NCBI RefSeq assembly: GCF_963921235.1
Contig: NC_086108.1
Coordinates: 66,404,001-66,468,000 of the forward strand
Direction: 5' to 3'
DNA length: 64,000 bases
Origin: Mobula hypostoma
Taxonomy: Eukaryota
This document shows positions 1-64,000 of the stretch, in pieces. Both the position numbers and the translations under genes were made by a program. The stretch's first letter is position 1, and every line of letters begins with the position of its first letter. Below the pieces are notes generated by a model, which did no database searches, was not told the DNA's origin, and worked only from the letters and a program-made list of their open reading frames with translations.

Positions 1-916
1 GAGATCCAAAATGATAGAAGAAGACAGGAGGGGGAGGGATGGAGCCAAGAGCTGGACAGTTGATTGGCAAAAGGGATATGAGAGGATCATGGGACAGGAG
101 GCCCAGGGAGAAGGAAAAGGGGGAGGGGGGAAAAAAACCCAGAGGATGGGCAAGGGGTATAGTCAGAGGGACAGAGGGAGAAAAAGGAGAGAGGGAGAAA
201 GAATGTGTGTATAAAAATAAATAATGGATGGGGTACGAGGGGGAGGTGGGGCATTAGCGGAAGTTAGAGAAGTCAATGTTCATGCCATCAGGTTGGAGGC
301 TACACATGTAGCCATACATGTAGCCAGTGGCCACACATTTTAATTCCACATCCCATTCCCATTCTGACATGTCTATCCACGGCCTCCTCTACTGTAAAGA
401 TGAAGCCACACTCAGGTTGGAGGAACAACACCTTATATTCCATCTGGGTAGCCTCCAAGCTGATGGCATGAATATTGACTTCTCTAACTTCCGCTAATGC
501 CCCACCTCTCCCTCGTACCCCATCCATTATTTATTTATATACACACATTCTTTCTCTCTTTCTCCCTCTGTCCCTCTGACTATACCCCTTGCACATCCTC
601 TGGGTCCCCCCCCCCCCTTTCCTTCTCCCTGGGCCTCCTGTCCCATGATCCTCTCATATCCCTTTTGCCAAACACCTGTCCAGCTCCTGGCTCCATCCTT
701 CCCCCTCCTGTCTTCTCCTATCATTTTGTATCTCCCCCTCTCCCTCCCACTTACAAATCTCTTACTAGCTCTTCCTTCCGTTAGTCCTGACGAAGGGTCT
801 CGGCCCGAAATGTCGACTGTATCTCTTCCTAGAGATGCTGCCTGGCCTGCTGCGTTCACCAGCAACTTTGATGTATGTTGCTTGAATTTCCAGCATCTGC
901 AGAATTCCTCGTGTTT
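1..916. mobile_element. Penelope-like element (PLE) remnant with fold-back structure: 1-302 is the reverse complement of ~449-735; left end runs off the window
   Basis: 324-497 (+) translates PVATHFNSTSHSHSDMSIHGLLYCKDEATLRLEEQHLIFHLGSLQADGMNIDFSNFR*, the C-terminus of a PLE GIY-YIG endonuclease. It is followed by a pyrimidine-rich 3' region and the pLTR/hammerhead module. Confidence 0.85.
783..818 (+). ncRNA. Minimal type-I hammerhead ribozyme motif in PLE terminal repeat
   Basis: AGTC-CTGACGA-A-GGG tctcgg CCC-GAAA-TGTC-GACT. Stem I is AGTC/GACT, stem II is GGG/CCC, and both core boxes are present; C>T at 811. Confidence 0.7.
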
Positions 917-1333
917 AAGTAGTTACAGTAATTAGGGGAGGGTTAATTACAAAAATAACAACTTATTTATAGATCTCTTTTTATACAAATGATGTAACTT
1001 GAAGTGTTTTACAATGGGATAAAGTGCAAACATGAAAATAAAAGACAAAACGATGCTATTTAAATACAATGCTAAATCAATTGATTTCTAGCTGGCATTT
1101 AAAAGTGTCAACTGAGTCTGCATCCTTATAATTTTAGGTATTGAGTTCCATAATTCAAAAAGGCTGCCCTGCCTGTTATCTTTTGAGGAAGATAGTTTAA
1201 ATTTTAAGAAACTGGCTGAAGAAGACCTGAAAGCTCGAGCAGGATTATAAAAAGAGAACTATTCTGTGATGTAACACACATAAAAGTTGCTGGTGAACGC
1301 AGCAGGCCAGGCAGCATCTCTAGGAAGAGGTGC

Positions 1334-1369
1334 AGTCGACGTTTCAGGCTGACACCCTTCGTCAGGACT
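1334..1369 (-). ncRNA. Minimal hammerhead ribozyme motif, core intact
   Basis: Reverse complement reads AGTC-CTGACGA-AGGG tgtcag CCT-GAAA-CGTC-GACT. Confidence 0.7.
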
Positions 1370-1702
1370 AACTGAAGGAAGAGTGAGTAAGGGATTTGAA
1401 AGTTGGAGGGGGAGGGGGAGAGTACCCCATCTGTTACTTATTTTTATACACACATTCTTTCTCTCACTCTCCTTTTTCTCCCTCTGTCCCTCTGAATATA
1501 CCCCTTGCCCATCCTCTGGGTCGCCCCCCCCCCCACTTGTCTTTCTTCCCGGACCTCCTGTCCCATGATCCTCTCGTATCCCTTTTGCCTATCACCTGTC
1601 CAGCTCTTGGCTCCATCCCTCCCCCTCCTGTCTTCTCCTATCATTTTGGATCTCCCCCTCCCCCTCCAACTTTCAAATCCCTTACTCACTCTTCCTTCAG
1701 TT

Positions 1703-1738
1703 AGTCCTGACGAAGGGTCTGTACCTGAAACGTCGACT
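1703..1738 (+). ncRNA. Minimal hammerhead ribozyme motif, core intact
   Basis: AGTC-CTGACGA-AGGG tctgta CCT-GAAA-CGTC-GACT; predicted GUC cleavage triplet at 1732-1734. Confidence 0.7.
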
Positions 1739-2299
1739 GCACCTCTTCCTATAGATGCTGCTTGGCCTGCTGCGTTCACCAGCAACTTTTATGTGTGTTG
1801 CTTGAATTTCCAGCATCTGCAGAATTCCTGTTGTTTGCTATTCTGTGATGTACCATATTTCAGTCCCAGAATAATGAGAGCTTTCAAATCAATTCTAAAA
1901 GATGCAGGAAGCCAGTGCAGAGTAGTTAGGATTGGAGTGATATGCTCCCTCATCCTGGTTTTAGATAAATGTCTAGCTACGAATTCTGAATGAGTTGAAT
2001 AGATTGTTTTGGAAAGCCAGTAAAAAGTGTATAGCAGTAATCTAATCTATTCGACATAAAGGCATGAATTAGGACTTCAGTGTCATTACCTGACAGAAAC
2101 AGATATATCTTTACAATATTTCTTAAGTGTAGAAATGGTGCTCTGGTCACTTTCATTACATGGGATTAAAAATCCAAATCTGAATCAAGGATAACAGGCA
2201 GGTTTAATTACAAGGGAATTAAGCAGAAATTTAGGAGCATAAATAGGGCTCAGATCTTCTCAGTGAAATGTACAGTGGAATTGTGTAAGGTGCATGGGT

Positions 2300-2835
2300 T
2301 TCTGTATAGGTTTGTTCCATTGAGCTGGTAAAGGGAAGGACAAGAGAGGTACAACTTCTAGGCAAGAAGAAGAAGGATGCGTTCTGAAGGTTTAGGAAGC
2401 AAAGATTAGACAGGGCTCTTGAAAGGGATAAGGTAACCAGGAAGGAGCTTAAGAAGGAGCACAGGAAGGACCAGTGAGTCTTACATCAATGGTGGGCAAA
2501 CTAATCAAGAGGATTCTTCGAGCCAGAATTTATCACCATTTGGAGAGGCATAGACTTATTATGGATAGTCAGATTTCTTTGTGAGGGGCAGACCATGCCT
2601 CATGAGCCTGATTAAGGAAGTGACAAAACAAACTTCATAAGGAAGTGACAAAACCAGCTTATGGAGGTAGAGCATTATATGTGATGTACATGCATTTTAG
2701 AAAGGCATTTGACAAGGTTCCCTATGGAAGACTCATCCAGAAAGTCATGGAGCATGGGATCCCTAGAACCTTGGAAGCATGAATTCAAAATTTGCTATCC
2801 GACAGAGGCAGAGGGTGGTAGTAGACAGAGCATAT
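2300..2835 (+). mobile_element. Degraded CR1 ORF2 fragment
   Basis: Decayed PVSLTS..GK and Y.HFRKAFDKVP motifs resembling the CR1 RT at 5243-6691. Confidence 0.7.
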
Positions 2836-3269
2836 GTCGTGAGATTAAAAATGACTGTCTCATGTATAAATACACTGATCTTGTAGGGATATGTCAAACT
2901 TTCTAAACAATTAAACGGGTGCATTTAGGCCTTTACTATTTGATTCAATCTATGAAGAAGCACACAGGTAGCAATGTCCATATGAAGGATCCTCCTCTAT
3001 GAGGAAATCATACAGCAAAAAAACAGGGAAAAGGAGAAGCAATGGGTGAAGGAGCACCAACAAATACAGCCAAGTTTTCCCTTCTCTACACATTTATACA
3101 TTGAAGATTACACTCGTAAACCTCCACAGATCCAAAGAATTCTGCCGATTATGGATAATGACATTGAGAATAAAAATACCCTCTTCTCTGAGGAATTTGC
3201 CAAAACCAATAGTGAGACATTTATGTTATGCAGATATGCCTCAGCAGCTAAGATTATTCTCTTTGGAGC

Positions 3270-3570
3270 AGAAATAATCAAGAGTAGATTTGAAAGTGTG
3301 CTCAGGACAATGATGAGTTTTGACAAAACGCATGGAGATAAATTGTTCACATGAATGTGAAGGATAGTCGAAGAACATACAATAGTTTTAGGGTAATTAG
3401 TAAAACATCAAGAGAAGTAATATGTAATATAGCAAGTTGTTATGACCTGGAATATTCTGCCTGGAAAAGTGGTGGAAGTAGTTTTATAATACCTTTTAAA
3501 GTTTAGTGAATAAAGACTTGAAAAGGGAAAATTTGCAGGAAGAGCAGGGGAGTAGACTAATTGGATAGAT
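3270..3570 (+). mobile_element. Highly degraded CR1 3' end
   Basis: Resembles the CR1 terminus (..WNILPGKVVE..), compare 28376-28789. Confidence 0.5.
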
Positions 3571-3897
3571 CATAAAGATGCCGCAGACACATTTTCCCAA
3601 TAGTTTCCTTCTGTGTTGTGTGATTCTAACTGGAGAGCTGAAGAGACAGCTGGTATCAATCTCAGTGACAAAGGCATACATGTGTTTGTCGCAGTTGTTG
3701 GATGTGGGGGTGGATCCTGCAGCAGAAAGCACTCACTGGAGATTGCTGGTATCAGAGCAAAGTAACTGGTGATTATCCTTGCTCCTTAGAATTTTTCTCG
3801 AGTTAGTTCTGGCCTGCTTTTCCATCATACTTAATGTGGTGCAGTCTAATCTAGTGGTCAATGGTTTGTTGTGGTAATTATCTGAAGTGGAAACAAT

Positions 3898-4240
3898 CAA
3901 AGTTTAAAGTATATTTATCATTAATGTATGTGTACCATATTCAACCTTGAGATTCGTCTTCTTGCAGGCAGCCACAGGTAAAAGAAACACAACTGAACAC
4001 ATTGAAAAACTGCACACAACAAAGACCATCAAATACGCAATGTCCAAAAAAAGAACAATCGCTCAAACAATAATGAAGTAAACAAGTAATGGACAGAACA
4101 TGAACTACAGAGTCCACGAAAGTCAGTCCATTGTGCTGAGGCAAGTGAAGCTGGTCCAAGAGCCGGATGGCTGCAGGCCACAGCCGTGGAGCCAGGTCAG
4201 CACTGAGGCAAATACAAGTCCTAAGGGGGTGTTAGGGGAA
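3898..4240 (-). mobile_element. Non-autonomous element with Rex1-type 3' tail; same family as 52455-53060
   Basis: Shares aaagtttaaagt..tttat..accttgagattcg and gagccggatggctgcaggccacagcc with 52455-52760. The tail matches the Rex1 3' ends at ~27230-27310 in reverse. Confidence 0.55.
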
Positions 4241-4592
4241 ATAGAACTCATCGGGGGACATGGTAAGCGACACCCTAACTTGAGGCACGAGACCAGACTG
4301 ACCTTCAGTAGAGCAGGCACTTCCAAAAAAAGCATGAGGCACTGGGATACAAAGAACCATAGCTCTGCAGGCAGTGAGTACTCAGCGTCACAATATGTCT
4401 GAAACTAAACAATCTCATCCAAATTTATCAACCAAACAGACATTATTGGGGATGCATAAATTAGCAACCAGGGTGCCATCAGTTCCCCTTGAGTTGCAGT
4501 ATGGAACGAGTTCATGGAACTTAACAGTTAGTAAGTCAAGTACACCCTCTCAACTTTCTCTACAGATCTACGGAAAACAGGTCGCACAATGA

Positions 4593-7500
4593 TAGAAACA
4601 TAGAAAACCTACAGCACAACACAGGCTCTTCGGCCCACAAAGCTGTGCCGAACATGTCCTTACCTTAGAAATCACCTAGAGTTACCCATAGCTCTCTATT
4701 ATTCTGAGCTCCATGTACCTGTCCAGGAGTCTCTTAAAAGACCCTATCATATCCGCCTCCACCACTGTTGCCAGCAGCCCATTCCATGCATTCACCACTC
4801 TCTGCGTAAAAAAATTACCCCTACAATCTCCTCTGTACCTACTTCCAAGCACCTAAAAACTGTGCCCTCTCGTACTAACCATTTCAACCTTGGGAAGAAG
4901 ACTCTGACTACTCACATGATCAATGCCTCTCATCATCTTATACACCTCTATCAGGTCACCTCTCATCTTCCGTCGCTCCAAGGAAAAAGGTCAGAGTTCA
5001 CTCAACCTATTCTCATAAGGCATGCTCCCCAATACAGGCAACATCCTTGTAAATCTCCTCTGCACCCTTTTTGTGGTTTCCACGTCCTTCCAGTACTGAG
5101 GCGACCAGAACTCAGCACAGTACTCCAAGTGGGGTCTGAACAGGGACCTATATAGCTGCAACATTACCTTTCGGCTCTTAAACTCAATCCCACGGTTGAT
5201 AAAAGCCAATATACCGTATGCTTTCTTAACCACAGAGTCAACCTATGCAGCAGTTTTCAATGCCCTAATGACTCGGACCTCAAGATTCCTCTGATCCTTC
5301 ACACTGCCAAGAGTCTTACGATTAATACTATATTTTGTCATCATATTTAACCTACCAAGATGAACCACCTCACACTTATCTGGGTTGAACTCCATCTGCC
5401 ACTTCCCAGCCCAGTTTTGCATCGTATCATTGTCCCACTGTAACCTCTGACAGCCCTCCACACTATCCACAACACCTCCAACCTTTGTGTCATCAGCAAA
5501 TTTACTAACCCATCCCTCCACTTCCTCATCCAGGTCATTTATAAAAATCACGACGAGTAAAGGTCCCAGAACAGATCCCTGAGGCACACCACTGGTCACC
5601 GACCTCCATGCAGAATATGACCCATCTACAACCACTCTTTGCCTTCTGTGGTCAAGCCAGTTCTGGATCCACAAAACAATATCCCCTTGGATCTCATGCC
5701 TCCTTACTTTTTCAATAAGCCTTGCATGGAGTACTTTGTCAAATGCCTTGATGAAATCCATATACACTACATCTACGGCTCTTCCTTCATCAATATGTTT
5801 AGTCACATCCTCAAAAAATTCAATCAGGCTCGTAAGGCATGACCTAACTTTGACAAAGCCATGCTGACTATTCCTAATCATATTATGCTTCTCCAAATGT
5901 TCATAAATCCTGCCTCTCAGGATCTTCTCTATCAACTTAACAACCACTGAAGTAAGACTCACTGGTCTATAATTTCCTGGGCTATCTCTACTCCCTTTCT
6001 TAAATAATGGAACAACTTCTGCAACCCCCCAATCCTCCGGAACCTCTTCTGTCCCCATTGATGATGCAAAGATCATCACCAGAGGCTCAGCAATCTCCTC
6101 CCTTGCTTCCCACAGTAGACTGGGGTACATCTTGTCTGGTCCCGGTGACTTATCCAACTTGATGCTTTTCAAAAGCTCCAGCACATCCTCTTTCTTAATA
6201 TCTACATGCTCAAGCTTTTCAGTCCGCTGTAAGTTATCCCTACAATCGTCAAGATTCTTTTCCGTAGTGAATACTGAAGAAAAATACTCATTAACTACCT
6301 CTGTTATCTCCGCCAGTTCCATACACACTTCTCCACTGTCACAATTGATTGGTCCTATTCTCTCATATCTTATCCTCCTGCTCTTCACATATTTGTAGAA
6401 TGCATTGGAGTTTTCCTCAATCCTGTCCACCAAGGCCTTCTCATGGCCCCTTCTGGCTCTCCTAATTTCATTGTTAAGCTCCTTCCTGCTAGCCTTATAA
6501 CCTTCTAGCTCGCTATCATTACCTAGTTGTTTGAACCTTTCATAAGCTCTTCTTTCCTTCTTGACTAGATTTACAACAGCCTTTGTACACCATGGTTCCT
6601 GCACCCTACCATCCTTTCCCTGTTTCATTGGAATGTACCTCTGCAGATCTCCACGCAAACATCCCCTGAAGATTTGTCGCATTTCTTCCATTCATTTCTC
6701 TGAGAACATCTTGTCTTAATTTATGCTTCCAAGTTCTTGCCTGCTAGCCTCATATTTCCTCTTACTCCAGTTAAACGCTTTCCTAACTTGTCTGTTCCAA
6801 TCCCTCTCCAATGCTATGGTAAAGGAGACAGAATTATGATCACTATCTCCAAAATGCTCTCCCACTGAGAGATCTGATACCTGACCAGGTTCATTTCCCA
6901 ATACCAGATCAAGCAAGTACCTCTCCTCTTGTAGGCTTATCTACATATTGTGTCAAGAAACCTCTTGAACACACCTAACAAACTCCACCCCATCTAAACC
7001 CCTCACTCTAGGGACATGCCAATCAATATTTGGGAAATTAAAATCTCCCACCTCAACAACCCTGTTATTATTACACCTTTCCAGAATCTGTCTCCCTACC
7101 TGTTCCTCAATGTCCCTGTTACTACTGAGTGGTCAATAAAAAACACCCAGTAGAATTACTGACACCTTCCTGTTCCTAACTTCCACCCACAGAGACTCCG
7201 TAGACAATCCCTCCATGTCTTCCTCCTTTTCTGCAGATGTGACACTATCTCTAATCTACAGTGCCACGCCCCCACCTCTTTTGCCTCCCTCCCTGTCCTT
7301 TCTGAAACACCTAAAGCCTGGCACTCAAAGTAACCATTCTTGACCCTGAACCATCCAGGTCTCTGTAATGGCCACAACATCATAGCTCCAAGTACTGATT
7401 CAGACTCTAAGCTCATCTGCTTTGTTCATGACACTCCTTGCATTAAAATAGACACATCTCAAATCATCGGTCTGAATGCATCCCTTCTCTATCACCTGCC

Positions 7501-8008
7501 TATCCTCCCTCTCACATTGTCTACAAGCTTTCTCTATTTGTGAGCCAACTACCTCTTCCTCAGTCTCTTCAGTTCAGTTCCCACCTCCCAGCAATTCTAA
7601 TTTAAACTCTTCCCAATAGCCTTAGCAAACCTCCCTGCCAGGATATTGGTCCCCCTGGAATTCAAGTGCAATCTGTCCTTTTTGTACAGGTCACTCCTGC
7701 CCCAAAGGTGTCCCAATGATCCAGAAATCTGAATCCCTGCCCCCTGCTTCAATCCCTCAGCCACGCATTTATCCTCCACTCATTCTATTCCTCTACTCAC
7801 TGTCATGTGGTACAGGCAGTAATCCCGAGATGACTATCTTTGTGGTCCTGCTTCTCAACTTCCTTCCTAACTCCCTGTAGTCTGCTTTCAGGACCTCCTC
7901 CCTTTTCCTGCCTATATCGTTGGTACTAATATGTACCACGGCCTCTGGCTGTTCTCCTTCCCACTTCAGGATATCGTGGATGCGATCAGAAACATCCCAG
8001 ACCCTGGT
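4593..8008 (-). mobile_element. CR1 LINE, 5'-truncated within ORF1
   Basis: ORF1 SGNH esterase remnants (VVHISTNDIGRK, ISGLLPVP, DRLHLN) at 7597-8008, APE endonuclease remnants (LDLVLGNEPGQ..GDSDHN), an RT ORF, and a (ttctatgt)n tail at ~4593-4606. Confidence 0.95.
5243..6691 (-). pseudogene. CR1 ORF2 reverse transcriptase; 482-aa open segment, disrupted on both sides
   Basis: KSPGPD, NYRPVSLTS, DFIKAFDKV, SGVPQGSVLGP and KFADDTK motifs. Confidence 0.95.
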
Positions 8009-8254
8009 ACATGATATAGTGCTGACCGGAACCAAACGGTGAAATAGAGCCAACCAGTGAACCTGCCAACCCCAAGGATTCCTCTTGAGGTGTTCAAAGT
8101 GAGCTCGGCTTCATATGTGCTGTCAAGAGCCATCATTGGGGATTATGAGACCTTATGTGTATGGTCGGTCGCACAGACTGGAATAGCACTGTATAAAGGT
8201 AGCTTGCCAAACACCACGAACATCCTGACTCACCTTCAGATTCCAATCTGAATC

Positions 8255-8748
8255 ACTGTCAATATAATGTTTGCCGCATGACAAAATGAACATTCTAAAT
8301 ATGAAACTGCAGGGTGAGAATTTCAGCTTAATCCAGGCAAAAGTGCAGTGTCTACTTTCATTGGACAATCAGAACTATGTAAGCAAAACATTGGGAGAAG
8401 AATGTTCTCACAGTTTTCCTGCATAGAAAGTATGGCACTCTCTTTCACAGCTGGTGATTTGCAAAAGTATTGCTCACATCTGCAGTCACTGAAGCAGGAT
8501 TTTCAAAACCGATTCAAGGATTTGAACAATCTGGAAATTCTGGACTGGGTAATTAGCCCATTTCTTTGCAGGGTGGAAGAACAGGAAGAGAGCTTGCAGG
8601 AAGAAATTATTGAAATTCAGAATAAATAAGAAGCAAAAATGCTTTTCAAAAATGTCTGCTTTTGTGGTATGTGGCCACACTGTCATATGAAGTTTTCTGG
8701 TCTTTGGAGAAAAGCCAAACTGCTGTTCATTGCATTTCCATCCTCATG
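8255..8748 (+). mobile_element. hAT (Buster/Charlie, SCAND3/ZBED8-like) transposase C-terminal relic
   Basis: DKMNILNMKLQGENF..YCSHLQSLKQDFQNRFKDL..DWVISPF..LQEEIIEIQN and WRKAKLLFIAFPSS (hATC dimerisation-type), with frameshifts and a stop. Confidence 0.8.
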
Positions 8749-9045
8749 CCCCTTATTATTCCCTCTCAACCCCATTCCCATCTTCTCCCTGTAACCTTCA
8801 ATGATCTCACTAATCAAGAACCTATTAATCTCTAATTTAAATATACAAAATGATTTGGCCTCCTTAGCTACCTGTCGCAGTGCATACCATTGACTCATCA
8901 CCTTCTGACTAAAGAAACTCTTCAGCATCTTTGTTCTAGAGGAGGTTCTTTTATTCTGAAGCTGTGCCCTCTAGTCCTAGACTCTCCCACTACTGGAAAC
9001 ATGCTCTTAGTGTCCACTCTGTCCAGATATTTCAATATTCAGTAG
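8749..9045 (-). mobile_element. CR1 3' fragment abutting the hAT relic
   Basis: FFSQKVM..IFKLEINRFLISEIIEGYREK, the CR1 ORF2 terminus. Confidence 0.75.
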
Positions 9046-11352
9046 GGAAGGTAATTTAGTTGGTCCACGCAGATACCGAATTGCCAGAGCTGTTACTCCA
9101 TGAGAGGTAAATACAAAGTACAGACTAGGTTCTCCTCAATCACTTGCATTGTTAGCTTTTGTGTGAGACTATTAGGTGGAATGCAAGGAGGGTATTTACT
9201 GTAATTAATCAACAATTAATATACTCCCACCAATAATGCACCCTTCAAACTCCAGACAGATTCCCAGTTGTATGTTCTCCAAAAATCAGACAACCCCTGC
9301 AAACAGAATAAGACCATGATGAGTAAGAACAACAGCTCTCTCCATTATTCTGCCATAAAACTATCATCTATTTTGTATCCAAATTCAAAATAGTAGAAGT
9401 TTTAACTCTGCCTTCCCTTCCACCAGTTATATCATGGTACTTAAAACCCAAACTCAGGATCATCTTAAAAGTGAAAAAATGATTTACTTAACCTTTATCA
9501 ATAGTTTTTTTTTAACCTGAAATATTTTTACACAATGGATATTTAGTTATGTTTTTGGTTGATGTTAATGGAAAATAATCAAAAGAAAATAATCATATTC
9601 TCTTCGATTCATGCCAGCAATTAGAACAACTTCACTTAATCTTCCATATGCTTAACAAATGCGAGGCAGGGAAGATCCTTTGATATGTAAAATCTAATTC
9701 AACATAATACATATGCATTATCCCTCAGGATTTCAATGGTGATTTTTTTTTGCGGTTCAAGAACTGTAACGTTCAGCGAACTACAATCCACACTGGTAAA
9801 ACATCACAGAATATTGCACCCTGAGTATAATGGTAACCAAAACAATTCTGACAATTCTTGGTATTTTGTCCTCTATAACATCTCCCGTAACTATGCAGAA
9901 CTGTGAAGTAGTTCTGTTTAAACAGCAAGTAGAAAAAGAATTTTTCTCTGTATTGTTATACAGAATTTCCAGTATTGGTGAACTACCTAAATTGTCATTG
10001 GAGAAATTTTCCTCCGCTTGTTAAAATCCCTTGAAACTTTGTACAGCAAATTGCTGGATGTGGAAGATTAAATCATACACCTAGTGCCTGTGTGAACAGG
10101 ACAAGCATTACGATTCTCCTTAATCAATTAGATTGAAAAGGTGAGAATGAACAGTGCAAGATGTGAACCAGGAAATGTCAATTTAAATAAATAAAGACCG
10201 GAATAAAATCAAAACAGAAAACGGATTTAAATGTCAACCTTTTTTCTTTCTTGTAAAGTCTAGTGTTTTAAAAAATATTGAATGAAACTCCACACCTGTA
10301 AGTGTTAATTTGTAATGGCAGAATGGTCATTTAGCAGAAAAAGATATTAAGTTGTTAAAAGAATATGCAGACTGAAACAATATTAACTTTCTGTTGTATG
10401 TATGGTCCATTTTGACTGTGCAACTACAGGAACTTCACAATATCACATGCATATAATCATGATCACACAGTACGATATCATATTGATGCCATTTCTGGTG
10501 CAACCATACTTCTCAGAAAACAGCATTTGAATTTTCATGGTTAGCTGGACATCTACATTGCTGTCTGACTTAACAGTTTGCTTGCTTAGCCTCACTGTTA
10601 TTTCCCCATAAATTATAGCACAGTAACTCCTGTTTACAAGGTGACACTATTAGCAGCCTGAAAAACATTCTTTTTGATAGCTGTGTACTGTAATCTCAAG
10701 AAGGAGGCAGAGATAAGCAATATTGATTAACTGTTTCACATTTTGAGAGGTATTAAAATAAAGGCAAGATAAACAATATTGACCGCTGACTGTTTTGACA
10801 ATCAAGAATGACAGTTGAAAAGGGTAACCTCTGTCCTACTTGCCTTTTGTTTCTAGAGCTGTCACAAAGCAAGCCAATTACTTGCTGAAGAGGAATAACT
10901 GCATGTCAGGATTATCTGTGTGTGGTAATAGAATTGATTGTGATACACTACAATTAGCAGTTATTCAGAAATTATGGAATTTAACATTAGTTTACATTCT
11001 GTTTGTAGTGTTTTTTTTCAAATAGTAGGTAAATAAGTACCAACTCAGGCCATTACTGTGTGTGTATTTCATCAGGATGACACTAGCTGTAGTTTCTCTT
11101 GTCCTGGGGGTGAACAACATTTTTAATATCTCTCATTGTTTAAGGATGTTTAAATTTATTGCATTTTTCCAAATATATATAGGGTGCTCATCAAACTACA
11201 TATCTAACAACTTAATCAGTCTAGGATGTTTTTTTTTTAAATAAAGAAGTACACAAGTTTGTATATGTTCAGCTATATTACAACAATACTAGAAACTACT
11301 TTCTATGTACAAGTACATAGGGTGATTTCAATCTTAAGTGAAAATTGACATA

Positions 11353-13266
11353 CAATACTTTGTCAAGGTATTCAGCTCCCACAACTATTTTCACATTTTA
11401 CTGAGTCACTTTCTAAATTTAAAATATATTGAAGTTAGATTTTTTGAGCTAATCTCCAAAATATTGTGCATTATGTCAAGAAAAGAAAAGTTCCCAAACC
11501 TGTCAACAATTTACTAAAAATTAAAAACCAAAATTGTGAGGCTGAGAAGTATTCATCCCCTTTTATAATTACTATGCTAACTTTCCTCAGGTGCAAAACT
11601 GTATATAACCTTACCAACTCACCCCATTTGTTGATGTAGAAAATAGGAAGATCACCTGTTTTCATAGAATTCATAAGAATAAATACCCTCTCTCTCTGTA
11701 AGGTCCATTAGTATGCCAGACTTCCAACAGACCAAAATAAAGACAAAAGAGAATTCAAGACATCAGGGAAATAACAATAGAGAACCACACATCTAGGGAA
11801 GGGTACAAGACCATCTCAAAGGCAAGGAACTCAATGCAGTCCATTGTGAAGAAGTGGAAAAATATGAAACCACAGCCACACTTCCCAGGTCAGGCTGCCC
11901 CTCTAAACTTAGTTGCCCAGAGGAGAATCTCGCTGTGAAAGAGACCATTTGCTGTGAACAGTCACTCTGAGTGCGCTGCAGAAATCAGTGGCTGTAACTG
12001 GAGATGAATTTTATGGCTCCACAAACTCTAAGGTCTTGCACAAAAGGGGTATTTGTGGAAGAATGACAAGAAAGAAGCCCTGGCCAAAAGAAAAGCATAT
12101 CCTTTGCAAAGGATCGCTTAGAAGTTACTGTAAAGATGTACAAAAAAGTCTTCTGTCAGATGAGACTAAAGTGGAACTTTTTGGTCTCAACACTAAGCAG
12201 TACATGTGGTGTGAATCTAATGCTGCACATCAGCTAGGTAACACCATCCCTACTGTAAAGTATGGTGGAGGTAGCATTATGCTGTGGGGATGCATTTCAG
12301 CAGAAGGGATTGGAAGTCTGGTCAGGACTGACGGACAGATGAATGCTTCACAACCATCCATGAAAACGGAGGAGTGCCCCAAAGAATGAATTTTAAATGT
12401 TAGAACCCCAAAGTCCCCCTCAGCTTCCCTCCCTGCTGTGCATAAGTGACAGCAAGCAACAATCCCCTCTCCCCCCATCGGCAAAAAAAAAGCATTGGCA
12501 CCCACTACCGAGCACTCAAGCATGAGCAAAACAACAGCAAAGACACAGACTTGCAGTTACCCCAAAGACTTCGCGTTTCACCCAGTATTCGACATACCAA
12601 AGGCTCTCTCTCTCCCTAATAAGGGAGAAATGGTTGATTCCATTTTCACAGCGAGCCAGGAGACGTAACAAACAACTCGCTGATTTACAATGTTAAAAGT
12701 CCATTATGTTGCTTTTTTTGAATTCTGTGCCCAAAGATCTGGGCACACAGCCGTAGATGTTCTGACTCCCCCGATGACACAGGGGTCTCCTGCCGCAACA
12801 CTGACCTTCCATCCACCCGTCTCCAGAGCCCCGAGATCCCAAGCCTCCAAAGCCAAGCCAGACTCTTAGGCCGAGCCCTTGGCATGCTGAAAAACGGCCA
12901 GTTATGAAACCCCGAGACCGGGTCCTATTCCTGCAAAGAACCGCAGTCAGCGTGTGCCTCCAGGTCAGGGTCTTCAAAAGAACCCTGAAAGGGAAAAATA
13001 AAGATATTAAAGATGGAAATAGAGCTGTTTTCAAAAATGCAAGCAAAGGCATTGCTGCTGAGCGCCATCATCACTCAGCTCCGCCTCCAGAAGTTTTTCA
13101 TGCTTTACAATTTTCCCCGTCTTTTTAGGGGGCTCGACTGCGAAAAAAGAAGCATGTGGTTCACAAATAAAAATTTTGAGCTAATTTGATCAAAATTCCT
13201 AGGTAATACTCATTTCTGTGAACCAAGGGTTGGGGGAGGGGTGCTGAATACTTTTACAAGGCACTG
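11353..13266 (+). mobile_element. Tc1-family DNA transposon (IR/DR type), internally deleted and interrupted
   Basis: TA at 11351-52 and 13267-68. TIRs caatactttgtcaaggtattcagctccc and the reverse complement of cagtgccttgtaaaagtattcagcaccc; inner DR aagtattcatcccc at ~11547. Transposase motifs EGYKTISK, SDETKVELFG, PTVKYGGGSIMLWGC. Confidence 0.9.
12346..13090 (-). mobile_element. Unclassified GC-richer non-coding insertion inside the Tc1 element
   Basis: Transposase homology stops abruptly after ..DGQMNA. The minus-strand 5' end ggaggcggagctgagtgatgatggcg resembles the start of 15090-15737. Confidence 0.5.
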
Positions 13267-14349
13267 TATGTGTATAACCTGACATAAATTAATTTTTTTT
13301 GGTCAAAATGAGTTCATAAATAAACAATTATGTGACAGTGAAGGCCAGCTGCAGACTCATATTTTCACATAGTTTATGACTTTATATTCAGACATATCCT
13401 TCTTTCATTATGCATAAACCAGAGGATCAGCCCTAATTGAGTGAGTAGTGCAGAAGAAAATCCCAAGAAGTGTATAAAACGAACCTGAAGAGAGGTACCA
13501 TCCTCCTGAAGCTCCAACACTAAGCTATATCTAAGGAAGTAGCTGTAATAGACTGAACAAAGCAGCTTCACAACAAACAGATGTGATCAAACATTTGCAG
13601 TCCTACCACATCCTGTCAAGAAAGGTGAGCAGTGAAAGAGCACACAGAGGAGAAGACTGAATATGCACCTTCATTATGAGTGACACTGAGCCTAACATAT
13701 GAATGCAAGCTGTTTGCAATCATCTTCCACCAGCGTGTCAAGTGAATTACGTATCTCAGCCGTCTCCAGAAGTTTCTGTAAGTTCCGGATCTAGTCTTCA
13801 GCCGATGCCATGTAACAATTGAACTCAGCAAATCAGCAAAGTCTTTGGATCCAGCCAGCATCTCAGCTGTAATGCAAGTGCATTTTAAGTGTCTCATATG
13901 CATCTGTAAAAGACGTCAGCAAAAGTGGGCAAATTTCAATTCTTGACATGCCACTTCTGGCCTGGAATTCTTTTCTTTAAATTTCTTTAGACAGTGTTCT
14001 TACTCCGTTTTGTTAAATTAGTTTTGGAGAATCTGGATTGCAGCATGGAGATACTGAAGTTACTTTGAGGCCTGTTTGCTATTTGAATTTTTGACATCTA
14101 GAGCTTTCCAGATCTCATCTTCTCATCCAGAATCACTTCATGAACTAATCATTTCTAAACACTAAGAGTACATCATTTATTGATGATATAAACAAATCCT
14201 CAGGATTAAACTAACTCTGAATATGATCTTTTTCTTTATGTGGTCAAAAGGTGGCTCTAGTGTGTGTTTATGCAGCTAATATAGATAGTCCTGAATTTTT
14301 TAAGGAAGTATTTTCTGTGCTGCCAAATTTAAATGAACACAAGTTGATT

Positions 14350-14898
14350 ATAGAAACATAGAAACATAGAAAATAGGTGCAGGAGTAGGTCATTCGGCCC
14401 TTCGAGCCTGCACCGCCATTTAATTATGATCATGGCTGATCATCCAACTCAGAACCCCGCCCCAGCCTTCCCTCCATACCCCCTGACCCCTGTAGCCACA
14501 AGGGCCATAGCTAACTCCCTCTTAAACATAGCCAATGAACTGGCCTCAACAGTTTCCTGTGGCAGAGAATTCCACAGATTCACCACTCTCTGTGTGAAGA
14601 AGTTTTTCCTAATCTCGGTCCTAAAAGGCTTCCCCTCTATCCTCAAACTGTGACCCCTCGTTCTGGACTTCCCCAACATCGGGAACAATCTTCCTGCATC
14701 TAGCCTGTCCAATCCCTTTAGGATCTTATACGTTTCAATCAGATCCCCCCTCAATCTTCTAAATTCCAACGAGTACAAGCCTAGTTCATCCAGTCTTTCT
14801 TCATATGAAAGTCCTGCCATCCCAGGAATCAATCTGGTGAACCTTCTTTGTACTCCCTCTATGGCAAAGATGTCTTTCCTCAGATTAGGGGACCAAAA
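14350..14898 (-). mobile_element. Young CR1 3' fragment inserted in the L1 endonuclease
   Basis: Open frame FWSPNLRKDIFAIEGVQRRFTRLIPGM..WNSLPQ..GYGGKAG; (tagaaaca)n tail at 14350. Confidence 0.92.
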
Positions 14899-14920
14899 TC
14901 TGAGTGGTGACTTCAATTGC

Positions 14921-14960
14921 TGTTTAAATCCTTCGATTGATGTTTAAATCCTTCGATTGA
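14921..14960. repeat. Perfect 20-bp tandem duplication
   Basis: tgtttaaatccttcgattga twice. Confidence 0.95.
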
Positions 14961-15089
14961 TAGGCCATCAACCAATCAGTTGCTTCCTAATAATGCTGCA
15001 ACTTGTATCAACTCTTTTTTATTGGAATACGGTTTCGTTGAGAGCTGGAGAGTTATACATCCTAAAGATAGGGATTTTTCTTTCTTTTC

Positions 15090-15737
15090 ATATGATATAT
15101 GATTATGAGGACACGCAGTCCCCTTTTATCGTCATTTAGTAATGCATGCATTAAGAAATGATAAAATGTTTTTCCAGAATGATATCATGAAAAACGCATG
15201 ACAAACTGACTTAAAAACTAACAAAAACCACATAATTATAACATATAGTTACAACAGTGCAAAGCAATACCGTAATTTGATAAGAACAGACCATGGCACA
15301 GTAAAAGTCTCAAAGTCTCCCAAAAGTCCCATTATCTCACGCAGACGGTAAACCTCCAGCGCCGTCAACTTGCTGGTACAGCATCCCGGAAGCATCCGAC
15401 TACAGTCCGACTCCGAGTCCGTCCGAAAAACTCCGAGCCTCCAACCACCTATTCGACACCGAGCACCAAGCACCATCTCTGCCGAGTGCTTTGTCCCCAG
15501 CCCCGGCAACAGGTCATATGCAAAGCCAAGGATTTGAGGCCTTTGTCTCCGGAGATTCTTGATCACACAGTAGCAGCGGCAGCAAAGCAGGCATTTCAGA
15601 AGTTACTCCAGATGTTCCTCTGTGCTTCTCACGGCTGTCTCCATCAAATCCGGATTGTGCACGGCCCCTAGTTACACATACCATATCATTCGGAATGGCC
15701 GTGCGCGCTGAGTCGCACCGCCATCTTCTCCTCCCTG
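15090..15737 (-). mobile_element. CpG-rich non-autonomous retroelement inserted in the L1
   Basis: Splits the L1 peptide ..DFSFFS | VYHKYSRIDY. The minus strand begins ggaggagaagatggcg and ends aataaa-like..catatatcatat. Confidence 0.7.
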
Positions 15738-15821
15738 AGTATATCATAAATACTCAAGAATCGATTATTTTTTGCTGGACACGCAATTGGTGCCTTTTGT
15801 TGCCGATTGCATGTATGATGT

Positions 15822-15908
15822 CATAGAAACATAGAAACATAGAAAATAGGTGCAGGAGTAGGCTATTCGGCCCTTCAAGCCTGCACCGCCATTCAGTATG
15901 ATCATCAT
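15822..15908 (-). mobile_element. CR1 3'-UTR stub inserted in the L1
   Basis: Near-identical to 14350-14432; lies between the L1 peptides ..CMYDVI and LSDHTP. Confidence 0.85.
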
Positions 15909-16129
15909 GTTGTCGGACCACACACCTATGATTTCCTGATAACATTTTAAAATCTTCTCACTGGAGATTTAATACTCATTATTACAGGACTTAGCTTTTG
16001 TAAGTTTTACTAAAGAACAAATTTCTTTATTTTTTGAATTAAATACAACTGAGGGAATGTCAAATTTGGTTATTTGGGATACGATGAAATCTTTTCTCTG
16101 AGGACAGATAATTTCACGTTCAGTAGGTT

Positions 16130-18913
16130 TTGAGAAGGAAAACCAAAGCAGAACTTTTAGTGATCACTAACAGGATTAAAGAAATAGATGAAGTTTATTC
16201 AGTGACACCTAATGAAGGTCTTTATAAGGAAAGGGTGGAACTTCAAACAAGGCATGACTTGCTTTTGAGCTATCCCATTGAGCAGCAACTTCTCAGATCT
16301 AAAAGTCAATTTTACATACATGGGGATAAGTCAGGCAAATTGTTGGCTGGTCAATTAAAAGCAGATACGGCTAGAAGTCAGATTTTGAAAATACGAAGAG
16401 CTAATAGAACTGAAACGTCAGATGGTCAGCAAATTAATAAGGTATTACTGGATTTCTACTCTAACCTTTATAAATCTGACTTTTCAGACAATACTACTGC
16501 TATGAATAGATTTTTGCAAAAGCTGAATATACCTAAATTTTCTACACAAGATAATGAATACATTGGATGCGCCTATTAAACAAAAGGAAATAAGAAGGGC
16601 TATATTCTCTCTTCAGTCAGGTAAGGCTCCGGGACCAGATGGATATACAGTGGAATTTTTTTAAGACTTTTACTGAGATACTTACACCTCATTTATGTCA
16701 AGTTTTCACTGATTCTATATCCTCTGGGACTCTCCCAGAAACTTTTTGTGAGGCATTAATTTCATTAATTCCTAAAAAAGAAAAAGACTTATCTGAATGT
16801 GCCTCTTATAGACCAATTTCTTTACTAAATGTGGATTCGAAAATTCTTTCCAAAACTTTGGCTAATAGGATCGAGAATATTTTACCTGAAGTTATCTCTA
16901 ACGATCAAACTGGATTTATTAAGAATAGAGATTCACACTTTAATATTCAGAGACTATTGAACATTATTTATTCCTCTCCATCCAAAAAACCTGAATGTGT
17001 TGTTTTCCTTGACGCAGGGAAAGCCTTAAATAGGGTGGAGTGGTGTTATTTATTTGAAATTTTAGAAAGATTTAATTTTGGTCCGGGTTTCATTTCCTGG
17101 ATCAAATTGATTTATCAAGCTCCTATGGCTGCGGTTATAACTAACAATCAAAAATCTCCCCATTTTAGACTATCCAGAGGTACCCGGCAGGGCTGTCCTC
17201 TTAGTCCTTTGTTACATAACTTGGCTCTAGAACCTCTTGCTCTTTGGAATTCTAATAGCATTCAGGGTATTAAGAGAGGTGATAAAATGCATAAGGTTTC
17301 ATTGTATGCAGATGACTTGTTAGTCTACATTTCAGGTCCTAAGAAATCTATTCCTTATAAATTAAATTTATACAAAAGTGAGTTATTTCCCATTAATAAT
17401 CATTTGGATCAGTATGAGCAATTACCTTTTAGTATTGCTAAAAATCAATTTACTTATCTTGGTATTAAAGTTGCTAAGAATTTTAAAGATCTGTGTAAAT
17501 ATAATTTTCTCCCATTAATTGACTATACCCAACAAATACTTTCTAAATGGTCTCCTATGACGCTATCATTAATTGGTGGAATTAATGCTATTGAAATGAT
17601 AGATCTACCGAAATTCTTATATATATTTCAAGCAGTTCCTTCATTTGTTCCTAAATGGTTTTTTGACAGAATAGACTCTAAAATTTTATCTTATATTTGG
17701 AACAATAAAAATCCTAGATTGAGTAAACCTTTATTGCAGAATTTAAAAAAGGACGGTGGTATGGCTTTACCAAGTCCTAGACTGTACTACTGGGCAATTA
17801 ATTACCTGCTGGATTCATTACTCAGACATATATGACTGTCCTTTATGGGTGGATTTGGAGAAAAGCTCGGTGAAGGAGTATTCCTTGGCCTCTTTACTGG
17901 GAGCTCCTCTTCCTTTTCTACTCTCTAAGATTAGTAGACAAGACCTTAATCCTATTATTAAACATACATTAAGAATTTGGTTTCAGTTTCGTAGATTTTT
18001 TGAATTAAATAATTTTGTCCTTTCTAGTAAAATATATTGTAACTATGTTTTTAAACCATCAATTTTAGATCAGGCTTTTTTAATTTGGAAAACCAAAGGA
18101 GTAATTGTTTATAGGGGATTGTTTAATGTCTTTTACTCAGCTAGAGGATAAATTTGATTTGTCCAACGTACACTTTATTAGATGCTTACAAGTTAGGAAT
18201 TTTTTATGTACTTTGCTTCCAAATTATCCCTCTGCTTATCCATCTCATATAATAGATACCCTCTTCCAGGTTAAACCACTCCAAAAAGGATTAATAGCTA
18301 CAATTTATGAATGGTTATTGAATTTACGAATGATACCTAATGATAAAATTAAAGCTGCCTGGGAATTGGAATTTCAAGAGTTACTTTCAGATAATCAATG
18401 GAGTAAAATTTTTCATCTGGTTGATACTTCATCTACTTGTGCCTGTCATTCCTTGATACAGCTCAGGATAGTGCATCAGGCACATATGTCAAAGATAATT
18501 TAGCCTGCATTTTTCCTAATATTAATCCTATTTGTGATAATTGTAATACTCAGGTAGCCACTTTAACTCACATGTTTTGGTCTTGCATAAAGTTGGAGAA
18601 TTTTTGGAAAGATGTTTTTAAAACCTTATCAAAAGTGCTTGATCTGGATTTACAGCTTATTTTTGAGATTATTCCATTGGAAGCAGGATATACTCCTGCT
18701 TCCGCTCAGTGGATGATAGCCTTTTCAACCTTATTGGCTAGGAAAGCCATATCACTTAAATGGAAGGACCCTAACCCTCCTACTGCCTTTTATTGGCTTT
18801 CCTCTATCATGTCCTGTTTGAGTCTAGAGAAAATAAGAAGTCGGACATTGGATACATCCTTTAAATTTGAAGAAATCTGGCAACCTTTTATTCAATATTC
18901 TCATATGATCTGA
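16130..18913 (+). pseudogene. L1 ORF2 (linker, RT, CCHC), broken into several frames
   Basis: Consecutive ORFs 16130-16579, 16639-17835, 17756-18151, 18105-18503 and 18437-18913 carry L1 motifs (GDKSGKLLA, YADD, KKDGGMALP). Confidence 0.92.
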
Positions 18914-20104
18914 TTTTTGTACTGATTCTCTTCCAGCTGTTCTTTCAGAACCTTGGATTTGATCAAAGAGTCTTACTTCTCTTGGTTTTTCTCTCGGGAT
19001 GGACTGCCCAGTTGTTTTTTTTCTGTTTAGAATAGTGTTTTTTACTTTTTTTATATAAAAATTTCTAATAGTCCTCCCTTTCTTCATAAATTGATAAGAG
19101 GAGAATGAACTACATTCTTTTTTTCCTGCATTATACATTCTATATCAAATTTATACTTTGTAGATCAACACTATGTGTGATTCTGATATTGTTTATTTTA
19201 CCTTCTGTATGTACTGTTATTGACATATATACCAGAGATATTCTCCTCCTGATGTATACACACTTTTTTAAAACAATAAAAAGATTGAAAAAAGAAAGAT
19301 CTTTTTCTAGATGTCCTCGACATCTACAAACATACTTCATTAGACTTTAACTCAAATGTTTATTCAAGTCTATAGAATACAAATGAACTTCACAAATGAA
19401 TACAGATGTTTTACAATATGTATTGCTAAATATGAAATGAGATACATGTGTTTACTATACAGTATATTATATACATATGGAAAATTAATCTTCTAGATCA
19501 ATAGGAGGTCGTTTATGTGGCCTCTTCATTTTCCAGATAGTAGATGATATTTACCCTCTTCTTTGATGCCATGGACTTCCTGTATAACTGACTGACTAGG
19601 GAACAATTCTGCTCTTTGACCGTTGCCACATGTTGGATGCATTCTTGCAAAAATTAGTTTTCTTTATTACTTAGAACTGTATTCAGCATTCTTAGTTAAT
19701 TCATCCCAGGTACTTAGCTATGTGTTCTCACCATGTTTTCCTTGAAGTACATTTTGTTATGCTTTGGGTGCACTTAGTGGTTCTAGCTCAAATTGCACTC
19801 AAAATTGGACCTAGTTTGAAAAAGATTCAAACCTGACCCCATACCAGGCTTCTGCCCAAATGTATTTCTACATTACTGGATGCATGACCAGCACAATTGG
19901 ACAATATATTTCAAACTCTGACCAAGAAATTCATCTGTGTTCTTCGTTTGCCATGAAGTTGACAACCTTCCTAAAGCTGTTTAAAAAAATTCAACAAGAT
20001 CACAAAATTGATATCACAGGGTCTAAAAAGTTCCCTCATGTAAAACCATGCTGAACTTGTATGTGCTTTTCAAATACAATAGAAAATCTTCAGTTTACAA
20101 CTAT

Positions 20105-20690
20105 ATATAGCAACTCAATGCATAAAAGCATGCAGACATAGTCAAGGGTGTTAGTTGTTGTTCAGACAAAACAACAGATGGAGAAGAAATGTGCTTTATG
20201 TGACTTCAGTTGTAAGATGATTGTTCATGCCAGACGGGTTAGTTTGAGTATCTAAGGAACTGGTGATATCTTGTGGTTTTCATGCACAACAGTCTCTCGA
20301 GCTGACAGAGAATGGTGTAAAAAACAAGAAACATCCAAATGGCATCTTCTTATTTTTTCTCCAGTCCTGCTGAAGGGTCTCGGCCTGAAATATCAACTGT
20401 ACTTTTGCCATTCATGCCGCTGGCCTGCTGAGTTCCTCCAGCATTTTATGTGTGCCAATTGACAGTAGTTCTGTGGGCGAAAATGTATTGTTAATGAGGG
20501 ACGTCAGAGGACAATGGCTAGACTGGTTCAAGTTGATAGGAAGGTGACAGTTACACAAATAACAGCAGTGGTGTGGAGAAGAGCATCTCTGCATGCACAA
20601 CACATTAAACATTGAAGTGGAAGCGCTGCAGAGGCAGACCACAAACATACACTCAGTGGCTACTTTGTTAAGTACAAGAGGTGCTAAGTC
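20105..20690 (+). mobile_element. Non-autonomous Tc1-like element interrupted by a PLE/hammerhead fragment (~20345-20455)
   Basis: FSCTTVSR..EWCKKQETS HTH-like remnant and TIR-like cactcagtggctacttt; inverted copy of 62378-62910. Confidence 0.75.
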
Positions 20691-23539
20691 TGTTATGGTC
20701 ACCCTCACTTTCATTCTCTAGTCCCATCGGTAATTAATTTAATCTGGAAGAATGATCATTTTTGTGGATGAAGCCTATATCTAGCAATATCTTTGAAAGC
20801 TAGCACAAAAATTAATGGAAATCCTGGTTGTGACGAATGTAGTCAATATTGAAGCTGCTGCTTGAAAATATTGTGTTCTTACATAATTCATTATATCATT
20901 ATCATAATACTGCTCTGTCATAAGCAGTATTTTATATCATGCCGATGTTGAATGAATTATGTAAGCAACTCAATACTGTTAGGGAGCAGCATCAATATTG
21001 TCTTAATTCTCCGAACCGAATTTTGTCCTCTTTTTAAAATTATTCCTTAAAGTAGATTAATGCCTAAAAGAAACAAAGGGCAGTTGAGGGGCATATGATG
21101 GAGAGAATGAGAGCAATGGGGCTAGTGGGATTCTGATGCAAAACATGCTGTCATTGGCAAATATTAGACTGCAAAGTTCTGTCAATGAAGTGTTAAGAAG
21201 GGTACCAACCTCAAGATGAGCCATTGCATGCATATACACTCTGAAAAAAATACTTGCCTAATAATGACTACGGTAGAAAATAATGTGATGAACCACTGTG
21301 ACATTCACAAATGGAGCCTAGATTAAAGCTGACATTAATATGCCAAAAGATTCAATGAGATAGAAATTCACACTTCTGCTGAAGAATGTGATTGGTTTAA
21401 AAATATTCATTCACCTGCATCATTGTGATTTCCTGCATGATAATCCATTCAGTTTTACTTTTTATATAGGAAATGAACAATGGGTTCTGTGGTGTGGACT
21501 GTCGGGAGGCTTCAATCAACAGAGTTCCCTTTACATAGCCCTTTATTAGGAACTGGTGAATGATAAGTTGATGCAAGCCTGATGAGAATATGTACAAGAC
21601 TGATGGCTGAAAATAGTTTCCGACTGTTCTAAATAATGTTATCTTTCTTATTTATTGATCTTGCCTGAATTTTCCTTTCAATATTCTTGCAGCAATTTCT
21701 CATTAATATGAAAGGACCAATTATCAAGTGTGTTAAAGGACAAAGAAAAAACCTGGTCTTTCGGGCTATTTATGATTTATACTAGTAGATCTTGCATGGC
21801 ACCGCTCATGAATTTGAAATTGAGATCATTATCTCTAGTTGAACGTTGAGGAAGCTGTACAACCTGAATGGGAAAAAAGTACAAAGAAAGAAGGTGATCA
21901 TGGATTCAGCTGGCCTCTGAAAATGTTTTCACCCAATGCATTATAAAATTATTAAGCACTAATTAATATGCCACTTATTTTACAGTTGATTATCCGTAAC
22001 ATTTCAATAAAACAGATCTCTCCATACTTCCTTTGGCTCACCCACACACTCAGACATGTGCACACACACATGCACAGACAGAGAGTTCGGGCATGACATT
22101 TATTTTTTTATCATGCAGTATAGCCATACTTCTGAGTTTTAAGTAGACTACTAGCGCCTGATATTGATAAAGTGAGTAACTGGTCTGGAGACTCTGTCAT
22201 GTAATACTATTTCTTTTCCTGTAGTATTTGATTGAAAATGGCTTTTACCGAGAATGAAATGTGATCATTTCTGCTCATTTTATGTCGCAATGCTAAATCT
22301 AAATGGGCATTTCCTGAAACAATCCACAGCTACTCACCACTCACGCATAAAATGATGCAATTCCACATTTATTGCACATTTGGAGCATCGTGCAGAATAT
22401 TAGATCATAAGAGACAGAGGTTGAACTTCTTTGGAAATGAGCTGTGGGAAGTAACAAAATAGGCAAAATATTGTATGGAATACATAGAGACTTCTGTTTC
22501 GTTGATTCCAAAAATATCTTTGGCAAGCAGAAAACTCAACTTTATAACTTGAAAGTTTAATTTCAGCAAATTTGCCCTTTGGTCTAATCAAACAGAAATT
22601 AAATTCCATTAGCAATTGGTATATTTAGTCTGCCCTTTCACAGTTATGAATGAGATGATGAAAATAGCTGAATATTTCAATGTTACTGCAAAGGAAGGCA
22701 GTTCAACTCAAGATAACAAGTACGAACATTCTGATGTTTTGTATCATTACAAAAAAAGAATCATGCTGTTCTTTTTCCTAAAATGATTTATTGACACTCC
22801 CTTACATTAATTATTTAACTGCTGACAGATTTTGGCAAAGGCTAAATTATACATTCCAAAAGTATGAAGCTATACTGGGCCGTTATAAGAATGTCATCAT
22901 TACAGTTAACTTCATGTCTATCCCTGTTAGTATTGTACAACAAATTAATGTATTATTAATCTAAGTAATTCTTGTTTTCACATAAGTTTCTAAGTGTCTC
23001 TTAACAATCAATAGCACTATATTTAAAATCATTGAATTAATTATGCAGAGTAATGATCAAAAGGTGTAAATAATAAATGTTTAGATTGTTGCAGACAAAA
23101 GCATATTTTACACAAGTGCTGTATTAGCAGCATAGAATAATGACATAAGGACTGAGGATAACATAATTTTTCAAATAGATGAGACCTTCCACCACGGTTC
23201 ACGGGAAATATACTGAATTACGCTGCCAAGGAATTCATTGCGTAATCTATGTTCACAAAAGGCTCCATATTGTACTTACCTTTAAAACTTGGTTCCATGG
23301 AACTGAAGGCTGGAAATAGGGCAGAATGTCAATTATAATATGCTCCGTGCTGTTGACTGGGGTTGAATTACTAGATTTTATCAACGAGTGTAGTGTAATT
23401 AGCAAGCTGCTAAGCAAACTTAGCCCAGTTGCCTGCAAGATTTTCCAATCAAACGAATGTAGATGGGATACTCCCTTCTAGTTGGGACCTCATGGAATAC
23501 ACTCAATTTTCTACCTATTCATTGCTTTATATTGTGAGC

Positions 23540-24420
23540 ATCACTCACAAAATCAGCATTTACCACACAATCCTATTGGCCCATGAACTACATTCTTGAT
23601 TCGTTCTTCTGGTAAATGTATTCCCATAATGATGCTGGATTGGATATTTCAGAATTTGGATTTTATGGTGATGAAGTTGTGGCCATATATTTCCAAGTCA
23701 GGATGGTATGTACCATGGAGGGTAGACTGCGGTGAGTGTGATCCTCTACACCTGTAACCTTTGTCTTCCATCTTGGCAAAGATCATAAGAAATGCTCTTA
23801 GAGTAGGCTAGGTATAACTGTGATGCATATTGCTGATGGGAAACATGAAGGTGAATTGGTTGTGCAAAGAATGAATGCTAGGTTGGATGATAAAGTAATA
23901 ATAAAGCAGGTCATTTTGTCTGAATAATGTTGAGCTTAGGCATTGTTAGATCGGTACACAATCAAACAATTAGAGAACATTTCATCTTGCACTTGTAACT
24001 TGCAGCTGGTGGACCAACCTTGGAAGGTAAGGGAATGAATCACGTAACATTGCATACCCATCATCTGATTCTGACATTCAACTATTTAGGTAGTTAGTTA
24101 AGTTGAATTTCTGCTAGCTGATGATAGGGGATCTGGTGTTGGGAAATCCATTAAATCCAAAGGTAGATGTTAAGTTCCTGCTTGGCATTTATGTGGTGAA
24201 TTTTTTACTTGCCACCTTATGATGGAAGTAAGGTCTCCTTTGAAGTAGCTGATAGGGCTTATGCCCATGGCCTTAAGGATCTCAGGCATAGATGTTCTGC
24301 TTTTGGGATGATTAACCTCCAACAACCAGAAGTCATCTTCCTTTGTGCAAGGTATGACTCAGCCATTGGATTATTTGCCCCTTGCTGGTCATTGATCTTA
24401 GTTTTGCCAAGGCTCCATAG
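23540..24420 (-). mobile_element. Very old CR1-like LINE remnant
   Basis: Weak resemblance to CR1-type 3' ends (cagcatttaccacacaatccta.., atatttccaagtcaggatggt); no clean ORF. Confidence 0.4.
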
Positions 24421-24479
24421 AACAGTAGAATTTAAGAAACAGAAACATGAACTCCTGCCTCAGCAAGGACCTGCACCTA

Positions 24480-25456
24480 TTGCAATTTGCCTATCGGCAC
24501 AATAGGTCAATGGCAGATGCAATCTCAATAGCTCTTCACATGGCTTTAGACCACCTGGATAATGCAAACACCTAAGTCAGGATGCTGTTCATCGACTATA
24601 TCTCAGCATTTAATACCATCATTCCCACAATCCTGATTGAGAAGTTGCAGAACCTGGGCCTTTGAACCTCCCTCTGCAATTGGATCCTTAACTTCCTAAC
24701 CGGAAGACCACATTCTGTGTGGATTGGTGATCACATATCCTCCTCGCTGATGATAAACACTGGCGCACCTCAGGGCTGTGTGCTTAGCCCTCTGCTCTAC
24801 CCTCTGTATACACATGACTGTGTGGCTCGCTATAGCTCAAATACCATCTATAAATTTGCTGATGATACAACCATTGTTGGTAGAATCTCAGGTGGTGATG
24901 AGAGAGTGTACAGGAGTGAGATATGCCAACTAGTAGAGTGGTGCCACAGCAACAACCTGGCACTCAACGTCAGTAAGATGGAAGAGCTGATTGTGGAGTT
25001 CAGGAATGGTAAGATGAAGGAACACATACCAAACCTCATGGAGGGATCAGAAGTGGAGAGAGTGAGCATTTACAAGTTCCTGGGTGTCAACATCTCTGAG
25101 GATCTAACCTGGTCCCAACATATCGATGTAGTCATAAAGAAGGCAAGACAGCGGTTATACTTCATTAGGAGCTTGAAGGGATTTGGCATGTCAACAAATA
25201 CACTCAAAAACTTGTATAGTTGTACTGTGGAGAGCATTCTGACAGGCTGCATCACTGTCTGGTATGGAGGGGCTACTGCACAGGACCGAAAGAAGCTGCA
25301 GAAGGTTGTAAATCTAGTCAGTTCCATCTTGGGCACTAGCCTACAAAGTACCCAGGACATCTTTAGGGAGCGGTGTCTCAGAAAAGCAGCGTCCATTATT
25401 AAGGATTTCACATCACATGCCGGTGATAATAAACCTGATTCTGATTCTGATTCTGA
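24480..25456 (+). mobile_element. Rex1/Babar LINE RT fragment
   Basis: [40 protein letters not shown] and [13 protein letters not shown] motifs; aataaa plus a (gattct)n tail. Confidence 0.92.
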
Positions 25457-25879
25457 ATAGACCTTTTCTTCAGTGCTACCTTCCTGCACCACTCCTGTGT
25501 TCTTGGATTCCTTTAACATGTTAAAAAGCAATCAATCCCTGACTTGATTTCATGAATATATTCAGTGATTGGAATGTTACCTTCCCAGTGGAACTTGCTG
25601 CTTGTAAAAGGTGCTTCAAAAGGAACTTGGATAGGCTGTAGGAGAAAAATAAATGGAATAAAACCAATTGGATTGTTCTGCAAGGAATAGGTGAAGATTT
25701 GATGGAGCAAAGCCTTCTTCCTGTGTATAATTAATAATCTGAGTCCTCCTATTTTGATACTACATTTAGTGACCTCAACTAGCATTCCCACATTTTATTT
25801 CCAACTAGTAGCCAGAACAACTAGTGTCACTCAGCCTGGAACTAAATCAGGAATCAGACAGCCTTACATACCTGAATCA

Positions 25880-27312
25880 ATGTCTATAGTCCAGTAGCAC
25901 TTACATCCACCGTGATGAAGCACTTTGAGAGGTTGGTGATGAAGCATATCAACTCCTGCCTGAGAAGTGACTTGGATTCACTCCAGTTTGCCTATCATCA
26001 TAACAGGTCAACAGCAGATGCCATTTCATTGGTTCTTCACTCAACCCTGGAACAACTGGCCAGTGAAGATGCATATATCGGGATGTTTGTCATTCACTAC
26101 AGCTCAGTTTTAATACTATCATCCCCTCAACACTAATCAATAAGCTTCAAGACCCTGGCTTCAATATTTCCTTGTGTAACTGGATCCCTGAATTCCTCAC
26201 TTGCAGATCCCAGTTAGTTTAGATTGGCAACAGTATCTCTTCCACAAAATCAATCAGTATAGATGCACCACTGTGTGGTTAGCCCTCTGCTCTATTCACT
26301 TCATACTTAAGACTGGGACTTATGAGCCATGCACAGGTCCAAAGCCATATTTAATTTTGCTGACAACACCACTGTTGTTGGCTGAATCAAAGGTGGTGAC
26401 AAATCAGCATGTAGGATAGAGAGAGGTGCCACAACAACTCAATGTCAGAAAAACCAAGGAGCTGATTATTGACTTCGGGAGGAGGAAACCAGACATCCAT
26501 GAGCCAGTTCCTATCAGGGGATTAAGGGTGCAAAGGTCATCAACTTTAAATTCCCTTCATTATCATTTCAGAGGATCTGTCCTGGGTCTAGCTTGTAAGT
26601 GTCATTATGAGGAAAGCATGGCAGTGCCTCTACTTTCTTAGAAGTTTGTGAAGATTCGGCATGTCATCTAAAACTTTGACAAACCTCTATAGATGTGTGG
26701 TGGAGAGTATGTTGAGAGATTTCATCATGGCTTGGTTTGGAAGCATGAATGCCCTTGAACAGAAAAGCCTACAAAGGGTAGTGCATACAATGCAGTCCAT
26801 CACAGGTAAAGCCCTCCCCACCATTGAACATATTTACCCAGAGCACTGTCACAGGAAAGCAGCATCCATCATCAAGGGCTCCCACCATCCAGACCATGTT
26901 CTCTTTTTTTTTTGCTGCCATCAGGAAGAAGGTACAGGGGCCTCGGGACTAACACCACCAGGTTCAGGGGCAGTGATTACCCTTCAACCATCAGGTTCTT
27001 GAACATGAGGGGATTGCTTCATTTAATTTCACTTGCCCCATCACTGAACTGTTCCCACAACCTATGGACTCAATTTCAAGGACTCTTCATGTCTTGTTCT
27101 TGCTATCTATTGCTTATTTATTATTATGATTTTCTTTTTCGTATTTGCAGTTTATTATCTTCTGTACGTTGGTTGTTTGCCCATCCCGCTTGGGATGTCT
27201 TTCACTGATTGTATCGTGTTTCTTGTATTCTCTGTGAATACCCACAAGATAATGAATCTCAGGGTTGTATATGGTATCATATATGTACTTCGGTAACAAA
27301 TTTACTTTGCAC
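25880..27312 (+). mobile_element. Degraded Rex1/Babar LINE with 3' UTR
   Basis: MKHFERLVM..LQFAY..STADAI, LNVRKTKELIIDF and LPSGRRYR; tail aaatttactttgcactt. Confidence 0.88.
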
Positions 27313-28229
27313 TTACGTAACTCCCAGAGCAAAACTGAAGAGATGATCAGGGCTTTTTCACTGCTTGTTCTTCAAAACCTACGTACCTAATGCTTACTTT
27401 GCAGAAGATATAAAATGCTTAGTATACAAAAATTGTAAATCACTCACAGGTGAAATGCGTTTTCTTTTCCTCTGTATTATTGGGTTTTCTAGTTTGTGTA
27501 AGATAAGATTAGTTGTTGTATTTTTTGTTTAATGTTCCTCTTAGAAATAAAAACTGATATGTGTAGCTGCTACAATTTTCATAAACAACTGCTTTTGAAA
27601 CTGGGTTCATTATTGGCCTTTTCTTTTATGAAGTGTCAAAAACTGGAAAGTATTCAAAGAAAGAAACATATGTTATGAAATCATAACTTGAATAAATTTA
27701 TGAGCTAAGAAAAGTGAATGAGGGAATTCAAACTATTTTTATAGATGGGAGAATTTAGTCGCTGTGTGTTTATATGATGAAGGAAAGGGTAATCGGCATG
27801 ATTTAAACTATTAAATTCAATTTTATGAGAAAGAGAAATCTACTCAATGATATTAGCCAAAGGAGCAAGCTTCACTAAAAACAAAATACAGGAATGTTTG
27901 GTATCAATGCAATAGAGAGAAGGGAATTCTTTAAATTGGCTCTGAACTTAAAGAATGGGTTATCTAACAGAGCTAATGATTTTTATTATTTTCACATAAT
28001 ATTTTCAATGTAATTACAGTATATGTTGTGCTCTACTGGTGTGGAGAAGTCAGAAAGTTTTTGAAATTGATTAATACTGATACATTTAAAGGAATATCTA
28101 GTTTACAATGATCTAGGAGTCAGAAGGTTACATATTCTGCAGATGAAAGCATCCCTTGGCTGCCTAAATAGTCATTCCATCTCAAACAGAGCTCAGAATA
28201 CAAAATAGTAACACACACTGGAGGAACCC

Positions 28230-28856
28230 CATAAGAAAGCTTATGGGGTGTTAGCTTTCATAAATCGAGGGATAGAGTTTAAGAGTCACGATGTAATGAT
28301 GCAGCTCTATAAAACCCTGGTTAGGCTACACTTGGAGTACTGTGTCCAGTTCTGGTCACCTCACTATGGGAGGATGTGGAAGCATTGGAAAGGGTACAGA
28401 GGAGATTTACCAGGATGGTGCCTGGTTTAGAGAGTATGCATTATGATCAGAGATTAAGGGAGCTAGGGCTTTACTCTTTGGGGAGAAGGAGGATGAGAGG
28501 AGACATGATAGAGGTATACAAGATATTAAGAGGAATTGATACAGTGGATAGCCAGCGCCTCTTCCCCAGGGCACCACTGCTGAATACAAGAGGACATGGC
28601 TTTAAGGTAAGGGGTGGGAAGTTCAAGGGGGATATTAGAGGAAGGGTTTTTACTCAGGGAGTGGTTGGTGCGTGGAATGTACTGCCTGAGTCAGTGGTGG
28701 AGGCAGATACACTAGTGAAGTTTAAGAGACTACTAGACAGGTATATGGAGGAATCTAAGGTGGGGGCTTATATGGGAGGCAGGGTTTGAGGGTCGGCACA
28801 ACATTGTGGGCCGAAGGGCCAGTACTGTGCTGTACTATTCTATGTTCTATGTTCTA
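28230..28856 (+). mobile_element. CR1 3' end inserted into a PLE terminal module
   Basis: LAFINRGIEFKS..LEYCVQFWSPHY..WNVLPE; (ttctatg)n tail. It splits ctggaggaac|tcagcagg. Confidence 0.92.
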
Positions 28857-29105
28857 ACTCAGCAGGAAAGGCAGCATCCATTGAGGGAAGTGAACAATTG
28901 ACATTTTGTGCTGGGACCCTTCATCAGGACTGGAAATAAGAAGGGCAAAAACCTGAATAAAAGGAAGAACATGAGCTGGCAGGTGAATCCAGGTGAGGGA
29001 GCAGTTTAGGAAGGTGGGGAGGGTGGAGAGAGGGATGATGTAAGAAGCTAGTGGGGAATAGGTGGAAGATGTAAAGGGTTGAAGAAAAAGAGATCTATAC
29101 GAGAA
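28857..29105 (-). mobile_element. PLE terminal fragment with degenerate hammerhead
   Basis: tcagcagg..gcagcatc..gacattttgtgctgggacccttcatcaggactgg followed by the purine-rich tract. Confidence 0.75.
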
Positions 29106-29114
29106 AACAGTCAG

Positions 29115-30740
29115 TAGGTAAAAGGGGCCTTTTCTGTTTGGCTGCTAGTGGATAGTGGTGTCTCACATGGCTCAGTGTTGGGACCACGCCTTTTCATGTT
29201 TTATGTCAATAATTTGGATGACAGAATTGATGGCTTTATAGCCAAGGTTTCAGATGATACAAAGAGAGGTGGAGGGGGAGGTTAGTGTTAGGAAGTAGGG
29301 AGTAGGCAGAAGGACCAGGACAGACAGGAGAATGGGCAAAATAAATGGCAAATGGAGTACAGTGTATGGTCATGCATTTTGGTAGAAGGAATAAAAGCAT
29401 AGGTTATTTTCTAAATGGAGAGAAAATTTCAAACTCAGAGTTGCTGAGGGACTTAGGAATCATAATGCAGGATTCCCTGAAGGTTACCTTGCAGGTTGAG
29501 ACATACGAAGGAAGGCAAATGCAATGTTTGCATTCATTTTGAGTGGACTGGAATATAAAAGCAAGGATGTAATGCAGAGGCTTTATAAGCATTGGTCAGA
29601 CATCACCTGGAGTACTGTGAGCAGTTTTTGGGTTCAAATTCAAGTTTAATTGTCATTCAACCATACATGAATACAGCAAAACGAGACAGCGTTACTCCAA
29701 AACACAGTTCCTCCAAGGCACATATAGCATATTTAAGAGACCAGTAAAATACAGGCACACAAGAAAAACATAGTCCCTGAGTCCATGAATGTTGCAGCAG
29801 TCTGCAATCAAATACTATACAGCTTGTCTTCTGCTGAGCGAACTCTGGGGAAAAGTACCAACTCCAGCATGGGCGATATGCCACATTGTCTCCAGCTCTC
29901 CAATGCAGTGCCCAACTCTGATACCTACTCCGGGCAGCTCCAAACAGCAACACCTCGCCACGACTGAGTCCACGCAGCTCCCCCCGGCGTCCATCAATAA
30001 ACCAGTAAGTCAGACTTGCAGCATTCCACATTAACAATGGTCAACAAGGATTTCTGATCACGAGAAAAGTGACTAAGATGATCACTTGCTGTTAGACTAC
30101 ATACCTCCTCCATGCACCAACTCCGATGCCTCTCTGTTACAGGCAGCGTCACGGTCCGTACCAAATACAGCTTCTTCAGTTTTCTGCTGACAAACTACTC
30201 TTTGATGGGGTAGACCTGCACTACTTCTAAGTTCTTAAAATCCAGCAGGATCATGTGATCATAAAAAGTATGTTTAAAAAAGACAATAACACCTTTGGTT
30301 GGCCCCATAGGGGCCGCTTCAGAAGCCTTACTGAGGAAAGAATTTGTTAACATTAGAGCACTTGGTGGTTCTGGACCATTACTTGCTGGAGCTTAGATTA
30401 AAGTGTGGGATCTCATTAAAACTTATTGAATATTGAAGGGCCTCAGTGGACTGGATGTGGAGAGAACGTTTCTGATAGTGGGTGTGTCTAGGACCAGAGG
30501 GCACAACCTCAGAATAGAGGGATGTCAATTTAGAGCAGAGATGAGAAGGAATTTCATTGAAATTCACTGGTGCAGATGGCTGAGGAGGCCAAGTCATTGA
30601 GTTTATTTAAAATGAAGGGTGATAGGTCCTTGATTAGTCAGGGCCTCAAAGGTTATGGGGAGAAGACAGGAGAATAGGGTTGAGAGGGTTAATAAATCAG
30701 CCATGATGGGATAGCAGAGCATACCCGATGAGCCATGTGG
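29115..30740 (+). mobile_element. Degraded CR1 ORF2 3' half with a nested unclassified element at ~29632-30320
   Basis: SVLGP, DDTK, VMHFGRRNK and HLEYCEQF remnants; the insert begins ttcaaattcaagtttaattgtcattc. Confidence 0.8.
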
Positions 30741-30774
30741 ACTAAATCTGCTCTTATGGTGTTATAGATAATGT

Positions 30775-31030
30775 GATAAAGGAAAAGGAGGCAGGGAACA
30801 AGAGTGAGGGAGGTGTAGGCGACGGACAAATTGTGAGAACACGGGAGGAGAAAGAGAAGAGATAAAAGGGCCAAAAGGATAAGGGAAACAGAGGGGAATG
30901 ATTACCAGAAGCAAGAGAAATAAACGCTGATACTATTAGGTTGGAGACGACCATGACAGAATATGAGATGTTGCTCCTCCAGTCTGTATCTGATCTCAAC
31001 ATTGGCAAATCCACTTTCCATTTCCACACA
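30775..31030 (-). mobile_element. Degraded PLE fragment
   Basis: Purine tract and atatgagatgttgctcctcca match the reverse of the GIY-YIG end at 415-497. Confidence 0.55.
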
Positions 31031-32639
31031 GATATAATTGTCCATGACCTGATACACTGCCATATTGAGGCAAATTTCAGATCGTACTACAAACGTTTCT
31101 AGATGGTATTATATTCAAACTTAGTTTAAGAGAACTGGATAGGGAGTCCTGCATTTCAAACATTTTCTAACATTGAGTTATCATTCATATGAATTTGTAA
31201 ATCAAAAGCCATAGCTGATAACTTAAAATACATATTCTATAATTCATTATTACATAGATGTTAAAGACAAAGATGATTGATTATAAATTCTCCAACTGAT
31301 TATTCTCTCTTCTCATCCTGTGTCTGCTTGTTTTTGATTTGCTTGTCAGGATGAGCTGTAACCTAAATAAATAAAATGAAGCAAAACAATATAATCCATC
31401 CCATTGCTACTAAACTGCACAGTATTAAATGGGTGTAGTCTTCCCTCGTGTGCTACTTTTTTAATAACAAAGCTTACTGCAATTTTACTACTATTTGGGA
31501 CATCTCAACCCTTTATAATGGGGTTTAACCTAAAAACAATTACTTTATTACATTGTGATAGTTGATAACATTTTGTAAACTTAATGGACTGCTCGCAGCT
31601 AAAGCCTCCCTTTGGTTTTATCTTTATTCACCTTGCATGTTTAAATGTAGGAATAAACAAAAAAAAATTCAAGAACCAGACAATTAAATCAAACCTAAAT
31701 GCAATATATTTGGTGTGAATTGAGCTGTCTCGAACAATGGGAGTCCTGGAATTTAGTCTGTATTCTACAGCTTAAACTCTTCATCGCTTCCTCTAGGAAT
31801 GATTTCCAGATGTTTGTTGCTAAAATTAAACACAAACATCAGAATGATATTACATTCCCAATCAGAATGACAGCAAAAATGTGGGGAGACTGATGGGTCT
31901 TCTTCCAGCTTGATCCTTTATGGGTTATCTGATTCCTTTACAGTTTATTTTACATCTTACCCTGCAGATGTTGCTGCGGTTGACTGAATTTAATGGTTTT
32001 GAAAAGATTATATCAGCTTTCCGCTGTATTGCATTACTGTATTTGTTAGATTCTCCATTCTATTACTTTAAAGGCTTATTTTTTTCTCTCAGACATTACA
32101 AGTGGAATGCATAAAAGCAGAAGGAAAAAGTAAGCCTGGCTTATAGAATTAAATACAGATTCCTCATAATCTTAAAGAAAACAACAGCAGCTACCAGAAG
32201 ATACTTTAATGGTTCCTCTGAAAATTATTCAGATCGTAACAATTTTATTGCCATCTAAGATATCATATGTGCAACATATGTATAGCAGAGAACTTTTATC
32301 AATTCATTAAGATGTACAGTAGCATCTTTCAACTGCCAACTTCATTGTTGACATTATCAAGTTGTTTTTTTTTTGGCTAGGTACGATAGAAACTAAATAA
32401 ATGAATAAATACACTGTAGATTTGTCATAATTTATTATTTTAAATAACTAATCAAGGATTCCATAATGTACAATCAAACCAGAAGTGAGAAGGTGTAAAT
32501 GACATTTAATGAATGAGGTGTCAGTTTTGATACTATTTTTGCTTCCATAAAATAGGATGTGATGAAGTGAGCTGAATGAAAGTGGTTGCAGACCCAAGAC
32601 ATCGTTAAAATCAAGCCTCAATAAAATTACATAGTACAT

Positions 32640-33300
32640 CAAACAGGACCATTAGCCCACAATGCTTGTGCTGACCCTGATTCCATTTTAAACTAATCTC
32701 ACCAGATACACATGGTCTATATCCCTCCATTCACTGTATGTTAATATGACTTTGCACATTACTATGGTATCTACTTCTGATGACACCTCCCCTGGCAGTG
32801 CCCTCCAGGCACCTGATTCTTTTCTACTGAGTGGAATAAATTCAATTAATACCATTCACCTGCTCTTTCCCAGAGCCCAGCAATTATTTCTCCATTAAGT
32901 GTTTATCCAATTCTGTTTCCAACAGCTCTACAGCAGGGCATTTGAGATCAAAATCACATTGCTTAAACAAGTTATACTACACATCCCCTTGTATCTTATG
33001 CCCAAAATATTAAATCTGTGCCCCTGAACTTCAAAGGATCTGCTTTTGGCAGAAACTTCTCCCCTTTGACTCTATCCAGTCCATTCCTGATCTTGTAAAT
33101 CCCTTTTAAATCTCCTTCTAGGACAATCCCGGATTCTCTAGTTTAACTCCTTAATACATTACAGTTGGATCCATTTGAGTAAACTGTTTCTGCACTTTTT
33201 CCACGATCTTTCCATTCATCGTAAAGTTGGATCAACATAATTTCCAAGGATTTGAACCCTATGCATCTACTTAAGTTCTAGAGTTCTATATGCTTCATTC
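32640..33300 (-). mobile_element. Old CR1 3'-end remnants
   Basis: aaacaggaccattagcccacaatg tail hairpin and decayed CR1 terminus. Confidence 0.45.
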
Positions 33301-33914
33301 AAATCCCTCTCTCAGCCTGTGCTGCTGCTTTCTTGGATGTATCCATAAGTACACCAGAGTCACCTGGTGCACTGTACTTAATCTGTATTGTATTTTTCAA
33401 AATGTATCATGTCACACTTTTCATTATTCCGTTTCATTTCCTACTTTTCCACCCTATCTGCAGTACATCTTGTGGGGAACATAAGCTTTGCTCACACAAC
33501 CTCACAAAAAGTATTTCGAAGTTTTGTTTTAAATTCTGGAGTAATCACTTTAAACGTTTTATGACATGAACCAATGGGGTATTATTATGCAGTATAACTT
33601 CAACCTTCTGGCACCTGAGCTCATTCGATATTAATTGGCACACATGAAAGAGGCATTGCCTATTTCAAAGCCGCCACCACGAAAGCATTAGATGCCAAGA
33701 GTGCTGTGGAAGAATCTTACCCGTCCTCATTTTCAGTGCTACACTCTCCCCGTTTTGCTCGCATCTGAAAGTAATCCATATTAATGACAATATAAAAGAA
33801 TAATTCTCACAGTAGAATGGGTTAAAGCAATCATGGTCCAATGTACCAACATCCCAAAAAGATAAGAACCTACACTTATGCAGCATCATTCATGACCATG
33901 GGTTTTCCAGAAGG

Positions 33915-34350
33915 GATTATAATGAAGTGCTTTTGAAGAGTAGTCACTATTGTTATCTAGGAAAATATGGAGCCAAAATATACTCTGCCCAATGGTCCAT
34001 AAAAGCAATGCAGTAACTGAATAGGTAACTTACTTTCATGGTGCTGGTCGAGAAATAAATTTTGTTGAAGGCATTAAGAGAAATTCATTGGCATTAACCT
34101 AATAGTGCCATGAATCTACTGGAAATGGTATCAGTAGCTAGCTTAGCTTCCGAGCTGATCAAAACTTGAATTAAAACCTCATCCCAGAATGTGCATCTCT
34201 GACAGTACAGCCTTTCCTCAGTCGTACAGCCTTTCCTCAGTCTTGCAGCACATTCAACCTAAATTGCATGCTTATCATTCTGAATTGGGATTTGAACTCG
34301 TGATTTCTGATTGAGAGATGAAAGTTATCCCACTGAGCAATGGCTGACAC
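33915..34350 (-). mobile_element. Deu-domain SINE (SacSINE1-like), degraded
   Basis: tRNA-like head in reverse (ggatttgaactc..cccactgagcaatggctgacac), central acctcatcc..tctgacagtacagc..cctcagt, aatagtgccatg, and tail aatgaagtgcttttgaagagtagtcact. Matches my recollection of the shark DeuSINE consensus. Contains a 19-bp tandem duplication at ~34205-34242. Confidence 0.7.
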
Positions 34351-34664
34351 CATAGCTAGTAATCAATGCTTTAAAAAGTTTCTTAGATAACCTGAGTGCT
34401 TTAAAATCTTATTATATTATTTTCCTAATGCATTGACAGATGTGAGGCTACAATCCACTGTACAATAATGCTACAAATTAGTTCCTGGAAACAGAGCTTT
34501 GCTTGAGCATCCAAGCTTGTACTTGGAGAGTTCCTGGACCTTAACCTCTGTGTGAGGTCCAATGAAACACAGCTGTCAGTGTAATTAGAATCCAGCAGCT
34601 CTGAATCACATTAAGCTGATGCCAATTTGAGATCCAACTGTTTAGATCTTCAAGCTGCATACTT

Positions 34665-35000
34665 CTGAGCAAATGAATAGAAGAGTGGGCTGAATGTTGT
34701 CTTTTCATGTCTGAGGTCTAAGTTCAATGGGAGACCAAAAAAAGTCTTCCCTGGTGTGAAACTGGGCAGTCTCAATTCAGTTCCTTGACAGTAGGACCCC
34801 CAACATGAACTGCCTTTAATTTGTGTTGGTTGTTACTAAATTAGAAACTGTACTCGAGGTCATGGGATGGGTCAAAAGTGAATGGAAAATGTGCTTCAAG
34901 GAAGAGCACCTTACCACTGCATATGAAGAGCATTATCATTCCTAATGTGAGCTAAACCACTGTCAGTTTTCCAGCATTCACATAAGAATAACTTAAACAT
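34665..35000 (+). mobile_element. LF-SINE-like relic
   Basis: tgtgaaactgggcagtctcaattcagttcct (34755-34785) and ctgtcagttttccagcattcacataag (~34960-34986) resemble the recalled LF-SINE body and tail in the correct order. Confidence 0.45.
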
Positions 35001-35338
35001 AGAACATACAAAACACCATTGGATAAAAAAGTTATCTTTGTACCGTGAATTTTTAATGAACTGCGTTGTTGGACTGTAGTGCAAATCAGTGGACGAGTTT
35101 TAACAGAACTTTACAGCATGAACTGTTCACTGTGTTTCTCAGTTGCAAGTTTCAGCATTCATTACATGCACACACGGAGGATGTGTAGTGGACAGGGGTA
35201 ATGTCAATCCCTGTGTAAACTCCAGTTCAAATCTCCTCTTAAAACAGATACTTATCCATTAAGCTAAAGCACATTGTAGGCTACACAGAGTACAGTAGGT
35301 CCAAACGTCCATGACAAACCTTGCACCTGTGCTATTCA

Positions 35339-35550
35339 GGCAGCACAATAGCATTGGAGTTAGCATAATGCTAATACAGCACCAGCAACTTGAGTATAAT
35401 CCCACCACTACGTGTAAGGAATTTGTCTGTCCTCCCTGGGGCTGCACAGATTTTTCCAGGTGCTCCAGTTTCCTCCCACATTCCAAAGATGTACAGGATA
35501 GTAGGTTAATTAGTCCCATGTGTATAATTGGGCGACACGGGCTCATTGAA
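35339..35550 (+). mobile_element. V-SINE (HE1-like)
   Basis: V-domain core ggtgctccagtttcctcccacattccaaagatgt..aggttaatt at 35459-35510, preceded by a degenerate tRNA head. Confidence 0.8.
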
Positions 35551-37084
35551 CTCATGACCTTCCGAAACAAAGGAAAGAATAATATCATTGAGCTAAGGCT
35601 GTCATCACTGAAGCATCTTTCCTCTTTATCTTTCATCTGTAGGCTGCCTCTTGTAGGCCTTATCTAAGTGTCCCAGAGCATGCCTGGTACCTCATCTTAC
35701 ACTCCAGAGCTGGTACACAAGTTCTTATCTTCTCATGGCGTGAGTGCAGTCCACCCTGTATGGAAGTCCACTTCATCCTCCAAAACATCCTCAATATTTC
35801 ACAAGGTCAAGTTCTGAGTTGGTAAATACAAATGTTTAATTGATGTATATATATTTTTTTTAAGGAACTGAGAGAGCATGTTTAAACCTAGAGTCTTCTA
35901 GGGAAGAAAATGGATATGAGATTTGAGAATGAAAATTAGATATGAACTTATTTATCTCTCCAAACACCTCCTCTTTCCATCAGTTCATTTTAACCTTTGG
36001 TACTTCCTGGCCCTCATCGTTTATAATATCCCCTTCTGAGGATATTATAAAATCTCCCACTTGGATTTTAAGGTCTTCAGCATTGGAACCTGTGTGACAG
36101 TGATGTCTATGTGTGCTGCTACTACTCTAATCAATGTTCTCAAAGCGCTGGCCTCCAGCAGTGTTTGGAACCAGTGATCAACCTCCCCGAGAACACATGA
36201 AAAGCAGTTCCCTATGCTACTGTACTAGAACAAATCAGCTTTAATATTTTAGAGCAGGGTTCTAGGCACAGTTGAATTTCCAGGCCATTATCTTCAGTTT
36301 ATAATAAAAATAAATTCATGTTAAGCTTACACAACCAGTATCTTTTGATTCCCGAAATGTTAATGTCACTTGTATAGATTTTTTTCCATTTTTTTGCCAT
36401 TGGTCTGTATGGTCTATTTTGTTTTCCTTTAGGAAAGAATTATGCAAAGTTCTAACAATCTTTAGCAGCAGTAAAATCACATCAGGATGCTATGTAAATC
36501 TTAGCAATCCAAAGTTCCAATAATTAATTAGGCTGCCACTTGACTTTCAGTGAAAAAAACTGGCTCACTAATCCAAATCAACACATACAAAATACTGGTT
36601 GAAAAGCCTACTTGAAAATTCCATTTATCTGGCCCTTGGACAGCAAATAAGTGATGAGTTATATTTTTTCCCATTTTTCTCCTCCTATGATAGTGAAATA
36701 AAAACAAAATGTCAAACATTGCGTTTGACATAAAACATTGTCAAAGCATTTTCTACTGAAACAATACACCAATGCACTCAACAATATAATCCCATTTATC
36801 TGAGACTGGTTTTAATGCTTTAACAAGATAGGGCAATTTCTCCAGAGTATAAAAGGTGTTAAGCAAGAATAAATTACTGGAAGATAAAGTGCACAACTAC
36901 AGTAGTAAAGCAATGAATTCAGTCCCCATGTGTATGGGATGGAAGCACATATTCAAACCCTTTGCAGCCAGATTATGATCTCAATAATCGCACCTGCAAC
37001 AGCACAGAAAGAATAGAGAGCAAGTACTTTCAGCGGCAGAATGTTGGGAAAACCAATACTGGCTCAGCTTGCTCACTGTAGCAT

Positions 37085-37355
37085 AAATGCAAGAGATCCT
37101 GCAGATTCTTGAAATCCAGCGCAAAACATACAAAATGCTGGAGGAACTCAGCAAGTCAGGCAGCAGCTCTGAAAATGAGTAAACAATTGACATTTCGGGC
37201 TGAGACCCTTCCACGGGACTGGAAAGGAAGGGGGAAGATGCTACAATAAAAAGGTGCGGGAGGAGTAGAAGGACCAGCTAGGAGGTGATAGGTGAAGCTT
37301 GGTGGGTTGGAAAGATAAAGTGCTGGACAAAAAGGAATCAGATAGGAGAGAATAG
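37085..37355 (-). mobile_element. PLE terminal fragment with degenerate hammerhead
   Basis: tgctggaggaactcagca..gacatttcgggctgagacccttc..ggactgg. Confidence 0.8.
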
Positions 37356-37396
37356 TATAGTTATTCATTGTAGTATACATTCCACTTTAAGTATTT

Positions 37397-38105
37397 AGAC
37401 CATTAGACCATAAGGCATAGAAGCAGAATTCAGCCATTCAACCCATCGATTCTGCTCTGCCATTTCATCATAGCTGATCAAGTTCCCTCTCTGCCTGATT
37501 CTCCTGCCTACTCCCCATAACCTTTCATGCCCTGGCTAATTAACAATCGATCAACCTCATCCTTAAATGCACCAGATGACCTGGCCTCCAGAGCCACCTG
37601 TGGCAACGAATTCCACAGATTCACCACCATCTGGCTGCTCATCTCTGTTCTAAATGGATATCCCTCTATTCTGAGTCTGTTCCCTCTGGTCCTACACCAG
37701 ATCATCTCTTCTTTCAGTTAGTGCTGACAAAGGGTCTCGGCCCAAAACGTCGATTGTACCTCTTCCTACAGATGCTGCCTGGCCTGCTGCGTTCCACCAG
37801 TATTTTGTGTGTGTTGCTTGAATTTCCAGCATCTGCAGATTTTCTCATGCTTGCGTCCTCTCTCATGCCTCTGTAATTCCCTTTACTCCACTGTAATACT
37901 GATATGTTTGACTTTAGCTTCTCCCTCTCAAATTGCAGGGTGAATTCTAGCACAGTATGATCACTGCTTCCTCAGGGTTCCTGTAATTTAAACTCCTGAA
38001 TCAAATCCGGTTCAATACACAACACCAAATCCAGAATAGCTAATCCCTTAGTAGTCTCAACCACAAATTGCTCTAAAAAGCCATCCTGTAGGACTTCTCC
38101 AAATT
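37397..38105 (-). mobile_element. CR1 fragments (3' end and APE part) with a + strand PLE/hammerhead fragment at ~37705-37852
   Basis: VVNLWNSLPQ..; EFTLQFEREK; ttagtgctgacaaagggtctcggcccaaaacgtcgattg. Confidence 0.8.
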
Positions 38106-41100
38106 TAGAACTGCAAGCAGAACGTCATTACTTCACCTTGCCTTAATAGACCAGGACAGCAAAGAAATTATTTATATAAAATTATTTATATATAGTGATT
38201 CTAAAAGAAAAAGAAAAAGATGTATGTTTGTAAACCAATTTGACAATAAATTCATAGTTAAACAATTGTGATATGTCACTGCTGATTTGCATATAATAAG
38301 GCCGTAAAACACTTTAGATTATTATTTCCCAGTGAGATTAGTTGAGGAAAACATATGGACCAAAACACAGTCAATAGGGTGCTTATTAGACCCCGAGAAT
38401 GCAAATGGACTTCAGATTAAGTTTTTAATTGGAAGATCTCTGGGTGTGCAGAACTGCATCTATATAGAAGTTTATGCAGGGAGAGGCAGGGACACAGATA
38501 AAATAGCACACAACTCATCCACACATTTGACCCTGTAAAAACCAACAAAGTTAAATTCCTTTCTCGTGGCTAAAAATGCAATTCTCTTTTTCAAAGGTTG
38601 AAATGCTGCCACTGAATACCCCTGGCTATTTTTCCAGATGAACGCTATGCATCCAAAGAAATCTTGCTTTACTGTATAATACTTAGGTTAACTGCCTTTA
38701 ATCTAGTTTGTCATGTGCAGCTGCTACAGAGGACTCAGGCTGGTTAAACGTTTGAAGTGCTGTGGAGACTGGACTGAGGGAGGGTTGGCTATGCTAGTCC
38801 ACTTCATCGTCTGAACAACTTTCGATTTTAATGGAAAAGGGAGCCAGCTGAGGGGTTTTCTCAGCAGCCTAACAAACTGGGATTCCTATGATAATTAGTT
38901 GTTTTTTTCTCTCTCTGGTCCTTGGGTTGAAGAACATTTTCAGTAAAACAGACTTGGGAATTTAATAGAAATGATTGCAATCCATTGACTTACATCTCTG
39001 AAGAAATCAGATTTTACTTCACAATATTATAATTTGAAACCTGCCTAGATAGGCTATATTCATTTTGATTTTATGCTCACAGAGGATGGATATTGCCAGC
39101 GAGAACTTGCTTGTGAAAGAATCATTGCCTTGATTCTAATAATTGTGTTGAGATTGGAAAATACAAACCAAAAGAGGCAAATAGGACACGTGAAGTTAGT
39201 GCAGTCACTATTCATCTTCCACTACATACTCTGTGACATAGGAGGACTTGTTGTCATTAGACAGAAAGTAGAAAAATATTCATTTCACTGTACTGCTAAC
39301 CCTTGCCCTACTGAGAACCTAAAATGAAAATAAACAAAAACATACAGCAGACTGATTTCATTATCAAATACTTGGCATTCTACTAAACTTCCTTGCACTG
39401 CCTTTTTGGCAGACACCAACAGTGGGAAGCTATGTTTACAAGTAATAATTGGATAACACATGGAAATTTTTATTGCTTCAGGCAATGTTGTTATAAGGGT
39501 CTTGTAAAAGAGAAGATGGGATGACATCTTTTAGGAGGGCACTTTTATTAGGGAGACCCTGAACAGCAAAGAATACAATTTCAGTATTTAGACGGTCTTA
39601 ATGATCAGTACCATTAGGCTTTTCATCTTGTTGACCCCGAACATATTGGTATCCTCTCCCTGGCAACAGGGAATTGCTATTGACTAACACTAAAGATCCT
39701 ATATTCCTCTTACATATGCAAATCTGCACAACACAGACTGATCTGCAACAAAAGTCCAACTCCATTGATGAGTGTCTCTGGAGTAAAAGGACATCAATGC
39801 AATTCAGGGGAAGAGGACATACTGGTCTGTTCATCCTCACTTTGTGTCTGCTATACATTTCTGCAAGTTATTTTCTCCTTCTCTGTTAGGCCAAGTGGGA
39901 AAGTGACCTACTCCGTGGCCTCTACTGTGACTGCTACAAGAGGAGAGAGACTTCATTTACCATCTGTTTTTATTTTAGAAACTTTTTGTTGTTACATTTC
40001 TATGGGAAGGACTCTCAGGGGAAGTATGCTCCACCAGTCCATTCTTGCACTGCTACTCTGCCTAAGATAAGCCTTCATTAATAAATTCATGGAAAAGTTG
40101 CACAGTTCTTTATCACAATTTAAAGAAAAAATGTCTCAAGTGATTAATAAACTATTACTAGATGTTGAAAAATTTACTTTTAAGTTACTTAATTCAATAA
40201 AAAAAACTTATATTTGGAATAATATTCAGATTTATATTCAGATAATTAGAATGAGGAATAGGGGATTACCAGTTTTTTTTAAACCTTGACGCTTCCATCT
40301 TCCTTATCATCAGGATTGTAGGGGCCTCACTCAATCTTATCATCATAAACTCGACTAACATTCTGAGAGTTGTTTCAAGAAAGAGCATTTGAGTCAGAGT
40401 GTCCAGATTCACCTGGAAACCAGCACTGCCTGTTTCTCTGCCTGTTCTCATCATGCCTGAATTTTAAGGAAGCCCATGATCACTACAATATTTGGTATTG
40501 AAAAGTAAATGTCTGGGTGCCTTCAAAGGGATGAAAGGTTACCTTCTGCATTTCCAGCACATGAAAGCAAAGACTAAAGCCAACAATCCATATGAATGGC
40601 AAAATATTAAAGAACGACAAAGAGGCAGAGAGGCTGAAGGAGATAATTCCAGAAATTTGGTGTTGGTTCCCAATAAATGCAGCTTCCAAAGAGGAAGTGA
40701 TTATTTCAAAAGTGGTTCAAAGACCAGTATCCCAAGACTACAGATATCTCTGGCATTCTCAGGATAGAAGAAATTAGTATGATAGAGATGAGGCCAAGGA
40801 AGCTGTTGGAAACAAAAAAGAAATTTTTGAAATCAAGGAAGCCAGTACAGCTCAGTGAGCACAGCCGTGATGGCTAAACATGGTGTGAAAGATCAGACAG
40901 GTAAGTGGGCCGAAGCTAGAGGTCAAATCAATTGTGATCTTATTGAGTAGTGGAGTACGGCTATTGGTATTCCAATGCCTGATGTTTTTTTACTTATTAC
41001 TACATAGGTAATTTGGGCCTAATTTAGTAATTCAAATGGGTTGAAGACTGAAAAACTGAAGGATATATCATCAAGCCAGTAATTTTGGTACTGCTCATTA

Positions 41101-41384
41101 ATTGTTTAATTGTCCATTACCATTCCTTAAGGGATTTGGCAGGTCTAGAGATTTATCAAATCTGTTATCAGCCAATATTTCACAATCGGTTGCACATTTA
41201 TGAAATAAGTACCTTATTTTTAGATATAATGGGACTGTTGCACTATGCTTCACATTGAGTCAAGTTGGTTCTCTGTCTTCATGTTAATACTGAAGTGAGG
41301 AAAATGAGGGGCAATAGGTCAGAGATTGTTTGGCAGGTGGGGGAATATAACTATCCCAAGGCATCTCTTTAATGCTTAGCCTGT

Positions 41385-41515
41385 TTAAAGTTCAAAGTAA
41401 ATTAATAATTAAAGTGTATATATATGTCACTATATACAATGCAGAGATTCATTTTTGCAGGCATTCACAGTAAATACAAAGAGACACAATAGAATCTATG
41501 AAAGACAGCACATAA
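41385..41515 (-). mobile_element. Rex1-type 3' tail stub
   Basis: Reverse match to 27190-27310. Confidence 0.6.
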
Positions 41516-41819
41516 CAACTAAATCTATGCTTTCATTCCATACAGTCAGCGCAGTGGAATGGCCCAACAACATGAAGACATGTCGATGGTCCGAAAAAAT
41601 TATGATTTCTTCAAATACATTTTGCACTCTTCCTTGCCAGTACTCTCATGGACAGAATCTTCTGCAGCAATTATTGAGGAGAACTAGGTCAATCAGTATA
41701 TTTTCTCACATTGAGTTTTCAAAAACTCTGAAAACCAGTCCAGCAGAGATGTCTACCTGTACCTGGGCTGCTTAATCAGTAGTGATGCTGCTGAGGGACA
41801 CCAGATAGATTACAAATTG

Positions 41820-43040
41820 ATAGCATGGAGCATTTGAAAAGTTGGCTGAACTTAATGTGAATAAGTCATCAGGAATGGAAGAAATGCATCCTAGGATGCT
41901 GAGGGAGAAATAGGAGGAGATCATGGGAGTACTGACCATTATGTTTCAATCCTGATTTTAATACTGGAGCAAAGTCAGAGAACTGGAGAGTAGTAAATGT
42001 CACTCCCAGGCCAGCCAGTTCAGTGATGAGAAAGTTTTTAGGAACTTACTTTATATCCAGGATAGGACTAACAATCATCTAAATCAGGAGGTTCTCAACC
42101 TTGCGCTCACTGACCGCTTGCTTAGTGATATTGATCCATGGCATAAAAAAGGTTGGGAACCCCTGATCTAAAGTGGATTAATTAAGGTAAACCAGCATGG
42201 ATTTGCTGCAGGCAAATTGTATTTTACCAAGTTGATAGAATTTTGATGAAGTTCTGATGAGACTTCACAGAATTTCTGACGACAGATAGAACTGGTGTAT
42301 GTGAGCTTCCAGAAGGTTTTTTTATATGGTGCCATATAACAGACTTGCAGTAAAATTGAAGCACGTGGCATAAAAGATATATTAATAGCACAGATATGAA
42401 GGTGGATAAGTAATGGACAATTGGTTTTTTTTGGGTTAGAGGTAGATGTTTGTGCTGTTTTAATCTTTTAATCAGTATAAATGACCTATACTTGGGGTTC
42501 AAGTATGAATTGTGAAAAAGATATTGTTAACTTACAGATAGTGATATGGGCAGAAGTGAGTCCTGAAGATTAATATTGAGAATTCTTTGGGTTGCTGCTT
42601 ATCGGTAAGGAGAATGAAGAATGAAAAAAAATAGAGTACTCTTCAAAAAAAAATGTGGTACAGATGTAGGAGTCTGAGAACATGGTAGGGTGGGATGAGA
42701 AAGCTGTCAATAAATCATACTCAATTTTGGGCTTTAACAATGGAGTCATGGAGTACAAAAACAGGAAGGCCTCATCTGGAGAATTGTCCCACATTATAGA
42801 AAGGGTGGGGAGGAAGAATAAAATGCCCAGGAAAGATCTACAAGAATGGTTCCTCAGGTGAGTGACTACAATTACTTGGATAGATTAGAGAACCTGAGAC
42901 TGCTTGCTTAGGAGATGTGAAGGCCAAGGGGGTATTCAATTCAAGGAAATATCATTATTAGGGGTCTGGACACGGTGATAAATGAGAGGATGCTCCCTTT
43001 GATGGAAGAGTAAAGCGTTAGAGCTCGCCAGTATGAAATG
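41820..43040 (+). mobile_element. Old degraded CR1 ORF2
   Basis: MHPRMLRE, ENWRVVNVTP and NQHGFAAGK remnants. Confidence 0.7.
42085..42165. mobile_element. 81-bp hAT (Charlie/Buster-type) MITE
   Basis: TIRs caggaggttctcaacctt / aaggttgggaacccctg; 8-bp TA-centred TSD atctaaat (42077-42084) / atctaaag (42166-42173). Confidence 0.88.
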
Positions 43041-43049
43041 AAGAAAATT

Positions 43050-43450
43050 AAAAGTGATGAGAGTTAGCAGATTTAGGCCATTCAGCCCATTGAGACAACT
43101 CCACAATTCAATCACAGTTGATTTATTATCTAACTGAAACCCATTCTCATGACTTCTCCCCACAACCTTTGACATCCTTACAAACCAAAAACCTATTAAC
43201 CTCTGCTTTAAATATAATCAATATGACTTGGCCTCCACAGTCATCTGTGCAATGAATTCCATAGATTCACCAACCTCTGGCTAAAGAAATTCCCCCTTAT
43301 CTCTGTGTTAAAGGGCTGTCCTTCTATTGGAAACATCTTCTCCAAGTCCACTCTATCTAGGCCTTTCAATATTGAATATGTTTCAATGAGTTCCCCCCTC
43401 ATTCTTCTAAACTCCAGTGAGTACAGGCCCAGAGCCTTCAAGCACTCCTC
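43050..43450 (-). mobile_element. CR1 3' end followed by a degenerate PLE module (~43450-43525)
   Basis: LGLYSLEFRRMRGELIETY..LWNSL. Confidence 0.85.
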
Positions 43451-44144
43451 AGATGAAGAATCTCGACCCAAATATTAACTCCCCTTTTCACGCCACAGAA
43501 GCTGCTTGACCTGCCGAATTCCTCAATGATCAAATTGTGCATTTTGTTCTCTCATTTTTAAACTGTGATTATATCCATAATGAGCAAATGTCGAAATTTG
43601 TTTGCCATAGTTGAATTTCTAAACTGTTGTATTTCTTACCTGCTTGAAAAATCTTTTAAACATCTTTGGCTCAAAAGGATTTGATAGATACAATTAATCA
43701 GACCCTATCTAAATTGAGAAATGAATGTCAAGAAATTATGGCTAAGCTGTGGACAAATCAGTCAGAACAGCAGGAAAGTAATAATGTTTTAATTGTGGCA
43801 ATTTGCACAAGTCATGTACACATTTTTTATTTCAGAAGAGAGAACAGATTACGTAAACATTTTACTGCTTTCTCAGAACAATTTAACCATGCCATAAAAT
43901 TTGGACTGTGGAGTGTTTTAAATGACTAAATATAATATGGATATCATCTGCACTGTAGCTCCTGGAGCATGATTGGTTTGGTCTGCAGAATCTTCTGTAA
44001 AAACAGGTGAGTGTGGTGTCTAGGTTTGGATGAGTGGACAGGGTGGTCTAGGAGTGGCTGAGAGGGAAGTCCTAGAGACCAGGAACATTGCTGGTCGTAG
44101 GATCCCTCTCAATGATGTCAGGCCCTGTTTGCTGAACCATTGAT

Positions 44145-44272
44145 ATCAGGTTTGACAAACAATCTGCTGGAGGGACTCAGTGAGCCCAGGCGTTGTCAGC
44201 ATTTCAGGTTGAAACCCAAATGCATTAGATTATTTGCTGCTCCAGATTCCAGCATCTGCAGTCTCTTGTGCC
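44145..44272. mobile_element. Short degenerate PLE terminal remnant
   Basis: tgctggagggactcag..catttcaggttgaaaccc..ccagcatctgcag. Confidence 0.55.
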
Positions 44273-44299
44273 TCCACTGATATCCAGTTAGCATTTTTT

Positions 44300-45910
44300 A
44301 AGGGCACTATCTCCACATCTATCTCATTCAGCAACTTAGGGCAATTGTATCTAAACGTATCTGTAACTAAAGACGCCTTTAGTTTCTCTGATAATAGTTT
44401 TTTTTTGCTTTGAGTTTCTCATTTATTCACACTTGTGATCCTCCACTGTTTAAAGATTTTTTTGCATTTTCTTTTCTGATGACTCAAATATTTGTTTAAT
44501 TTCTCTTCTATTCCCTTGTATTCTAATATATTGTCTCCACATTTAGTCTGTAATATCAACCTTTGCAGATCTTTTTCCATTTTGCTCATTAATGCATGTT
44601 CTAACAGCTTGTATTTATGGTTCTTGCTTGCCTACTAACTTATGCTAGTTTCTTTTCCCTACCAATGCTCTACTCTTCTTTTGCTGAATTCTGAAACATT
44701 GATATACTTGCTGCTTTTTATTGGCAACATTTTAAGCCATTTTCTTTGATCTAATCCCTTTTTTAACTTCTTTTGATAGCCAAGGGTGGAACACTTTATT
44801 TCTTCGGTTATTGGTCCTTAAGGGATAACTGTATTGTAAACTATGTTTTAGTTCTTAAAAAGTTAGCTATTGCTTGTTTCTTGCCATTACTTTTAACACA
44901 ATTTCCCAGTCTACTGTCGATTTACCACCTTACCTTTGTTGTTTCCATTGCTTTCAAATTTAGTAGCCCAGATTCAGGTTGAACTAAATAATTTTCAACC
45001 TTTGTATAAAATTTCATCCCATTATGCTGTTCCAAATGCCCTTTAACTCCCAGATTATCAGTTAACCCTGTTCATTGCACAGTATGAACATTAGTATAGC
45101 CTGCTCCTTTTTTAGTTCCTCCACATACTTAGATAACCATTTCTTGTAAACTCCATGAATTTGTCTTCCAAGGCATTACAACTAATTCATTTTGCCCGGC
45201 CTAAATGCAGATTAAAATTTCCCATGGTTATTGTATTACCCATGTTACGTATGTTGTGACTTTGAATGACCCACATGGAGATTTGACCTGTAGATGTAAA
45301 AGATCTTTATTCTTCATGACATGGAAGAATTATAGAATTCTGAAAGAATCTCTTTTGCAAGAATCTTGCTGAAGTCAAAGTAGAAAACATTGTGGTTTTA
45401 TACTCTTCAAGCACAAATATGGTTACAGTTTCAACTTCAACTTTTAAAGTGTGGGCTTCATAGAATCACATATTTGTGATAAGAGCACATCTCAAGTGAT
45501 AAAAAAAACTCTGCCTATTCAAACATCTTTGTGGGAATCCAGACGCTCCAAATAGCCTTCCTTTATATTAAGAGAAGGCTTGCTCTGGAGACAGTCGTGT
45601 GTATTCAAGGTTACCCTTGCCTGAGACTGAAGGCTGGTTCTTGGTTGTATTAACTGGCTACTATACCCATAACTCCTGAAGGATGTCACCTATCCAACAA
45701 TTCCTACGGCAGGCACTGTGATTTATGTAATGCCCTATGTTATCATTACTTTCTGGAGTCTACATGCAACTTTTACCAATCCTGTCATTATCCTTGACTG
45801 TCAGACTCAGGTTATCATTATTCATTCTCCTACCTTGCACTATTGATGTGTCATTTCTCTGTAGGTTGTTAATTTCTCCTCACCTGAATCTGCTGCACAT
45901 AATTTAAAGC
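44300..45910 (-). mobile_element. Old CR1 ORF2 5' region, interrupted by a putative solo LTR
   Basis: Decayed similarity to 57000-58300, including an N.GNFN endonuclease motif near 45215-45240. Confidence 0.55.
45252..45699 (-). mobile_element. Putative solo LTR
   Basis: TGTTG...CAACA termini. On the minus strand TATAAAA (~45400) precedes AATAAA (~45308), the U3-R-U5 order. No clear TSD. Confidence 0.5.
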
Positions 45911-45911
45911 T

Positions 45912-46455
45912 ACATAGAGTCATATAGTCATATAGGCACAGAAACAGGCCCTTTGATCCATCTAATGCATGCCGAAAACATTTAAACTGCCTACTCCCAT
46001 TGATCTGCACCGGGAGCATAGCTCTTCCATACCCCTACCATCCATGTACCTATCCAAACATCACTTAAACATTGAAATCAAGAGCATTTCACACTCTCAT
46101 GACCCTCTGAGTGAAGAAGTTACCTCTCATGTTCCCATTAAACTTTTCACCTTTCACCCTTAACCCAAGACCTCTGAGTGTAGTCCCACCTAACCTCAGT
46201 GAAAAAAGCCAGCTTGCATATACCCTACCTATACCCCTCATAATTTTGTATACCTCTATCAAATCTCCCCTCAATCTTCTACATTCTAAAGAATAAAGTC
46301 CTAAACTATTCAATCTTTCCTTATAACTCAGGTCCTCCAGACCCGGCAACAAACTTGTAAATTTTCTCTGTACACTTTCAACCTTATTTAACAGCTTTCC
46401 TGTAGGCAGGTGACCAAAAACTAAACACAATACTCCAAACTAGGCCTCACCACAA
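45912..46455 (-). mobile_element. CR1 3' end
   Basis: VQRKFTSLLPGLEDLSYKERLNSLGLYSLE..NFFTQRV. Confidence 0.9.
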
Positions 46456-46596
46456 TAGCACTAGTTACTTAACTGGCCAGGACACTGGTTTCAGTTTGAT
46501 TCAAGTGAAGCCTAGCCTAATGAAATGGTTCCCTCTTTCCAGGACTATTGTCTGCACCCCGTGGATCCCATTCCTTCTGCACCAGTGCTTGAGCTA

Positions 46597-46880
46597 TGCT
46601 TACTGACTTGCTGCCCCTTACGCTGCTGGTGCTTAGGGCAACGATGAAGGTCCTTCATCTCTGTCTGTCCTTGACCATCTCTATTGTGCCCCAGGTGTGG
46701 TTCAGGGTCCTCATTTCTGCACCAAGCTGCCTTTGGTTGCCCACATTTTCTCCCCCCTTCTCCCCCCAGGGTCCGGTGAAGTGCTGTCTTGATGATGGAG
46801 TTGGCCTCGCTTCTCATCACGCGCCCAATCCATCTCCAACGTTTCCTCATGATGATTGTGACCATGTCCTCTTCCTCTTG
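46597..46880 (-). mobile_element. RTE-clade LINE 3' end
   Basis: RKRWRWIGRVMR..IIKTALH..GGRKCGQPK, an RTE C-terminal signature. Confidence 0.75.
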
Positions 46881-46884
46881 GTAA

Positions 46885-47042
46885 CAAGAACACATGGATA
46901 TTTGGTCTGAACAACAACTTAGCCTCTTGACCATGTCTGCATGCTTTTATGCACTGAGTTGCTGCCACATGATTGGCCAATTAGATATTTACATTAATGA
47001 GCAGGTACACAGGTGTACCTAATAAAGTGGCCAATGAGTGTA
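46885..47042 (-). mobile_element. Tc1-like element end (same family as 20105-20690 and 62378-62910)
   Basis: gagttgctgccacatgattggc..gtacctaataaagtggccaatgagtgta. Confidence 0.75.
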
Positions 47043-47244
47043 GAGGAAAACTGGTGCATGATGGAGCAGACTCAAGAGGCCGAATGGCCTTCTTCTGGTC
47101 CTATTTCTGATATTCTCAGAGGCTTGGGAGAAATATTATTTGAACCAGTGCTCTGTTGCACTGCATATGCACTGTACAAATTGAGGGATTTACTGGCTGC
47201 CTGAGCCATCGTCTGTTAATTTGTCTAGGTCTGCAGTTGTTAGG

Positions 47245-48262
47245 TATATTTTTATAATGTATGTCAATGATTTGGACTACGGGATTAATGGATTTGTGGC
47301 TAGATATGCTGATGATGCAAAGACAGGTGGAGGAGTGGGTAGTGTTGAGGAAACAGAGAGCCTGCAGAGAGATTTAGATGGTTTAGGGGAATGGGCAAAG
47401 AAGTGGCAAGTGAAATACAATGTTGAAAAGTGTATGGTCATGCACTTTGGTGGAATAAATAAACGGGCAGACTATTACTTAGATGGGGAGAGAATTCAAA
47501 GTGCAGAGGTGCAAAGGGACTCGGCAGTCCTTGTGCAAGATACCCTAAAGGTTAACCTCCAGGATGAATCGGTGATGAAGAAGGTGAATGCAATGTTTGG
47601 CATTCATTTCTAGAGGCATAGAATATAAGAGCAGGGATGTGATGTTGAGGCTCTATAAGGCACACGTGAGACCACACTTGGAGTATTGTGTGCAGTTTGG
47701 GGCTCTTTATATTAGAAAGGATATACTGACATTGGAGAGGGTTCGGAAAAGATTCATGAGAATGATACCAGGAATGAAAGGGTTACCATATGAGAAACGT
47801 CTGGCAGCTCTTAGGCTGTATTCCCTGGAGTTCAGGAGAGGGAGGAGGGATTTCATAGAAACATTCTGAATATTAAAATCCCTGAACAGATTAGATATGG
47901 CAAAGTTATTTCCCATGGTAGAGGAGTCTAGGACAAGAGGGCACTACTTCAGGATTGAAGGATGTCGATTTAGAACAGAGATGCATTCACCAGCAACTTT
48001 GATGTGTGTTGCAGAGAAATTACTTTAGTCAGAGGGTGGTAAATTTGTGCAATTTGTTGCCATGAGCAGCTGTGGCCAAGTCATTGGGTGCATTTAAGGC
48101 AGGGATAGATAGGTTCGTGATTAGCCAGAGCATCAAAGGGTATGGGATGAAAGCAAGAGAGAGGGGATGAATAGAAGAATTGTATCAGCCCATGATACTA
48201 TGGTGGAGCAGTCTCAATGGGCCAAATGGCCTACTTCTGCTCCTATATCTTATGGTTTTATA
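47245..48262 (+). mobile_element. CR1 ORF2 3' half
   Basis: YVNDLD..YADDAK..LAFISRGIEYKS..RPHLEYCVQF, then a CR1 tail. Confidence 0.9.
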
Positions 48263-50254
48263 TCTCACTGATGAAACTGAGTCAGGAATTTTACATAATA
48301 CCCAATAAAACAAAGCACCTTGTAAATTTGGGTGCTCTGGATGTTCTGCTTTTGTTGTTCATTCACTTCCCATAGCAACGTTTGTGTCTAAACTAACAAA
48401 TGATCAATATTATTTGTTTCACATACATTATAATTTTTTACTGCCTCATAGATTATCAATAAGAAAAAAAGCAAATTTTTAACAAATTCTATTTTGCTTG
48501 CTATGGATAGTGGTAGGATTGAAGCAATTTACAATGCCATTAATCAATTAGAGCTGAGCTCAGAATTATATAGTTCTTATCTTGACCTGGAATGCCAGAT
48601 TACAGATTTCTCTTACCTCTTGATTATGCGGAAACATCACAGATTCACAAGTGGTAGCAGCCCTCTTGCACAATGCATAAATTATCATTTTCACACATGA
48701 AACACGATTGATGATCAAGCCATATCAAAGTTCTTTACTCCTCACTTACAGCTGTGTTGTAAAATTTACAACAGAGGTCAACAGAGGCAAACACAGATGA
48801 GAGCATGGAATGATTTTTTTGCCTTCCTTAACCGAGGTCAATGAAACCAAATATACTGCCCTTATTATCACCTTGGCTGAGATCAGCCAGGTGAACTATA
48901 TATCTCAGTTCCATACTAAACAGACACAGTATCCAGGCCATTAATCTGTACTTAAATAACCAGAGCTTATCCTGTCTCCTAGGCAAAATGTCAGAATATC
49001 ACTGTAACCCAATAGAGTTGTCAGTACCATTTTGCTGAATCAGACAATTTATAAATACATTTCACATTAGTTGGAGCTCAATGGCTGCTGACCTAAGATC
49101 AACCAAATCATTTGTTTCTGTATTTATCTAACATGCAGACATTTTAGTTCCTTTTTTTCTATATTAACAGAATGGTTTATATTTATTTCAGAATGTCCAT
49201 ATAACAGTGCGACCCTAATCATTGGTCGCACTATTACAAGCAATCACTCTAACTGCGGCATCATAATTCCCTCTACAGTTAAAACATGTTTTTAAGTATC
49301 AAATGTTTGATATTTAGAAATAAAAAATTGTTCAAATGTGCAATAAATATTCATAAGTTACATCTGTATCCATGAGTGAACTTTATTTGCACAACTAAAT
49401 CTGGATTTTCTTTATGGATGTTTAGTCGTAAATGAAGGATTACTAATGCCTGCAGAATTATAAAACAAAGGGCAATAAACCATGTTTGTATTAATTGCAA
49501 GCACGGATGATTTTTCAAGTTACTGTAGCAATGTCTAGCAAAGGGATCTGCTTTTAATAAATGCAGAACGTTATAGACTTAGCTGTGATTAGTGAAACAT
49601 CCTGTATTGTGATCATATTCTTTTTGTTACTGATGAACTTCAAAGTTTACAGAAACATCTTGTGATCAGTTATATTTGCCTTTAAAGCTTTGAAACTCCA
49701 ACAAATGTTAACCTCCATGTGGGTGAGCGTATGCAGCCTTGGGCACTTTTTTTAAACGGACATCCTTTGCCCTACAGAAGATCTGATACTTTGATTTCTA
49801 CCACATGTGTGGTATGATAAACTGTGGGAGGGATTTTTTGTTATACTGCACAGATGCATGATAACATCCATGTGGTAACATAATGACAGCATTCTCTTTC
49901 ACTTCTTTTCACCCCTTCCCATGAAGTTCACTGCTGGCTACAATTTCACTTGAATAAATCTGTGTTTGGCTGTGAATATGAACAAATTTACACCAAACAA
50001 TGAAGTTGTGTCATAAGGCGATCGATTTTTAAGAAAAAAGTCCCAATAAATGAAAATGGTGTATGGTAGAAAACAATATTTTGTGAATTTTAATACATTA
50101 CAAACATTGAGGGGAGAACTAATCTATTTTTAGTGACCTTGAATATAAACAGTTTATTGAACAAAATTAAATCACTGCAGTATTTCAAGCACCAGTGTGT
50201 TACACAATGAGTACTCTCCTCCAGACATTTGCAGGAAAATTTATATCATTTAAT

Positions 50255-50900
50255 ACTACAGAATAGAAGGTGGCCATTTGACCCACTATGCCTGTACTGT
50301 GTATTTCAAAGATTTATCCAATCTGTCCCATCCCTCTTGTGTATTCCCCATAGGCCTCCACACAGTTTCTTTATAGTAATAATTAATTCCCTTATGCAGT
50401 CACTTTGTATTCATACTCACTAACTTACAGGAAGTGTACTTCAAACTTATGTACCTGTATGAAAAGATTAACCCTCACTTTGCCTCCAGATTTTCCACCA
50501 ATTATTTTGACTATCATAACAGTTTATAAATTTAAATATTCAATCAATTCCCAGCATCTCCAGTCCATTCCAAGTAACTGATCTCTTTTCCCAAGCACAT
50601 AATTTTGGTAAATTTCTTCTGTGGCATCTTCAATCCAATGTTCTTCGTAAAGGGTGTTATCCAAAATTATGCATAAAATCTCCTGTGGTTGTAAACGAAT
50701 CATTTGGATTGTAGGGTAATCCACAATTTCTAGCATTTCCTTGTGCAAATGCCACCGAAGTCAAAATTCCCGAGTGATTGCAGACATCCCAGTTTGGTAG
50801 TCATCACTTTCCTGACAGTCCTCTTGTATTGGATTAATATCCTGCTGTGGAGTTAGATTGATTTTTAAAAGTTTTTTACATGTTGTTGTGTGACAGATAT
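50255..50900 (-). mobile_element. Very old CR1 3' remnant
   Basis: Tail ggtggccatttgacccact and the frame FWITPFTKNI..QKKFTKIM, equivalent to CR1 FWSP..RKDI..QRRFTRM. Confidence 0.5.
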
Positions 50901-51584
50901 GTTCAGTAGCATTGGAAGCTCTTGATAAGTTTGACAGCCAGTTATAACAGAGGCAGGTTTTACCAGATGTCAGATCTTTCATAAGCTGTTTCAGGGGTTG
51001 TCTTTAACCAGATGAGAAGAGTAAACTGATGATAGAGGCTTGTTGTGAGAAGTAATTCACAGCTCTGATTTACTTATGCCACAACACCTAAATGTATTCA
51101 AAGGCCCTTTCTATACTTCACTGATCTAATGTTCAAGAGACTGAAATTCCAGGTCATAGAGAGTTGTGTGTGGACAAATAGTGACAAGTCCAGAGTGTCA
51201 GAGGGGTTAATAAGAGTGGAAATAGGAGGGTGACAGCACCTCTAACAGAAAGATAGGGGTGGGTGCTGTTATCAACTGCTCTGGGCTTCTGCATGGGGTT
51301 GGGTGGCTGTGGTTACTGCAGTGAGGATGAAGTCTTTGTCTTAATGCAAACCCATCTCAAGCCAGCCACCACAAAGAACCAAATTCCATTCCTTATACCT
51401 AATTATTGCTTTCATGTGAGAGCCTGCATAAGTGGTCTGTGCTGTCCACACACATTAAGACAAGTGTGCTGCGAGCCCCGAGATCTCAACAGTTCATATG
51501 CTTGCATGCACTTAAACCTGGAGCACCACTATTTCAAAAGGAAAATTACCCCAGACTTTGAGAAGTTTACAGTCGCAGGTTGAA

Positions 51585-51990
51585 GAAATTATACTGCGTC
51601 ACACAGCTATGAGGAAGGATTTTTAGACTCCTATAGTTTGCACTGTTAGCTTTGACATACAAAGCCCAGGATTACTTTGCTTTGCCTTGTTCTGTCACCT
51701 TCAAAGAGTTTTCATATTTGTTTAGACACTACAGGAATTCCAAAATTGTTTTAAGTGCAAATGACCAGCAGTTAATATTGACCTTCAATGTGCCTCATTG
51801 TATCTTTCCTCAGTGGGCCCTGGAACAGCCACCATGTCCCTAGCTACTCCTCTTGAACTAGAGCTGAGATGCATGAACAATGAAATATAAAATTATCCAG
51901 GCAATCGTCAGTGTATCTTGAATTCACCAGCAGAAACTGTCCTTACCATTGGATAGAGCCTGCATGGTTGAGAATGAGAGTCGTGCATTG
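51585..51990. repeat. Copy 1 of a ~400-bp local direct duplication
   Basis: Aligns with 53326-53715 (e.g. tttttagactcct.tagtttgcactgttagctttgac and ttgttctgtcaccttcaaagagttttcatatttg); 20-bp indel. Confidence 0.92.
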
Positions 51991-52024
51991 TATACAATGT
52001 GGGACTTCATGTCACATGGCTGCA

Positions 52025-53323
52025 GATTCAGATTTATTATCACAGACACATGCCATGAAATATGTTGTTTTGTGGCAGTAGTGCAGTACAATACATAAAT
52101 GATTATGAGAAGTTACAGTGAGAAGTATAAAAGAGTAGTGTGAAAAAGAGAGCAAAAAGTGAGTTGGAGTTCATGTGTTCATGGTCCACTGAGCAATCTA
52201 ATGGTGGAGGGGAAGAAACTGTTCTTATAATGTTGCGTGTGTGTTTTCAGGCTCCTATAGCTCCTCCCTGATTGTAGCAATGAGATAATGAGGATCCTTG
52301 ATGATGGATGCTGTTTTTCTGAGGCATCACCTAATGAAGATGTCCTTGAAGGTGAAGAGGCTTGTGCCTATGGTGGGCCTGGCTGAGTTTACAACCCTCT
52401 GCAGCTTTTTCTGATCCAGTATATTTGTGCCTCCATACCAGACTGTGATGCAACCAAAGTTTAAAGTTCAAAGTACATTTATTATCAAAATGTGTATCCT
52501 ATACACCACCTTGAGATTCGCCTCCTTATAGGCAGTCACAAAATAAAGAAACCCAATAGAACCCATTTTTTAAAACCGTGTAACTGCCAATGTGCAGAAA
52601 AGAACCAATTGTGCAAACAATAAAAGTAAATAAACAACATTCAGAACTGAAATTCACGAAAGCGAGTTCTCAGCCACAAAGCCAGTCATCACTGCAGCCA
52701 ATCCAGGAGCCTGACGGTTACAGGCCACAACCTAACTTCAGCGCAAAGGTGAATAAACCTTACGGAGCAGCGAGCTGAACAGCGGGCCGTCCCTCGCCTC
52801 TAGCCCTGATGCCTTGATCTTTTCAATCTGGCCCGGTGCTTTAATCAGCCAAACAATAGGTCAATCCTCACTCTCAGACCTAGGCTCTGCCGCTTTGAGA
52901 TGCTCTCAGGACCAGGACCTGCCACCTGGCCCATACTCAGCTTTTTTAATTTGGCCCAGTGCTTAAAGTGTTCAAACCTCCACTTGTTCCTTGCTTTCAG
53001 GCATGGGCCCTGCCGTCTCAACTCTGCCTCACCTCAGTTCTGCCGCTTTGAATTGAACTAGTCACAATGCTCTCCATGGTACATCTAAAGAAATTTGCAA
53101 AGATGACAGACCAAATCTCCTCAAACTTCTAATCAAATGTATCAGCTGCTGTGACTCAGCCAATCTATCTCATGCCTTCACATCACCATCTGAGTTTCTG
53201 CCAAATATAGTTGTGACATCAGCAAATTTATGGACGGTGTTGGATTTGTGTCCATAGTCATGAGTGTAGAGAGGGTAGAGCAGTGGGTTTAGCACATATC
53301 CTTGAGGTGCGCCTGTGTTGATT
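52025..53323 (-). mobile_element. Rex1/Babar fragment with a nested non-autonomous element (52455-53060)
   Basis: Reverse of NTGAPQG..L.PLL, KFADV and ITVWYG; tail ataataaatctgaatctg at 52025. Confidence 0.8.
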
Positions 53324-53325
53324 GA

Positions 53326-53715
53326 GAATTATACCATGTCATGTAGCTATGAGGGAGTATTTTTAGACTCCTGTAGTTTGCACTGTTAGCTTTGACCTGC
53401 AAAGCCTTGTTCTGTCACCTTCAAAGAGTTTTCATATTTGCTTAAACACTACAGGAATTCCAAAATAGTTTTAAGTTCAAATGACCTCCAGTTAATATTG
53501 TCTTTGAATGTGTCTCATTGTATCATTCCTCAGTGGGGCATGCATAAATGTCTCCCACTGGCCGCCAGGCCCCTTGCTGCTGCTCTTGAACTGGAGCTGA
53601 AATACAGGATTGACTGAGATATAATTCAGGCATTTGACAGTTAATCTTAAATTCTTAAAAAGCTTTCCTTATCATTGGAAACAGCCTATATGATTGAGAA
53701 TAACAGTCATTATAT
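53326..53715. repeat. Copy 2 of the ~400-bp duplication
   Basis: See 51585-51990. Confidence 0.92.
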
Positions 53716-53812
53716 TTCATATAGAGTTATCCTATTGATAGCTGAATTTGTATTTCCCATGGGTGCAATAAAGAGCAACTCCAGGGTTTCCAGTGATGAA
53801 GTACATCCAATA

Positions 53813-53934
53813 AACAACACACATCAAAGTTGCTGGTGAACGCAGCAGGCCAAGCAGCATCTATAGGAAGAGGCGCAGTCGATGTTTCAGGCCGAGACCC
53901 TTCGTCAGGACTAACCCTTCGTCAGTACTAAAAA
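53813..53934 (-). mobile_element. 122-bp PLE/hammerhead mini-insertion with 14-bp TSD
   Basis: TSD aagtacatccaata at 53799-53812 and 53935-53948; hammerhead motif at 53877-53912. Confidence 0.88.
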
Positions 53935-55224
53935 AAGTACATCCAATATCCTTCTCAGCAACTTGTCTAGGAGGACTACAAAGCTGTAAAATTGAGCAGA
54001 CTGAGCAAAGTGCATTGGTAACTTGCCTTAAATTGAAAAGTGTATGGAGCAAATGAGCTAATCTGGCAAAAGTACCTTGTATTCCCGTGAGCTTGTCAAA
54101 GTTGACAGTTGTGGGTGTTTTCTCTCATATTTTCAGGGCTATTTGCACTTTGCTATGCCCTGAGGTTATGGAAATATCAATAGAATTGTAAGTCTTTCTG
54201 TCATTCTTTTGGAGCTCCGTCAATGGCTGTCTTTCAGTGATGAAGCTTTGAAGGTTCTTTGTTGCTGCAGCTAGAACTGCAGCTGAACTCCAGGGGAAAG
54301 TCATAGAAATTGTGCCATGTCTACACATCTTGGTAGATAGATTTTGCTGGGCTGCTCTAACTTTCCTCTGGTGTTGCCCTTGGAACTGTCTACCACTGTA
54401 GCATATAAATCTAGTGAAGCAGGTCCAGACCCTTAATTGCTGCCCGTATGATAACCCTTACACTCCCAAGATCATTTTCATGAACCTCCTCTGAACCCTC
54501 TCCAATGACATCCTTTCTTAAATAAGAGGCGCAAAACTGTTCACAATATTCCAAGTGAGGACTCTTATAAAGCCTCAGCATTACATCCTTGCTTTTAAAT
54601 TCTAGTCCTCTTAAAATGAATGCTAACATTGCATTCGCCTTCCTCACCATCGATTCAACCTGCAAACTAAACTTTAGGGAATCCTGCACAAGGACTCACA
54701 AATCCCTTTGCACCTTGGATTTTTGAATTCTCCCTGTTTAGAAAACAGTCTTTGCTTTTATTTCTTCTACCAAAGTACATTCCCAACACGGTATTCCATT
54801 TGCCACTTCTTTACCCATTCTCCTAATTTGTCCAAGTCCTTCTGCAGCCTCCTAGCTTCCTCAACACTACCCTCCCCTCCATCTATCTTTGTATCACCTG
54901 TAAACTTGGCCACGAAGCCATCAATTTCATCATCCACATCACTGACATGCAATGCAAAAAGAAGCAGTCTCAACGCAGATCTGTGTGGAAAACCATTAGT
55001 AGCCAGCAGCCAATCTGAAAATTATCCCTTTATTCCCACTCTTTGCCTTCTGCTAGTCAGCCAAGGCTCTATCCATGCTAATATATTTTCCTGTAAACAG
55101 CATCCTGTGTGGCACCTTGTCAAAGGACTTCTGAAGATCCAAGAACACAACATCTACCAATTTTCTTTTGTCTATCCTGCTTGTTATCTCTTCAAAGAAT
55201 TCCAACAGATTTGTCAGGCATGAA

Positions 55225-56298
55225 CTAAAGAAAATCTGCAGATGCTGGAAGTCCGAGCAACACACACGAAATGCTGGTGGAACTGAGCAGGCCAAGCAGC
55301 ATTTAGGAAAAGAACACAGTCAACATTTCGGGCTGAAACCCTTCAGCAGGACTGGAGAAAAAATTGAGGAGTGGATTTAAAAGGTGGCGGGAGGGGAGAG
55401 AGAAACAGCAGGTGGTAGGTGAAACCTGAAAGGGGAGGGATGAAGGAACGAGCTGGGAAGTTGATTGGTGAAAGAGACAGAAGGCCATGTAAGAAAGAAA
55501 AGGGGGAGGAGCAACAGAGGGAGGTGACAGGCGGGGAAGGAAATAAAGTGAGAGAGGGGAAAGGGGATGGGAAATGGTGAAGAATGGGGGTAAGGGGCAT
55601 TACTGGAAGTTTGAGAAAGCAGTGTTCACACCATCAGATTGGAGGCTACCCAATTGAAATATAAGGTGTTGTTCCTCCAACCTAAGTGTGGCCTAATCAC
55701 GACAGTGGAGAGACAATATTGAAATGGGAATGGGAAGTGGAATTAAAATGGGTAGCCACCGGGAGATCCTGCTCTTTCTGATGGACCATAGGTGCTCAGT
55801 GAAGCGGTCTCCCAACCTATGTCAGGTCTCACTGATGCAAAGGAGGCCACACTGGGAGCACCAAACACGGTATATAACCCCAACAGACTCACAAGTGAAG
55901 TGTTTCCTCACCTGGAAGGGCTGTTTAGGGCCCTGAATGGTAATGAGGGAGGAGGTGTAGGGGCAGGTGTAATACTTGTTCAGTTTGCAAGGAAGGATAA
56001 GTGCCAGGAGGGAGATCAATGGGACAAGGGAGTCACATAGGGAGAGATCACTGCGGAAAGCAGAAAGAGAAGGGAGGAGGGAAGGTGTGCTTGGGGGTGG
56101 GATCCCATTGGAGTGGTGGAAGTTTCGGAGAATTATGTGCTGGACACGGAGGCTGGACATCCTTCCCCCTGCAGGTTGCACCTATCACCTTGTGCTTCTC
56201 TCTCCCCTCACCCCCACCTTTTAAATCTACTCCTCAGCTTATTTCTCTAGTCCTGCCGAAGGGCTTTGGCCCAAAACATCAACTGTACTTTTTTCCTG
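55225..56298 (-). mobile_element. PLE 3' portion with GIY-YIG remnant and inverted segment (~56160-56298)
   Basis: IQGPKQPFQVRKHFTCESVGVIYRVWCSQCGLLCISET, a decayed GIY-YIG; degenerate hammerheads at ~55317-55353 (-) and ~56249-56285 (+). Confidence 0.88.
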
Positions 56299-56596
56299 CA
56301 TTTGTCTGCAAGAGTTTCCCTTAACAAAACCATGCTGACTTTGGCCTATTTTATCATGTGCCTCAAAGTATCCCAAAGCCACATCCTTAACAATTGATTC
56401 CAACATCTTCCCAACTACTGAATTTGGGCTAACTGGCCTATAATTTCCTTTCCTCTGATTCCCTGTCTTCTTGAAGTGTGGAGTTACATTTGCAATTTTC
56501 CAGTCCCCTGAAATCCCTGAAACCATGCCAGAACCTAGTGACTCTTCAAAGATTATTACTAATGCCTCCACAATCTATTCAGCCACCTCTTTCAGA

Positions 56597-56825
56597 GAAA
56601 GAAAGAGAAGAGAAATTGCCTTTAAACTCACGAGAGAGCATAGGCCATCAACTTTTTGCTGTTGATATTTCTGTAGCCAGAAATTTCTTTTTTATATGGT
56701 CAAGTTGCTAGCTCGATGCTGAACCCAGCACGGATGGAAAGCGTGCACGGGAGCCGGCTGGATTCGAACTCGGGACCTTCCGCCCCAAAATCCAGCGCTG
56801 ATGCCACTACACCACCAGCCGGCTA
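56597..56825 (-). mobile_element. Young tRNA-derived SINE with 12-bp TSD
   Basis: A box TGGTGTAGTGG and B box GAGTTCGAATCC on the minus strand, pyrimidine tail, TSD acctctttcaga at 56585-56596 and 56826-56837. Confidence 0.9.
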
Positions 56826-59800
56826 ACCTCTTTCAGAACCCTGAGGCATAGTCCATCAGGTCCATGTGACTTATATACCTTCAGACCTTTCAGTTTTCCA
56901 AGCACCTTCTCCTTAGTAATAGCAACTACACACCCTTCTGTCTCCTGACACTCTCAAACTTCTAGCACACTACTAGTGTTTTTCACAGTGAATACTAATG
57001 CAAAATACTCATTCAGTTCATTTGCCATTTCCTTGTCCCCCATTACGACCTCTCCAGTGGTCCAATATCTACTCTTGCCTCTATTTTACTCTTTATATAT
57101 CTGAAAAAAACTTTTGATACCATTTTTGATATTATTGGCTAGCTTGCCTTCATATTTCATTTTTTCTATCCTTATGGTAGCTTGCTTTTTAAAAGTTTCC
57201 AAATCCTCTAATTTCTCACTAATTTTTGCTCTATTGTATGCCTACATATTTGTTTTTATGTTGGCTTTGACTTCTCGTGCCAGCCATGATTGCATCATCC
57301 TGTCTTTAGAACACTTCCTCTTCTTTAGGATGTATTTATCCTGCATCTTCTGAATTGCCCCTAGAAACTCCAGCCACTGCTGCTCTGTCATCATCCCTGC
57401 TAGTGTCCCCTTCCAATCAACTTTGGCCAGCTTTCTGCCATTCCCTTTACCCCACTGTAGTACTGAAACTTCTGAGTTTAGCTTCTCCCTCAGAGATTGC
57501 AGGGTAAATTCTATTATATTATGATCGTTGTTTCCTAAAGGTTCCTTCAACTTAAACTCCTTAATCATATCCAGTTCATACACAACACCCAATCCAGAAT
57601 TGTTGATCCCTAGTGGGATCAACCACAAGCTGCTCCAAAAAAGCCATCTCGGAGGCATTCTACAAATTCTCTCTCTTGGGATCCAGCACCTACTTGATTT
57701 TCCCAATCTATCTGTATATTGAATCCCCCAAGACTAACATAACACTTTCTTTTTGACAAGCTTTTCCTATCTCCCACTGTAATTTCTGGACCACATCCTG
57801 GCTACTGTTTCGAGGCCTGTAGATGATTCCTATTAAGGTCTCCTTACCCTTGCAGTTTCTTAACTCTACCCACAAGGATTCTACATCTTCGATCCTGTGT
57901 CACCTCTTTCTAAAGATTTGATTTTATTTTTTACTAGCAGAGCCACCCCATGTCCTCTGCCTACTTGCCTGTCCTTTCAATAGATTGTGTATCCTTGGAT
58001 ATTAAGCTCCCAATTACATCGTCTTTCAGCCATAACTCCATGATACTCACAACATCATACCTACCAATCTCTAACTGCGCTACAAGATCATCAATTTTAT
58101 TTCATATACTGCATGCATTCAAAATATAACACCTTTTGTACTTTATTGTCACCCTTTTCAATTTTGTCCATCTTTTAAACAGCAATCCATCCCACTGACT
58201 GCAATTTTGCCCTATCATCTGCCTATCCTTCCTGCCAGTCTCACTATACAGTACTTCAGCTTGTAAATCAATATTCCTATCCTCACCCCTATCACTCTGG
58301 TTCCCATCCCTCTGCCAGATTAATTTAAACACTTCTCTATCACATTTAAAACAACAAAACTCGGGAAGCCTGACCAGCCCGTCCTATCCCTCATGCAACC
58401 AGGTCTCTGTAATGGCAACAACACTGTAGTTTCATATACTGATCCAGGCTTTAAGTTCATCCATCTAACCATAATGCTCCTGGCATTGAAATATACACAT
58501 TTCAACCCATCAGTCCCACTGAGCTTGTTAGCCTGTCCCTGGCTGTCCTTCCTTTCAGTCTTACTTGTCATGCCATCTTTCTTGCCTTCATCTGTATCCC
58601 CTGTTGCCGTGCTGTTGTGGTTCCCATCCCACTGCTTCTCCAGTTTAAATCCTCGAGTCGCTCTAACAAACATCCCAACGAGCATATTGATTCCCCTCCA
58701 GTTCAGATGCAAACCATCCTGTGTCTACAGGTCCCACCTGCCCTGGAAGAAAACCCAGTGATTCACAGATCTGAAGCTTTCTTTCCTTGGCCACAATGTA
58801 CCCATTTCTTACCTCACTGACACATGACACAGATAGCAATTCTGAGATTACAACCCCGGAAGTCCTGCTTTTTAAACATTCAACCTGGCTCCCCAGGACC
58901 TCACCCCAACAATGACTATGCCATTAGTACCTACAAGGATAGCTACTCACCATCCCCTCCCAAAATGTTCTGCATCTACTGTGAAACACCCTTGACCTTG
59001 GCACGGTGAGGGGCAGGCACACACACAATCCTGGAGTTTCAAATGCAACCACAAAATGACTGCTTGCGCGCTTTCTATTGAGTCCCCTGACTGATTTCAT
59101 ACTTCCTTTCATTGCCTCAGAGCCAGGCACTGTTGCACTAACCTAGCCACTGTTGCTGGACTCTCAAAGGCCATCCATCCCAATAGTATCCAAATGGGAT
59201 ACAGCTATTACTGATGGGAACCTTCCACTGCCTGTTTACTGCCCTGACTTCTCCTGGTGTGACCACCTTACTAAAACTCTCTTCTCGGCATGTTGATGAT
59301 ACTAATACATCCATCTGCGCCTCTAATTCCATGACCTGTTCTGTCAGGAGCTGCAGATGGGTGCACTTCTCACAGAACTATTGATATGAGGTTCCCTGAT
59401 GTCCCACATCTTTCAGGAGAAGCATTCTAGTGCCCTGACTGCTATTTTGTCTACACTAAGTCAGAGGACACAGTGCAACAGAAAAACTTAAAGCTTACTA
59501 ACTACTTTTATTGGTTGAGTTGCCACAGACACTTAGTGAATGAGAAAAAACTACCAATATAAAAAAAACCTCCTGGTTCCTGCCCTCTGCTGCTCTGACT
59601 GGTGCAAGTGGAAGACCTGGAAAAATTTCTCTCTTCCACATAAAATGGGAGCCTTCAAACATTGACCATAAGTTCCCGCGAGCACTACCCAATGCAACAA
59701 ATTTGAATATAATTTTGTGAGCCCCCCCAACAGCAACTTACTTCAAAGTGTCAGTCCAGTCCTCTTTGGTGAAAGTTTTCTACACAGAGATATCATCTCA

Positions 59801-60404
59801 TGGAAGGTCACGACAAGCCCTACCCTTGAATCTACTGAACAGAACTTCCACAGCCAACTGAACCATGTCCATGACATTGCTGAATGTTAAACCTAGCATT
59901 CAGTTTTGCAAGTTTTTTTTAATGTTTTGAAGTACTGTAGACTATTAAAATAACACAATAATAACATAACATCATTTTTTTAAATCTTGTAAAAATTTGA
60001 ACCTAAACTAAAATGCTTAAAAATAATGAGCTCAATTAAATCAAACAAAAATACATGTTTTTGGCTCTCGGAATTCTTAGCCATTGCTTCCCATTCAAAT
60101 GAGTGGAGATGTTCTGTTTAACTGGGGGAGATATCTGTAGTGGATTCCACAGTACAAATGCTGAAGAACTGCTTTCATTTTCAGTTCTACTAATGGACTC
60201 CCTAGGGAGTCATTAAGAGCGAACAGCTGGACAATGGTAATCAAAGAGTGTCATTTGTACTCTCATATCTGGGAATCCTACACTTACCTGGGGAAATGCC
60301 AACTATTCCCAAGGGGACTATTTACTTGAATTGTTTATGTTTTCCCTGCAAATTCTAGGTCATTCTTCATCTTGCTCTTCTGCAGCATGCATCAAATGGC
60401 TAAA

Positions 60405-61478
60405 TATGCTCTATTCACTTTACACTTATGATTGTGAGACTTGGTACAGCTCCAATGCCCATATTTAAGCTTGCCTATATCACCACTGTTGTTGGCTGAA
60501 TCAAAGGAGGTGACAAATCAGCAGATAGGAGGGAGATTGAAAATCTGGCTGAGTGACACCACAACAACAACCTCTCACTCGATGTCAGCAAAACCAAAGA
60601 CCTGGTTATCGACTACAAGAGGTGGAAACCAGATATCAATGAGTCAGTCCTCATCAGGGAATCAGAGGTGGTGTGTAACTTTAAATGCCTCTGTGTTATC
60701 ATTGCAGCGATCTGCCCTGGGTCTAGCACATAAGTGATATTACAAAAAAGGCATGACAGCACCTCTGCTTTCTCAGTTTGTAAAAACTTGACATGTCATC
60801 TAAAACTTTGACAAACTTCTATAGATGGATGATGGAGAATATACTGATTGGTTGCATCATGCCCTGGTATGGAAACACCAATGCTCTTGAATAGAAATGC
60901 CTACAAAAAGTAGCAGAGCCAAGTCCGTCACAGATAAAGCCCTCCCCCCCCCCCCATCACTGAGCACATCTAACTGGAGTGCTATCACAGGAAAACAGCA
61001 ACTATCTTCAAAGACCCCCACGAGCTAGGCCATGCCCACTTCTTGCTGTTGCTATCAGGAAGAACATAGAGAAGCCTTAAGCACCAATTTCAGAAACAGT
61101 TCTTACCCCTCAGACATCAAGCTCCTGAACCACTGTGGATACCTTCACTCACCCTAACACTGAAATGATTCCACAACATATGGACACTCTTTCAGGGACT
61201 CGGCAGCTCATTTCCTGAATGTTAGTTAGTTAGTTAGTTAGTTAGTTGGTTATTTATTTATTTGTTTATTTATTTATTTATTTATTTATTTTTCTTTTTT
61301 ATGTATTTGCATAATTTGTTGTCTTTTGCATGTTGCTTGTTTTTCTGTCTTTGTGTGCCGTTTTTCATTTATTCTATTGTGTTTTATTTGTATTTGTTGT
61401 GAATGCCAGTGGGTAAATTAATCTTTTGGTGATAAATATTTGTGCTTCCATAATAAATCTTGTACTTTGAAATTTGAA
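60405..61478 (+). mobile_element. Degraded Rex1/Babar 3' portion
   Basis: Collinear with 26290-27310 (e.g. atgtcatctaaaactttgacaaac). Confidence 0.82.
61221..61289. repeat. Compound microsatellite (GTTA)n-(TTTA)n in the Rex1 3' UTR
   Basis: Directly visible. Confidence 0.95.
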
Positions 61479-62377
61479 GATGATTCAAAACTAAGTATAA
61501 TTAATAAGCTGCAATAAGCATTAGAATAGACAAAAAGATAGTGGCTTCAAGGCAAACATTCCTGCATTGGAAATATTTCAAAAAAATTAATTAGATTTCT
61601 AAAGGTATGGCAGATGATGGTCCAAAGTTTCTGCAAAGTTCCAAGCTACTCACTAATCACTCACCTGCTGATCATGAGTAGACCTCTTAACATGAACTTC
61701 GGCAAAGAGGCCAGCTCTGACCTGAGCAGCACATAGTCTTGTGATCGTATATACCATCAACCTACTTCAGCAGTCGGTCATCTCATACCCCTGGGATGAA
61801 ACTGCTATTGAACCAGCCAAAGACGTCAATGTATGTAAATCTACAAATAGGTAAAACTATTGCAGAACTGTTTAATACACAGTTTTAAAATATACAATTA
61901 TTTAAAACACAGCATTTCAAATACTTAAAATTAATTATTGTTAACATCACACAATGAAGTATAAAAATACCAACTGGTGAAGCTCAGTTTTCTCCCTTGA
62001 AGTTGAAACAGTTTATTAGTGTTGTTTATTGTTGCTATGTCTGTCAGAACACAGGTTGCATGGTACATTCTTCATGGAAAATACTGAGAAATTTGGGTAA
62101 AGCATTCTCCACCAGAGCTCAGTGTTGCAGTATAGTTGAGATGTTTGTCACTTGAGCTTATACATACTGGCACTGAAATCCTGAGCTTAAATATAGTTAA
62201 GAACTTTAACATCTGAATGTTCTGAACAAATCTGCCAGTTATTTACTGGAGATTACAGGTTATAAGGAAATAGTATATTTGTACATTTTATTATTTCAAA
62301 ACAAACAAGGTGTTCATCCTTTATTCTTGAGATCAGGACCAATATAAAGTTTGCTTATAAGCTGCACTATATATTGT

Positions 62378-62910
62378 ACACTAAGTGGACACTTTATTAG
62401 CTAAGTCCTGTACATAATAAAGTAGCCACTTAGTGTATGTTCATGATCTTTTGCTGCTGTAGCCCATCTTTCTTCAATATTCGATGTGTTTTCAGAGATG
62501 CTTTTCTGCACACCACTGTTGTAACATGTGGTTATTTGAGTTACTGTTGCCTTCCTGTGAGCTTGCATCAATCTGGTCATTCTCCTCTGACTTCTCTCAT
62601 TAACAAGGTGTTTTTGCCCACAGAACTGCCACTCATTAGATGTTTTCTGTTCCTCGCACCATACTCTGTAAACTCTGGAGACTGTTTTATGTGAAATTTC
62701 CAGGAGATCATCAGATTTAAAGATATTTAAACAATCTTGCACCAACAACCAGTCCAGGGTCAAAGTCACTTAGGTCACATTTCTTCCCCATTCTAATGTT
62801 TGATCTGAACAACTGTTATGCATTGAGTTGCTGCCACATGATTGGCAGATTTGATGCTTGCATTAATGAGCAAGTATAAAGGTGCACCTAATAAAGTAGC
62901 CTCTGGGTCT
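62378..62910 (-). mobile_element. Non-autonomous Tc1-like element
   Basis: TIR-like cactaagtggacactttattag / ctaataaagtagcc and HTH remnant ISHKTVSRVYRVWC..RKATVTQITT. Confidence 0.82.
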
Positions 62911-63186
62911 AAGTTGCACAGTACAGAAGTGAAATGCAGCAAGAAATGACAAATTCAGGAACTTGGAAATAAAAACAAACAATGAAGAAATTACTTTGCA
63001 GGTTAGGTGACGATTTTGGAGAAAGAGGAAGGTTAACATGTAAAGATAAAGACCTTTCATTAGAAGTAGGAAAACTTGTAAGTTGTGAGGAAATTGGTGA
63101 GAACAAAGGGAATGCCTGTCATAATGTAGAGTACAGGACTGACTGACAAAGGTGAATTTAGTGCCTGCTTTGGGAGGGTGTGTAAT

Positions 63187-63334
63187 ACTCACAACACGCT
63201 GGAGGAACTCAGCAGGTTTCGGGCCAAAACGTTGACTGTTCGTTTCCACGGATGCTGCCCAACCTGCTGGGTTCCTCCAGCGTGTTGTGAGTGTTGCTTT
63301 GACCCCAGCATCTGCAGAATATTTTGTGTTGAAT
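63187..63334. mobile_element. Fold-back PLE mini-insertion with 9-bp TSD
   Basis: 32-bp arms 63187-63218 and 63261-63292 (one mismatch); TSD gtgtgtaat at 63178-63186 and 63335-63343. Confidence 0.85.
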
Positions 63335-63526
63335 GTGTGTAATTACATCTGATCTATCTGGAAGTGTAGAAAGATAGGAAGATGACTGTGAATAGAGAAG
63401 AAAGAAGGTTAAAAGACAGTAATGTTGGAATTATGAGAAAAGGAGCACACCAGTTGCTAGAAATCTGAAGCAAATAAGAACGTGGAAATACCCATAAGAG
63501 TCACAAATATAGAGGACAATCAATGT

Positions 63527-63738
63527 AACACACAAAAAAATGCTGGAGGAACTCAGCAGGCCAGGCAGCGTCTATGAAAAAAAAGTGCAGTCGATGTTTT
63601 GGGCTGAAATGCTTCAGCAGGACTGGAGAAAAAAAGCTGAGGAGTAGAATTAAAATGTGGGGGAAGGGGTGAGAGAAACACCAGATGATAGGAAACCTGG
63701 AGGGGGAGGAATGAAGTAAAGAGCTGGGATGGTGATCA
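63527..63738 (-). mobile_element. PLE terminal fragment with degenerate hammerhead
   Basis: tgctggaggaactcagcaggccaggcagc..cagtcgatgttttgggctgaaatgcttcagcaggactgg. Confidence 0.8.
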
Positions 63739-63739
63739 G

Positions 63740-64000
63740 TGATTTTTCCCCCCAGGGTGGAAACGGCAATTATGAGAGGCATAACTTTAAGGTGTTTGAA
63801 GCAATGTATAAGGGGGATGTCAGAGGTAATTTTTTTTTTACACAGGGAGTGGTAGGTGCATGGAACACATTGTCAGATGTAGTGCTAGAAATAGAATAAT
63901 TAGGGGCAATTAAGAGACTCATTGATAGGCATATGGCTGGAAGAAAAATGGAGGGTTATGTGGGAGGAAAGGGTTAGATTGATCTTGGAGTAGGTTAAAG
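63740..64000 (+). mobile_element. CR1 3' end, runs off the window
   Basis: RGHNFKV..VVGAWNTL; compare 28560-28790. Confidence 0.82.

Follow-up and report, generated by a model that had tools for sequence, protein, structure and literature searches.

Hammerhead-bearing PLE ends in a 64-kb window of the ray Mobula hypostoma are very probably 5'-truncated insertions

Copies and motifs in the window

The analysed stretch of Mobula hypostoma NC_086108.1 (64 kb in total, hereafter the window) contains a minimal type-I hammerhead motif in 12 whole and 2 half copies, every one of which is present where a preliminary description of the sequence had listed it. These 14 motif copies go back to 12 insertion events, since two pairs, 1334/1703 and 55317/56249, each represent one inverted insertion. 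PLE material as a whole amounts to 14 events and 4258 bp (6.7% of the window), in agreement with the earlier claim of dense PLE termini mostly lacking an ORF.

The window begins with the inverted, 5'-truncated arm A' (1..306, minus strand; assigned by tblastn to P0002), which comprises the last ORF codons and 3' UTR and shares 90% identity with 445-734 of the opposite strand; its 3' end, here assumed, and its ribozyme fall outside the window. Copy A (324..916, plus strand; tblastn 89% to P0002), a 3' end of the young subfamily, holds the final 57 GIY-YIG ORF codons (324-494), the 3' UTR, a hammerhead at 783-818 (C3 at 787, intact core, stem III AUGU) and the long tail end. The following B/C insertion lies between target-site duplications of 15 nt (1259..1273 and, as an exact match, 1838..1852). 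It consists of the short inverted arm B (1273..1421, minus strand; hammerhead 1334-1369 with C3 at 1365, intact core and ACGU; short 3' end) and of arm C (1422..1837, plus strand; 3' UTR, hammerhead 1703-1738 with C3 at 1707, intact core and ACGU; long 3' end), for which a cut after 1734 is predicted straight from the sequence.

Copy D (20345..20454, plus strand) is of the A6C type and has the short 3' end; a decayed duplication (8/10 nt, 20335-20344 vs 20455-20464) was spotted by eye. Copy E (28856..29090, minus strand) is older, carries G12A, has an uncertain 5' end and is cut off at its 3' end by another repeat, and an old PLE piece at 30770..30997 (minus strand; tblastn E 3e-5 to P0004) comprises the end of the ORF and some of the UTR without a ribozyme. 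Copy F (37085..37345, minus strand) is likewise older, with a damaged first box and the long 3' end, and copy G (37706..37856, plus strand) is of the young type with G8A, G12A and the long 3' end. The most decayed copy is H (43446..43522, plus strand), with about 57% identity to young copies. An inverted pair at 44137..44284 lies within a 10/11-nt duplication, its left arm (minus) starting in stem II and its right arm (plus) consisting of tail only; a further tail-only insert of about 25-30 nt, without ribozyme, is situated within another repeat at 47982..48012 (plus strand; blastn 93.5%, E 3e-8).

Copy I (53799..53948, minus strand) is an insertion of 120 nt bounded by exact duplications of 14 nt (53799-53812 and 53935-53948), with intact core boxes, an AUC triplet and a 17-nt duplication of its 5' box. 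The longest copy, arm J (55221..56157, minus strand), contains a broken ORF end (56157-55603, with linker Cys motif and GIY-YIG), the 3' UTR, an A6C hammerhead at 55318-55353 and the long 3' end; its inverted partner, arm K (56158..56299, plus strand), has an A6C hammerhead at 56249-56284 and an unusually short 3' end, and the J/K duplication matches at 8/9 nt (55209-55217 vs 56300-56308). Inverted pair L (63178..63343) lies within an exact 9-nt duplication, with a left arm (minus) lacking the ribozyme and a right arm (plus) starting in stem II. Copy M (63526..63742, minus strand) is of the A6C type with UTR, a hammerhead at 63589-63624 and the short 3' end.

With 770-920 of copy A as blastn query, 12 further matches were found in the window at E <= 5e-5, and a profile of 12 copies also recovers two stretches outside its seed, 43452-43547 (E 1.4e-7) and 44217-44145 (E 0.018). 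The two core boxes alone give a weak signal (14 matches vs 7.7 expected, a number reached by 3 of 100 shuffles). A descriptor including stems I and II has 4 matches, with C3 at 787+, 1365-, 1707+ and 53908-, and none in 200 Markov controls; 4 of the 12 whole copies thus fit the full descriptor. Rfam yielded no matching hammerhead model and 0 matches at gathering, and its 14 weak matches at E <= 10 on 700-1900 include no hammerhead.

Four complete motifs per 64 kb may be a high density for a vertebrate. In the axolotl, up to 120,000 retrozyme copies are reported; given this number, and since three of the four complete motifs fall within the first 1.8 kb of the window, density alone is unsurprising.

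Coding sequence and identity of the element

Copies A and J pass from the ORF end into the UTR and then into the ribozyme. The segment 324-596 is 89% identical to ray protein P0002, which has RT and GIY-YIG motifs, and 56157-55777 is 62% identical to it. P0002 matches Pfam GIY-YIG with E 4.6e-4, below the curated cutoff; the ORF fragment of the window alone matches no Pfam family. Upstream of the part matching the window, the homologues P0002 and P0003 show PF26215 along with a YIDD motif. As the 64-kb window contains neither a full-length element nor a PLE RT domain, the source element is deduced from these ray proteins. The linker motif CX2-5CxxC, which PMC8557442 describes as common to Neptune and Nematis, is intact in P0002-P0004, and copy J retains two of the three cysteines at the aligned place.

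Judged by these similarities, the copies are identified as 3' ends of Neptune-type PLEs, the Cys motif fitting Nematis as well. The predicted GIY-YIG endonuclease at the ORF's C-terminus adjoins the terminal repeat, by which EN+ PLEs are recognized, and insertion features of EN+ PLEs are present: 5' truncation, an inverted truncated partner and two classes of 3' ends (14 of 17).

Inverted pairs and ends of the copies

Five loci are inverted head-to-head pairs, four of them enclosed in one target-site duplication, and three of the four complete pairs combine one short-end with one long-end arm. Arms B and C are 96% complementary over 149 nt. By script, target-site duplications of 9-15 nt were found at 5 of the 12 insertions searched; none was found at copies E, F, G, H and M.

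With C3 as reference, the 5' ends (n=18) are scattered between -808 and +87. The arms are 26 to 936 nt long, consistent with an exponential model of truncation (KS p 0.71); 13 of the 18 arms start upstream of the core, none starts at the cleavage site, and three are without ribozyme. End positions were set by hand and are uncertain for E (between -17 and -194) and F (between -96 and -138). Diverged UTRs in old copies make 5' ends seem shorter than they truly are. Concerning the 3' ends, 7 of 17 lie at +87..+95 and 7 of 17 at +120..+133, i.e., at two sites about 37 nt apart, and that of arm K (+45) lies outside both classes. In contigs of two DNA runs, loose ends pile up behind 916/917 (725+424 and 609+339) and are also numerous before 783 (715 and 570), where they give a consensus similar to the UTR in copies E and F. 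At genome scale, the contigs extend over the end of the ORF and not just over the ribozyme, which likewise speaks against a free-standing module.

Ribozyme core, stems and predicted folding

The motif has a stem I of 4-5 bp, one extra base after A9, a stem II of 3-4 bp and a palindromic 15.2-16.2. Boxes, stems I and II and the NUH site characteristic of hammerheads occur together in 4 of the 12 copies. As first described, both boxes together with GUC are retained only at 783, 1334 and 1703; the motif at 53908 has both boxes, but an AUC triplet and a broken palindrome. The core is damaged by one or two changes in each of 8 of the 12 whole copies. The proposed consensus CTGA(C/T)GA holds for most copies, whereas four of the 12 read CTGC(C/T)GA, and the proposed AC-GT palindrome of stem III is found at 1334 and 1703, but reads AUGU at 783. 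Altogether, ACGU occurs in three of the 12 copies, and the remaining nine show CpG-type changes. In both DNA runs, most of the summed depth at position 811 (71% and 68%) shows C, the letter needed for ACGU.

In 11 of the 12 copies (H excluded), 91.8% of 98 stem cells pair, compared with 15-46% for slid stems. Covariation was not found, with 0 of 9 pairs altered on both sides and a score no better than that of shuffles in a sample of few, closely related and decaying copies; stem changes are mostly one-sided and represent CpG-type decay. The preferential conservation of CTGANGA/GAAA that had been anticipated is apparent as a modest excess over the flanks (p 0.01-0.07), which does not exceed that of a downstream 17-nt block. 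The young copies A, B and C are predicted to form a stable rod (stems I and II with probability 0.94-1.0), whereas most folding z-scores are unremarkable (-0.07 to -0.92, and -2.25 in one of 6 stretches). In the predicted monomer fold, GACG of the first box pairs with CGUC of the cut site, an inactive shape, and the ACGU duplex is predicted to contribute only -3.1 kcal/mol.

Origin of the copies

The copies are very probably dead-on-arrival, 5'-truncated insertions of autonomous ray PLEs of the Neptune type, derived from at least two and probably three source subfamilies. The source elements would comprise an ORF (RT, Cys linker, GIY-YIG endonuclease), a 3' UTR of about 290 nt, the minimal type-I hammerhead and a further 65-102 nt. 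The PLE endonuclease would nick the target, and reverse transcription would begin downstream of the ribozyme at either of two sites, pass back through the ribozyme and halt at random; since it sits near these start points, nearly all short copies would carry it, hence its density. Priming on both target strands would result in two arms joined head to head within one duplication. Because no 5' end lies at the cut and 13 of the 18 arms start upstream of the core, we infer that the copied RNA was uncut at this ribozyme, or re-ligated. In intact tandem source elements, slow cleavage of dimers via the ACGU palindrome is probable by analogy with the literature, whereas inserted copies would decay and be mostly inactive.

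A possible, though rather unlikely, addition to these plain truncations, and compatible with them, is a soft hot spot of 5' ends caused by RT stalling at the folded ribozyme or by an internal pLTR start site. Between -22 and +9 lie six of the 18 5' ends (fixed window, p 0.006), and the predicted rod would offer an obstacle of this kind; however, the cluster is not significant once the window may move (p 0.145), apparent 5' ends are shortened by the diverged UTRs of old copies, and the z-scores are for the most part those of ordinary sequence.

The same cluster could reflect a short element, non-autonomous and about 110-150 nt long, that starts just upstream of stem I, has its own transcript and uses the PLE protein in trans. 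Such derivatives of PLEs exist in vertebrates, according to the portion of bioRxiv 10.64898/2026.07.22.740005 available, and both the peak of summed contig depth over 772-899 and the frequent loose ends before 783 would fit. This origin is nevertheless improbable: the six 5' ends (-22, -18, -7, -4, +8 and +9) all differ and stem from differing subfamilies, short copies match ORF-linked ones (I is 90-93% like A, B and C), the loose-end consensus looks like the UTR of another subfamily, and the 10 tandem rows include no array of the module.

The preliminary description had favoured a discrete, retrozyme-like version of such a module. This is not supported, as the boundaries are scattered in the manner of simple 5' truncations, the very pattern it had named as speaking against the module; lengths follow exponential truncation, two copies extend into the ORF, and three of the 18 arms are without ribozyme. 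Retrozymes were rejected as candidates since a head-to-tail array is lacking among the 10 tandem rows (one row is the 17-nt duplication of copy I), and also on unit length, the arms having no fixed boundaries and the pairs being inverted.

Least probable are working ribozymes retained by the host to cut or circularise its transcripts, e.g., the 920-nt stretch between the same-strand, intact-core motifs at 787 and 1707, whose stem III strands AUGU and ACGU could pair; two ray gene models (P0005 and P0006) take the module as an exon, but the core damage, the one-sided stem decay and the inactive monomer fold argue against it, and a 787-1707 transcript holds arm B in antisense to C, which should thus trap the second ribozyme.

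Comparison with known systems and implications

The features of these truncated PLE insertions are those of already published PLE anatomy. Minimal hammerheads are known from the pLTRs of fish Neptune, Xena and Poseidon elements (Cervera and De la Pena 2014, PMC4209133), and, as in the motifs described there, the ray motif is of type I with a short stem I, an extra base between A9 and 10.1, a G10.1-C11.1 pair, a palindromic 15.2-16.2 and no loop 3. In the sections of that paper available, the motifs are mostly single copies, "probably related to truncated PLEs", opposite-strand pairs lie 100-700 bp apart, and the highest genome counts are about 4,000 and 9,000, to be set beside four descriptor-complete motifs in the 64-kb ray window. 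Differences concern stem II (3-4 bp in the ray, 7-8 bp in schistosome motifs), the core variant (C6 in the ray, U3-A8 in PMC4209133) and the hosts, rays not being among those named in these sections.

The ray copies resemble Neptune-clade EN+ PLEs, as far as described in the accessible text of Craig et al. (2021, PMC8557442), in the C-terminal GIY-YIG preceded by a Cys linker motif, in the heavy 5' truncation and in the inverted 5'-truncated partner; the two 3' end sites about 37 nt apart match the optional tail of 30-40 bp, often at one end only, reported there. Unlike those PLEs, the ray window contains neither a partial tandem nor a full ORF, and the insertions show clear duplications of 9-15 nt and no microsatellite targeting.

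For the Anolis Poseidon PLE in vitro, the available parts of Frangieh et al. (2024, PMC11167929) report two RT start sites downstream of the ribozyme, extension of both target strands, uncut RNA as main template and insertion by ribozyme mutants; the two-site 3' ends and inverted pairs of the ray match the first two of these findings, and the uncut template proposed for the ray would agree with the third. The Anolis element belongs to another PLE clade, with an ORF beginning within the ribozyme; that of the ray family begins outside the window.

Non-LTR retrozymes (Cervera and De la Pena 2020; Li et al. 2026), which occur in one of the cartilaginous fish sampled, share with the ray copies the type-I hammerhead, the derivation from PLE pLTRs and the prevalence of copies without ORF, as far as the consulted portions of PMC7229834 and bioRxiv 10.64898/2026.07.22.740005 go; they are, however, head-to-tail tandem units of defined length, whereas the ray copies are head to head and of no fixed length.

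Rays thus join the animals in which numerous PLE ends with minimal hammerheads are dispersed through the genome, and the ray insertions are the genomic counterpart of the insertion from two start sites and on both strands that was observed in vitro. The only unexpected detail seems to be a subfamily that apparently spread with a changed catalytic letter. The A6C change is common to four of the 12 copies (D, J, K and M), i.e., three insertions; these copies are 77-81% alike and have UTR bases in common, and the same transversion occurs in three independent insertions. A single ray PLE subfamily may conceivably have multiplied from a source with a weakened A6C hammerhead, although this is doubtful from the sequences at hand: a tree with the A6C column masked shows no A6C clade, with support of 45 for J, K and M and with D apart, and the count is tiny and covers this 64-kb window alone. 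Hammerhead variants of this kind have been surveyed by Lunse et al., whose survey may already include this one.

The same CUGC-N-GA core change is found in the hammerhead of phage Bcep176, and the parts of PMC3088659 and PMC7151607 consulted describe that ribozyme as slow in Mg2+ and active in Mn2+ in vitro. In other hammerheads, cleavage with A6C is nearly lost at low Mg2+ and spared in Mn2+. Bcep176 is a bacterial virus, whereas the ray motif is a predicted ribozyme of the minimal dimer type. The role of PLE hammerheads is called unclear in the relevant passage of PMC8557442. If the A6C subfamily were real, ray genomes would constitute a natural experiment, in which sister lineages with intact and with weakened ribozymes are both widespread; if it were large, the role of the hammerhead could be tested by counting the spread of intact-core and C6 lineages. 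PLE retrotransposition in vivo would then require self-cleavage only weakly or not at all or, alternatively, an animal ribozyme would have switched its metal or helper dependence.

Motif copies and hammerhead structure

The twelve whole and two half copies of the hammerhead motif that the preliminary description had located are real, being recovered by blastn and a profile search of the window: with the copy at 770-920 as query, blastn matched 12 further places at E <= 5e-5, and a profile of 12 copies added 43452-43547 (E 1.4e-7) and 44217-44145 (E 0.018), both absent from its seed. A weak profile match at 13725-13774 (E 0.36) was left out of the copy count. The core boxes by themselves occur at a frequency too close to chance (14 matches vs 7.7 expected) and were dropped as evidence; a descriptor requiring stem I, stem II and an NUH site finds four places in the window and none in 200 controls. 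Concerning Rfam, no hammerhead model matched, the 14 weak matches representing unrelated families and lying far below their cutoffs. By alignment of the 12 copies, both boxes are intact in four, three of which possess GUC, and the other eight bear one or two core changes; as the preliminary description stated, both boxes and the GUC triplet are preserved only at 783, 1334 and 1703. The original observation is confirmed, and its interpretation is in part supported.

The ribozyme is of type I: stem I (4-5 bp) is followed by CUGANGA, a single additional A, stem II (3-4 bp), GAAA and CGU-C, loop 3 being absent. The same minimal hammerhead is described by Cervera and De la Pena in repeats of Penelope-like elements (PLEs), including Neptune elements of fish, with no cleavage of the monomer and low cleavage of the dimer (PMC4209133); a review covering later work agrees on both points (PMC6765202). 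In 11 of the 12 copies (copy H, 43446-43522(+), left out), 91.8% of 98 stem cells are paired vs 15-46% with slid stems, and no stem pair has changed on both sides. The question of core against flank conservation, raised in the preliminary description, receives a divided answer: across all 12 copies, constancy is somewhat higher in the core columns than elsewhere (0.90; permutation p 0.02; p = 0.067 when each event is represented by a single copy; 0.011 and 0.034 after exclusion of CpG columns), but a downstream block is equally constant (0.87-0.91). In the predicted monomer fold of the young copies, the first box would pair with the cut site, giving an inactive rod. The 'gatgctg...cagcatct' module was rejected as a special structure, as it folds no better than shuffles in five of six stretches. 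At position 811, the letter completing ACGU is the majority among contigs of two public DNA runs (71% and 68% of summed depth), and this palindrome is therefore taken as the usual state of the family; its losses look like CpG decay.

Element identity and abundance

The copies are termini of PLEs, as had been proposed, given the continuity of two of them into an ORF related to a ray protein: upstream of the ribozyme, copy A (324-916(+)) contains around 290 nt of UTR and then the last 57 ORF codons, and copy J (55221-56157(-)) reaches around 185 broken codons. The element fragments are closest to proteins of two rays, Mobula hypostoma and Hypanus sabinus, one protein being 89-92% identical to window pieces, and the host would accordingly be a myliobatiform ray. 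The J fragment (with one stop read as X) shares 62% identity with a ray protein in which a YIDD motif and a CX4CxxC linker are present, along with a weak GIY-YIG match. Such a linker is a marker of Neptune and Nematis elements (PMC8557442), and the element is putatively a Neptune-type PLE. An old PLE piece at 30770-30997(-) consists of ORF end and UTR and is broken off by another repeat before it reaches the ribozyme.

On the region 324-1258, 185,439 and 151,264 contig pieces were found in the two DNA runs. Summed depth, which is not a copy number, amounts to millions over the ORF end and over the ribozyme and to around 600 to 99,000 over the flank; it is taken only to show a very large and diverse family in which the ORF end is abundant too. 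For comparison, around 4,000 minimal motifs per genome are reported for the coelacanth and around 9,000 for Xenopus (PMC4209133), and as many as 120,000 retrozyme copies for the axolotl (PMC7229834).

Other repeats are abundant in the remainder of the window, and all four long frames searched (5243-6691(-), 16127-18913(+), 24666-25460(+) and 11958-12389(+)) matched mobile elements: three contain RVT_1 and one a Tc3 transposase domain. The frame at 16127-18913(+) is a frameshifted run of around 2.8 kb. In two Mobula gene models (P0005 and P0006), one of them a STARD3 N-terminal-like isoform, the ribozyme module is translated within an exon, which may reflect exonisation or annotation noise. No description of PLE hammerheads in rays was found in a literature search to which Repbase, Dfam and most subscription papers were external, and supplements may list the family; the word Penelope is absent from a 2026 preprint on manta and devil ray genomes.

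Inverted pairs and target-site duplications

Five loci consist of two arms arranged head to head. Four of them lie inside a single target-site duplication, namely B/C (1273-1421(-) and 1422-1837(+); 15 nt, exact), L (63178-63343; 9 nt, exact), the pair at 44137-44284 (10/11 nt) and J/K (K at 56158-56299(+); 8/9 nt), whereas the fifth, A'/A (A' at 1-306(-)), runs out of the window. Together with copy I (53799-53948(-); 14 nt, exact), these are the five of 12 insertions searched at which the script found duplications; by eye, one of 8/10 nt was recognized at copy D (20345-20454(+)) and one of 4 nt at an insert at 47982. None was found at E (28856-29090(-)), F (37085-37345(-)), G (37706-37856(+)), H and M (63526-63742(-)). 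F and G were rejected as an inverted pair: they belong to different subfamilies (71% alike), another repeat lies between them, and a shared duplication was not found. B meets C and J meets K without added bases; at the A'/A junction (307-323) there is a 17-nt filler of short local repeats.

Three of the four complete pairs combine a short-end and a long-end arm, as described for PLEs (PMC8557442). Since pairs share single insertions, the 14 motif copies represent 12 events; with two ribozyme-free inserts added, there are 14 PLE events, which together occupy 6.7% of the window. Because paired ribozymes lie on opposite strands, a same-strand dimer is impossible within a pair. Between 787 and 1734, two same-strand motifs with intact cores are situated 920 nt apart, and the intervening antisense arm should pair with the second.

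Copy boundaries

Ends were measured by alignment relative to core base C3 and then entered by hand; those of E and F are uncertain, and for A' an assumed 3' end beyond the window was used. The 18 5' ends spread from -808 to +87, none of them falling at the cut site (+28), and arm lengths between 26 and 936 nt fit an exponential distribution (KS p 0.71). Three arms are devoid of the ribozyme, and two start within stem II. At the start of copy I (53914-53934), the 5' stem and the first box are directly duplicated over 17 nt, probably through template slippage where the copy was truncated.

The 3' ends, on the other hand, are discrete: seven of 17 lie at +87..+95, seven at +120..+133, and three fall outside these ranges: K ends at +45, E is truncated by another repeat, and H has decayed. 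Loose contig ends pile up behind 916/917 in both DNA runs. The two classes, around 37 nt apart, correspond to the optional tail of 30-40 bp that PLEs bear (PMC8557442); in an Anolis element, such a tail matches two reverse-transcription start sites (PMC11167929). Arm K ends only around 18 nt past the cut site, outside both classes, yet adjoins a duplication.

A substitution at core position 6

Four of the 12 copies possess C instead of A at core position 6, in the first catalytic box: D (20367(+)), J (55349(-)), K (56253(+)) and M (63620(-)). As J and K are one insertion, this A6C change is present in three events. D, J and M are 77-81% alike over the module, and the C6 copies have UTR bases in common. 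That one and the same transversion arose three times independently would be unlikely, and the change is likely inherited from one source lineage. In a tree with the A6C column masked, the young copies (A, B, C, G and I) are split off as a group with a support of 98, whereas the C6 copies do not come out as a clade (J, K and M together with a support of 45, D apart).

The change has been described in a phage hammerhead whose rate is below 0.1 per minute (PMC3088659). Introduced into another hammerhead, it gave 3.6e-6 vs 0.30 per minute at 0.3 mM Mg2+ and 0.067 at 1 mM Mg2+, activity being kept in Mn2+ (PMC7151607). A degenerate motif scan of metagenome and viral contigs gave no matches. Sampling of read-through peptides for A6 vs C6 yielded only P0005 and P0006, both of A6 type; P0007 and P0008, unrelated repetitive proteins, were dropped. 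No paper joining A6C to PLEs was found, though Repbase, Dfam, most subscription papers and some supplements, situated outside the search, may hold one. That D, J, K and M form a ray PLE subfamily multiplied from a source with an A6C hammerhead is a tentative and rather doubtful reading.

Mode of dispersal

The 3' ends that the copies have in common, the random placement of their 5' ends, the target-site duplications, the head-to-head pairs and the ORF continuity were observed directly; the following course is inferred from them. The protein of the element itself would start target-primed reverse transcription 65 or around 102 nt 3' of the cut site; copying would pass through the ribozyme and then abort, and priming from both target strands would result in head-to-head pairs. 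The behaviour of the Anolis PLE protein fits such a mechanism: it extends both strands, uses uncut RNA, and is no less able to insert when the ribozyme is dead (PMC11167929).

In addition, there may be a soft hot spot of 5' ends or a minor short element, since six of the 18 5' ends are found in the interval -22..+9 (p 0.006 with the interval fixed there) and loose contig ends occur before 783 (715 and 570 in the two DNA runs); however, p rises to 0.145 for any 32-nt window, and in consensus these loose ends are similar to the E and F UTRs. A discrete, retrozyme-like module, as the preliminary description had suggested, is contradicted by the scattered 5' ends, the exponential arm lengths and the absence of any tandem array of the module in the window. 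Abortive copying from the 3' end agrees with a retrozyme preprint according to which PLE insertions are mostly truncated at the 5' side and have a single terminal repeat, and in which retrozymes are defined by tandem units (bioRxiv 10.64898/2026.07.22.740005). The ribozyme would accordingly be common in this part of the ray genome because it adjoins the start of copying, and not because a ribozyme module spreads alone.
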